DNA of 64,000 nucleotides. Origin: Heptranchias perlo. Taxonomy: Eukaryota. A model generated the notes under the pieces. It saw nothing but the letters and a program-made list of their open reading frames with translations, was not told the origin of the DNA and ran no database searches. This document shows positions 1 through 64,000 of the stretch, in pieces. The first letter of the stretch is position 1. Each line of letters begins with the position of its first letter. The stretch lies in NCBI RefSeq assembly GCF_035084215.1, contig NC_090369.1:1674001-1738000 (forward strand), read 5' to 3'. Made by a program: the position numbers and the translations under genes.

Positions 1-960
1 ATAATAACTGTGTTCAAAATAAATTGATATATATTAATGAACCGGACGTGTGTATAGAGAATATAATTTCAAAGTTTGTGGATGACACGGAACTCGGAAA
101 TGTAGCAAACAATGTGGGGGATAGTAACAGACTTCAGGAGGACATGGGCAGACTGGTGAAATGGGCAGACACATGGCAGATGAAATTTAACCCAGTGAAG
201 TGTGAAGTGATACGTTTTGGTGGGAAGAATGAGGAGAGGCAATATTAAGTAAATGGTACAATTTTAAAGGGGGAGCAGGAACACAAATCTGTGAAGGTGG
301 CAGGACAAGTTGAGAAGGCTGTTAATAAAGCCCAGGATCTGATTTTTTTTTTAATAGAGGCATAGAGTACAGAAGCAAGAAAGTTATGCTAACGCTTTAT
401 AAAACACTGGTTGGGCCTCAGCTGGAGTATTGTGTTCAGTTCTGGGCACCGCACTTTAGGAAGGATGTCAAGACCTTGGAGAGGGTGCAGAGGAGATTTA
501 CTAGAATGGTTCCAGGGATGAGGGACTTTGGTTATGTGGAGAGATCAAAGAATCTGGGATTGTTCTTAGAGCAGAGAAGGTCAAGGGAAGATTTGATACA
601 AGTGTTCAAGATCATGAATTGTTTTGATGGAGTAAATAAGGAGAAACTGTTCCCAGTGGCAGGAGGGTCCGTAACCAGAGGACACAGATTTAAGGTGATT
701 GGTGAAAAAACCAGAGGCGACATGAGGAAAGGTTATTTTACACAGCGAGCTGTAACAATGTGGAATGCACTGCCTGAAAAAGTGGTGGAAGCGGATTCAA
801 TAGTAACTTTCAAAAGGGGAATTGGATGAATACTTAAGGGAAAAAAATTACAGTGCTATGGGGAAAGAGCAGAGGAATGGGACTAACTGGATATCTCTTT
901 CAAAGAGTCGGCATGGGCACGACGGGCCAAATGGCTGCCTCCTGTGCTGGACCTACGATG
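1..960 (+). mobile_element. CR1-clade LINE, 3' fragment (RT C-terminus and 3'UTR), degenerate
   Basis: ORFs 24..248 and 386..829 carry [26 protein letters not shown] and TRGH.FK..FTQR..WN.LP motifs; broken by stops and frameshifts. Confidence 0.9.
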
Positions 961-1059
961 AAACCAAGACAATCCCACAGCCTAGCCAGTTAATCCTGTG
1001 TCATTGTGAATGCCCCTCTCCTCCACCCTCAATTCCTCACCCACAGTCTCTGTCTGCCT

Positions 1060-1480
1060 CAGTTACCGCCCCGGCACCCGGCACGGTTTTGGCGAACGTT
1101 CATCTTTTCGTCCCGCCGGAGGGGGCTGCAGTACCGACTCCGGCCAGCGAGGACTCGAGGGGGGCGCTATAGAGTTGGCGCCCATCGCGCGCTCGATTTA
1201 AACAGCGAGCGCGTGCGGTGACGGTTGGGAGCCGTCAAGATGGCGGGGTGGGGGCAAAACTGGGCGCTGGATATGGTGGTAGAGTATATTGAAGGACAAA
1301 TCGATAATTGTTTTAAAAATGGCCCATTTAGGGTGGTTTACGGGTAAAGGCTTGTGTTTCTCCCGAGCAACTGTGAGAATCTTTGGTATTTCTGGTGCCG
1401 ATCCTGACCCGGGATTTCTCATCCGCGTCCAGAATGTTCAACCCGCCTTTTCCCTTCACACCTCTGACGGGCCGGGAGTT
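1060..1480. promoter_or_regulatory. Small CpG island with YY1-like (CAAGATGGCGG) and CTCF-like (GAGGGGGGCGCTA) motifs; no gene assigned
   Basis: High CpG density in an otherwise CpG-depleted background; motifs read directly at ~1237-1247 and ~1157-1169. Confidence 0.4.
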
Positions 1481-1559
1481 TCTCTTTTATTTTATTTCAG
1501 ATTTCCAGTTCTTCCTATTCCCTCTTCCCCCCTGGCGTAAGGATGCAAGCCTGGCTCTG

Positions 1560-1730
1560 ATCATCGAATCACACAGCACAGAAGGAGGCCATTCGGCCCG
1601 TCGTGCCAGTGCTGGCTCTTTGAAAGAGCTCTCCAATTAGTCCTACTCCTCCCCTACCCTTTCCCCTGCAAATATTTCCCCTCCTTTGTATTTATCCAAT
1701 TCCCTTTTGAAAGTTATTATGGAATCTGCT
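1560..1730 (-). mobile_element. CR1 3'-end fragment
   Basis: Reverse complement of the CR1 3'UTR seen at ~800-960. Confidence 0.7.
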
Positions 1731-2394
1731 GTGATGCCCCCCATAGTTGAATATCCCACAGACTCTCCCTGTCCAGTCTTTTGCATGAAGAAGGGTCACC
1801 CTGGGGCGATCATCAGATGGTGCCCATGGAATCCCAGTAAGAGTCAATGCCTTCAGGAGCGATGGGGAGAAAGTTGGCGCAAATAGGAGGATTTACAGTT
1901 ACCCAGATCTGAACGACCCCCCTCCCCCCCGTGCTTTATTTCCGCCAAGCAACCCCCTGCTCGCAACTATAGTCTCAAGATCCCAGAGAAAGTACTGTGG
2001 TAAAACTGGACATCACAACAGTGTCACTCAGCAGCCCGGAGGGTAAGTGCACCCGAAAATGGTGCTTAAAACTATTCAATTCACCAGCCTGGACAATGCT
2101 AATTTTTATTATACAGTTAGAATACACTAGCGAGCCTCTCATGGCATTGCTCACGGTAACTCAGATGAAACAGGTTCAGATTCTAAGAATCGTCATCTAT
2201 AATGTAGTTTTAAAATTTACATCTGCGCACAGTTCCTGCCTACAAAACTTTACTTCCTATTGTCATGTTTTGGTCACAACATAATGTCAAAGTCTTCCTA
2301 TTACAAATTCCCAATGCCCACATTTATAATGGGAACTGGCTATGTGAACCTCCCCACCAGTGCACTGGTTAAAAATTCATTTCCATTTCCACAC

Positions 2395-2490
2395 CGTTCA
2401 CCTGAGGAAGGAGGAAGCCTCCGAAAGCTTGTGGAATTTAAAATAAATTTGTTGGACTATAACTTGGTGTTGTAAAATTGTTTACAACTG
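2395..2490 (+). mobile_element. Penelope-like element terminal fragment
   Basis: CCTGAGGAAGG...CCGAAAGCTTG...AATAAA...TTGGTGTTGT pattern typical of Penelope termini. Confidence 0.45.
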
Positions 2491-4047
2491 GTTAAAAATG
2501 CCTTTACTATATAGTCAATCTGGAATTGCACCTTGGGAGACAAAACCAAGCATTCAGATGAAGTGGGGTTATGTGCCAAGAGATAGTTGAACCAGGGCTC
2601 ACTGACATAATTCAGTCCCTATAAAGTCACCCATTCTGTCCTTATTTTTATACAATGCTATTGTTATAAATGGTTAAATAGGAAAATCATTAACAATGTT
2701 ATTCAAATGGTTAAATAGGAAAACTTAGTTATTGCGAAGCACAGAAGTAGAGGTGGTTGGTGCATGGCTGAGCAGCTGGGAGATTCAAAACTGAGGCACG
2801 ACGGCAGCACCAATGCTTTGTGATTTTTCTAAAATGGATCGCTGGTAATTCTCTAGTCAGGGTCGAGCCAATGCATATCCATGGCTGGTATGCAGATGTC
2901 ACTTCAAAGGGAGCTGTCAGACCTCTGTTTATGTGGATTGGGGGACACTAAGTTCTCCCAGAAATATTGATACTGATCACCATGCTATCAATTGCTTATA
3001 TTTCCACCTAGGACATTTGCAAATGTCCCATCAGGAAGTCCTGTGAGCAAGGTTCTTACAGTTTGACTGTCTCTGAAATTACTTGTCTGGTTTCTCGTAC
3101 ACAGCCCTGATGCTTGTAAAACCTAATTTGATTGGCTGTTCTGGAGCTGCAACGTGTGCTTTTCATTGGGTTAACGTTGATTATTTGTGAACGACATCTG
3201 ACTATTTTCCCTTTGTACCAGTCTGGGATGAAAAGGAAGACAATCATGTGATTAGAACTGATGCCTCACATTCCCTGGTTCCCTTTTTGCTGAATTGCTA
3301 TATAGGCCAAAGCTGACTAAGGACTCCATAATGTTCGTTTCTCATGTAATCCCTGTTCATCGATGACACGAGGTCCAAATTGTAACTTTAAAATCCTGCA
3401 GAAACCTGGTTAATTATCTCATTCTTTGAGAAATTTTGCTGTGTGAACAGTGGCTGTCACAGATGCCGACATAACAGCAGTCACTTTAAAGTCTCTCTCT
3501 AGCTCTCTCTTTCACCCCCCCCCCCCCCCCACTCATCTTCTTGTGTGCCCCCTACAATGTGAAGTGAAGTGAAAGCTGAAGTAATCAGTCCTGCTGTCAG
3601 CCAGTACTAACTTTTCCTTGCTTAGGCCTCTCACTAGATGGCAGTATGTGATTGAAAATGCCATTATTAGTTGGAACTGGCCTCCCCACGATCAACACTG
3701 TGCCTCTCACCAGTACCACGTTCTTTTTGTGTGTCGTAGATTCAGGGAAAACACCCGAACAAACCCAGTCCACATTCTAAAAGGAAGTAGCTACAAGGAA
3801 GAAACAAATATTAATAAAAGCACAGCAACATTCAGACCTCAAAATGGGAACAAAGTCCATTCTCCCCCAGAAGTGACAGAGAGAAGTGTCAAAAGCATTA
3901 CGGAAAGTGGGGCCGATTGTACCATGATTTGGCGTGACTGTGAGCTCAGACACGGGGTGCTGAATTTGTGCCTCCTGTTCACCAGAAATAAAAAAAACAG
4001 AATATACTGGAAATATGCAACACCTTACTCAACAACTGTAAACAGAA

Positions 4048-4527
4048 AACAACAACAGCTTACATTTATATAGCGCCTTTAACGTAGTAAAACATCCCAC
4101 CGTACTTTACGGGAGTGTAATCAGACAAAAAAATTGACACCGAGACAAAGAAGCAGATATTAGGACAGGTGACCAAAAGATTGACCTTAGAGGTAGGATG
4201 TTAAAGGAAGAGAGAGAGGTGCAGAGGTTTAGGGAGGGAATTCCAGAGCTTAGACGGCTGAAGACACAGCCGCCAATGGTAAGGTGAAGGAAATTGGGGT
4301 TGCACAAGAGGCCAGAATTGGAGGAGCACAGAGGTCTCGGAGGGTTGTAGGGCTGGAGGTGCTTACAGAACTAGGGAGGGGCGAGGCCATGGAGGGATTT
4401 GAACAGGATGAGAATTTTAAATTTGATGCATTGCCGGACTGAGAGCCAATGTAGCGAGCAAAGGGGTGATGGGTGAACGGGACTTGGTGCGAGTTAGGAT
4501 ATGGGCAGCAGAGTTTTGGATGAGTTG
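4048..4527 (-). mobile_element. L2-clade LINE 3' fragment
   Basis: (TTG)n tail and GCTATATAAATG end on the minus strand; translates to QLIQNSAAHILTRTKSRSPITP. Confidence 0.8.
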
Positions 4528-5186
4528 GGTTAATTGTGAGATGGGATAATTAAAAGATGTACCATTTATGATGTAACCATGTTCTACCCCACCTAGAGGT
4601 TCTGGGCCTTGGCCTCTACTGAGTGCGGGTGGGGAAGATGGTACACAGATACTAATTCCCTCCCCACCCCCTCCATCCCGTAGTGTCATATTAACTAGTT
4701 GGATAAAGCACATCTGAGTAGCAAAATTAAACAGCGTTTGCTGAAATTACTTTATCCTCTTAAAGACGGAGCTCAGCCTTTGTTACTTTTATGCAATCTG
4801 ATCGATCACCTAAAGAGTTGTTTGGTCTCAGAAAAATGACATGTAGACCAATCAGAACTAGGTGAAGACAGAGCACTCAGCCTCTCTGCTTTGACCAACC
4901 TAATCTGACCTACTTGTTAATTGATTAAAATATGACAGAAGGAAACATGTACTCATAAGTTAATTGGATCAGAAATTCCCTCATATCTTTTGAAATGTTA
5001 ATTGCATGCAGAACTTGCAGATGTTTGACAATCCTCCGAGGTTGTTCTCATAGTGAAACTATTTGTTATGTAAGTCAGGTGTTAATAGAATGGTAGAAAG
5101 TCTGCCCTTCACATTCTATCTACCTGAACGGTAAAATTGATTACCTGCCATTGTGATCCTGTGTGTTGTATTCTGCCTGGGAGTCA

Positions 5187-6280
5187 ATAACAACAACAGC
5201 TTGCATTTATATAGCACCTTTAACATAGTAAAACATCCCAAGGTGCTTCACAGGAGCGTAATCAGACAAAAATTTATACCAAACCAAAGAAGGAGAAATT
5301 AGGATAGGTGACCAAAAGCTTGGTCAAAGAGGTAGATTTTAAGCAGCACCTTAAAGTAGGAGAGCGAGAGGTGGAGAGGTTTAGGGAGGGATTTCCTGAG
5401 CTTAAGGCCTAGACGCTGAAGGCACGATCACCAATAGTGGGGCAAAAGTGGAGAGTGGGGGGGGGATGCACAAGAGGCCAGAATTCAAGGATCGCAGAGC
5501 TCTGGGGGGGTTGTAGGGCTGGAGGAGGTTACAGAAATAGGTAGTGGCGAATGTCATGGAGGGATTTGAACACGAGGATGAGAATTTTAAAATTGAGGCG
5601 TTAGTGGACCAGAAGCCAATGTAGGTCAGTGAGCAAAGGGGTGATAGGTGAACAGGACTTGGTGCAAATTAGGATAAAGGCAGCAGAGTTTTGAATGAGC
5701 TCACATTTACAGAGGGTGAATGATGGGAGGCCGGCCAGGAGAGCATTGGAATAGTCGCGTTTGGAGGTACCAAAAGCATGTGTGAGGTTTTCAACAGATG
5801 GCGGAGACAGGCAATATTATGGAGATGGAAGTATGTGGTCTTGGTGGGAGAGGATATGGGGTCAGAAGCTCAGCTCAGGGTCAAACAGGACGCCGAGGTT
5901 GCAAATGGTCTGGTTCAGCCTGAGACAGTGGCCAGGAGGTGGGATGGAATCGGTGGTTATGGGTTGAGGTTGTGGTGGTGACCGAAGACAATCGCTTTGG
6001 TCTTCCCAACATTTAATTGGACCGAATGTGAGACAAGCAGTCTGACAACACAGAGACAGTGGATGGGTCGAGAGAAGTGGTGGTGAGGTAGAGCTGGGTG
6101 TTGTCAGCGTACATGTGGAACCAGCTGTGTTTTTGGATGATGTCGCCAAGGGGCAGCATGTGGATGAGAAATAGGAGGGGGGAGGGGGGGACAAGAACAC
6201 ATCTAGAGGTAACAGGTCGAGAAGAGAAACCATTGCAGAAGATTCTCTGGCTATGACTGGATAGGTAACAGTGGAACCAG
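5187..6280 (-). mobile_element. L2-clade LINE 3' fragment (RT)
   Basis: FHMYADNTQLY and NLGVLFDPELSF RT motifs; same 3' tail as 4048-4527. Confidence 0.85.
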
Positions 6281-7359
6281 AATGACATGTTTGGAAAATG
6301 AAAATATCGTACTGTCGAGGTCAGGGTATAAACGCACTGAGACAATAGTGTGGAGCTTTACTCTGCGTCTAAACAATGCTATATCTGACCTAGAAACACG
6401 ATGCTGACACCGGATGACAAAATTGGAAGAATGGCTCCTTCCCCAACGCTAATCTCACTCACTCTGATGATCACTAAATTCACTCAATGGACTATCATAT
6501 AACAGGTAAGTTCCAGTAAACAATGGACCATTAACACCAGGAAGGATCAAATTGACAGTTCTAAACCACACCTTGCATACCACAGAGAAAAATAGACTGA
6601 TCCTGTCTTGTAACAATGTTATTCTGACTCTGTTGGAATCTGAGTTTCCAATAACCGTATTAGATCACAGTATTATTAGCTAGTGCTTAACACCAAAAAA
6701 TAAATCTTTGCCAACTAATTGGACCAAGTGAAGCAAGATTTAACATATGATATAATCAATTCATTTTCCCTGCACCATGAGTTCCTCACAGGGACTTTCC
6801 ACAAGTTATTTACACTCTAAAACCAGTTGGCTTCGCAAACCTTCCATCAAACTAGCGTGGGTGTCTGTCATTCAATGGAACGCAACTCAAATAACAATAC
6901 TTGTTGTCACAGGATGGAGTTCAGTCAAGATCATGGATGATATTCCAGCCACTGAGTCCTCAGCAGCTGCTCAATGGGAAAAGCAGCAATTGGTATTCTA
7001 TAACCAACAGCTAGGATCTCCACCTGATGTCACTTTGCTCTCTGTGGAGAACTCTCTGGCTTTTGTGGAACCCTTCCACATATTAACATAGTTAAGATGA
7101 TCATTTACAATTATATCTTATGTCCCACAGTAACCATTAAGTAGGTACTGTGGCTCTTAAATATACTGTGCTGGGCCTTAGAAGCAATTTATCTTCATGG
7201 ATCAATGCTGGGGACATTAGCAATTTGTAACTCAGAAGGATGGATTGCAGATACGAGCTAGTATATTGTTGGGAAATTGAACAGGTATCGCGGAAGACAG
7301 TGGGCTGCATTCTCTGAGACCTAAGTTAGAATTGAGCCCAGACTGATGTGGTGAAAGTG

Positions 7360-9590
7360 TTCTTGCCCACTCACCCAATTTGTCTAAATCACATTGGAGC
7401 CTTTTTGCATCCTCCTCACAGCTCACATTCCACCCCAGCTTTGTGTCGTCTACAAACTTGGAAATGTTACATTCCGTTCCCTCATCCAAATCATTGATAT
7501 ATATCGTGAATAGCTGGGGCCAAAGCACTGATCCCTGCAGTACCCCACTAGTCACTGCCTGCCACCTGGAAAAAGACCCGTTTATTCCTACTCTCTGTTT
7601 CCTGTCTGTCAACCAATTCTCAATCCATGCCAGTATATTCCTCCCCAATCCCATGTGCTTTAATTTTGCACACTAACCTCTTGTGTGCGACCTTATCAAA
7701 AGCCTTCTGAAAATCAAAGTACACCACATCCACTGGTTCTCCCCTATCTATTCTACTAGTTACCTCCTCAAAAAACTCCAGTAGATTTGTTAAGCATGAT
7801 TTCCCTTTCATAAACCCATGCTGACTTTTTCCAATCCCGTTAATGCCTTCCAAGTGTTCTGTTATCACATCCTTTATAATAGACTCTAGCATTTTCCCCA
7901 CTACTGATGTTAGGCTAACTGGTCTGTAATTCCCTGTTTTTTCTCTCCCTCCTTTTTTAAATAGTGGGGTTACATTTGCCACCCTCCAATCTGTAGGAAC
8001 TGTTCCAGAGTCTATAGAATTTTGGAAGATGACCACCAATGCATCCACTATTTCCAGGGCCACTTCCTTGAGTACTCTGGGATCTAGATTATCAGGCCCT
8101 GGGGATTTGTCAGCCTTTAGCCCCATTAATTTCCCTAGCACTTTTTTACTAATACTGATTTCTTTCAGTTCCTCCCTCTCACTAGACCCTTGGTTCCCTA
8201 ACATTTCCGGGAGGTTATTTGTGTCTTCCTTTGTGAAGACAGAACCAAAGTATGTGTTTAATTGTTCTGCCATTTCTTTGTTCCCCATTATAATTTCCCC
8301 CATTTCTGACTGTAAGGGAGCTACATTTGTCTTCACTAATCTTTTTCTCTTGACATATTTATAGAAGCTTTTACAGTCAGTTTTTATGTTCCCTGCTAGT
8401 TTACTCTCATACTCTATTTTCCCCTCTTAATCAATCTCTTTGTTCTCCTTTGCTGAATTCTAAACTGCTCCCAATCCTCAGGCTTGCAGCTTTTTCTGGC
8501 AATTTTATATGTCTCCTCTTTGGATCTAATACTATCCCTAATTTCTTTTGTAAGCCACGGTTGAGCCACCTTTCCTCTTTTATTTTTGCGCCAGACAGAA
8601 ATGAATAATTGTTGTAATTCCTGCACACGTTCTTTAAATATTAGCCATTGCCTATCCACCGTCATTCCTTTTAGTAAAGTTCCCCAATCTATCCTAACCA
8701 ACTCACACCTCATACTTTCGTAATTTCCTTTATTTAGATCAGGATCCTAGTTTCGGATTCCACTACTTCACTCTCCATCTTAATGAGGAATTCTGTCATG
8801 TTATGGTCGCTCTTTCCTAAGGGACCCCGCACAACAAGATTGTTAATTAATCCTTTCTCATTGCACAATACCCAGTCTAGGATCACCTGTTCACTCGTTG
8901 GTTCCTCAATGTATTGGTCTAGAAAACCGTCACATACACACTCCAGGAATTCCTCCCCCACAGTATTATTGCTAATTTGGTTTGACCAATCTATATGTAA
9001 ATTAAAGTCACCCATGATTATAGTTGTACCCTTCTTGCATGCGTCTCTAATTTCCTGTTTAATGCCCTCCCCGACATCTCCACTACTGTTTGGGGGCCTA
9101 TAGACAACCCCCACCAACGTTTTCTGCCCCTTGGTGTTTCTTAGCTCCACCCATACAGATTCCACATCGTGATTTTCCGAGCCAATATCCTTCCTCACTA
9201 TTGCATTGATTTCCTCCTTTACGAACAATGCTACCCCACCTCCTTTCCCTTTTTGCATGTTCTTACTAAATATTGAATACCCTGGATGTTCAGTTCCCAT
9301 CCTTGGTCACCCTGCAGCCATGTCTCCATTATCGCAACTATATCATAACCGTTAATATCTATCTGTGCTGTTAATTCATCTACCTTATTGCGAATGCTCC
9401 GCGCATTAAGACACAATGCCTTTAGACTTGTCTTTTTAAGATTGCTAGTCATCTTAGTATTATTTTGCACAATGGCCCTATTTGTTTTTCGCCCTTGTTT
9501 TCTCTGCCTTCCACTATTGCTTCTTCCCTTTCTGTCTTTTGTTTCTATCCTTGTTTCCTCCTCCTCTGTCTTCCGGCTCAGTTCCCATCA
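7360..9590 (-). mobile_element. CR1 LINE ORF2 (APE endonuclease plus RT), frameshifted and 3'-truncated
   Basis: ORFs 9231..9470, 8734..9300, 8414..8713, 7620..8336 and 7232..7654 carry NARSIRNK, GVVYRPP, MGDFN, SDHN, KSPGPD, NYRPVSLTS, QHGF, DFQKAFD, QGSVL.P and KFVDDTK. Confidence 0.95.
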
Positions 9591-9619
9591 GTTGAGGTTC
9601 CTGCTCCTGCTCTCCATCC

Positions 9620-9835
9620 AGTAAACCCCCTGGAAAAACGTCACATTGATGTCAGGCGAGGACACCATTGTGCTCAGCTGTGATGTCCCTGTTGTCAAAT
9701 AGGTTCCAGACACTCACTGTCTCGGCTCACACAGAAGAATGGGCACTTGGGCAAGGTACCACAGGGCAGTTGGTGGGTGTGGAGCTGTACCTGAGAACTA
9801 GTCAGCACCTTCAGGAGAAGAAGGGAGAGAACTGA
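9620..9835 (+). mobile_element. MER131-like SINE fragment; related copies at ~26485-26650, 31400-31700(-), 33735-33990(-), 37780-38075, 46860-47125 and 57480-57650(-)
   Basis: Shared GAATGGCCACTTGG...GTCAGCACCTTCAGGAGA and TACAATTGGCCTCAGTGCC blocks across copies; family name is from memory of the consensus. Confidence 0.55.
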
Positions 9836-11874
9836 AGGGAGCAAGAACACCCCAGAAAACTAAACTCCAACCTTTTAATAAGATCCTGATGGTATCTCTC
9901 CTAGTTTCCTCCAGATGTGTACTATGATCTTACCCCTGTCCTTTGCCACCTCTTCAGTCTCTCCTGTTCTCAGTCCAACTTTGTTTCTCCTTGGAAATTT
10001 GCTTACGTTCATCACTTCAAACTAGTTCATTCTATGAAATGAATTTGAGATGTGTAAATACACGTCTTTCTTTATCATGCTGAGGGAGGCAGGGCTGGGA
10101 TGGTGTGGGTGCTTGCTGGTGTTAGGATTTGATGGTCGGGAGTTTAAGCAGTTCAGAATTTTTGTTCTCAGCGTGGAATCACTAATCTTTTTGATGGGTA
10201 TATTGTGGGAGTATTACAATGTATTCAGTCAGTTGTAGGCTGACTATATATGGGCTGGCAGTTCCTGTTCATGTGATCCATATGTGCCCAGAGGCCGGTT
10301 TGGGTTTTTTTGTATCGATAGACACAATATTTTAATAAATATATTGTACCCTAATTTTCTTGGTCATTTGTGTAATATATTGGTAATATTATATTGAGAA
10401 TGCTCTGGGATCATTACACACTGTTACATCAGCAATTTACAGGTTGTATCCAAGCACATAACAGGCTTGAACCAGTAGTTGTAGAGTGAATGCACTAAAA
10501 GATCCATCTCCATATCTACTTGCAGCCTCTGTGTAGTTTCCTAGCACATTGAGTTGCCACCCCATTGTATATTGATGTTCTTGCAAAGATATTGTCAGTA
10601 AGGGCGGAGAACTTCAGTCGAGTTTGATCACAGGGTCTTGAGTCAAACACTCTGATCAAAAACAAAATATGAATGCATCAGCCGATGATCTAAACCTCAG
10701 ACCCACTAAAAGTTGTTGGACATTTTTGGACGTGAAGTTTAAGATTCCCTCATTACTTGTGTAATTAAGACTGTGTGAAGTTTAAGGGTAGATGAGGAGG
10801 TTTTTGATGAATTAGATATAATTTAACTCAATGAGTAGAACTTGGGTTGTAAATGCCATGAGTTGCCACAGAGGCACTTAAAATGCCCAATTTTTAAAAG
10901 GAGTTTGTCTTCGACTCGGTGCTGACTATGGGAACCCACAGGAAGATTTTACCATTCATCATCTTGTCATTAACAGACAAGGGTCGCACAGTTCAGATCA
11001 CACCCTCTGCCTACTCTTGTAAGGAGGCTTCAGGTATTTGAGCTAACGTGAAACAGATATCGCTATCTACTCTGAAGGGTTAAAGAAACAATAATTTCCC
11101 AAGGACTGAGTCTTGAGTTTCACGAGCACATGGGGATTTCCACAGTTACAAGGAAATAAAGCAGAGTAGTGTGAGCTAAGGTAGATGCATAAACAGAATC
11201 TATGTGGAAAGGGATTTAGAAATGGCACCTGTACCCTGTACTGAAAGCTGTAGGTGAAACCCCGGTGTCCTGGCCAACATTCCAATCTCAACCAACACCA
11301 CCAAAAGCAGATTATTTGGTCATTTATCTCATTTGCCCTTTGTGGGACAATCAGTCTAGCACAGGCGAGTAGAGGGATCGAGCGAGGTGGTAGAAAGGTA
11401 GAACTTGGCATCGTCAGCATGCTTCAGCATTAGTTATGACATCAGATACTTCACCCAGCAGGTGTCATTGCCCAAGAAACCAGAAGCATAGTAGAATTCT
11501 GTTTATTGGTCACTTTTAGTGAATATACAAGGCGATTTCCCCAGTTCCTTTTTAAGTATTTTGACTACAATCCAACAACACCACCAACATACTATGAATC
11601 CCCGATTAGTATTTAATATTATATTCAGTTGGACAGAATAACCCATAAACATCCTGCAGGTGAAGTTAAATGGTTTGTCTTCTCCTAACGAAATCTAATC
11701 TGGAGAAAAAACAGACAGGAAAAATGTTTGTTATATCATCTATCTTGAAAATAAAACTGCAGTAAGGATATTTTAATGGTGGTCAGTGTATGTTGTACAA
11801 TGTGATGGACACTGCTGCTGGGTGACAGAATATTTTCACACTCATTGTTAGAATCAAATATCCCCGGGTTAAAT

Positions 11875-12610
11875 ACAGCACGGGTTAGATACAGAGTAAA
11901 GCTCCCTCCACACTGTCCCATCAAACACTCCCAGGGCAGGTACAGGGTTAGATACAGAGTAAAGCTCCCTCCACACTGTCCCATCAAACACTCCCAGGGC
12001 AGGTACAGGGTGAGATACAGAGTAATCTCCCTCTACACTGTCCCATCAAACACTCCCAGGGCAGGTACAGGGTTAGATACAGAGTAAAGCTCCCTCTACA
12101 CTGTCCCATCAAACACTCCCAGGGCAGGTACAGGGTTGGATACAGAGTAAAGCTCCCTCTACACTGTCCCATCAAACACTCCCAGGGCAGGTACAGGGTT
12201 AGATACAGAGTAAAGCTCCCTCTACACTGTCCCATCAAACACTCCCAGGGCAGGTACAGGGTTAGATACAGAGTAAAGCTCCCTCTACACTGTCCCATCA
12301 AACACTCCCAGGGCAGGTACAGGGTTAGATACAGAGTAAAGCTCCCTCTACACTGTCCCATCAAACACTCCCAGGGCAGGTACAGGGTTAGATACAGAGT
12401 AAAGCTCCCTCTACACTGTCCCATCAAACACTCCCAGGGCAGGTACAGGGTTAGATACAGAGTAAAGCTCCCTCTACACTGTCCCATCAAACACTCCCAG
12501 GGCAGGTACAGGGTTAGATACAGAGTAAAGCTCCCTCTACACTGTCCCATCAAATACTCCCAGGACAGGTACAGGGTTGGATACAGAGTAAAGCTCCCTC
12601 TACACTGTTG
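11875..12610. repeat. Minisatellite, 63-bp unit, about 11.5 copies
   Basis: Unit GGGTTAGATACAGAGTAAAGCTCCCTCTACACTGTCCCATCAAACACTCCCAGGGCAGGTACA; gives the 21-aa periodic ORF 11984..12616. Confidence 0.95.
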
Positions 12611-13174
12611 CATCAATATGGGTTACCAGCCCCTACTGCAAATGGTGATATTGCCAAATTCCTACACCAATCTTCATTAAGGCCTCTTTGAGTGTTACTG
12701 ACAATTTATTGCCAATTTATCTTGAATTCTTCGCAATGTTGTGCTGTGGACTTGCGTCCATTAGGCAGTGGATCTGAAATTTCTCTGTCTCTGATTATGG
12801 GGTTAATCTACAGCACTTAAATGTGTGCTTGGTTGCTTTAATATGGACAGTTGAACACTGTCTTGCAGGCAAGTGTACTGTGCCAAGACACCTGATCGTG
12901 ATCAGGGGTAGTGTTTGGTTAACAGTAACATGTTGGTTAAAGTTAATAGAATTTTCAGTGGAATTAATTACTCATACCTTTGACAGCGAAGTTTCCATCC
13001 TACATCACAAAATCATTGTGTGCGGAACTGTCCAGTACAAAGATTTCCTCGCCTGTAAAATAATTTATGAAACATGTTGAAGCCATCACTTTATAAATGC
13101 CAATAGAAACTAGATCATTTAGAGAATGAGGAAACAGATCAGAGTCACAGGGAAAAAAAACAAAGAAATGTGTC

Positions 13175-16100
13175 TCACCTATTGTATATTTTTGTAATCA
13201 TGTACAGAGTTATCACTATCCCAATAACTGCTGCAACAATTCCAACAGCACAGACAATGGTCCCAGAGTAGGGTATCAGAGGTGGCTGATCTGTTTAAAA
13301 ATCAGGAAAGCAAATTTATTCTTTGTTTCTGTAGCAGGTTTTCATTGATCATTACAATTAGAAAGATTTGCATCTGTACAGCACCGTAGAAAGGTCTGAA
13401 AGCGCTTCACATACAATGAATTACTTTGAAGCAGTGACTGTTGTTATGTCGGCAAACAGGGTAGCCATTTTGCACAGCAAACAGTAATGAGATGAGTGAC
13501 GAGTCAGTCTGTCTTTGGTGGTGGTGGTTGAGGGAAGAATGTTAGCCAGGATACCGGGAGAACTCTCTGCTCTGAGTTTTAGAATCTTCAACAGACAGGG
13601 CCTTGACTTAATGTCTCATCTAAAGGATGGCACCTCCAATGATGCAGCACTGCCTCAGTACTGCAGTGACGTGGGACTTGAACCAGAGGTGAGAGTGCTA
13701 CAAATGCACCAAACTGACACACTGATTCTGTAAGCTTTGACAATATTTTTATGATTAATAGATGAAAACCCAGATGGATTGTGCAGTTTTAGTGTGCTAC
13801 CCTCACTGGGTGAAGTGCGGTGGGATACATGGCTGCAGCAGTTCACCCTGATTAAACAGGCCTAAATCATACCAGGAGCTGTATAATGTGTGCCGTGCTT
13901 GACCCGGAAGTACTTGCTCCAAATCTAAACACCGAACGTAATGTAGAATTAATTTTATCATCTCCTGTTGATGGTTTTGATTTTCTTTTTATTTTACCAA
14001 CTTGAATATACTTGTTTTTTTAAACTCCCTTTCTCCCCACCCCCCTCCCCCGGCCTCCTCTCCCCTCCGAAGGTGCTGGCTCTTGTCACAGGGGTCCCCG
14101 GGAGTGTGTCAGTATTTACAGGGGGTCCCCAGGAGTGCGTCAAGATTTACAGGGGTCTCTGGGAGTGTGTAAGTATTTACAACGGTCCCCAAGAGAAAAG
14201 TTTGAAAAGCTCTGGTGTAGAAAGCTGCTCCTGTGTATTTTTCTTGTTACCCTTTAAATGTAGTTAACAGTCACTTAATGCATAACATACCCAACAAAAC
14301 AGTTAGTGGTTGATCGAGACTGATATGAGCTGCTTGGCAGCTGTAGGTGTCTCCATCTTGTGGCTCAATCCTGATGTACTTTAAGATGTTAAATGTCCAG
14401 TCTGCCTCAACCACTAGTTGCGATGATTGAACCGGCCCCGTGAATCGCCTCCCATTGATCAGGAAGTTGATATCAATTTCGAAAGGGTAGAACTTTTCTG
14501 CGTAACAGTACAGGGTGTTCGGGTGATGTGGTGTATAGTTTTCCTCAGTGTAGATGTGAATGGATGGCTTTTCTGTAACAGAAATAACACAGGTAATTGT
14601 AACAACAACTTGTACTTTTATAGTGTTTTCACACAACAAAGCATTCCCTAGTTTTGCAGGGGTCTGGGGGACCTGGGCAGGAAGTGGGAGAGGAATTAGG
14701 GGAACTGACCAGAATTGCAGTTAAAGAGGTACATTTATGAAGCCTTTTGAAATTGGGGAGAGAAGTAGCAAAGTGACAGGTTTAAGAAGAGAATCTCATG
14801 GTACAGAGGTGTGGTGGATGAAGGCTCTGCCACTGATGCAGGAGCAGAGGTTTTGTACCACATTGATAAGTCCAACATTGCAACAACTTCGCCCACTCTG
14901 ACCTCTATTGGCTTCCCCTCCCCTAGTATAAGACTGTTAGTATATCATTAGCAGAGCTCCTGTGCCATTGCTGATGGTGAGTCAGAGGACGTGCTCAACT
15001 CCAATGTGTAAAATGTGATGGCTACGATTGCGACAAGAAGTTAATATATTATAAATGTGCGTCTGTATATATTCGATCTCCCATGGGGAGTGAAGACCAA
15101 GTGTAGTCTTCGGGTGAAGTGGGGTTAGCGGGTGGGGGATAATTGGACCAGGGTGCACAGACATAAGATTTTTTAATAAGATATCGGTATATATATTTAT
15201 TCAGTAGCCTTTTTAAAGTTATACATTGTTATTTTTATATAATACTTTGATTTTATATAATTCTTTATAGTTAAATACTAAAACTGACGTCAATTTTGGG
15301 AATTGGAGAAGCAGAGTTGGTTGGTGCCGAGGAATCTCTGCAGTCCAGGTTGAAGAGCTGGGAGATGCCAAACTGAGCCACTACAGCACCACCATTGGCA
15401 GTATGATGTAATTACAGTGTGACATGTTTACATAAGCAGTACCCATTATAAATGTGGACACAGGAATTAATATTGAAAAGTTGACTCAAAGTCTGACATA
15501 AACCTGACAATGAGAAGTAAGGTTTGTAGACTGGAAGCGTGCACAGATTTAAGGTTATTAGCATATCATGGATATATTCATCCCATATTCCCAGGATTCA
15601 AGAGGGTGGGCACAAGGCTCTGTTCGACTGTCCTGATTTTCCTCCCATCTGCTGGAAAATGCTGTTACATACTGTAGATTTGTTAAATTTCAAAATATAC
15701 TTTATTTCATAAAATTTAAGGATACACAGTTCCATGTAAATTCACAATTACAATTCAAACAATACAATACAGATCGTACACACTCCGATCCCATCATTAC
15801 AATTCAAAACACAGTACATATCTTCTAATATATACTGTACAATACAAAGTGGAATAACCTCACACAGTGGCTTTCCCCATATAGCCTTTGCGTAGGCCAC
15901 ACCTCGCTTCAGTGAGTCCCGCAGCACGTACTCCTGGAACTTGGAGTGTGCCAGTCTACAACCTCTGCTCATCACCTCCCCACCGAACATGGCTCAGCTT
16001 GGGATCCAAACAGGATAAGACTTGAACCCAGGTTTTTAAAATTATAAATGAACGACTTACTTTTGAGGACACTTGTACCGTTTGTCAGCTTTGTAATTTC

Positions 16101-18364
16101 TTTGGTGATGCCTTGCTGCCATGCCAGGATCCCACTTGCCCTCTCTTTAAAATGAATCACTTCTTCCTGACCCAGTTCTGCTATTCCGTCTGTCACATTT
16201 CCATTTATAACAAACGTGTGCATCTTGTAATCGTAGAATAGAAAGGGTGAAGTATTTACATCGAAGATGTGTCCGTTTGTTTCTGAATCCGAAGTGTAAC
16301 TGTAGTACAGCCTTTCAGAGATAGATTTAAATTCTAGGGAGGGAAAACAGCAGACAAATCACAAAGAAATTAAACATTTGCATTGATATTGCACCTTATC
16401 ATGTCTCTCCAAAACATCGCTAAGGGCTTCACATACAAATAATTGCTGCAAAGTGCAGTCCCTGTTATGTAAATTAACAAGGCAGCCATTTTGTATACTG
16501 CAATGAGCTGAACAAGCCGTTAATCTGTTTTTTGGTGGTGTTGCTTGAGGGAAGAATTTTGACCAAGACACAAGGAGAACTTCCTGCTCTTCTAATAGTG
16601 CCATGGTATCTTTAACATCCACCTGAACAGGTAGATGAGGCCTGGGTTTAACATCTCATCTGGCAGGTCTGACGGTGCAGCAACCCTTCAGTACTGGAGT
16701 GTCAGTTTAGATTGGGGACTCCAGTTAGGGATTGGGGCTCAGCCCAAAAACCTCTGACTCAGAGGTGAGAGTAATACCAAGTGAGCCAAGCTGAAAACAT
16801 AGCATCATGGAATCATACAACTCAGAAGGAGGCCAGGTAGCCCATTGTGACTGTGTGAGCTCTGAAAGCTATCCAATTAGTCCCAATCCCCTGCTCTTTC
16901 CCCATACCCATAGACCTGCAAATTTTTCCTTTTCAAGTACATATCCAAATCCCTTTTGAAAGTTACTACTGAATCTGCTTCTACCGTTCTTTCAGGCAGT
17001 GCATTCCAGATCAGAACAATTCTCTGCGGGGAAAAAAAAATTCTCCTCATCTTCCCCCTGGTTCTTTTGCCAATTATCTTAAATCTGTGTGCTCCAGTTA
17101 CCGACCCTCCTGCCAGTGGAAACAGTTTCTCCTTATTTACACTATCAAAACCCCTCAGAATTTTGAACGTCTCTATTAAATCTCCTCTTAACCTTCTCTG
17201 CTCTGAGGAGAACAACTCCAGCTTCTCCAGTCTCTCCACGTAAACTGGAGTCCCTCATACCTGATATCATTCTAGTAAATCTCCTCAGCACCCTCTCCAA
17301 GACCTAGACATCCTTCCTAAAGTGTGGTGCCCAGAATTGGACACAAACTAAAGCTGAGACATAACCAGTGTTTTATAAACATTTCCACACTGAAGGGTCA
17401 GAAGTAACATCATGACTGATAACCCTATATAGAAGGAGTTTTGAGGAACAGTATATCATGTACATAAAACCAGTTTAGAATATTATGGAGTAAATGTTAC
17501 AATTTAGTAATCCTAGCCCAAAGCTTTGTGCGAGGGGAATGATTATCGAGGATTTGTGTGTGGAGGTCAGTGCCTCCACTCATGACAGGCAAAATTCCCT
17601 GTCCATCAATTTTAATCTTGTAAGATACACCGTGGAAAATCATGTGGATCAGAAATCACGTGCACTGAACTCTGCGCTCAAATTCCCAATGTGTGCCCCT
17701 GTCACATGAAGCTCTGCACCGGAGGCACTCAATTGTACAATTTATCCTCTATAGGTATGAGGCATCACTGAGAGACTGAAACATTCAATGTCTAATGTCA
17801 GATCAACGTACTGCAAGTCTGATCATCAATAAAGAACAATTGAACAAAATTAGAAGGTTAGATCAAATTTTCTAAAGAACCATGACGATATTTTCTGCTG
17901 TTAGTTTTAATAAATTCAGAAACGTTAACTCTTAAGCTCGCAATCATAAGGCGATAGCCCTTGGATGCTGAATTCTACTGCTCTTCCTTAGTGATATATT
18001 AAACAGATAAGGTTATAAAGCTAGATTTTTCATTTCCATTTATTTCAACCCACCCACTGCCTTTCAAAGTTAAAATAAATTAGAGAATCTCTGAGCGGAG
18101 ACTTTCATCCCATCGGTCAGGGCTGGATTGAAACCCAGGTCCCTGAGGTGAAAGCAAACAGCACTGCCTCAACTTTGATTTTGTAAAATGATGCTCCCCA
18201 GAGATGGGACTAGAGCACTACAAGACCAATTCTGTGACACAAGCTCCCACGTAGAGTGGAGGTCACAAACCACCCCTATGTGTCCACACAATACACTCAC
18301 CAATCTCTGCTCTTGTTACTGTTGTAAGTGACAACATGATTATTAGGAACCCACAGAGTTCCAT
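13175..18364 (-). CDS. WA: MHC W-category alpha chain (WA-1): class II alpha-like chain with beta2-microglobulin-like alpha2 domain, about 244 aa
   Basis: Exons: leader 18364-18301 ([21 protein letters not shown]); alpha1 16333-16061 (91 codons, [13 protein letters not shown]...[10 protein letters not shown]); alpha2 C1-Ig 14572-14291 ([26 protein letters not shown]); TM 13290-13179 ([18 protein letters not shown]). The first three introns are phase-1 GT-AG. The frame ends at TGA 13177-13175 on read-through, or splices to a possible mini-exon at 12999-12978. Confidence 0.85.
13368..13725 (-). mobile_element. Deu-domain tRNA-SINE (AmnSINE/SacSINE1-like)
   Basis: Reverse complement of the element at 28820-29260. 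Confidence 0.7.
15690..15990 (-). mobile_element. L1/Tx1-like LINE 3' end
   Basis: [26 protein letters not shown]-terminus followed by a TG-rich UTR and AATAAA-like end. Confidence 0.55.
16375..16795 (-). mobile_element. Deu-domain tRNA-SINE
   Basis: tRNA-like head CAGCTTGGCTCAC and Deu core on the minus strand. Confidence 0.7.
16805..17380 (-). mobile_element. CR1 LINE 3' fragment
   Basis: ORF 16877..17239: [27 protein letters not shown]. Confidence 0.9.
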
Positions 18365-19913
18365 GTTGGTAAATGACTTCTTGTTTCTCCAGCAGCTCTT
18401 GGAGTACGTGAATAGAGTCCTTCTGTTCACAAGTATAACTCAGCACATTGGCCGACGCAGTTTCAAACCATCTACTTTCTGTTCCAGTGATGTAAATCAA
18501 TCTGACCATCCTAACACCTTATTGGATGTTCATTTCTCAATCCCTGTCATTTTGGCAGCACAAATTACAATCCTAATTCATCTGTCACTTGGCATCGGTT
18601 CAATGTGAGAAACCAGTCATTCAGGAAACAGTGAGTTTAAATACATTGGGGAGATTTTAACTGTCAGAAGAATGAAGTCCTGCTGATTTTAATCACTGAG
18701 CCTCATTAATATATCGCCAGCCAACTTCCAGCCCAGAAAGGGGGGGGATGTGGGTGGGAAGCCTGTGGAAATTCCATCCACCGGCACTTATGTAACTTTG
18801 GGGACCAGGAACCTGGGGCCAGTGGGTGTGGGTCTTGCAGTACGGAAGGTGAGTGGGGGGAGTCCGGAATAGGGGTGGCCAAAACTTTCCTTGAGGAGCA
18901 CAGAGAAGAACTCCAGCCATTTCTCGTGGCCTGTTAGAGTGAGATTGCCAATTTGTGGCGAATTTTGTGGGCAGTTTTGTGTTGTGGAATCAAACCCACT
19001 AGGGACTGGGTTGGGACTGCTGTAGTTGGCAGAAAGACAGACATGCAGAGAGGTACAAAAAAACCTTCATTTCCACGGTCTCGGCAGGATTTGAATCCAG
19101 TTTTCAGAGAGGCTGTAACATCATTCTGATGAAATAACACAAAAGTTCCCTATCTTTCCAAACACTTTATTTTAAACCTTTTTTTTGGTGAGCTGGGTGT
19201 CTGAGAAATCTATCCCCATGTTGAAGAACCTCCAAATGGAGCTACTGAGAAATCTAGATCTCCACTTTCTGTGGCTGAGACAGAGTGCATACTCGCTGTA
19301 GGGATACACCCCACTTGCCCAAGTTTGGAGAGTTCAACCAGCCAAAACTGCTTCTCCCCACAGAGCACTGCTGATCTTCCCTTCCATGTCTAGGGAGGAA
19401 CACCCCACCAGTTGGGGGCATCTACCTGCAGGTTCGCCTAGAGCCCATTGGGAAGAATCCCAGCAGCCAGTGATAGGTCTACCCCTCCAGTCCTCATTAA
19501 TGAGCCTGACTGGTGGGTCAGTCAACAACAGTGTCCTGGAATAGTTAAGGACCTGCCTGGCTCAGATATCTGATTAATCAATCTCCCACAGAAGGTTGAC
19601 TCCAATGTTCCATTACCAGGCATGATATCTCGGAGCCAACTTGATCCCAAAGAGACTCCACTAATGGCTCCCACACCAAGAAGACAGTTACATAATGGCC
19701 ATCGGGCAACTGACAAGTGTGAATTTAAGCCCTCACTAGGCAGACAGTGGTACCAGGAGCTCCTCAGCAGTGGGCTGTTGAACAGAACTCATCATAAAAT
19801 GTAACCCAGGATAGACGCACACCACACCTCAGCAAAGGGTGTCCCACCAGTCACTTTTTATGATGACACTATCCCTTTAATAGAAACTATCCCTTTAATG
19901 TGAAAAGCACAAG

Positions 19914-19977
19914 GAAAAGGAAACAACTTAATTGTCTGTCAAAGTGCAGTTACCAGAATAACCACAGATGTAATTGG
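19914..19977 (+). promoter_or_regulatory. Candidate ISRE, RFX X-box and ATTGG module upstream of WB-1
   Basis: GAAAAGGAAAC (19914-19924), GTTACCAGAATAAC (19949-19962) and ATTGG (19973-19977), 175-240 bp upstream of ATG 20151; the X-Y spacing is not canonical. Confidence 0.3.
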
Positions 19978-20150
19978 AATCTCCAATCTTGTGGTTTTTT
20001 TATTCTCGAAGCTTTAGTGGGTGGAGTCAGGAGACTCAATGGAAGTGTTTGTATGTAAGGAATTTAAAGCAAGTCTTACCGGACTCATCACTTCAATTAT
20101 ACACACCTTTAATCCAGACTTGTTAGAAAATCCATCGCCTTCCTTTCAAG

Positions 20151-23100
20151 ATGCAAGTTTTCTACAGATGGACGTTTGTGGCTGTCGTTGCTGCAGTTGT
20201 TTGTGTTGTGGACGGTTGGAGCGGTAAGTGGGTTATTACCCTCACTCACTTTTAACATTCTACCTGACTGCTAAGTGGAAGACAGTGCATATCTGAATCT
20301 GTGTTTTATACATGGATTGCTCACTGAAAAACTCCCAGTGCTAGCTGCAAGGAATACTTAGGTATACAAAGAATCAGGGGTGAGAGGATTTAGTTATGAG
20401 GAAGGTGAGAGAAACTGGGGTTCTTTTCATTGGAATAAAGATGGTCTACAGGTTGTTCAAAGTTTATGGGGGTTTTGATGAAGTACATCAGTTTAAACTA
20501 TTTCCACTGGTCAGTGATGCAGTACATGGAGGGTTGTTAGGACATAGAATGCCCTACCAGAAACAGTGGTGGAATCAGAATAGCATTTAAAAGGGAAGTG
20601 AGTAACTATATGAAGGAGGAAAATCAAAAGTGTATGGGGAAAGAACAGGGGAATGGGACAAAGGGAAGACTTCTTTCAGAGAGCGGGGACAGGGCTGAAT
20701 GGCCTCCTTCTGTGCTGTAAAATTCTATAATTCTGTGATTCTACAACTGTTGGAAATCTGAACTAAAAACTGGAAATACGTGACAGGTGTGTCAGCATTT
20801 GAGAGAGAAAGACAGATCAGTGTTTTAAGTGGAAAGCCTTCTTCAGAACATCAAGAGGAGAGGAGAATAGGTAGAAGTTACGAGTACAGATATACTACTA
20901 AGAGGCAGCTAATGGGTTTAATACCCTGCAGGCAGATTCGTTCCAGTAGCGGACGAATGCTGCAGACTCTACTTTGTAATGTCCTTGTTCGTCAGCTGAA
21001 ATTTTCCCAATCTTTTATTGAGAAGACCTCTTCCTTCAGGCCCCATTGTCTTCACCTTCCATCCAACCAGCCTCTACCAGATCAGCTTGGATCGCTGCCG
21101 CACATGCCCAATGGGATGAATGGTCTCCTTCTGCACTGTAATTTCTATAATCCACCTGTTGATCCCTACTTTAAGGAACACGAACTTCCTCCCCCTCCCT
21201 TTGCTGAAAAACGAGCAGTGCTATTATTATCTCTCTGACCGTCAATCCTTTCTAAAAGTGCCAAGTGACTCCCGAATCAACTCCCTTCTCTGGGGTCTGT
21301 TCCACATCCACTATCCTGAGGGGTTGCTCTATATTCTGTAGGTAGAACTGAAATTCCAACCACAGTTTTCTGCTTCCTTACTAGCCTGGAGCTGATGACC
21401 CACCTCCGACAAGCTAAAGGGTAATGCTTATTGAGCAAAACACCTATAAACCATGCCCAAACATCACAAAAAAACAGTCTTCAAATGTTGTCAGCTTGGC
21501 TCAGTTGGTTTCATCCTCCCTTGACTCAGAAGGTCATGGGTTCAAGCCCCCCTCAAGAGAAAGGCACATAATCCAGGCTGACACTCTAGTGCAGTACTGA
21601 GAGAGTGCAGCACTGCCAGAGGTGCCATCCTTCTGATGAGACGTTAACCTGAAGCCCTGTCTGCCTGTTCAGGTGGATGTTAAAGATCACACGGTATTAT
21701 AGGAAGAGGAGCAGGGAATTCTCCTGGCCAACATTCCCTCTTCAACCAACACGCTAAACAGATAAACCGGTTATTCATCTCATTGCTGTTTGTGAAACTC
21801 ACTGTCATATCTGCCTATACAACAGCAGTCCGAGTATTTCATTGTATTTTAAATGTTCTGAGGCGTTTGCGAGATGTGCTGGAGCTTTCTCTAAAGTAAT
21901 TGATTTAAACGTCATCTAATGTGGGTGGCCAACTGGCCTCTACTGAGCCCCATGCTGATCTTCTGTGGCTGAAGTGTAGCCCTTTGTTGAGAGCCCAACT
22001 TCTAAATCCTGATTATATGAGATGAAGAATAACACAAAGGACCTGGTCAGCTGCAATGAATCTGGCAGCCTTCACCCAAACAAATTTTGAATTAATTGTA
22101 ATGTAATCTCATTAATTTTGGTCCAAGTGCACCACCATATCCATTGGGGACCTTTTGCATGTCCTCAGTTCTGAAACAACTGGTCTGGAGCCTGACAAAG
22201 AACCAAAGTGCAGCAACACCAGTGCTACTGTAAGCTTGGGTTTATGAGGCAAAGAACCACTGCTGGTAACTGTATCAGGGAAGGAAATAGGCAAGGAGAG
22301 CAGTAAGGAGAAAGAAAGGGAATAAGAGACGAGGAGAGGAGAAATCGGGAGACAGAGAGATAAAGAGGAAAAAAAGAGAGAATGAGAGCAGATGAATTTT
22401 GCAAGTACCACAATGACTGGCTCAGTAAGACCTCAGGATGTGCCTAACATCAATTAGCCTCTAACTGACCCTAGGATGTGCCTAACAGCAGTTACATTTT
22501 GTGGCCTTAAAGGGACAGGAGAACTTGAACATAATGCCACCTTGGCAGCAGAATACTACCCTGTGCATTACATGGTATAACATTCCTGTTGTATCATCAG
22601 ACTTGCCATAGGCATTGCCACAGGAGATCCATACCATCAATAAACAAAATGCTCAGGTCAGATCCTGACACAAGGTCTGGATAGCAGAATGAGCTGACTG
22701 TCCTTTTATATCTCCTCCATTCTTATGTTCTGTTGTGTTTTTCTTTCAGATATGCACCTGTTTCACGTGCAGTGCGAATGCATCTATCATGACCTTGAAC
22801 TGGCTGATATGTCTCTGCGATATGCTTACGATGGTAGTACTATTATGTACTACGATATGAGTATTAAAAGATATGTTGCAGCTCAGTCTGTTGCACAAGC
22901 TGAAGTGGACAGGCGGAACTCAGAACCAGATTACGTTGTGTCTGTTCCTCGCCGAATTGAGAGTGTCTGCGATGAAATTAAACAAACAGCTATATCGAGC
23001 AACACCACCCTGGAAAAAATGGGTAAGATACTTTATAAAAACAGCAACTTACATAATGTAACAAAATGTCCCAAGGCACTTCACACAGTGGGGGCAGGGG

Positions 23101-26100
23101 GCGGAATTAGACACCGCACAGGGAGTGGGAAGGAGATATGGGCTGAAGAAGCAGGTTTTAGGGAGAGTTATATCAAGGCAGGGGGTTTGGCAAGAAAATC
23201 CCAGAAAGCAAGTTTGTGATGGTGGAGGGGAGGACACACAGCAGTCCAGGCTCAGAGGAGTCAGCTGGGCCGTGGCGTTGCAGGAGCTTGGTGAGGTAGG
23301 GTAGAGTGTCGAGTGTGGCCTTGGAAAGATTTACATGGGTTATGGGTTCAAAGTTTGATAGTAATAAATTGCTCAATTGCAGCCAACAGACAGAGGAGAC
23401 GTTCATCCCCTCAATCTGGAGCTGGATTCAAACCCAGGGTGGAAGGATGGTGATTGAACGACTGCACCATCAGTTCACACCAAGTCAGGCTCTGAGCTTT
23501 TCAACAGTGCAAACTATAACCCTCAGTCCATTCTTCTCTGTTTTTACAGCTCCTACATTTACTAGAGCCTTTGTTCAGAAGAAAGCAGGTCAGAATTATT
23601 TGGTGTGTTTGGTGAAGAACTTCTTCCCCAGTGACATTAAATTGAGCTGGGTCAGAAACAGGGCCGTCACTGTCAACGGACCGGTGACAACTAGCATTGT
23701 ACCTCAAAGAGACAGGACGTTTCAAGTGAAAAGTATCCTCCTGTTGAATGAAGATGCTGATGGTTCATACTCCTGTCAAGTGGAACACGAGACCATCAAT
23801 GGGAAACTCATGGTACCTCTAGGTAAGGTTAGCTACTCAGGAAAGCTCAGACAGGTCAAAGCCATTCGACCCAACCAACCCATCCTGTTCTCATAAAGTT
23901 CAAACCTGCCTGCTCACCATATCCCTCACTCCCTCCTCTCTCCTGAAACACATCCAATCACCTTGTGACCCCACCCATTATGTCTGCTGTGATATTTGTC
24001 CCTGCTAACTTATTCCACAATTTGATTCCCCTTTGGGTGAAACCATTCCTCCTGACTTGCTATTTTTAGCTTGTGTTTAACTAAGGACCTTGTGCTTTTC
24101 TGTCCAATTAAACAAACTGTGAGGTCTGTATTAGTGGAAACTCAATATCCCCTATAGTGGAGGCGTCTCCCCAATCAGTAATGGAAACTGACAAAGAATC
24201 CATTTCCTTCACTGTCTCTCACACACTTCTACCGTATCCTCCAACTCACTGTCAGCAATGCCATGGGCCATTTACTGGTGAGTAATGTTCAGGTAGCTTT
24301 TATATTTACGTAACTGGATGTGGAGCATGTGGGGGGAATGTCTTGTTGTTAGATTAAAAACACAAAGTAAACTGGCCATCACAAGACTCCCAACTGTCCT
24401 TTCCACAGAATGGAACGGGAATACTGAAAATGAAGCTTTGATCATCATCGGAGCCGTGCTGGGGATACTGGGAATAAGCTCTGCTGTGGTGACTGGGATT
24501 CTGTACCACTGTGTCTTAAATCGTAAGCTATTACACCAATTACAAACTATTGTTAATGTTCCAGATTAAATTGGGAGCCCAAATATTTTGATCTACTTCC
24601 ATACATTTGGTGTGTTTAAAAATGTTTGTATGGGGGGTTTCAGTTTGTAAAGAGAACTATGAATATGATTGATTAAAGCAGGACAAGGAATGTGCTAACG
24701 GAAGAAAATGGTCAGAGTTGGACATGTAGAACCATAGAAAAGATACAGCACAGAAGGGGGCTATTCGACCCATCGTGTCCGCGCAGGCTTGAAGAACAAC
24801 CAGGTGCCCATTCTAATCCCACCTTCCAGCACCCGGTCCGTAGCCCTGCAGCTAACAGCACTTTAGGTGCAGGTCCAGGTACTTTTTAAAAGAGTTGAGG
24901 GTCCCTGCCTCTACCACCAATTCGGGCAGCGAATTCCGTACACCCACCACCTTCTGAATAAAAAGGTTTTTCCTCATGTCCCCTCTAATCCTTCCGCCAA
25001 TCAGCTTAAATCTATGTCCTCTAGTTCTTGAACTCTCCACTAGGGGAAACAGGTACTTCCCGTCTATCTAGGCCCCTCATAATTTTGTACACCTCAATCA
25101 AGTCTTCCCTCAGCCTCCTCTGCTCCAAGGAAAACAACCCCAGCCTATCCAATCTCCTTGCAGCTGCAATTTTCAAGCCCTGGCAACATTCTTGAAAATC
25201 TTCTCTGCACTCTCTCCAGAGCAATTACATCCTTCCTGTAATGTGGTGATCAGAACTGCACACAATACTCCAGCGTTTTATACAGTTCCATCATTGCATC
25301 CCTGCTTTTGTATTCTATACCTCGGCTAATAACGGAGAGCATTCCGTATGCCTTCTTCACAACCTTATCTACCTGTACTGCCACCTTCAGGGACCTGTGC
25401 ACATGCACTCCAAGGTGTCTCACTTCCTCTACCCCTCTCAATATATTCCCATTTACTGCGTATTCCCTTTTACTGTTTGCCCTCCCTAAGTGCATTACCT
25501 CACACTTCACCGGGTTGAACTCTATTTGCCACTTTTCCGCCCACTCCACCAACCCATTGATATCTTCTTGGAGTCTACAGCTATCCTCTTCACTATCAAC
25601 TACAAATTTGCAAATTTGCCAATCATGCCCCTACATTCAAGTCCAAATCATTAATATATACCACAATGTCCGTGTATATATCAGAGCACCTCATGTTAAT
25701 GGGACCATTGGAGAAAAGAGAAAATAAAAGGAGTCTTTAAAGTGATAAACTTTGAAATTACAGTTTGAGATATTTTATGGTGCAAAAGCTTAACCAGTTT
25801 GTACAATAATCCTTGTCCACTGTTTTAATGAAGGTGTTTTAAAATGAACCAGTCAACAGCACTGTTAAATAACAGGCAGAGGAATATCATATAAATATTG
25901 TAAATGGTCATCTAGGCCATTGAGTGGATAGAGAGGACAGAGAGGCAGTGAGAGAAAGAGCAAGTGGGTAGACATGTACACAGAGAAAGAGAGAGCATGT
26001 GTGTGTGAGAGAAAGGGGAGCAGAGGAAGAGACAGAAAACCCAGGTGAAATAAAATAGAAAGTGGGAGGGTGCATTTAGATATATATCACTTACAGGGGT

Positions 26101-26940
26101 TGACGTCAAACTGTTAACCTTTCTGTTTCTTATACAGGTTGCAAGCAATTCAATATTAAATCAACAGGTGAGATAAACTGTCCTTTACTCTGAATAATTT
26201 TGGCCTTAAGAATATTTTGCTGGGGGGGGGGAATATTAAACACGGTAGTACAATTTGGTGATTTTCTCTTTCTAGCAAAGTTCACTAATCAGAAAGGACG
26301 ATGTCAATCCAATCCATGCACAGCCAGCATGCGATCCAGTACCTCAAACACCTCTAATTCCAGCAGTTCTTCAGGTAACAGCAATTTTGTAACCCGGTCA
26401 ACTCAAACAGATCAACTCCAACTATTCTTCTCAGCAATGCGATCTAACCCAGGAATAGCTTGATCCCTCATCCCCACTGTCTCACAGACCAGGAAGGTCT
26501 CTCGTTTCATCCCTGGGCCTGTGCTGAGATAGGAGTGCTACAATTGGCCTCAGTGCCCAGGCCTGAGGAGGGGGATGGTGGGGGAGGTCTATAAACATTC
26601 CTGTTCCTGGCCTCTATCCGGTGATTCCTGCCAGAAGGAGCATGTGTGACGACCACCCCACCAACTGTTGACAATCACTGTCAAGAGTCACACGTGACAA
26701 ATGACTCCTAGTGTGGGGCACCAGAGGGAGCAGTGACTCTGGAACTGTACTTAAACAAGGAGGCATCATCAGGAGGGGAGGGGAGGGAAGAGGATGGTGA
26801 GAGAAAAAACATTCTTTGTGTGTCTGAGCATTTTGAAGTAACTGTTTCCTGGTTTGCAAACCAGGACAGGTTCTGAACAAATAAACTTACATTTCGTTAT
26901 CTTCTTTTCAGCTGACGGTTTGACTAAATCCTCTGCATAA
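20151..26940 (+). CDS. WB: MHC W-category beta chain (WB-1): class II beta-like chain with class I alpha2/alpha3 motifs, about 296 aa
   Basis: Exons: leader 20151-20223 (MQVFYRWTFVAVVAAVVCVVDGWS); beta1 22750-23022 (HLFHVQCEC..RYAYDG..SVCDE); beta2 23550-23822 (YLVC..FFP..SW..IVPQRDRTFQ..YSCQVEH); TM 24409-24522 (IIIGAVLGILGISSAVVTG); cytoplasmic 26138-26167, 26276-26374 and 26912-26940 (ADGLTKSSA*). All introns are phase-1 GT-AG. Confidence 0.88.
20380..20740 (+). mobile_element. Old CR1 3' fragment
   Basis: Degenerate match to the CR1 RT C-terminus and 3'UTR (GAATGGCCTCCTTCTGTGCTG). Confidence 0.6.
21488..21885 (+). mobile_element. Deu-domain tRNA-SINE
   Basis: GTCAGCTTGGCTCAGTTGG (A box), GGTTCAAGCCC (B box), then GCTGACACT..GCAGTACTGA core. 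Confidence 0.75.
24727..25663 (-). mobile_element. CR1 LINE 3' fragment in a WB-1 intron
   Basis: ORFs 25250..25552, 25021..25224 and 24852..25040 are CR1 RT C-terminal pieces. Confidence 0.9.
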
Positions 26941-27184
26941 GGTAAAAGTTCTGTCAAATATATTCAGTGATGTTTGTAACTGGGAGAAGTGCCTCTAATG
27001 TCGGTGTGCGATTCATGGGTCACCTGAACAGGTAGAAGGACACAGATCTTTTCTGGGCAATTAGTTGAATAAAACCTCAAAAGGATTTAGTACAGCACCT
27101 TCCTGTATTTAATAATGTCACTATCGATGCAATAATTCAATCTTGAGTTATTTGCCATGAATTTCCCAAAGCAACGTTACTGTG

Positions 27185-27585
27185 CTGTCAGCTTGGCTGA
27201 GTTGGTAATGTTTACATCTCTGACTTCGAAAGCTGTGGGTTCAGAACTTCAGCTCATGAACTGGGCTGACACTTAATTGTCGTATTGAGGGAGTGCTGCC
27301 TTTTGGATGAGATGTTAAGCTGTGGCCCCTGTCTGTTCAGTTAGATGTTAAAGATCCCATGGCATTATTAAAAAGAGCAGGGAGTTCTCCCGGTGCCCTG
27401 GCCAACATTGCTTCATTTACCATACCTCTTTTTAAAAAAAAAACACAGAATAACTGATTGTCCACCTAATTCATATCTGTGCGATTTTGTTAAATGCTGC
27501 AACTTGCTTCACTTCAAACTAATTACCTATCAAGAGCTTTGGGATGTTTCGGAGAGACATGATAAAGTGTTATATAAATGCAGTA
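27185..27585 (+). mobile_element. Deu-domain tRNA-SINE
   Basis: Same head, core and TATATAAATGCA tail as the other copies. Confidence 0.7.
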
Positions 27586-27990
27586 ATTTTGTTCTCTTTT
27601 CCTTCACAGGATGCAAAGTAACAGATGAAGCATCCTGGGGTTTTTTCCTGTGTCCACTTATATTTGCTGTTTTCTAATCAAAGCATTTTCTGTCATTGTC
27701 GGTCAGTTCCTCGGTGGCTTGCTTGTGTATTTTTTCATTGTGTGTGTGATTCATCCCAATCCCAATGTGCTATAAAATGTCAGTAGATTTATTGATGATT
27801 CACCATTTACACAGAACGTAAGAAGTAAAACATGAGATCAGTTTATTAGCCCCATTATAATTACGAGTGAAAGCTGCCCCATTGTACCTCATCTTATACT
27901 GTTATCAACAATGTAAACTACTGTATTTGCTCTTAAACTGATTAAAATTAAAGAGTGTAACCTAAAATTCAGAATCTCAAGAAGTACCAA

Positions 27991-28497
27991 GGCCTGGAAA
28001 TTGGATTGCGCCCGAATCGGGGTGCGCTCCGGGTGCAGTACGCTGTGCAGTGGTAGCCCCAGAGTCGGCTCGCTGGGGTGGGGAAGTAGAGTGCGATCGG
28101 CCCACTGTGAAGCCAGAGGAGGACAGCAGGTCAGTGTGGGGGGAGGGGGGCAAGCAGTGACTCGCAGCGTCCCACATTTGTAATGTGGAGCCAGGAGGAG
28201 CACTCAGGCTCTGCTGGTTTGGCTGCTGTGCGTCTGAGAAAACTGACTGCAGCATGCATGGTGCACGCTGCAACCAATCGCCAGCCATTTTAGGAAAGTG
28301 GCCTGAAGCAGGCCTTAGGCCCCCGATTTGCATAGACAATGGCCCCAGCTCCTGTTTCAAATGGGTGCCCTAATCGGTATGGCGGGCAGCGCATTTCCGG
28401 TGTAGATTAAGCGTGTGCTCGCCACATGACATACTGAAGCCTTCAGCCCCTGTTTTTTGCCCGATAAACAGGTACTGCGCAAACAAATTTCTAGGCC
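27991..28497. mobile_element. MITE-like non-autonomous DNA element, possibly PIF/Harbinger-derived
   Basis: Terminal inverted repeats GGCCTGGAAATT (27991-28002) and AATTTCTAGGCC (28486-28497); GC-rich interior with no credible ORF. Confidence 0.55.
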
Positions 28498-28819
28498 TTA
28501 AAGTGCTTCACAAAGAGAGATCGGACAGCAAGCAGGAGTAAGCAGAACAGTTCAGGGAGGGGCCAAATGTGCTTCCGCCTCCCCTAAATCTCTTTAATTA
28601 TATCCCATTCCCCAGGACTCAAGCTGAACCTGATGGTGTCCAGCCTCGGTGTCCTGTTTAACCCTAAGCTAACCTTCAATCACTACATCCTGTCCATTAC
28701 CAAGAGCGAGATCAGGAAGCCAGGCAGGAGAGCGCCAGAGAAATCCAAGCTGTAGTGTTGACGGATTTCATTGATGGTGGGTGAGTCGGGATGCAGACGG
28801 CCGATGTTATTAAGGTGTA

Positions 28820-29260
28820 ATCCTTGGCTCAGTGGGTAGCACACTCACCTGAGTCAGAAAGTTGTGGGTTCAAGTCCCCACGCCAGAGACTTGAGCACAA
28901 AATCCAGGGGCTGACACTCCCAGTGCACTACTGAGGGAGCGCCGCATCGGCGGAGGGACCGTCTTTCGGGGTGAGACGTTAAAACTGAGGCCCCATCTGC
29001 CTCTCGGGTGGTCGTAAAAGATCCCACGACCACTATCTGAAGAAGTGCAGGGGAGTTCTCCCCTGGGGCCAATATTTATCCCCCAACCAACATCACTAAA
29101 ACAGATTATCTAGTCATTGGATAGTTTGTGGGAGCTTGCTGTGCGCAAATTGACTGCTGCGTTTCCCACATTACGACAGTGACTGTACGCCAAAAAGTAC
29201 TTCATTGGTTGTAAAGCCCTTGGGGATGTCCTGAGAACACGATAGGTGTTACAGAAATGA
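28820..29260 (+). mobile_element. Deu-domain tRNA-SINE, near full length
   Basis: CCTTGGCTCAGTGGGTAGC, GGTTCAAGTCC, Deu core and L2-like 3' tail. Confidence 0.8.
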
Positions 29261-31133
29261 ACATTCTTTGCAGAAGGCTTACTGTTTAGTCTCACACATG
29301 AAGAATGGCTACTTGGATGATGCACCGAACCCCAGCAAGACGTAGCAGGTTTGGTGGGTTTGGGTGGGGGGGTAGGGAGAGAAGTCTTGGCAAACTATTT
29401 GACCATGGGAGTCGTCACAACCAAGCTACGAGATGAAGGGCAACTCATACCTGAGGGGAGGGGAGGGATGGGAAATTACACACCTACCAACACCTACAGC
29501 AAACTGGAGTTCATTCAACCCCCCAAAAGGGGATTTCTGTTCAACCAGGAATCGGTTATAATTAAACATAGTACACAGCTCAGAAATAAACATGTCATGA
29601 AGCTCCCACGTAACTCTCATTCCTTGAGCAGGTACTAATAGCTTCGCAGCGTTTAACCCTCCCTGTTCTGGATTCTTCTCACAATTTAAGTAAGATTAGA
29701 ATCCTCGGCCCTGCAACCACACTGTGGAAAAATAACACTGAACACTTAACGGCCGGTGCAGCAGACCTCCAAAAACGTCATCTCAAAAAGGCAGAGAACA
29801 TCCGCTACCCTCTGCTCAGGCTATCCTTTGTGGCACCACAGGGCTGGTTAATGCAGCACCAAGCTGTGAGCTGTGGTCAATGGGATGGCTCAGGCAGGGG
29901 TCCACTGGGTTCTACCACTGACCCAGCACACAATGTAGTGAGTGAGGATCGAATGGAACAGACATGACCTGACAGGGAGCCAGCTGGCAAACTCCCAATT
30001 AAACAGGGCCTCCCCTTCAGTGGTGCTCGGGCGTTCCAGTCACGTTATGGGGAAGTGCCCCCCCCAATTTAAATCATTCTTTGGCTTTATCTGCAGAGTG
30101 TGGGTACAAGCTCCCAGTCCTACAGGCTGGACAGCCACACTTTGGCACGGTGATCATCTCGGGAGTGTTGGAGGCCATTGGCCTCTGCCCCTGATAATAC
30201 AGGGAGAGAGCGGCCGTAGTCACGTCGTCGGCTCCCCGCGTAGCAGACACATAACACGGGATCGATCGATGCACTACATCAAGGCCGGGAATTACCGAGG
30301 AGCTGCTGCCGCTCTGCCGACATAGCTTCAATGGAAGTGTTCGGCGGAAATCCTGTTTACTTGCTGTAAACAGGAGTCTCTGCCGCGCATCCGGTGATGT
30401 AACGGCGGCGGTGCTGAGGAGGTTTCCAGCCCAAGTATCAGTCGCAAAAACACAGAATGGATCAACAACTTGCATTTATATAGCGTCTTTTAATATACAA
30501 GATGTTCCAAGCTGCTTTACAAAGGAATAGGGAGAACAGCATGCTGCACTACATCGCGTGTAAGACACATGGGATGGACCAATACACGACAGACACCTGC
30601 CCAAAGGCCTGACAGAGGTTTCAGGCGTGGAAAGAAAATGGTGGACAAAGAAAAATAAATGAAAGGGGAGATGTAACCATAAAGAAACAGGAGGTAGAAC
30701 AGAGTCACACTCGAAATACAACAAAATGACTTGTTCAGACTGTTAGACCCCGCCACATTTTAGTGGCAGTGCGTCGTCAATCACAATAAGGGTTAAACAT
30801 TTCCCATGTGTTTCTCCAGTTAGCACAGCTTGGAGCAGCCCGGGTTAGATAAACTCATCAGCTCAGGGGCTTCTCCCTGCAGCCTCTTGTCGCTCAGTCT
30901 CTGAAGGGATTGGCCATACTTGGGGTCCGTCGCTCAGGCTGAATCTCAGTTAAACAGGAGGCGCTCTTTCGAAGGCAAGTGGTTTCATCTTGGAATTCTT
31001 GCAGCAACAAAGATCAGATTCAATCTGGCCAGAGAGGATGAAGGGGAAAATGAAGGAGATGAAGACGGTGGTCACCTGGTCTCCCAAGTATTGGCGGGTG
31101 TTCAGAATTTGATGTTTCCTTAAAAATGAACGT

Positions 31134-34100
31134 CTAAGCAGGCGTAGAACTCGGTGGCTGTCCGTAATCTTCACACAGGTACTCAGTTTCAATCTGTAAC
31201 CAGACTCCTGAGAAGCAAAGTGGAGATGGGGTGATGCAGATAGAAGTCAGCATATGTCTACAGATATGAACAGTCCAGTATTGTCTGCAGCGCTCTGTTT
31301 TGTGTTACATTCTCCTGACCCCTTTAAGTAGGTAACCCTGGGCAGCTACTCCAAGACGACTGATGATTTTGTTGGGAAAAGTTAAAAATTGTTGGGAAAA
31401 TAGGCACCGGCCGTTCCCCGCTCCAGTACATCACCCAAGTGGTCGTACTTTATGTGGGAGCCCAGACCATGAGTGTCGGCGGGGTATTTGAGATCACAGC
31501 CGAGCCCCGTCCTGCCCTCACGCACTTCCCGCCGTGAGTTACATGATCCTAGCTGGCTTTTCCTCTCCCTAGCCCCGGGACACTGAGGCCGGCCGTAGTG
31601 CCCCTACCCCTACTGTGGCTGAGATCAGCTAACTCAGCACCGATCGGGGAATTAAACTCGGGACTTTCTGGTCTCTGTGACGTTACCCGCTAGCCCACTG
31701 GGGGCAGCTCTGCTCGGTTTGGCGGGGCAGGGAGACAGATTGCAGAACCTCCCCATAGGAGGTGAAACAGGTTGGGTAGAAACAGTGATCGTATGGACGG
31801 AGGGAGTGACCTTATGTAACACCGGCACCAGCCACACCTGTCCTGTCCAGTCCAGGTCCATCTAGAACGTGGCTATATGGTTGTAAATAATCACAGCGCA
31901 TCATTCACTCAGAGAATAAACCAATAACACCTCAGTGTGTTTGTACGTGTCTATGTGTGGATCACAATGCTGAGATTGTCTATTTGCGTCTTGTGGTGGG
32001 GAAGCTGTTACCTGAATTTGTGTTAGAGGCAGCTGAATTCGTGTTGGCTTGACTCTGGTTCAGCCCAGGTTGTGAACTACTGGCGTATTGCACTGGAAAG
32101 AAATAATCAACACAGCTCTGATTACATGTTTGACTCTCCCTCACCCCCGTCACAAATCAACGTGAAACTTTGTCTGTCTCACTCGTCAAAGTGTTTACCT
32201 GGAATCAGTATCTTAATGGGAGATAAATCAGAGTAATGCCATGAAATTACTTAAAGACCACTGAACTCTTGGGTTGATTGCACCTATCTTCACAGGTTAG
32301 AAGGTTCACTCGGTTAATCCCGGGGATGAGGGGGCGGACATATGAGGAGAGGTTGAGTAGATTGGGACTCTACTCATTGGAGATCAGAAGAATGAGAGGC
32401 AATCTTATTGAAACATATAAGATTGTGAAGGGGCTTGATCGGGTGGATGCGGTAAGGATGTTCCCAGGGATGGGTGAAACTAGAACTAGGGGGCATAATC
32501 TTAGAATAAGGGGCTGCTCTTTCAAAACTGAGATGAGGAGAAACTTCTTCACTCAGAGGGTAGTAGGTCTGTGGAATTTGCTGCCCCAGGAAGCTGTGGA
32601 AGCTACATCATTAGATAAATTTAAAACAGAAATAGACAGTTTCCTAGAAGTAAAGGGAATTAGGGGTTACGGGGAGCGGGCAGGAAATTGGACATGAATT
32701 TAGATTTGAGGTTAGGATCAGATCAGCCATGATCTTATTGAATGGCGGAGCAGGCTCGAGGGGCAGATTGGCCTACTCCTGCTCCTATTTCTTATGTTCT
32801 ACCTATTTTATCTATTTATTTGGCCACACACACACACACACAAGCTTTGAGACAAGTCCGTCACGCTTCAGGTGTCACACATGCACATTTCTGAGTCACA
32901 TGTCAGGAAAAGAGAGACAGCTAGCCAGTCATTTCCAATCCATAGCAAGACTTCTCAGCAGAAAATTCCTTCTAAGCAATTTAAGGAGTCACAGTTTTAA
33001 AAAAAAATATTGAAAAAAGGAATCTGCTGGACCTCTGAATGATCTGCCTGAGAATGGTTAGCCTCTTGGTGACCCAGGAAGGCACAGCAAATTCGCAGAT
33101 ATGCTGATTGTGGTGTTTGGAAGGGACTTTCTGAGAAGTTTGCAAAGGACAGTGTTTTCTGGACTGATGCATGGATATTCCTACCTTTCCATCTGATGAT
33201 TCCTCCAGATACAGCAATGATGATACCGGCCAACCCGGATATTATCCCAACCACATGTGCAGGAGATAGTAAGTTTTGACTCTTGGGAGCTGGGGGAAAA
33301 CGTAGAATTGGAGTAGAAAGATTTTATAGTACAGGGCACTTTGGTTGCTCTTTATTTTCTCCCCTCGACCCTGGGCCTCCTGAGATTACAGACCAATGCA
33401 GCCAAGAGGACGGACAGACAATCTGCTCTCAGACAACTATCGATGCTACTGGCATCTTGTTTCTAGAGGGTGCAAGAAACCAACCCAGTGATGCATTTGC
33501 TCCAACTTTCCCTGTACATTGCACCTTTGCCCCAGGGACTTGGCTAAGCTCACCGGTGAGGGGAGTCGCACGCATGGGCCAACACCCCAGCATTCTCATG
33601 TGCTATGCACGGTCAGTGTGCCGCCACTTGTTAACCAGCGGCTGGGGTGCAGATGTTATGGTTACACTTCAATTACCGACCTGTGTTAGCAATCCAGGCC
33701 AACTTGGGACTGGTATTTTAACAAGATTCCCCTAGCCTTCCCACTTCCTCTCCTGAAGGCATTGGGGTCCATGTTCCATGGGCCCTCTGGTACCATCTTC
33801 ATGAGGCCATTCTTCAAGTCTGAGCCTTGTGCGGCAAGGTATTGAGCTGCGGATGGGGCATCACACAGCTCAAAGTTGTCTCACCCACATCCATGTAGAG
33901 GGGTCACTGAACAGTGATCACTTTCTCTGCCCCCTTCCCCCCCTCGTAGCCCAGGGGAACTGAGGCCGATTGAAGACCCTCTTGTTAGGCAGAAAGACAG
34001 CTTCCTGAAACAGAGCGAGTCCCCTGTGAATCAAAATCTGCACCTGTACTCCTGCCCTGAGAGGGATGGCATGCCAATGGACCAACAATTATGCTTTAGT

Positions 34101-37100
34101 CACAGTATAATGCACCAGAAACCAAATGGAATGCCCACCACATCCTCCCGTCTACTCCAAATGTGGTAAATACCAAAGTCGAACCATTACGTTCAGGCTA
34201 AAACTAATTGTGAGATTTATTTACAAGTCATATAATTATACTGAGCAGTAAGTCAGTGCACGAAACTAAGAGGCTAATTTTCCAAAATTGGCACGTACTC
34301 TCTTGCACACTCCTACCAGCTGAGATCATCCAACTCAACACAGGCGGGGGATGGATCTTGAGACTTTCCGAGTCGGTATTACACAGGCTCAGGAACGCAC
34401 CAGGTGATGTGCATTTATACCCTGAGCTACAGGGGCTTTAAATTGTGCTTTTTAATGATATTGGGAGGAGTTGTTTTTAAAATGACAGTTCATCAAGAAA
34501 ACTATGTTAGATGATGATAGAAGTGCTCCAAATGATGAAATAGCTTGAGAGGGTAAACATTATTTCCACTGGTGGGTGAATCAATGGGGGCATGAACCCA
34601 GGATCAGTACTAGAAGCATAAAAGAGGAGGGTGGAAGGATTTTTTTTTAAAGTCAAAGGAGTATGAGAATATGGAATATATCAACCACACGGGGCTACTG
34701 AAGGTGAGTCAGCTGCATATCATTAAAGAGTGAATTAGATTAGCACTGAAGAAAAATATTAAAGGGGATGGGAAAAGAGCAGAGAAATAAGGTTAGAGTA
34801 GCAGGCTCAGACAGAGGAGACAGCACCAGCATAGGGCTGAATGGTTCCCAACTATGATTTTGTGTCCCAGGAAGGATCATTGTCCATACCTTCAAGTATA
34901 AGGGAGCATGAGTAGATCAGCGATTTGAAATCAGAAGGATCGGAAACCTGCAGTCCTCATGTTCAGCCCCAGTACTGGTGGGTGGGACGGGGCGATCTCT
35001 CTAAGCATGTCGGGAAATCATGGGTGCTGCCCTCAGTTTTCTGTCCATTACACCCCGCGCCCCTCCCCTTGTGTCGGCATACTGCACCAACTTTATTTAT
35101 ATTAGAGATGGTTTGGGTCACGGGGGTCTGTCCATACTTGAATTAAAGAGGGAAACAGTCTTGCCCTACCGGACAGTTTCAGATGCTGCGCCTTACCCCA
35201 AACTGCAGTTAGTTTGTCAGGGGCACTTCTGTGCTCCACCTGACAGGTGTAGGTGTCACCCCTCCTGGGATCAACGTTGACCTGCAGTGTGACCTGGAAC
35301 GACCCATCCTTGTTTGGCAAAATCCTGCTCCTTAACACCTCCTGTTGAACGGCCTCACCATTCCGCAGCCAGGTAGTGTTGATGCCTCGCGGGTAAAATC
35401 CACTGACTCTGCAGTTCAGATAGGAATTTTTCTCACCCTTCAGGTGGTGTACAGTTATCGTGATGGAGGGCTTGGCTGCAGAAGAGAGACGGACAATTGG
35501 TTTAAATCTAGTCAGCAAAGCAGCAGGGGAGGAAACTCCCAAAGGCCACAAGATTCAAATCAAACCATGTTGTTTGTTACAGTTTCCTCCCCCCGACCCT
35601 CTCCTGAAGAGACGGATTCCTGATTGGCAAAAGTTCCAGTGACTTCAGCAGCTTTCTAGTACATCACCCCATCCTGCCCGTGTGGGGGATAGACTTTGGA
35701 AGGCTTCATTGCCATGGGGTTGTGTGACAGCCAGACCTGATCCTGTGTACACACACACACACAGTGTCGTGAGGGCCTGGACTACGAGAAGGTGGAATTA
35801 TGGCTCCTTCAACCCCTCGGGAAGGAAAAACCCAGCAGGTCCTGTGAAAAAAGGCAGAAAGCAAAGTGGTGCAGTCGCCGACTTGTTCCACAGTTACCAG
35901 TTCAATTCATATTCACTCTGTTCTCAATACCTAACCAAAGCTCTGCTGCCCCGTATCCTGACTCGCACCAAGTCCTGTTCACCCATCACCCCCTGTGCTC
36001 GCTGACCTACGTCGGCTCCCGGTCCAGCAACGCCTCGATTTTAAAATTCTCATCCTCGGGTTCAAATCCCTCCCTGGCCTCGCCCCCCCTCCCTATCTCT
36101 GTAACCTCCTCCAGCCCCTACAACCCTCCCAGATCTCTGCGCTCCTACAATTCTGGCCTCTTGCGCATCCCCCGATTTCCATCGCTCCACCATTGGTGGC
36201 CATGCCTTCAGCTGCCTCGGCCCTAAGCTCTGGAATTCCCTCCCTAAACTTCTCCGCCTCTCTCTCCTCCTTTAAGATGCTCCTTAAAACCTACCGTTTT
36301 CACCAAGCTTTTGGTCACCTGTCCTAATATCTCCTTATGTGGCTCGGTGTCAAATTTTGTTTGATTACGTTCCTGTGAAGCTCCTCGGGACGTTTTACTA
36401 CGTTAAAGGCACTGGATAAATGCGAATTGTTTTTGTTTTGTCAGGAAGGAGTTGAAGACTTGGTCATAGGTGTTAATTGTATCCATGTGATTTATCTCAA
36501 TTAGTGTTAATCGTATTCAGGTGGTGCGTATCAACTGGGGGAATCACGTATCCATTTATAAGAGAGCTGATCTAGGGTGTGGAGTGTGTATTGTGGAGCT
36601 CTGTGAATAAAGGCTTGGAAGCAACTGAAGACCAGGATTCCATCCTTCACCACCGGGCTATCCAGTTAATGACAAGAGGGAGCATGACGATGAATTTGCC
36701 GATGACATAAAAGTAGGGGAGGGGTTGGCAAACGGTGAGGTGGAGGGTGAAAGACGTCAGGAGCACAGAGACAGGTTTAGAAATTGTGAGCGATGGGCTG
36801 AATGGTGGCACCTGATGCTGTAAACCATGATTCTAAGCTCCAGTTATCCACTGTTCACAACACTTTCCACCTATAGTCACGGGCTACTGATCAGAAGTGG
36901 GAGCCCGGGGTCTACTGGGACCAGTTTATGGAGCTTTAACCAGCCCCCTGCCGACCCCACCAGCTGTTATCAGCTAACTCAGCACTGCTGTGAGGATCTG
37001 ATCTGGGACCTTACTGAGAAGTCTGACTTGGTACCGCATCGCAGAGCCCGTGGGGCCGTCGGTGGGAATCATTTTAAGTTCTTCAGGACCTGGCGATAAG

Positions 37101-38346
37101 TCTAAGAGCACGATACATACCAGAAGGACAGGCTTGTGTTCGCCAGTCAAGTTGAGGCAGCTTACCAGTCAGAGTCCGAGTGACCCGTAAAATAATATCT
37201 GCGCCCAAAGGGCCGAAATAACTGTAGCGGTCCAGATTTTTGATTGTCCGCGAGCTGTTGTTCAGTTCGTCGACGTACAGTTCCAATAGCGGGCTGGTGG
37301 CCACGAGTTTCTTGGTGATGAAATTAAAGTGAGCGAGCTCTTTTCCATTGTAGGCAAACCGCAGGTTCATTACTGGGGGCTGAGAACCGTCGATGGAGAA
37401 AATCTGCTGGACCGTGTGTAACGCTGGAAAGCACAGGGTGGGAGAAAAAACCCACAGAGGCATTAGAGCGACATAGCCCACTCTGAGTTTAGAAGAAATC
37501 TAACTATACCACAGTGATCTCAACCCTTTTCTCTGTATATTTCTCCTCTCCTTGCTGGGCTACGGTCCCACAGATGCCTCAGGCGCCCTCCGCTACAGGT
37601 ATATTTTAAATACAATTAAGATTATCAGGGAACAAAGGCAACTTCATACCACCGACAACAACCAGCGATCACAAAGGATACGTGACACTTACAGAAAGGG
37701 GTACAAGGTCCAGAACCGAGCCACAATAGAGCAGGGGAGGCCCCAGTTTCAACCCCCGGGTCCGCCACAGCTGGAATGGGAGGGGGGGGCTTCAATCGGC
37801 CTCAGTACCCCTAGGTTAAGAGGGGGGGGGTGGAGAGAGGAGGGGGAAATAAGCCAGAGGGTCTTCCTGCTGACCACTTGCCAGTGGCTCCTGCTTGGAT
37901 GGTGCGTCGATTGATGGCTGTTGACCCTTAGGACTGGGGGGGGGGGGGCAGGGGGCAGGCTCAGTTGCGATGCCCACCTTGGTTGAATATCCCCGTCGAC
38001 TCTCACTGGATGCACGCTCCAAGAACGCGCCCATGGACGAGGTGCCGGAGAACGGCCGTGGAACCAAACCTCTGTAAACAAGAGAGAACCAAATGGACCT
38101 CAAATTATAAACTCCTACCCCCCCCCCATGTTAAATTATATGGGAGGGGGAAGTGGGAGGGGCTTTGAATGGAGCCCCGCCCCCTCCCAGGGACCACAGT
38201 CTGGTCCCCTTTACCCCAATGGAGACCCCCTCTCTCCCTGTGCCCCCTCTCCTCCACCATCATCACTACTTACCCAGAGTGGGCGAGGAGAGGAGGCAGA
38301 GGCCGAGAATCCAGAGGAGGCCCCAAGGGCAAAAGGATCGGCTCAT
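31134..38346 (-). CDS. WB: MHC W-category beta chain (WB-2), about 289 aa; the cytoplasmic exons are less certain
   Basis: Exons: leader 38346-38274 (MSRSFCPWGLLWILGLCLLSSPTL); beta1 37423-37166 (ALHTVQQIF..RFAYNGKELAHF, 86 codons, no Cys); beta2 35475-35197 (YLNC..GFYP..TW..RILPNKDGSFQ..YTCQVEH..VW); TM 33289-33185 (VVGIISGLAGIIIAVSGGII); cytoplasmic 32092-32012 and probably 31207-31134. Phase-1 GT-AG junctions. Confidence 0.82.
32297..32800 (+). mobile_element. Young CR1 LINE 3' end
   Basis: Intact RT C-terminus (ORF 32278..32697), nearly identical to the copy at 62075-62580. Confidence 0.92.
34545..34860 (+). mobile_element. Old CR1 3' fragment
   Basis: Degenerate similarity to the CR1 3' region. 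Confidence 0.45.
35935..36440 (+). mobile_element. L2-clade LINE 3' fragment
   Basis: ILTRTKSCSPITP and LPVQQRLDFKIL translations plus the L2 3' tail. Confidence 0.85.
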
Positions 38347-39350
38347 GCTTTTGGGGGCGGGCGGGGGGGAACAAACACCACCCCACCCCCACACCGCTCG
38401 AACCGGGAGACCGTCCGCAGGCGATGACTCGACAGGGAGGTCCGAGAACCTCCGGGAACCTTCTGGGACCACCGAGAACCTTCTAGAACCTCCGGAAACC
38501 TTCAAGAACCTCCGGAAACCTTCTGGGACCTTCGAGAACCTCCGGAAACCTTCGAGAATCTCCGGAAACCTTCGAGAACTTCCTGGAACCTTGGAGAGCC
38601 TTCGGGAACCTTCTGGGAATCTCGGAGAACCCGCGGGAACCTGCTGGAATCTCGGAGGACCTGCGGGAACCTTCTGGAACCTCCGAGGACCTTCTAGAGC
38701 CTCCGGAAACCTTCGAGAACCTCCGGAAACCTTCTGGAACCTCGGAGAGCCTTCAAGAACCTTCTGGGAATCTCGGAGAACCCACGGGAACCTTCTGGAA
38801 CCTCCGAGGACCTTCTAGAGCCTCCGGAAGCCCTCGAGAACCCCCGGGAGCCCTCGGGAACCTGCTGGAACCTCGGAGAACCTTCGGGAACCTGCTGGAA
38901 CCTCGGAGAAAACCTTCTGGAACCACGGAGAACCTTCGGGAACCTCCTGGGACCGCGGAGAAAACCCTCCGGGACCTCGGGGAACCGTCCAGAACCCTCG
39001 TGGAGAACCTTCTGGAACCTCGTGGAACGCGCGGGCCGTCCGCCTCCCTCCCGCCCGCCTTTCACTTCACCCGAACCTCTTGAGGCGCGTTGTTGGCGGG
39101 AATGGTTTCCCCGGCACGACCTAAACAAAAAAAGGGAAGAAGAAATGCCCGCCCGCCGGCCGGTCCGGTGATTTTTAGACTTTAAATCCGAAGCCGCCTG
39201 AGGCGACGGATTGCGGCTCGTCCAGTCGGGCGGCTGCCACCCGCCACGGTCTATCCTCCGCCTCCCCGCCCTTAGTTTCAGTTCCGTCTTTGCTCCTCTG
39301 GACGGTCCCCGGCGGGTGGGTGGTTTTATTTTTTTCTTTTAAAAATCGAT
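38347..39350. promoter_or_regulatory. Bidirectional CpG-island promoter of WB-2 and WA-2 (HSE-like array, GAS-like TTCTGGGAA, GC boxes, ISRE/EICE-like AGTTTCAGTTCC)
   Basis: 1004 bp between divergent ATGs; CpG-rich; TTCTGGGAA at 38611 and 38762; CCCCGCCC 39264-39271; AGTTTCAGTTCC 39274-39285; CTTTCACTTC ~39059-39068. Confidence 0.65.
38441..39030. repeat. Degenerate 10-bp tandem array (consensus TTCnnGAACC, about 58 units) forming contiguous inverted nGAAn pentamers
   Basis: Visible 10-bp periodicity; GAACCTTCTAGAA 38476-38488, TTCGGGAACCTTC 38601-38613, GAACCTTCTGGAA 38667-38679 and 39005-39017. Confidence 0.9.
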
Positions 39351-42300
39351 ATGGAGGGGATGGACCAAGGCAGCCTCTCGCTTGTCTCCGCGCTGCTCCT
39401 CTTCGCCTGCCCTGCTGCCAGAGGGAGCTCAGCCTCGGGTAAGCCACGACGGCAAAGTTTGCTTTTCTCTCAAAAGGCGGCATCAGTTTTGCATTTCGAC
39501 CAAAAAAAAAGCAACTACTGGATGGGATAAACATAGTGAGAGAGGGGAGTATTAAGGGGTTTGGCATCTCCCCTTAATGATGCCCCTGCCCCGATAAAAT
39601 GCACCCCGGGCTGTTAAAAGAAGCAAGGGAGGAAACAGCGCAGGCTCTGACCATCATTTTCCAATCCTCCCTGGATACAGGAGTGGAGCCGGAGGATTTG
39701 GGGGGGGCCGCTAACGTTGTATCGTTGTTTAAAAAGGGAGCGAGGGATAGACAGGGCCAGTCGGTCTAACCTCGGTGGCAGGCAAATTATTGGAATCAAT
39801 TCTGAGGGACGGCATGAACCGTCATTTCGAAAGGCACGGGTTAGTCAAGGCCAGCCAGCACGGATTTGTTAAGGGAAGGTCGTGTCTGACTAACTTGATG
39901 GAATTTTTTCGAGGAGGGTCGATGAGGGGGGTGCGTTTGATGTAGTCTACATGGATTTTAGCAAGGCTCTTGACAAGGTCCCACTGGTCAGAAAAGTACA
40001 AGCCCATGGGATCCAAGGGAGAGTGGCGAGTTGGATCCAAAATTGGCTCAGCGGCAGGAAGCAAAGGGTGTTTTTTGCGACCGGAAGGCTGTTTCCAGTG
40101 GGGTTCCTCAGTACGAGGTCCCTTTGCTTTTTGTGGTATATATTAATGATTTGGCCCTGAATGTGGGGGGAGCTTGATTAAGAAGTTTGCAGGTGATACA
40201 AAAATTGGCGGTGGGGCTGATAGTGAGGAGGGAAGCTGTAGACTGCAGGAAGATATCAATGGACTGGTCAGGTGGGCAGAAAAGTGGCAAATGGATTTCA
40301 ATCCGGAGAAGTGTGGGTTAATACATTTGGGGAGGGCAAACAAGCCAAGGGAGTACACAATAAATGGGAGGATAGTGAGAGGTGTAGAGGAAGTGAGGGA
40401 CCTTGGAGTGCATGTCCATAGATCCCTAAAGGTAGCAGGACAGGTAGATAAGGTGGTTAAGAAGGCATACGGGATACTTCCCTTTATTAGACTCTATGAC
40501 TTCCCTTTATTAGCTGAGGCAAAGACTATAAGAGCAGGGAGGTTATGCTAGAACTGTATAAAACATTGGTTAGGCGACAGCTTGAGTGCTGCGTACAGTT
40601 CTGTTCACCACATTACAGGAAGGATGTGATTGCACTAGAAAGGGTACAGAGGAGATTTACGAGAATGTTGCCAGGACTGGAGAATTGTAGCTATGAGGGA
40701 AGATTGGATAATCTGGGGTTGTTTTCTTTGGAACAAAGGAGGCTGAGGGGAGATTTAATTGAGGTGTATAAAATTATGAGGGGCCTCGATAGAATGGTTA
40801 GGAAGGACCTATTTCCCTTAGCAGAGAGGTCAATAACCAGGGGGCACAGATTTAAAGTAATTGGTAGAAGGATTAGAGGGGAGCTGAGGAGAATGTTTTT
40901 CACCCAGAGGGTGGTGGGGGTCTGGAACTCACTGCCTGAAAGGGTGGTAGAGGCAGAAACCCTCAACTCATTTAAAAAATACCTGGGGATGTGCACCTGA
41001 AGTGCCGTATCCTACAGGGCTACAGACCAAGTGCTGGAAAGTGGGATTAGGCTAGGTGGCTCATTATCGGCCGGCACGGACACGATGGGCCGATTGGCCT
41101 CCTTCTGTGCCTTAAATTTTCTATGATTCTAACAACAGCTTGCATTTCTATTAAAAGCAACAAAAAAAATACTGCGGATGCTGAAAATCTGAAATGAAAG
41201 CAGAAAATGCTGGTCAGGCAACATGTGGGGAGAGAAACAAGAGTTAACGTCTCAGGTCGATGACCCTTCGCCAGAACTGGAAGAAGTTAAAGATTTAACA
41301 GTTTTTAAGCAAGTACAGAATCAGGGAAAGGGGAGGAAAGAACAAAAGGAAAGGTTTGTGATAGAGTGGAGGGCAGGAGTGACTAGATGAGAAATGCAGA
41401 ATACCTGCAGATGCTGGAAATCTGAAATGAAAACAGAAAATGCAGGAGAAGCTCAGCAAGCGAGGCAGCGTCCGCGAAGAAAGAAACAGGGTTGACGTTA
41501 ATGCAGCTGCGACCTGAAACGTTAACCCTGTTTCTTTTTCCACTGTTGCTGCCTGGCTCGCTGAGCTTTTCCAGCATTTTCTGTGATTGAATGACAAAAG
41601 GGATGATGGTGCAAGGCAAGGAGGGTGGTAACGGGACAAGTAAAGAAACAAAAGATGGGTCTAGAGGAGCTGTAAATGGCAACAGCAGATCCATTACCAG
41701 CACTTGCTGTCCGTAAAAATGGGAGCAGTGGTTACAATCGGAAGTTATTGAACTCAATGTTGAATCCGGAAGGTCGAAAGATGAGGTGCTGTTCCTCGAG
41801 CTTATGTTGAGCTTCATTGGAACAGTGTAAGAGGCCGAGGATAGAGAGGCCAGAATGGGAGTGGGACGGGGAATTAAAATGGCAAGCGACAGGAAGCTCA
41901 GAATCACACTTGCGGACATGGCGGAGGTGTTCAGCTAAGCGATTACCCAGTCTATGTTTGCTCTTCCCCAATGTCGAGGAGACCGCACCGTGAGCAGCGA
42001 ATAAATTGAAAGAAGTACAAGTAAATCGCAGAGATCTGGGAGGGTTGTAGGGCTGGAGGAGGTTACAGTGGTAGGGAGGGGGGGCGAGGCCATGGCGGGG
42101 ATTGGAACACGAGGATGGAGAATTTTAAAATCGAGGCGTTCCCGGACCAGGAGCCAATGTAGGTCAGCGAGCACAGAGGGGTGATGGGTGAACGGGACTT
42201 GGTGCGAGTTAGGATATAGGACAGCAGAGTTTTGGATGAGCTGAAGTTTATGGAGGGTGGAAGATGGGAGGTCAACCGGGAAAGCATTGGAATAGTCAAG

Positions 42301-45300
42301 TCTAGAGGTAACAAGAGGCATGGATGAGGGTTTCAGCAGCAGATGAGCTGAGGTAGGGGCAGAAGTGGACGATGCTACGGAGATGAAAGTAGGGGATCTC
42401 GGTGATGGAGCAGATACGGGGTCGGAAGCTCATCTCAGGGTCAAATAGTAAGGAGAACAATGTGAAACATTTTACAAAAAGAGACATAGAAGCATTGGAG
42501 AAAGTGCAAAAAAGATTTACAAGGATGATACCAGAACTGAGAGTTTCTAACTATCAGGAAGGATTGAACAGACTGGGGGTCTTTTCTCCAGAAAAGAGAA
42601 GGCTGAGGGGTGACCTGATAGAGGTCTTTAAAATTATGAAGGGAGTTCGATAGGGTAGACATAGAGAAGATGTTTTCACTTGTGGGGGAGACCAAAATCT
42701 AGGGGCCATAAGTACAAGATAGTCACTAATAAATCCAATCAGGAATTCAGGAGAAACTTCTTTACCCAGAGAGTGGTGAGAATGTGGAACTTGCTACCAC
42801 AGGGAGTGGTTGAGGTGAATAACAGAAGGATTTAAGGGGAAGCTAAAAAAGTACATGAGGGAGAAAGGAATAGAAGGATATGTTGATAGATTGAGATGAA
42901 GTAGGGAGGGAGGAGGCTCGTTTGGAGTATAAACATAGACTAGATGGACCGAATGGCCTGTTTCTGTGTTGTAAAATTCTATGTATGCAGAGCGACCGGG
43001 GGTGATGGATCTCATTGATCTCTACCTGAGGTGGGATTAGAAAAAGAAAGGACTTTCATTTATATACAGCGCCTTTTCACAACCTCAGGATGTCCCACAG
43101 CACCTTACAGCCAATGATGTACTTTTTTTTTCGAGGTGTAGTCACTGTTGTAACGTAGGATTGCACACAGCAAGATCCCACAAACAGCAATGTGATAAAT
43201 GACCAGAGCATTTGTTTTTATAAGTGATGTTGTGTTGAGGGATAAATATTGGCCCCAGGACACTGGGGAGAACTCCTCTGCTTTTCTTCGAAATAGTGGC
43301 CATGGGTTCTTTCACATCCTCCTGAGAGGGCAGACGGCTTAACGTCTCATCCCGAAAGGCGGCACCTCCGACAGTGCAACTCTCCCTCAGTATTGCACTG
43401 GGAGTGTCAGCCTGGATTATGGGGCTCCAGTCTCTGAAGTGGGACACGAATTTCAGGTTCAAAGATGAGAGTGCTATCCACTGATCCACAGCTGACACCT
43501 TAGAGGGTATTGTTGGGGTGGGGGGGAGTATTTGGACCAGGGAGTACTTTTATATAGGAATTGCTAGATGAGAAAAGACCGAAAACGCCTTCTACCATCC
43601 TGGTAATCGCATGGTACAACGATAATGGAGTTGTTGACTAATCAATAAATACCTGTATCTACATTTATATTACAAATCTTAAATCTAACTTCCTGTTAAA
43701 TTTCTATCTCCACACTTATAATGGGAGCTGCCCATACTGTAATTACACCCTCCCGCCACTGGAGGTGCTGCTGCAATCAGTGTGACATGTTTACATAGGC
43801 AGTTTCAATTATAAATGGAAAAATGAGGACTGAATGTAGGACTCTAACATGGAGCCTGCTGACACTTGCTGCTTGTGCGAGATATGAGGGTTTCCTGGGT
43901 AGACCTTTCAGAGGTATCAACCCTCCAAAGACTTTCAGGTGGCTAAGATGGAAATTCGGGGTGGAATGAAATGAGGATAATCATTAGAAATGACTACATT
44001 TTAAAAATAATTTAAATAAATCATCCTGCAGTCTTCTGAATGCAATTGCTAGGTTAGTTATATTTGTGCTGTGGCCTCTCTAAGAACTGGGGTTGAGATC
44101 ATTCCAGGTTGGACCCATACATCCAGCAGGATTTGAATCCAGGGATGAAAGAACGGTGTCTTAACTGGTAGCACAGGGAATTCTCTGGGTCTCTTGATTA
44201 ACATTTATCCCTCAATCAGTGCCACCAACAACAAATGAACTGCCATTATCTTACTGCTGTTCGTGGGACCTTGTATGCAAATTGGCTGCCATGTTTGCCT
44301 ACATAACAACAGTGACTACATTTCAAAGGTAACTTATTGGCTGTGGAGCATTTTGGGATGCGCAAGATGCTATATAAATGCAAGTATTTTAACCCACTAT
44401 AACCTAAAGGTTGTATATCAGCTCCAAGAAATAACAGTGCGATAATTGAATCCGAAGACATTTCTTTCCCCTTGTTTGTATCCCGTTCAGAAGAAGGGAA
44501 GTTGCTGTTTACCATCTTCTCGACAGATGATCCCAGCCTACCGGAGCTGGTTGCCGAGCTCAGGGCTGAAGACAGAACTGTTGTTTACTTTGACAGCACG
44601 TTGCCAACTGCCCAGATCCTAGTGAGTGGCTTGGAGGAGTATCAACAGTTTTTTGATGAGATTCTGCGGAAAAATAGGGACCGCACCATAGCGTCACAAC
44701 GGAGGCTGATGGACGAAGTGGCAGCTCTGACCAACAACTCACCTTACCCAAATGGTGAGTCTGGGAAGCAGTGACTGGCTGGACCCGATCATTGTCTTCA
44801 ATGAGGTTGTACGGGCATTCATGCAGTACCACAGAGATAGGCAGTTTTCTGTCGTGTCAGTGCCAGTCTTGTGCCACCACCTGCATCTGTCCCAAGTGGC
44901 AGGATATACCCCTGAAAGTATACAGAACCCATAGCAAATTCATGGCAGGACATTCTGTGGGCCTCTGCCACATGAAGCTTCCTCGCTGCCATCCACTTCA
45001 CTTACTCCTTCAATTAGGGGTTTGAGTTAAGAGAGTGATGCACAAGGAGCTAGCACTGTGGGATGTCACATTGACCACATTCACTGTGTGCACTGTTACA
45101 CAAATAGAGCACGTCCCTTCAACGTTGCAGTCAGTTCCTCTGTTTAGAAAGGAACACACCAGCATTAGGAACAGAAACTCGATTTCAATTCAGCATCTAG
45201 ACTGACATCCAGTGCAGTACTGATGGAGTGCTGCATTGGCAGAAGTGTGATCCTTCTGCTGAGGCCCCATCTTCCTCTTCAAGTGAATGTTAAAGATCAC

Positions 45301-47433
45301 TTTAGCACTGTTGGAAGAAGAGCAGGGAGTTCTGATAAACATTCCCCCCCTCCCCCGCTCAACCAACAACACCAAATAACAGATTACCTGCTCTTGGTGG
45401 GATGTTGCCAGCTGCCATGTTTGCCTGCATAACAACAGTGATTACACTTCAAAAGTAATTTGTTGTATCGTGCGACTACCAGGATGGTAGAAGGTGAACT
45501 AGATGGACTTTGGTGTATTTTCGTCTAGCTGTTCCTACGTTCCTATGACTTGTGTGATCGGAGACATGTGTGGTGCAGTACCCCAAACATGGGTCAGCAC
45601 CTTCAGGAGAGCAGGGGGAAAATGTAAAGAAATCAATAAACATTAATTGTCCGTTTATTATGAAATATTTAATTCGGTCTTTTCAGAAATTGCCGAGCTC
45701 TTCCTGTATTCAGAGAAAGCGGTTGCCTTCGGTGAGACAAACATTCTGACCTGTTTCGTCAGTGGTTTTTTCCCTCCGGCAATTACTGTAACACTGCAGA
45801 AGAATGAGGAACCTCTTTTCAGTGAAGTTAACTCCTCGAGGCTCTTGTTTGGTGAAGACTGGCATTTTCAAGTGCTCCTATACACAGAAATCCAGCCAGC
45901 GGCTGGTGACATATATTCCTGTAAAGTGGTTCACACCATCAGCAAAGAGCAAAGAATAATCTACTGGGGTAAGAGAAATGAAATTATTATAGGGTATATT
46001 TCACATTGCTCCATGTGCAGCCAGTGTACCTTGGAAATCAACAGATAGAAAATTGTCGTGATTTTGCAATATGCACTGGGTGCATGCAGGACCATCGCAA
46101 AAATATTACATTAAAATCCTTGCGTTTGTCACAGTTGGCCAATTGTGCATTGAAATGATTGGTTAACAGTGCCATTGACGCTGGTAACGCTTGCTATCAC
46201 TTCCTCCAACGGTGGAACTGAAGACTCTTAAAAAAAAATGACCAGAATGCCTGCAATTCTTACTTGCTGTAGAGTTGGTGCTGGAATAACACCAACTTGC
46301 ATTTATATAGCGCCTATAACGTAAAACGTCCCAAGGCGCTTCACAGGAGCGTTATTAAACAAAATTTGACACCGAGCTACATAAGGAGATATTAGGACAG
46401 GTGACCAAAAGCTTGGTCAAAGAGGCAGGTTTTAAGGAACATCTTAAAGGAGGAGAGAGAGAGGTTTAGGGAGGGAATTCCAGAGCTTAGGGCCTAGGCA
46501 GCTGAAGCACGGTCGCCAATGGTGGAGCGATGAAGATCGGGGATGCGCAAGAGGCCAGAATTGGAGGAGTGCAGAGATCTGGGAGGGTCCTAGGGGCTGG
46601 AGGAGGTTACAGAGATAGGGAGGGGTGAGGCCATGGAGGGATTTGAACATGAGGATGAGAATTTTAAAATTGAAGCATTGCTGGACCGGGAGCCAAAGTA
46701 GGTCAGCGAACGCTGGGAGAACCTCCCTCAGCATGTTACAGGAAGCCAAAAGATATACCATTTCCTCCAACTAACCTCGAGCCAGGGCACGGATGTGCTT
46801 GATGGGATAGTGTAGAGGGAGCTGTACTCTGCATGTAATCTGTATTAACCCAGATGGTGTTACAATTGACCTCTGCACTTCTGGGCTAGTGAGAGGTTAA
46901 ACCAGCCAGGTTTCCTGTTTCCAATCACTATCCAGTGACTCCTGCTGGAATATTGGCTGATAACAGAATTGGGCTACATCTGATCAAATCTGCTGTTGAT
47001 ATTGTCTGGTCTTGCACGTGACGAATGGCCACATGGATGAGGGCTGATTGTAGGAATACTTGGGACACCCGGAGCCTTTGCAACCCATACCCCAGTACCA
47101 TCAGGAGAGAAGGGGGAAACTGGCCACGGTAGAAATGGAACAAAGCACAATAGGAGTTTGAGTAAGGACCTGACCTCACTGTTCGAACTGATTTCTGATT
47201 CATACAGTCCCGAATAAGCTTGTGGTTTGTTTACAGAACCAGAAGTGCCGGATAGCTCGGAAGGAAACGCTGAGCAGGATTCAAGTCAACTTGCTATTTT
47301 AGTCTGTGGGCTGATTGTAGGAATACTTGGGACAGCAGCTGGACTCTGCTTATGTTGCTGGGCGAAACGGGTCAACCGGGTCACTCAGATTATCCAAATG
47401 AATTCCCGCAGGAGGTCATCAGATTCAGCATGA
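39351..47433 (+). CDS. WA: MHC W-category alpha chain (WA-2) with a strongly beta2-microglobulin-like alpha2 domain, about 276 aa
   Basis: Exons: leader 39351-39438 (MEGMDQGSLSLVSALLLFACPAARGSSAS); alpha1 44491-44754 (88 codons); alpha2 45687-45968 (LFLYSE..NILTCFVSGFFPPAITVTLQKN..SRLLFGEDWHFQVLLYTEIQP..YSCKVVH..IIYW); TM plus tail 47237-47433 (ILVCGLIVGILGTAAGLCLCCW..RRRSSDSA*). Phase-1 GT-AG. Confidence 0.88.
39680..41130 (+). mobile_element. CR1 LINE RT fragment in WA-2 intron 1
   Basis: MDFSKALDKVP, KFAGDTK, LYKTLVR.QLE and FTQRVVGVWNSLPE; frameshifted. Confidence 0.92.
41150..42022 (-). mobile_element. Penelope-like element (GIY-YIG endonuclease end) with short derived repeats
   Basis: ORF 41732..41971: G.SKHRLGNRLAEHLRHV..LPVACHFNSPSHS..LEEQHLIFR. 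Confidence 0.75.
42025..42447 (-). mobile_element. L2-clade LINE fragment
   Basis: LVTSRLDYSNA..LHKLQLIQNSA..LADLHWL.V.ERLDFKIL. Confidence 0.85.
42460..42990 (+). mobile_element. CR1 3' fragment
   Basis: [30 protein letters not shown] plus 3'UTR. Confidence 0.88.
43048..43500 (-). mobile_element. Deu-domain tRNA-SINE
   Basis: Full head-to-tail copy on the minus strand; further copies at ~44170-44385(+), 45200-45460(+), 48605-48935(-), 52985-53390(-) and 57805-58165(-). Confidence 0.78.
46290..46712 (-). mobile_element. L2-clade LINE 3' fragment
   Basis: Same 3' end as the copies at 4048 and 5187. Confidence 0.85.
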
Positions 47434-49206
47434 AAAACGAATTCACTGACTCTAACTTTGTGCAATATTTGCTGGCGGTCTGTGACTGTTGCTCTCTCTC
47501 AGGCTATTGGACACAAATCTGTGTGCCATTGCTTTCTTTCCTGTCCCATTGCATTGATTTCAAGATCATCTTCCTCACTTTGAGATTTCTTGCCCCGTCT
47601 ATCAGAGCCATACAGCCCCACATGTGCCCTCTGACTCCTGTTTACTCTTTGTTCCTGCCTCATCTGTTCCGCCGTTGGCAGTTACACTTTTGGCCCCTGC
47701 TCTCCTGATCTCTCAATCTCCCTACCTCGCTCGGCCGTGCCGCCTCCCTCCCTGCTTTTCAGAAGCCTTCTTAAAACCCTTCGCTTTGATACCCCCAACC
47801 CTCTCCATTTTCCCTAATTTTGCTTCTTGCAAAGTGCTGTGTGATGTTTTTCTGTACGTGAGTGCCATTAAAATGGTTGTAAATTAAATAATGTGAAACA
47901 AAAAGCGAAATACTGCAGATGTTGGAAATCTAAAGCAAAAGACAGGCAATGATGGAAATACTCAGCAGGTCAGGCAGCATCTGTGAAGAGCGGAAGGTAG
48001 AGTTCATCGACCTGAAATGTTAACCCTACATTCCTCGCTCCACAGATGCTGCCTGACCTTCTGGGGGAGTTTTTAATTAAATCATGTACTTGATCCTATC
48101 TCGGCTGGGTCTATAGCTTGAGAGATGTTGAAAATGGGTTGTACATCATTTGCAGGGTTAATTTTTTTTAAAAGTTAAAAACTTGATGTATCTTCACTCT
48201 TCAATAGTGACAGAAAATCTGTTAAATAGCAGCAAATGCGAGGAGCTGCCAGAACGCCAACAAAGGTACTGGCACAGGCACGATGGGCGAATGGCCTCCT
48301 TTTGTGCTGTATCATTCTTTAAGGGTAGTGGATTACAATTTAACTAAACATTTAACCCTTGGTAGCACTGGTTACCAGCAACCATTATTCACTAATGATA
48401 AATCTGTCTCTGAAGTTGAGACACTGAATTGTCCCTGGACCAGCACTTTCTGCTGCAATTCATACCAAATCTGTCTCCTTCAAAGTTCAGCCAATGCATC
48501 TCAACTCCGTGGGATCCAAGTGCCTTTTATAACCAAACTTTCCTGCTTCTACCAATGGTAAACCTGAATTTCATTCCATCCTGTGCAAGTCTTTAAAGAA
48601 AGGAAGACTTGCATTTATTTAGCACTTAGCAGGTCTGTCACAAGCATCCCAAAGAACTTCACGTACTTTGCAGTGCAATGGCTATTATTTAGGCAAGCAT
48701 GGCAGCCATTTTGCCTACAGTAAGATCCCATAAGTGGCAATAAGATGACCAGTTAATTTATTTTTTGGTGGTGGTGTTAGTTGAGGGATGTTGGCCAGGA
48801 CACCTGGAGAATTGCCTGGTTGTCCAATAGTGCCACAGGATCTTTAACATCCACCTGAACAACCAGGCCTGGCCTTCGTTTAACATCTCATCCGAAAGGT
48901 GGTGCCTCTGATAATGCAGCATCCTCTCAGTATGGTGGTTATCTTACCTTATAGCATTCATTTTCCAAGGACGAGCTGTGATCCTGGAAGTGGAGGTTTG
49001 CTTTTACACTACATCACGTTAAGTTCAGAAAAGTGTTGCTGTAATTGTGAAATATACATGTGATCATTCTGTTGTTTACCTCTGAACGTGTAGTTAAATA
49101 AAGCAATTAGGGCATTGAATTGTGTCTTGCTCAGCTCTTGATATCTCTGAGATTGTGAAGAATTAACTGATGCATTTATATTGTGCGGTATCACATCCTC
49201 AGGAAG

Positions 49207-52038
49207 TCCCAGAGCACTTCACATCCAGTGGATTACTCTAATCCCAGAGCACTTCACATCCAGTAGATTACTCTAATCCCAGAGCACTTCACATCCATTG
49301 GATTACTCTAATCCCAGAGCACTTCACATCCAATGGATTACTCTAATCCCAGAGCTCCTCACATCCAATGGATTACTCTAATCCCAGAGCACTTCACATC
49401 CAATGGATTACTCTAATCCCAGAGCACTTCACATCCAATGGATTACTCTAATCCCAGAGCACTTCACATCCAGTGGATTACTCTAATCCCAGAGCACTTC
49501 ACATCCAATGGATTACTCTAATCCCAGAGCACTTAACATCCAATGGATTACTCTAATCCCAGAGCACTTCACATCCAATGGATTACTCTAATCCCAGAGC
49601 ACTTCACATCCAGTGGATTACTCTAATCCCAGAGCACTTCACATCCAATGGATTACTCTAATCCCAGAGCACTTCACATCCAGTGGATTACTCTAATCCC
49701 AGAGCACTTCACATCCAATGGATTACTCTAATCCCAGAGCACTTCACATCCAATGGATTACTCTAATCCCAGAGCTCCTCACATCCAATGGATTACTCTA
49801 ATCCCAGAGCTCCTCACGTCCAATGGATTACTCTAATCCCAGAGCACTTCACGTCCAATGGATTTCTTTAATCCCAGAGCACTTCACGTCCAATGGATTA
49901 CTCTAATCCCAGAGCTCCTCACATCCAATGGATTACTCTAATCCCAGAGCTCCTCACATCCAATGGATTACTCTAATCCCAGAGCACTTCACATCCAATG
50001 GATTACTCTAATCCCAGAGCACTTCACATCCAATGGATTACTCTAATCCCAGAGCTCCTCACATCCAATGGATTACTCTAATCCCAGAGCACTTCACATC
50101 CAATGGATTACTCTAATCCCAGAGCACTTCACATCCAATGGATTACTCTAATCCCAGAGCACTTCACATCCAATGGATTACTCTAATCCCAGAGCACTTC
50201 ACATCCAGTGGATTACTCTAATCCCAGAGCACTTCACATCCAGTGGATTACTCTAATCCCAGAGCACTTCACATCCAGTGGATTACTTTAATCCCAGAGC
50301 ACTTCACATCCAGTGGATTACTCTAATCCCAGAGCACTTCACATCCAATGGATTACTCTAATCCCAGAGCACTTCACATCCAATGGATTACTCTAATCCC
50401 AGAGCACTTCACATCCAGTGGATTACTCTAATCCCAGAGCACTTCACATCCAGTGGATTACTTTAATCCCAGAGCACTTCACATCCAGTGGATTACTCTA
50501 ATCCCAGAGCACTTCACATCCAATGGATTACTCTAATCCCAGAGCACTTCACATCCAATGGATTACTCTAATCCCAGAGCTCCTCACATCCAATGGATTA
50601 CTCTAATCCCAGAGCTCCTCACGTCCAATGGATTACTCTAATCCCAGAGCACTTCACGTCCAATGGATTACTCTAATCCCAGAGCTCCTCACGTCCAATG
50701 GATTACTCTAATCCCAGAGCACTTCACGTCCAATGGATTACTCTAATCCCAGAGCTCCTCACGTCAAATGGATTACTCTAATCCCAGAGCACTTCACATC
50801 CAATGGATTACTCTAATCCCAGAGCACTTCACATCCAATGGATTACTCTAATCCCAGAGCTCCTCACATCCAATGGATTACTCTAATCCCAGAGCTCCTC
50901 ACATCCAATGGATTACTCTAATCCCAGAGCACTTCACATCCAATGGATTACTCTAATCCCAGAGCACTTCACATCCAATGGATTACTCTAATCCCAGAGC
51001 ACTTCACATCCAATGGATTACTCTAATCCCAGAGCACTTCACATCCAATGGATTACTCTAATCCCAGAGCTCCTCACATCCAATGGATTACTCTAATCCC
51101 AGAGCTCCTCACATCCAATGGATTACTCTAATCCCAGAGCTCCTCACATCCAATGGATTACTCTAATCCCAGAGCACTTCACATCCAATGGATTTCTTTA
51201 ATCCCAGAGCACTTCACATCCAATGGATTACTCTAATCCCAGAGCTCCTCACATCCAATGGATTACTCTAATCCCAGAGCTCCTCACATCCAATGGATTA
51301 CTCTAATCCCAGAGCACTTCACATCCAATGGATTTCTTTAATCCCAGAGCACTTCACATCCAATGGATTTCTTTAATCCCAGAGCACTTCACATCCAATG
51401 GATTACTCTAATCCCAGAGCACTTCACATCCAATGGATTACTCTAATCCCAGAGCACTTCACATCCAATGGATTACTCTAATCCCAGAGCACTTCACATC
51501 CAGTGGATTACTCTAATCCCAGAGCACTTCACATCCAATGGATTACTCTAATCCCAGAGCACTTCACATCCAATGGATTACTCTAATCCCAGAGCTCCTC
51601 ACATCCAATGGATTACTCTAATCCCAGAGCACTTCACATTCAATGGATTACTCTAATCCCAGAGCACTTCACATCCAATGGATTACTCTAATCCCAGAGC
51701 ACTTCACATCCAATGGATTACTCTAATCCCAGAGCACTTCACATCCAATGGATTACTCTAATCCCAGAGCACTTCACATCCAGTGGATTACTCTAATCCC
51801 AGAGCACTTCACATCCAATGGATTATTCTAATCCCAGAGCTCCTCACATCCAGTGGATTACTCTAATCCCAGAGCACTTCACATCCAATGGATTACTCTA
51901 ATCCCAGAGCACTTCACATCCAGTGGATTACTCTAATCCCAGAACACTTCACATCCAATGGATTACTCTAATCCCAGAGCTCCTCACATCCAGTGGATTA
52001 CTCTAATCCCAGAGCTCCTCACATCCAATTAATTACTT
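49207..52038. repeat. Minisatellite, 35-bp unit, about 81 copies, embedded in a Deu-SINE
   Basis: Unit ATCCCAGAGCACTTCACATCCAATGGATTACTCTA with interspersed variants (CAGTGG, GCTCCTC, ACGTC, TTTCTTT); SINE sequence continues on both sides (49170-49206 and 52039-52350). Confidence 0.95.
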
Positions 52039-55000
52039 TAAAGTGCAGTGACTTGTGGTAATCTGGTAAATGTGGCAGCCATTTTGTGCACAGTGAAGTG
52101 ATGAAAGACCAGTTAATCTGTGTTTGGTGTAGCTGGTTGAGGAGGAATTTTGGCCAGGACATGAAGAGAACTCCCTGCTCTTCTTCCAGTAACACCATGG
52201 GGATCTTTTACATCTACCTGAACCATCCTATAGGAGGACCTCACTTTAACATATCACCTGAAAGACAGCACCTCTGAAGGCAGCACAGATTATATGTTCA
52301 AGTCCTGAAGTGAGGCTTGAAGTGTCTTAAAAGTGAAAGTGATACTAACTGAGCATTTCCTACCGGTATTTCACGCAACTCATGCTGATGGCTGGGCTAT
52401 GGCTATGTAATTTTAATTGAGTCGTCGTGCAGCGAGTCAAATCTTCTTCAATTTATCCTAAAATCTTATACTTCTAAGAATGCTGCTGAGAGGCAGCCAT
52501 GTTGTACAGAACTCCTGTTGTGATATTGTGAAGGGTGATGCCAGTGGGAGTGGTGATATATCAGCAATATTCTCATCGATCACAATGTTGGTTCGGATAA
52601 AGAAGGCCTTTAAAGAAGGCTCATTTGATCTCACCCTTCCAAAAAAAAACAACCCTGCCGTCTCCCCATTAGCTGCTGTTCAATGATTACAGATTACTGT
52701 AATCCTCTACTGCCTTGGATCTGTGATATCATCCTCTGTAAATAAGTACATGCTGACACCTGTCCTAAACTTGCCCTTCACAAGCTTGACCCTCTGCCCT
52801 CTTGCATCTAAAAGTATTGTTTCGGGTTCACTTTATCCCATGAAGAACTTTCTAAACCTCTGGATGGTCCACTCAGGGGTGTCTCTTTTTGAGGCCAAAC
52901 AGCCCCAGTTTATCAAATTGTTCTCATATCTCTCCCCTCCAGCATGGGAGATTACTAATGGCAGCTCTGGAGTTAGAAGAATAAACCTGCATTTATATAG
53001 CGCCTTTCACGACCGCCGGATGTCCCAAAACGCTTCACAGCAAATGAAGAACTTTTGAAGTGGAATTGTTAATGTACTGTCAGGAACACTGCAGCCAGTT
53101 TGCATACAGCAAGGTACATCACACAGCAATGAGATATGTGACCAGTTTATTTTTTAAAAACAAATGTTGGCTAGGGCACCTCCCCTTGGAATAGTGCCAT
53201 GGGATTATTTACACCCACCTGAGCGGGCAGACAGAGCCTCGGTTTAACGTCTCATCCAAAAGATGGCACCTCCGACAGTGCAGCACTCCCTCAATACTGC
53301 ACCGGGAGTGTCGGCCTGGATTATGTACTCAAGTCTCTGGAGTGGGACTTGAACCCTCGACCTTCTCACTCAGAGGCAAGAGTGTTACTACTGGGTGGAG
53401 ACAGACACTTTGGAACATTGTGGTGAATTGAGGCAAGAGGGAAATGGGCTCTGTTGATGGATCTGGATTGCTAGAATGCGGCTTTCTCAGTGTGCTGATT
53501 ACTGATGTATTTTCACTGACATCCGGGTGAGATTTCCAACTTATCTGGAACAACAACAACTTGCATTCATAGAGTGCCTTCAACATAGTAAAACGTCCCA
53601 AGGCGCTTCATGGGAGCTTTATCAAACAACGTTTGATACTGCAGAAAGTCTTGTGCTGTGGGCAATGCCTATTGTGAAATGCTCAAAACTCATTTCAGAT
53701 GGGGCCCTTTAAAGCCAGTGGACAGCAGAGGTTTTAATCCCACTCCTTTGGGCTGGATTTAAACCAAGGTCCCAGAGGGTAAAGGACAAGGGTAAAGGGT
53801 GGTGACCGAATGCAGCAGCTAGTTCACCCTGAGCGGGGAGCACTTGATGCTGACACTGGGTGACAGAAATGTAGTTTCCCCAATACTGACGGTCTTCACC
53901 TGCAGGAGTGTTAAAAGAAATGAAGCAAAAATGTAATTTCAAATGAAATGTGTAAAACCATAGAAATCAAATCAAATCAAATTTGATAGAAAATATCAAC
54001 CTTTATACAGAAAAGAACTCAGTTTTTGTCAGTACAGATAAAATCTTATTGCAATTACTTGCTTAATGTACAGCACGCCCCCCACCACCCACCCCACACC
54101 GTGTTTGGTCTTCATAGGTGCAGGAAGTCATCACTCAATGAAATGATGGAGTTAGTGAAGTTTTCCAGTTAACCCAGCTCAGAGCAGCTTAGTTTGATAA
54201 ACATATCAACTGAGGGCTGTATTACCCTGACTGCCCCGTGTCACTCAGTCTCTGAAGGGATTGGCCATTCTTGATTCAGTTGCTAAGAGTCGAATCTCGG
54301 CTATACGGAAGTGGTTTCACTTGGGAATTCACACAGCAGCAATTTACAGCAGCAAGCCACGTTCAACCAGTCTGAGAGGATGAAGGGGAAGACAAAGACT
54401 ATGGTCAGCTGGTCTCCAAACATTGGTGGATATTCTGAATTCAATAACATTGTTTAATCCTTCTCTCCATCGTCCCTTTTTTTTTGGCAAAGAAGAGCAG
54501 AAACCATGGCTGATTAGAATCATTGAATGTTACAACACAGAAACAGCCCATTTGGCCCGTCGAGTCTGCTGGTGTTTTTCTCCACGAGCTATCAAGTCTA
54601 ATCCCACTCTGCTGCTTGCTCTCCATACCCTTTAATATTCCCCTTTATCAAGCAACTGTTTAATTCCCTTTTACAAAGAATTCATGGGCTCTGCTTCAGT
54701 AATAGTTTGTGGTGGAGAATTCCACATTTTAGCCACCCTTACATAAAATATACAGCACAGAAACAGGCCATTCGGCCCAACTGGTCTATGCCGGTGTTTA
54801 TACTCCACACGAGCCTCCTCCCACCCCTCTTCACCCTGGTTTAAGTAAATGTTTTTAATAACCTATTTAATTCCTTTTATAATTATTTTAAATTTTACCC
54901 CTCACGACCATCTCACTGACCTGTGGACTTTATCATAACCCTTCATGATCTTGAAAACATCTATTGGGTCACCCTCCCTTAACCTTCTTGGCTCCAGTAA

Positions 55001-55720
55001 AAAAGCCCTACCTATTCATGGCTCTTCTTAACTGTAGTTCCTCATCCCTTGTGGATCTACAATGCACCTTTTCCATTATTCCCCACTCTAACCCAAGGGC
55101 ACTAAGGCCATTGTGGTGCTACTACTGCGCTATCCTCTCCCCCAACTGAGATCAGCTAACTTTGCACAGACCAGCAATGGTTCCTGGCTGGAATAAATTA
55201 CCCGAAGGATGGAAGGTTTGATCTACTTTTGTCATGTATTCATCACAGTCTGCAGGCCCAGACATGTGGCTTCAACACAAGAGAGCAAAAGCGTGATGCT
55301 GTAATCCAATATCTTATTGTGAATAAGGGAGACATCTGTACATAGTTATTGGCAGCTCTTAGTCCCGCCATTGTGCCTCTGTTTCATCCATTATCACTGC
55401 TGGCTGTAAACAGCCATTTTGTCTCCACATCTCTTAGCAGTGACACCCATCAAGTCTTGCTTCAGCGAGATCCTGATCGGGAAGTATTGCCCACACCCAG
55501 CTATCTGCACTCCTGGTACAGGAGGGTCATTTCACAGTGTCACAGGTGGGAGGGGGTGGGTGGGCTGAGTGGTTACCCCTATGCTGTCTCCAGCCAGCGC
55601 TTTTCACACACAGGAACAAGAAGCACTGAGAGGCAGCAGTAAAAGAATGCACATCCCCTTTAATAACAGGGTCAGTGGCAAATTGAGGTTTAAATACAAA
55701 CATTCAGTAGTGTGCTCACC

Positions 55721-58700
55721 TTATCCAACATGTTTTGTCAAGCCATCTCCTGAAATACAGAATAAAACTTAAAGTCAACACGTAGACAGGGGCTCTGAGC
55801 TGCTACATTCTCATAGAAGTCAATATGTCTACACATTAATATACAACGGGATATCTACTATCCACTATAATGGAGGGGACACCCACCCCCGGCCCTCGAT
55901 GTTACAATGGAAATTGGCAGATAATTGAGAGTCGGCAAATTTTGGTCTTGCGTGTACTGTATAGCAATCTCCTTGGCATGAGAACGATGACAAGTACAAT
56001 ACATAGGAACAGGAGGAGGCCATTCAGCCCCTCCAGCCTGTTCTGCCATTCTATTAGATCATGGCTCACCTGTACCTTAACTCCATCTACACGCCTTGGT
56101 TCCGTAACCCTTACAATAACAGAAGCTGAATCGACTCTTTCTTGGACAGAAGGAGATTGAGGTTATCATGGTTGTGCAAGGAGACGATGTATTGCACAGT
56201 CTTTGTCTTGCAAAAACTCTGATAGATAATCAGGAAAGTGCGTGAAATAGAGATTCTGCTGTCTTCACAGGCAAGGTTGGGTTACTGCAAAGGCCCTGCT
56301 GGTCTCCTTTCATCCCAAACCCTTAACTCTCTGACCTGGAAGAAGAGACACTGCCAGCTCTGCCAGCTTACACTGGGCAACTAAGTGCGAAGCTCATGAA
56401 GGGCAGAGTTTCGGTACCAAGGACAGCTCCTTGCCCGCAAACCATTCTCTTTTCAGTATAACTTGATATCACCTCCAGGTTCCCCTCCAAGTCACATACC
56501 ATCCCAACTTGGACATACATCAGCCGTTCCTTCATCATCGTTGGGTCAAAATCCTGGAACTCCCCAGATAACAGCACTGTGAGAGCATCTCCACCACACG
56601 GACTGCAGCGGTTCAAGAAGGCGGCTCACCACCACCTTCTCAAGGGACAACTAGGGACGGGCAATAAATGCCGGCCTCGCCAGCAACGCCCATGTCCCAA
56701 GAATGAATTTTTAAGAATTTAGTTGGAAATGCTGGTTACAGTCCATAATAAAGCAGATTGTACCTGGTCAGTGGAGAGAATGGACCTGATAGAGTCCATG
56801 CTTCTCTTTGTAAGACCAATACAACCTGCACTAACACTAGTCTGTAACATTGTAAATGACCACTGTGCATAACTTTTATGATTAAATAAATAAATAAGAG
56901 TTAATTTTACAAATTTGCACTGTTTTCCTTATCTGAATTCCCAATAGATGCTCCTCTCGGGCAAAGCTCTGCGCTGGGAGCCCTCATTCATGAAGTCCAA
57001 CACAACACCTCGATGCCAGTACGATGCCACGCTTGTGACTGTTTTTGTCTCGTGCCAGGGAAGCTGTTACCTGAATTTGCGCTAGAGGCGGAGGCGTTCG
57101 ATTGCATGCTGACTTGACTCCGGTTCGACTTTCGTTGTTGTTGGTCTTTTATGAAAACCACTGAGAAGCAGAAGAGGTTAACAGCTCGCTGTAAGTACAT
57201 GTCTGGTTCTCCCAACCCACCCATATCAATGCGAAACTGCCCGCAGTGAATATTATGTATTTGTCTTACCTGTTGGTGTGGTGATACGGGACTGGCAGCC
57301 TGAACGGGACATAAATCAGAATTAAAACCTTGAAGTTTACAACAAGTGCACTGAATTGATGACACTAGGCTTATGGAAGTCCCTCTACGATCACTGCTTC
57401 CAGTGATCAGAGCGTTCAGAGAATGTCTGCGCTACGATAAAATGTGGGATTTACGTCCATAGATGCCAACAGCCCTCACCAACGTGGTCACTCTTCAATG
57501 ATGGCTATTTGGCAGCGGGGAGGCATTACGGCCAAGCCTGACCCTTTCCTTATAGATGTGCCCCTTTCAGCAGTGATCACTGGGCAGCAATGATGAACAA
57601 GAGATCTGGCTGATTTAGCGCCTTCCCCAGCTCAAGAGGCCACCCCATGCTGTCACCCCAGAATAGATCAGTGAACCATCTGGTGCAGACGATTCAGTTA
57701 CACGCCATATGTTGGATTTATCCACTGAGGCATTGGGGAGGCACTAAAGCTTTATTTACTTCAAGTCTTCAAAACTTCCAACATTTTGTTTTGAAAAGGA
57801 AGAAAGACTTGCATTTATATAGTGCCTTTCACGACCTCAGGACGTCCCAAAGCACTTTACAGCCAATCAAATACTTTTGAGGTGTGGCCACTGTTGTAAT
57901 GTAGGAAACGCAGCAGCCAATTTGTGCACAGCCAGATCCCACAATCAGCAATGTGATAAATGACCAGGTCATCTGGTTTTGCTTTGGTGATATTGGTTGA
58001 GGGATAAATATTGGCCAGGACACTAGGGAGAATTAGTGCCATGGGATCTTTTACATCTACCTGAGAGGGCAGATGGGGCCTCGGTTTAATGTCTCAACCG
58101 AAAGACGGCACCTCCGACAGTGCAGGACTCCCTCAGTACTGCACTGGAGTGTCAGCCTGGATTCTGAAGAGTGGTTAGTGCATCTAGGTAGGTACCGTAT
58201 AACATTAATCAGAGTGGTCTCCTTGACTAGTTTTGATCGCGTATAAGGGGTCGGAGAGGAACCTTCCAGATTTTTTTCCCTAATTGGCCTGGGTTTTTAA
58301 ATCTGTTTTCTCGCCTTTCGATCACATGACTTTCGGGTGGGGAGTGTATACATTGTGATGCACAAGGAACAGGCTGGATGGATCAGTGGGTCTTTTCCTG
58401 TCAGTCACTGTTCGTATCTAAACATGTGACAGCACTGAGCACATGCACTAAACATATTTCATGAATAATTTTTTGAGTCTTATGTGATTTGCAATTCACA
58501 AACATGCTGAGAGGTTATAACTATCTGGAAAAGACTGAACAGGCTGGGGCTCTTTTCTCTAGAAAAATGAAGGCTGAGGGGTGACCTGATAGAGGTCTTT
58601 AAAATTGTGAAGGTGTTCGATAGGGTAGACGTAGAGATGATGTTTCCATTTGTGGTGGAGACCAAAACTAGGGGCCATAAATATCTCAGAGAGTGGGCAG

Positions 58701-61700
58701 AATGTGAAACTCGCTACCACAAGGAGTAGTTGAGGCGAATAGCATAGAATGATAGAATGGTTACAGCACAGAAGGAGGCCATTCAGCCCATCGAGCCTGT
58801 GCCGGCTCTTTGTAAGAACAATCCAGTTATTCCCACTCCCCTGCTCTTTCTCCGTAGCGCTGCAAATTTTTTCCTTTCAATTATTTATCCAATTTCTTTT
58901 TGAAAGCCATGATTGAATCTGCTTCCACCGCCCCTTCAGGCAGCGCATTCCAGATCATAACTTGTTGCATAAAAAAGATTTCCTCATGTCGTCTTTAGTT
59001 CTTTTGCCAATCACCTTAAATCTGTGTTCTCTGGTTCTCAATCCTTCCATCAATGGGAACAGTTTCTCTTTATTTACTTTATCTAAACCCTTCATGATTT
59101 TGAACACTTCTATCAAATCTCCTCTTGACCTTCTCTGCTCTAAGGAGAACAATCCCAGCTTCTCCAGTCTCTCCACATAGCTGAAGTCCCTCATTCCTGG
59201 AACCATTCTAGTAAATCTTTTCTGCACCCTCCCTAAGCCTTTCACATCCTTCCTAATGTGTGGTGCCCAGAATTGGACACAATACTCCAGTTTTGGCCAA
59301 ACCAGTGTTTTATAAAGGTTCAAAATAACCTCCTTGCTTTTGTACTCTATGCCTCTATTTATAAAGCCCAGGATCCCGTATGCTTTTTTAACCGCTTTCT
59401 CAACCTGCCCTGCCACCTTCAAAGATTTGTGCACATATACCCCCAGGTGTCTCTGTTCCTGCACCTCCTTTAGAATTGTACCATTTAATTTATATTGCCT
59501 CTTCTCATTCTTCCTGCCAAAATGTATGTGGTTAGGAAGTTGGCTGAGTGAAAGGCGACAGAGAGTAGGGACAAGGTAAGTACTCACATTGGCAGGATGT
59601 GACTAGTGGAGTCCCGCAGGGATCTGCCTTGGGGCCTCAATTATTCACAATATTTATTAACGACTCAGATGAAGACATAGAAAGTCTCATATCTAAGTTT
59701 GCCGATGACACAAAGATTGGTGGCATTGTAAGCAGTGTAGATGAAAACATAAAATTACAGAGGGATATTGATAGATTAGGTGAATGGGCAAAACTGTGGC
59801 AAATGGAATTCATGTAGGCAAATGTGAGATCATCCACTTTGGATCAAAAAAGGATAGAACAGGGTACTTTCTAAATGGTAAAAAGTTAAAAACAGTGGAT
59901 GTCCAAAGGGACTTAGGGGTTCAGGTACATAGATCATTGAAGTGTCATGAACAGGTGCAGAAAATAATCAACAAGGCTAATGGAATGCTGGCCTTTATAT
60001 CTAGAGGACTAGAGTACAAGGGGGCAGAAGTTATGCTGCAGCTACACAAAATCCTGGTTAGACCGCACCTGGAGTACTGTGAGCAGTTCTGGGCACCGCA
60101 CCTTCGGAAGGACATATTGGCCTTGGAGGGAGTGCAGCGTAGGTTTACTAGAATGATACCCAGACTTCAAGGGTTAAGTTACGAGGAGAGATTACACAAA
60201 TTGTGGTTTTATTCTCTAGAGTTTAGAAGGTTAAGGGGTGATCTGATCGAAGTTTATAAGATATTAAAGGGAACAGATAGGGTGGATAGAGAGAAACTAT
60301 TTCCGCTGGTTGGGGATTCTAGGAGTAGGGGGCACAGTTTAAAAATTAGAGCCAGACCTTTCAGGAGTGAGATTAGAAAACATTTCTACACACAAAGGGT
60401 GGTAGAAGTTTGGAACTCTTTTCCGCAAACGGCAATTGATGCTAGCTCATTGCAAAATTTAAATCTGAGATAGATGGCTTTTTGGCAACCAAAGGTATTA
60501 AGGGATATGGGCCAAAGGCAGGTATATGGAGTTAGATCACAGATCAGCCATGATCTTATCAAATGGCGGAGCAGGCACAAGGGGCTGAATGGCCTACTGC
60601 TGTTCCTATCAATTTGCACTTCTCTATGTTAAATTTCATCTGCCACGTGTCCGCCCATTCCACCAGCCTGTCTATGTCCTCTTGAAGTCTATCACTATCC
60701 TCCTCACTATTTACTACACTTCCAAGTTTTGTGTCATCTGCAAATTTTGAAATTGTGCCCTGTACACCCAAGTCCAAGTCATTAATATATATCAAAAAAA
60801 GCAGTGGTCCCAGCACCGACCCCTGGCAAACATCATTTACACCTTCCTCCCGTCCGAAAAACAACCGTTCACCACTACTCTCTGCTTCCTGTCACTTCGC
60901 CAATTTCATATCCATGCTGCCACTGCCCCTTTTATTCCATGGGCTTCAATTTTGCTGACAAGCCTATTATGTGGCACTTCATCAAATGCCTTTTGAAAGT
61001 CCATATACGCAATATCAACCCTCTCTGTTACCTCATCAAAAAACTCAATCAGGTTAGTTAAACACGATTGTCCTTTAACAAACCCATGCTGGCTTTCCTT
61101 TATTAATCCTCTGGCACCACCCCCATATCTAAGGAGGATTGGAAGATTATGAACAGCACCTCTGCAATTTCCACCTTTACTTCCCTCAGCAACCAAGGAT
61201 ACATCCCATCCGGACCGGGTGACTTATCTACTTTAAGTACAGCTAGCTTTTCTAGTACCTCCTCTAGCAATTTTTAGCCCATCCAGTATCTCAACTACAT
61301 CTTCCTTTACTGTGACTTTGGCAGCATCTTCTTCCTTGGTAAAGACAGATGCAAAGTACTCATTTAGTACCTCGGCCATGCCCTCTGCCTCCATGCATAG
61401 ATCTCCTTTCTGGTCCCAAAATGGCTCCACCCCTCCTCTTACTTCCCATTTACTATTTATATGCCTGTAGAAGACTTTTGGATTCCCTTTTGTGAGCAGC
61501 CAGCCTATTCTCATACTCTATCTTTGCCCCTCTATTTCCTTTTTCACTTCTCCTCTGTACTTTTTATATTCAGCCTGGTTCTCATTTGTATTATCAACCT
61601 GACACCTGTCTTACGCCCCCTTATTCTGCTTCATTTTACTCTCTTTCTCTTTTGTCATCCAGGGAGTTCTGGCTTTGGTTGCCGTACCTTTCCCCCTCGT

Positions 61701-63800
61701 GAGAATGTACCCAGAGCGTACCCGCACCATCTCCTCTTTAAAGGCTGCCTATTGGTCGATCACTGTTTTGCCTGCCAATCTTTGATTCCAATTTAGCCAG
61801 GCCAGATCCTTTCTCAACCCATTGAAATTGGCCCTCCTCCAATTAAGTATTTTTACTCTAGATTGCTCCTTGTCCTTTTCCATAACTAATCTAAACCTAA
61901 TGATACTATGATCGCTGTTCTCTAAATGTTCCCTCACTGACACTTACTCCACTTGACCCACCTCATTCCCCAGAACTAGATCCAGCAATCCAGATGCATT
62001 TAAGGGGAAGCTAGGTAAGTACATGAGGGAGAAAGGAATAGAAGGATATGCTGATAGGGTGAGATGGAGTAAGAACATAAGAACATAAGAAATAGGAGCA
62101 GGAGTAGGCCAATCGGCCCCTCGAGCCTGCTCCGCCATTCAATAAGATCATGGCTGACCTGATCCTAACCTCAAATCTAAATTCATGTCCAATTTCCTGC
62201 CCGCTCCCCGTAACCCCTAATTCCCTTTACTTCTAGGAAACTGTCGATTTCTGTTTTAAATTTATTTAATGATGTAGCTTCCACAGCTTCCTGGGGCAGC
62301 AAATTCCACAGACCTACTACCCTCTGAGTGAAGAAGTTTCTCCTCATCTCAGTTTTGAAAGAGCAGCCCCTTATTCTAAGATTATGCCCCCTAGTTCTAG
62401 TTTCACCCATCCTTGGGAACATCCTTACCGCATCCACCTGATCAAGCCCCTTCACAATCTTATATGTTTCAATAAGATCGCCTCTCATTCTTCTGAACTC
62501 CAATGAGTAGAGTCCCAATCTACTCAACCTCTCCTCATATGTTCGCCCCCTCATCCCCGGGATTAACCGAGTGAACCTTCTTTGTACTGCCTCGAGAGCA
62601 AGTATGTCTTTTCTTAAGTATGGAGACCAAAACTGTATGCAGTATTCCAGGTGCGGTCTCACCAATACCTTATATAACTGCAGCAATACCTCCCTGTTTT
62701 TATATTCTATCCCCCTAGCAATAAAAGCCAACATTCCGTTGGCCTTCTTGATCACCTGCTGCACCTGCATACTAACTTTTTGATTTTCTTGCACTCGGAC
62801 CCCCCAGATCCCTTTGTACTGCAGTACTTTCCAGTTTGTCGCCATTAAGATAATAACTTGCTCTCTGATTTTTCCTGCCAAAGTGCATTTTCCAATATTG
62901 TATTGTATCTGCCAAATCTCCGCCCACTCACCCAGCCTGTCTATATCCCCCTGTAGGTTTTTTATGTCCTCCTCACTCTCCACTTTCCCTCCCATCTTTG
63001 TATCATCTGCAAACTTTGATATGTTACACTCGGTCCCCTCCTCTAAATCGTTAATATAGATTGTAAAGAGTTGGGGACCCAGCACCGACCCCTGCGGAAC
63101 ACCACTGGCTACTGGTTGCCAGTCCGAGAATGAACCATTTATCCCAACTCTCTGCTTCCTGTTAGATAACCAATCCTCCACCCATGCCAGAATATTACCC
63201 CCAATCCAGTGATTCTTTATCTTGAGCAATAATCTTCTATGTGGCACCTTGTCGAATGCCTTCTGGAAGTCTAAATACACTACGTCCACTGGTTCCCCTT
63301 TATGCACCCTGTACGTTATGTCCTCAAAGAACTCAAGCAAATTTGTCAGACATGACTTCCCCTTCGTAAAGCCATGCTGACTTTGTCCTATTAAATTATG
63401 TTTATCCAAATGTTCCGCTACTGTCTCCTTAATAATAGACTCCAAAATTTTACCCACCACAGATGTTAGGCTAACTGGTCTATAATTTCCAGTAGGTTGG
63501 GAGGAGGCTCATGTGGAGCATAAACACCGGCATAGATCAGTTGGGCCGAATGGCCCGTTTCTGTGCTGTAAATTCTATGTAATCTATGCTGAAACTTACA
63601 AAGGATAGCACATGTCAGATCTTGGATTTAACACGGACAATGGCCCTTGAAATGAACAGAACATATTTACAAATGTTGAGTACTGTTACCATGATGCTTC
63701 CCACGAATGATGCCTCCGGCCACAGCAGTGACGATTCCGGCTATTCCAATCAGTATCCCAATAATGGCCCCAGCGGTGAGTGAATTCTTACTTTGGTGGT
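55721..63800 (-). CDS. WB: MHC W-category beta chain (WB-3), 3' part only (TM and cytoplasmic exons); the 5' exons lie beyond the window
   Basis: TM exon 63800-63690 (HQSKNSLTAGAIIGILIGIAGIVTAVAGGIIRGKHH) is homologous to the WB-2 TM; exons 57299-57270 (GCQSRITTPT), 57160-57071 (VVFIKDQQQRKSNRSQVSMQSNASASSANS) and 55749-55721 (GDGLTKHVG*) parallel WB-1 exons 5-7 in phase and closely in size. Confidence 0.75.
56455..56712 (+). mobile_element. LINE/SINE 3'-tail fragment (HE1/CR1-related)
   Basis: GGGTCAAAATCCTGGAACTCCC...GGGCAATAAATGCCGGCC tail; family assignment is from memory. Confidence 0.45.
58745..61988 (-). mobile_element. CR1 LINE ORF2 fragment, interrupted by a second CR1
   Basis: ORFs 58955..59587, 60559..60864, 60906..61196, 61233..61514 and 61749..61943 give continuous CR1 ORF2 once 59525-60608 is removed. 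Confidence 0.9.
59525..60608 (+). mobile_element. CR1 LINE 3' fragment nested in opposite orientation
   Basis: ORFs 59599..59817 (SGVPQGS.LGP.LF..KFADDTK) and 59784..60473. Confidence 0.92.
62071..63494 (-). mobile_element. Young CR1 LINE (425-aa RT ORF) with (TTCTTATG)n tail, inserted into an older plus-strand CR1 3'UTR (61990-63590)
   Basis: ORF 62183..63460; tail AAGAACATAAGAACATAAG; flanks read GATGGAGTA and AGTAGGTTGGGAGG, giving a short AGTA duplication. Confidence 0.92.
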
Positions 63801-64000
63801 CTTGCAGGGGGTGGGGGGAGGGCAGAAAGTTGTAAACAGAGAATGAAAATAAAATAGTAAAATGACTTGCATTGAACTACAATAAAACTCTATTATCCAC
63901 ACTCCCTTTCTCCGTACCTTTCCCACTTTCTAGTCAGTGGTTTTGCATGATGAAACCTTGCATGAGACGTCATCTCACTGCGTGGCCTCACTCATCCTAA

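Follow-up and report, generated by a model that had tools for sequence, protein, structure and literature searches.

An ancient groove lineage and homogenised constant exons in a four-pair W-category MHC cluster of Heptranchias perlo

The W-category of MHC molecules has been proposed as an intermediate on the way from class II to class I, and both the family and its multi-pair clusters in sharks are already in print (Okamura et al. 2021, PMC8713811; Verissimo et al. 2023, PMC10751288). The former described a three-pair W cluster in the great white shark, showed that salamander W chains pair and reach the cell surface, and noted a Z-like groove profile in teleost W; the relevant section of the latter reports elasmobranch W genes that are multicopy, syntenic and located outside the MHC. 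The functions of W molecules are stated to be unknown (PMC9586880), and the literature examined yielded no W heterodimer for which a ligand, a receptor or a structure is reported. Here we compare these systems with a W locus in Heptranchias perlo, analysed as one 64-kb stretch of DNA (the window) together with its flanks.

The window carries five genes in the order WA1(-) WB1(+), WB2(-) WA2(+), WB3(-), as a first-pass annotation of the sequence had arranged them. The leader, distal-domain, C1-Ig and TM exons and open frames claimed there are present in all four complete genes, with phase 1 at the leader/distal, distal/Ig and Ig/TM junctions and spliced frames of 256 (WA1), 296 (WB1), 289 (WB2) and 276 (WA2) amino acids, each with a single terminal stop. 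That annotation was right about a multi-pair W locus but not about its extent of two pairs plus a third beta gene, as the flanks contribute WA3 and a fourth pair, WA0/WB0, which is a duplicate of WA1/WB1, bringing the head-to-head alpha/beta pairs to four. Matched by eye to rows of Okamura Datasets S1-S3, WA1/WB1 fall into the published subgroups DS5/Nds5, WB2/WA2 into DS1/DS10 and WB3 into DS3. Splicing of the exons could be followed in contigs from four runs of one sample, none recorded as RNA, which we treated as RNA because the contigs show GT-AG joints; they contain 4/4 junctions of WA1, 6/6 of WB1 and 5/5 of WB2. Exons in the flanks match the OST-alpha, EXPERA and WD40 families and not MHC genes (Pfam, 3 of 150 frames scanned; 376 candidate frames). 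Class I-, IIA- and beta2m-like exons sit on other contigs of the same genome, with a separate beta2m-like exon on contig C736.

All exons of the DS5/Nds5 pair are supported by RNA. WA1, the alpha chain, runs on the minus strand from a leader exon (18301..18364) through the alpha1 groove exon (16061..16333), a beta2m-like alpha2 C1-set exon (14291..14572; Y8, F37, L55, W61, with V57) and a connecting peptide/TM exon (13179..13290) to the coding part of a cytoplasmic exon up to the stop (13013..13052). WB1, the beta chain, lies on the plus strand with a leader exon (20151..20223), the beta1 groove exon (22750..23022), a beta2 C1-set exon (23550..23822; P57, with R at 61 and no W61), a TM exon (24409..24522) and three cytoplasmic exons (26138-26167, 26276-26374 and 26912-26942, spanning 26138..26942); trees place both groove exons in lineages common to rays. 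The start codons are 1.8 kb apart, and the CpG-poor interval between them (18365..20150; o/e 0.24) is presumed to be a shared promoter. Letter for letter, the two chains equal the NCBI Heptranchias perlo proteins P0003 and P0023, and the predicted mislabelling holds: NCBI labels them class II-like in this species, and elsewhere ZAG-, HFE- or class I-like.

The second pair consists of WB2 (DS1 subgroup, minus strand) and WA2 (DS10 subgroup, plus strand). RNA supports every WB2 exon: the coding part of the leader (38274..38346), beta1 (37166..37423; Q6, A32, G35, E37 and no cysteine), the beta2 C1-set exon (35197..35475; P57, G61), the TM exon (33185..33289) and cytoplasmic exons (31132..32092) at 32012-32092 and from 31207 to a stop near 31133. 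In WA2, RNA supports the coding part of the leader (39351..39438), whose 5' end a contig extends to about 38800, and the TM/cytoplasmic exon up to the stop (47237..47434), in which the four-glycine pattern is intact. Its alpha1 exon (44491..44754) is consistent with RNA, and its beta2m-like alpha2 C1-set exon (45687..45968) was identified by its residues (Y8, L37, L55, F57, W61); in two RNA contigs the gaps between matched pieces are exactly 546 nt (alpha1 plus alpha2) and 282 nt (alpha2) long. Another WA2 leader candidate, at 43823-43898, would also splice in phase 1 with an open frame, but the exon backed by RNA is the one at 39351-39438. WB3 (minus strand) is indeed a third beta gene, although only its TM exon (63690..63800) and three predicted cytoplasmic exons (57270-57299, 57071-57160 and 55721-55749, spanning 55721..57299; GT-AG ends, open frame and likeness to the published DS3 tail) lie within the window, its beta2 and beta1 exons following at about 65.1-65.4 kb and 67.2-67.4 kb, 1-3.5 kb past the window end.

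That the in-window genes belong to the W-category we regard as practically certain; this identity, proposed in the first-pass annotation, is borne out by the matches to published shark subgroups (by eye) and by diagnostic Ig-domain residues. Each complete in-window gene (4/4) encodes one of two chains built of leader, distal domain, C1-set domain and TM/CY. Four of four alpha chains have Y8 and W61 in alpha2 and F or L, not the W of classical class II, at position 37, with L55 and F57 in three of four each (V57 in WA1, as in most published DS5 rows), while beta2 has P57 and lacks the classical W61 in every beta chain, with G61 in two of four. The class I-interface residues named beforehand are not all present: F56 occurs in three of four alpha chains (V in WA1), and Q96 and G120 occur in two and three of the four beta chains, whereas D122 occurs in none (E in WB2). 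Beta1 has A32 in 4/4, G35 in 3/4, Q6 in 2/4 and D37 in 0/4 chains, and variation of the same kind is seen among published shark WB rows; in alpha1, V30 is present in one of four chains and I in two (by eye). The anticipated glycine-patterned TM helices are found as GxxxG in all four beta chains and as the complete set of four alpha glycines in WA2 and WA3, but WA1 and WA0 retain only two of the four. In a C1-domain tree with one beta2m row, one IIA row and no class IIB row, the WA alpha2 domains group with the genome's beta2m-like exon (94/83) and the IIA-like row falls outside, although the AU test does not reject a grouping with IIA (p-AU 0.22). A PF00969 search for class IIB in this genome gave no hit, and neither did its control, so that it carries no weight. 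PDB matches favour the beta2m affinity: WA1 alpha2 matches best to beta2m or beta2m fusions, and these also make up all 60 matches listed for WA2 alpha2. WA1 alpha1 has none of N62, N69 and R76 (0/3, Dataset S1 columns), which we take to be the peptide-backbone contacts of classical class II alpha1. The class I layout of a three-domain heavy chain with soluble beta2m is not seen either, the beta2m-like exon being spliced to alpha1 and TM exons.

The groove exons of WA1 and WB1 have a different history from the rest of these genes. Alpha1 and beta1 fall into clades of matching composition, together with sequences from sawfish, manta, bamboo shark, catshark and houndshark (100/100 and 100/99), and the Ig and TM exons of the same genes cluster by species instead; in the literature searched we found no earlier report of such a pattern. 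In the alpha1 tree (22 rows, leaving out the truncated P0002 and partial P0016) a seven-member clade including WA1 has support of 100/100, and AU tests reject monophyly by species or order for Heptranchias (p-AU 1e-6), Triakidae, Scyliorhinus and batoids (0.003), a result that stands when the final 8 columns and 4 long rows are removed. For beta1, the tree (22 of 24 rows, leaving out P0048 and P0049, which have no beta1) gives a six-member clade (100/99) with the same genera and branching as alpha1. Conversely, all five taxon groups are clades in the alpha2+TM tree (23 rows) and all six in the beta2+TM tree (P0050 and P0051 left out; TM columns masked for P0018, P0028 and part of P0045), and the seven- and six-member groove clades are rejected there. 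All other-species trees use protein only, and WA0/WB0 stand outside any well-supported second groove lineage in the alpha1 and beta1 trees. We hold with considerable confidence that the WA1/WB1 groove lineage is ancient and that the constant exons have been homogenised. Younger estimates of the shark-ray split exist than the one quoted here. The date cited in the pertinent part of PMC8010645 goes back up to about 393 Mya.

Comparison of the duplicates points the same way. The groove exons of WA0/WA1 and WB0/WB1 are 60% and 66% identical, whereas the Ig, TM and WA leader exons are 88-100% identical. Synonymous differences occur at 27/117 sites in groove exons versus 10/213 elsewhere (p 1.6e-6), a pooled count that includes a WB leader row read with a one-base frame offset, which contributes 1 difference and 15 sites. 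Across the 250 nt of intron that precede beta1 the duplicates show 3 mismatches and 2 short gaps; differences become dense once the exon has begun. Both pairs are transcribed, and their Ig domains are 88-92% identical while their grooves differ. At the groove floor, WA1/WB1 carry His and Tyr in place of the two Asp found in nearly all other DS5/Nds5 grooves (HLA-A2 equivalents 24 and 116), and the two duplicates would thus bind chemically different ligands. In all 15 species pairs of the lineage conservation is higher in beta1 than in beta2, but it is higher in alpha1 than in alpha2 in only 8 of 15. In the predicted structure of WB1, beta1 has four strands and two helices (block pLDDT 72-92), and both domains of the model align with class I alpha2-alpha3 and with class II chains (Z 13-14.7, rmsd 4-10). 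The WA1 model is too weak in alpha1 to map the groove (residues 1-51, pLDDT <50); in Foldseek this single-chain model matched class II alpha chains at an rmsd of about 9.

We lean, by a modest degree, towards W pairs that function through a groove-bound ligand. The head-to-head pairs of the four-pair cluster are likely to make alpha/beta cell-surface heterodimers, as seen in salamander W only. Each pair would be co-expressed from its shared promoter, its chains pairing through TM glycines and beta2m-like W61/Y8/P57 contacts, and is predicted to hold its own fixed non-classical ligand for recognition by lymphocytes. Gene conversion between tandem DS5/Nds5 pairs may have repeatedly homogenised all but the groove exons, with tracts that entered the groove exons removed by selection; if these exons were spared for that reason, then the retained alpha1+beta1 combination would have a conserved specificity, as in MR1 and teleost MHC-Z. 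A groove type older than the shark-ray split that outlived repeated homogenisation points to a fixed ligand or receptor. In its fullest form, which we offer tentatively and think less likely than not, the proposal is that shark W pairs are ancient invariant antigen-presenting heterodimers: the WA1/WB1 groove, inherited jointly since before the shark-ray split and shielded from gene conversion, would bind a single conserved ligand class recognised by an innate-like T cell, its near-identical neighbour would bind another, and the DS1/DS10 pair would itself be a heat- or stress-inducible ligand under control of a promoter array of heat-shock elements. If true, this would offer a first functional way into the intermediate proposed between class II and class I.

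The array (38441..39021) lies in the CpG-rich 1.0 kb between the WB2 and WA2 start codons and consists of about 57 units of 10-bp period over about 580 bp, with eight perfect nGAAn triplets resembling heat-shock elements (HSEs), none longer, and degenerate units between them. All eight perfect three-unit HSE-like sites in 264 kb scanned fall here (shuffles: mean 0.04, maximum 2 of 1000), and the three other W pairs in the same 264 kb have none. Nevertheless, the motif alone says little, because the nine perfect six-unit sites genome-wide, taken as a positive control, seem by eye to fall mostly within one dispersed repeat, and no heat-shock-protein frame was seen by eye among the ORFs listed. 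Scans for ISRE, Y-box, GAS and kB motifs gave short matches only, with no chance control. The array is thus a candidate for stress control of WB2/WA2, put forward as a lead from sequence.

The same array would also suit an account that we think doubtful yet well short of remote, in which the genes and their history are the same but no ligand is bound: W pairs would mark self or stress, and a receptor would contact their distal domains directly, as in MICA, ULBP or HFE, with each retained alpha1/beta1 lineage matching one receptor and DS1/DS10 induced by stress. MICA/B promoters carry HSEs bound by HSF1, according to the relevant part of PMC7766243. This account is also consistent with a WB2 beta1 that lacks cysteine and with diagnostic residues that are not limited to groove positions, several mapping to outward ones. 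At the eight positions that we take to be the class I peptide-terminus anchors, WA1/WB1 match none (0/8, in the published W alignment). Over the positions presumed to form the groove, lineage-diagnostic residues show no significant enrichment (alpha1 4/21 vs 5/61, p 0.17; beta1 3/21 vs 2/61, p 0.10), and invariant positions are enriched in alpha1 (15/21 vs 25/61, p 0.015) but not significantly in beta1 (11/21 vs 24/61, p 0.22). The register for these counts is the alignment of PMC8713811, not a model. Against direct reading, however, the sharpest lineage differences are at beta1 floor positions 114 and 116 and at alpha1 24, 62 and 70, and the repeat-bound six-unit sites and the three pairs without HSE-like sites weaken its stress component.

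It is unlikely that W heterodimers are instead intracellular loading chaperones or editors for classical MHC whose distal lineages match different clients. DM and DO combine a class II-type layout with the absence of classical anchors, which also fits the genes described here, and cartilaginous fish lack DM, as stated in the part of PMC8010645 concerned. However, the W molecules of salamander arrive at the cell surface carrying mature glycans (PMC8713811), no tyrosine sorting motif was seen in the WB1 tail, and elasmobranch W genes lie outside the MHC (PMC10751288, relevant section), in keeping with the neighbours found here. Still less probable is an origin of the ray-like groove by convergence, or a placement of WA0/WB0 and WA1/WB1 side by side by the assembler as two alleles, with no selected retention: the units' DNA is 94-99% identical in parts, and the groove clades rest on protein data for other species, but no N gap separates the units, several DS5 and Nds5 proteins are apparently on one contig in catshark, Mustelus and either Pristiophorus or Heterodontus, and the two groove clades share a branching that follows taxonomy and diagnostics that include non-groove positions. 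Finally, we give next to no credence to ordinary polymorphic classical class II genes, which the two-chain layout, the NCBI names, the whole-chain match of WB1 to class II beta in the PDB and the p-AU of 0.22 would favour, since the Ig-domain tryptophans largely refute them, a separate IIA-like exon lies on another contig, PF00993 and PF00969 gave no match above cut-off in the four distal exons scanned, and the genes closely match published WA/WB rows.

Returning to invariant groove heterodimers, the locus shares with published shark W (PMC8713811) the subgroups DS5/Nds5, DS1/DS10 and DS3/Nds3, the head-to-head pairs, the class II layout and the beta2m-like alpha2, but has four pairs, with DS5/Nds5 duplicated, against three in the great white shark. 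By eye, WA1 alpha1 and alpha2 closely resemble spiny dogfish DS5-like rows, and WA1 and WA0 alpha1 resemble houndshark n4 and n1, whose TM/tail rows are identical. No hexanchiform is among the shark rows examined from PMC8713811, and the portions of its main text consulted describe neither cross-order groove lineages nor homogenised constant exons. The genes in PMC10751288 are likewise multicopy with non-MHC neighbours, and its relevant section gives no domain-by-domain trees, which are given here. A further shark cluster would by itself add little, and the domain-split history matters more. Like MICA/MICB, the DS1/DS10 pair alone has HSE-like promoter sites, but those are single-chain class I-like molecules with tested HSF1 control, compared with a degenerate, putative array here. 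MR1, CD1 and teleost MHC-Z, non-classical molecules whose grooves are conserved, resemble W in having distal domains at least as conserved as the Ig domains and in lacking classical anchors; they are heavy chains of class I that associate with free beta2m, and their ligands are known or modelled, whereas W here comprises two TM chains known from genes and transcripts only. The MHC-Z comparison is cited in PMC8713811. Ancient shark class II lineages are, in the sections concerned of Almeida et al. (2020, PMC8010645), likewise very old, lineage-specific alpha/beta pairs, but there it is the Ig domains that preserve the old lineages, with the peptide-binding domains grouping by order. The W genes reverse this, with an old groove, a lineage that also takes in rays, and Ig/TM exons sorted by taxon; Ig-domain trees, the basis of W and shark MHC classification, can therefore hide the oldest lineages. 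That a specific alpha1+beta1 was kept across sharks and rays as the other exons were homogenised in each lineage argues for a conserved binding role and against neutral relics, and the two transcribed DS5/Nds5 pairs provide a natural controlled experiment.

The cluster is real, expressed and of the W category. The window holds four complete genes with open frames through GT-AG sites, encoding proteins of 256 aa (WA1), 296 aa (WB1), 289 aa (WB2) and 276 aa (WA2), with leader, distal and Ig junctions all in phase 1. Spliced WA1 and WB1 are identical to NCBI models labelled Heptranchias perlo and named class II alpha-like and class II beta-like, bearing out the suspicion that automated annotation might mislabel such genes. 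A third beta gene, WB3, is likewise present, but the window contains just its TM exon and three tail exons, with beta2 and beta1 just past the window's end. The proposed junctions were recovered for WA1 (4/4, in a single 856-nt contig with 0 mismatches across the four exons listed), WB1 (6/6) and WB2 (5/5) in contigs of four runs from one sample. WA2 joints were absent among the contig rows listed, and the evidence is the size of gaps between contig pieces: in one contig, 546 nt remain between the pieces placed at 38800-39437 and 47236-47982, which equals alpha1 and alpha2 together, and in a second, 282 nt remain. On this evidence the WA2 leader moves to 39351-39438. One beta2 contig differs from WB1 at seven letters, all matching WB0, and WB0 is therefore also transcribed.

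The 100 kb on each side of the window add a fourth pair, WA0/WB0, as well as WA3, which pairs with WB3. Along the contig the genes run WA0 WB0, WA1 WB1, WB2 WA2, WB3 WA3, with every pair head to head. WA0/WB0 (NCBI models P0005 and P0024) is a duplicate of WA1/WB1 that lies about 3-20 kb before the window, within the stretch from about 31 kb to 1 kb ahead of it, and its DNA matches WA1/WB1 as a mosaic of 80-98% identity. WA3 and the remainder of WB3 lie at window +65 to +85 kb, where leaders for these two genes were not found; WA3 alpha1 is directly preceded by a GC-rich tandem repeat, and a second, long one comes after WB3 beta1. Among 150 flank frames scanned, three had Pfam matches, marking upstream neighbours with OST-alpha (L001:1903-2334), EXPERA/EBP (L003:9195-9503) and WD40 (L005:5855-6124) exons. 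The window also has minisatellites at 11882-12616 (63 bp x 11.7 copies) and 49207-52041 (35 bp x 81 copies), many introns are filled with LINE-like reverse transcriptase fragments, and a 30-nt partial copy (97%) of the WA2 TM exon sits in an intron at 47038-47067, about 270 nt upstream of the original. Other contigs carry exons that residue reading labels class I-like, IIA-like or beta2m-like. Contig G000:C1050 and four others bear tandem arrays with at least 11 alpha3 exons in all, class I-like and nearly identical; one of these exons has L in place of the Ig tryptophan.

By-eye comparison with Datasets S1-S3 of PMC8713811 assigns WA0/WA1 to DS5, WB0/WB1 to Nds5, WB2 to DS1, WA2 to DS10, WB3 to DS3 and WA3 to Nds3; across different subgroups, distal domains are 16-26% identical and Ig domains 30-50%. 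For the W diagnostics, in that paper's numbering, alpha2 Y8, F/L37 and W61 and beta2 P57 without W61 occur in all four chains, as does beta1 A32, but alpha2 L55 and F57 are each in three of four, as is beta1 G35, beta2 G61 and beta1 Q6 in two, and beta1 D37 in none. All 60 PDB matches listed for WA2 alpha2 are beta2m or beta2m fusions. The anticipated grouping of WA alpha2 with beta2m appeared in a 28-row C1 tree (with the beta2m-like exon, 94/83, the IIA-like exon outside; alternative not rejected, p-AU 0.22), but WB beta2 was unresolved among class I alpha3, as likewise in the PMC8713811 text. The predicted WB1 structure shows the arrangement of strands and helices typical of MHC and can be aligned with class I alpha2-alpha3 as well as with class II chains (Z 13-14.7). 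Since three W pairs are described in great white shark (PMC8713811) and elasmobranch W genes as multicopy, syntenic and outside the MHC (text of PMC10751288), the cluster itself is of a known type.

NCBI isoforms from basking and great white shark (P0001, P0002) fuse DS10 alpha1-alpha2 with a whole or partial DS5 alpha chain, giving alpha chains of three or four domains; these are either read-through transcripts or annotation artefacts. The tail ends of WB1 (26276-26942) and WB3 (55721-57160) share a serine-rich stretch followed by a DGLTK-type motif, retained in most fetched Nds5 proteins and missing from WB2, with a possible role in signalling or sorting.

The WB2 and WA2 start codons are separated by 1 kb of CpG-rich DNA (60% GC, o/e 0.82), their putative shared promoter. 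It contains, at 38441-39021, a 10-bp-period array in heat-shock element (HSE)-like register, and RNA contigs of both genes extend into or as far as this array. All eight perfect three-unit HSE-like sites in 264 kb lie within it (mean 0.04, maximum 2, in 1000 shuffles), and a 33-base pattern taken from it has one match in the 3.25-Gb genome. HSEs are in use in the MICA/B promoters discussed in PMC7766243. However, a tandem repeat multiplies whatever motif its unit holds, and the longest perfect run in the array is three units; the genome's nine perfect six-unit sites seem, by eye, to fall mostly in one dispersed repeat, with common flanking sequence. The array is a tentative lead for a WB2/WA2 promoter element, less likely than not to hold.

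Interest rests mostly on an ancient, paired groove lineage rather than on the cluster itself. Between WA0 and WA1, identity is 100% for the leader, 88% for alpha2 and 92% for TM vs 60% for alpha1; between WB0 and WB1 it is 92% for beta2 and 97% for TM vs 66% for beta1. The groove exons have synonymous divergences of 0.25 and 0.32, the rest 0-0.13 (pooled, 27/117 vs 10/213 sites, p 1.6e-6). Over the 250 nt of intron that precede beta1 there are 3 differences and 2 short gaps, and dense differences start within the beta1 exon and run on into the following intron; identity in the alpha1 flanks is 85-91% on the upstream side and 62-67% on the downstream side. Searches retrieved 22 WA-type and 24 WB-type proteins, every one assigned by name to a shark or ray, and two Mustelus WA proteins were added for the trees. 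WA1 alpha1 formed a clade with Pristis, Mobula, Chiloscyllium, Scyliorhinus, Triakis and Mustelus (100/100); uniting the two Heptranchias copies was rejected (p-AU 1e-6), as was monophyly of Triakidae, Scyliorhinus and batoids, and a tree without 4 long rows and the final 8 columns gave the same outcome. WB1 beta1 grouped with Pristis, Mobula, Chiloscyllium, Scyliorhinus and Mustelus (100/99), branching as in alpha1. In the alpha2+TM tree all five taxon groups were clades and the groove clade was rejected, and in the beta2+TM tree all six were clades. WA1 alpha1 is 80% identical to sawfish vs 60% to WA0, and WB1 beta1 77% vs 66% to WB0. Lineage alpha and beta members sit on equally long contigs in Pristis, Scyliorhinus, Chiloscyllium and Mustelus.

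We infer that gene conversion recurs between tandem DS5/Nds5 pairs and that tracts entering the groove exons are eliminated by selection, which would imply that a particular alpha1+beta1 combination has a conserved role in binding. In HLA-A2 numbers mapped through the PMC8713811 alignment, WA1-lineage alpha1 has His at 24 in 7/7 proteins (Asp in 14/15 others), with His 62 and Ile 70; WB1-lineage beta1 has Leu, Arg and Tyr at 114-116 in 6/6 (Trp 114 and Asp 116 in 13/14 others), and Glu replaces Lys at 166. With two acidic floor residues lost, the duplicates would bind different chemistry. Nds5 beta1 (WB1 22750-23022) also has a third invariant cysteine two residues ahead of the canonical one (C33, C35 and C98 of the WB1 protein, P0023, in 22/22 aligned proteins), which HLA alignment would put at groove position 99.

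We lean slightly towards W heterodimers working by groove-ligand presentation. Against this, the lineage diagnostics are not significantly enriched (p 0.17 and 0.10) at the positions that we take to line the groove; invariance there is significant in alpha1 (p 0.015) but not in beta1 (p 0.22), and beta1 is more conserved than beta2 in 15/15 pairs and alpha1 than alpha2 in 8/15. We consider a role as receptor ligands that carry no groove ligand less likely, and a chaperone function improbable.

The ancient paired groove lineage makes the question of W ligands open to direct testing. Other MHC genes are known to undergo concerted evolution in which the binding exon is spared. Our literature search and the main text of PMC8713811 yielded no instance of it sparing groove exons in W genes; part of the groove/constant split is visible in the datasets of that paper, in the houndshark rows n1 and n4. 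In classical shark class II, by contrast, the pattern set out in section 3.3 of PMC8010645 is the reverse of that in the W groove lineage.
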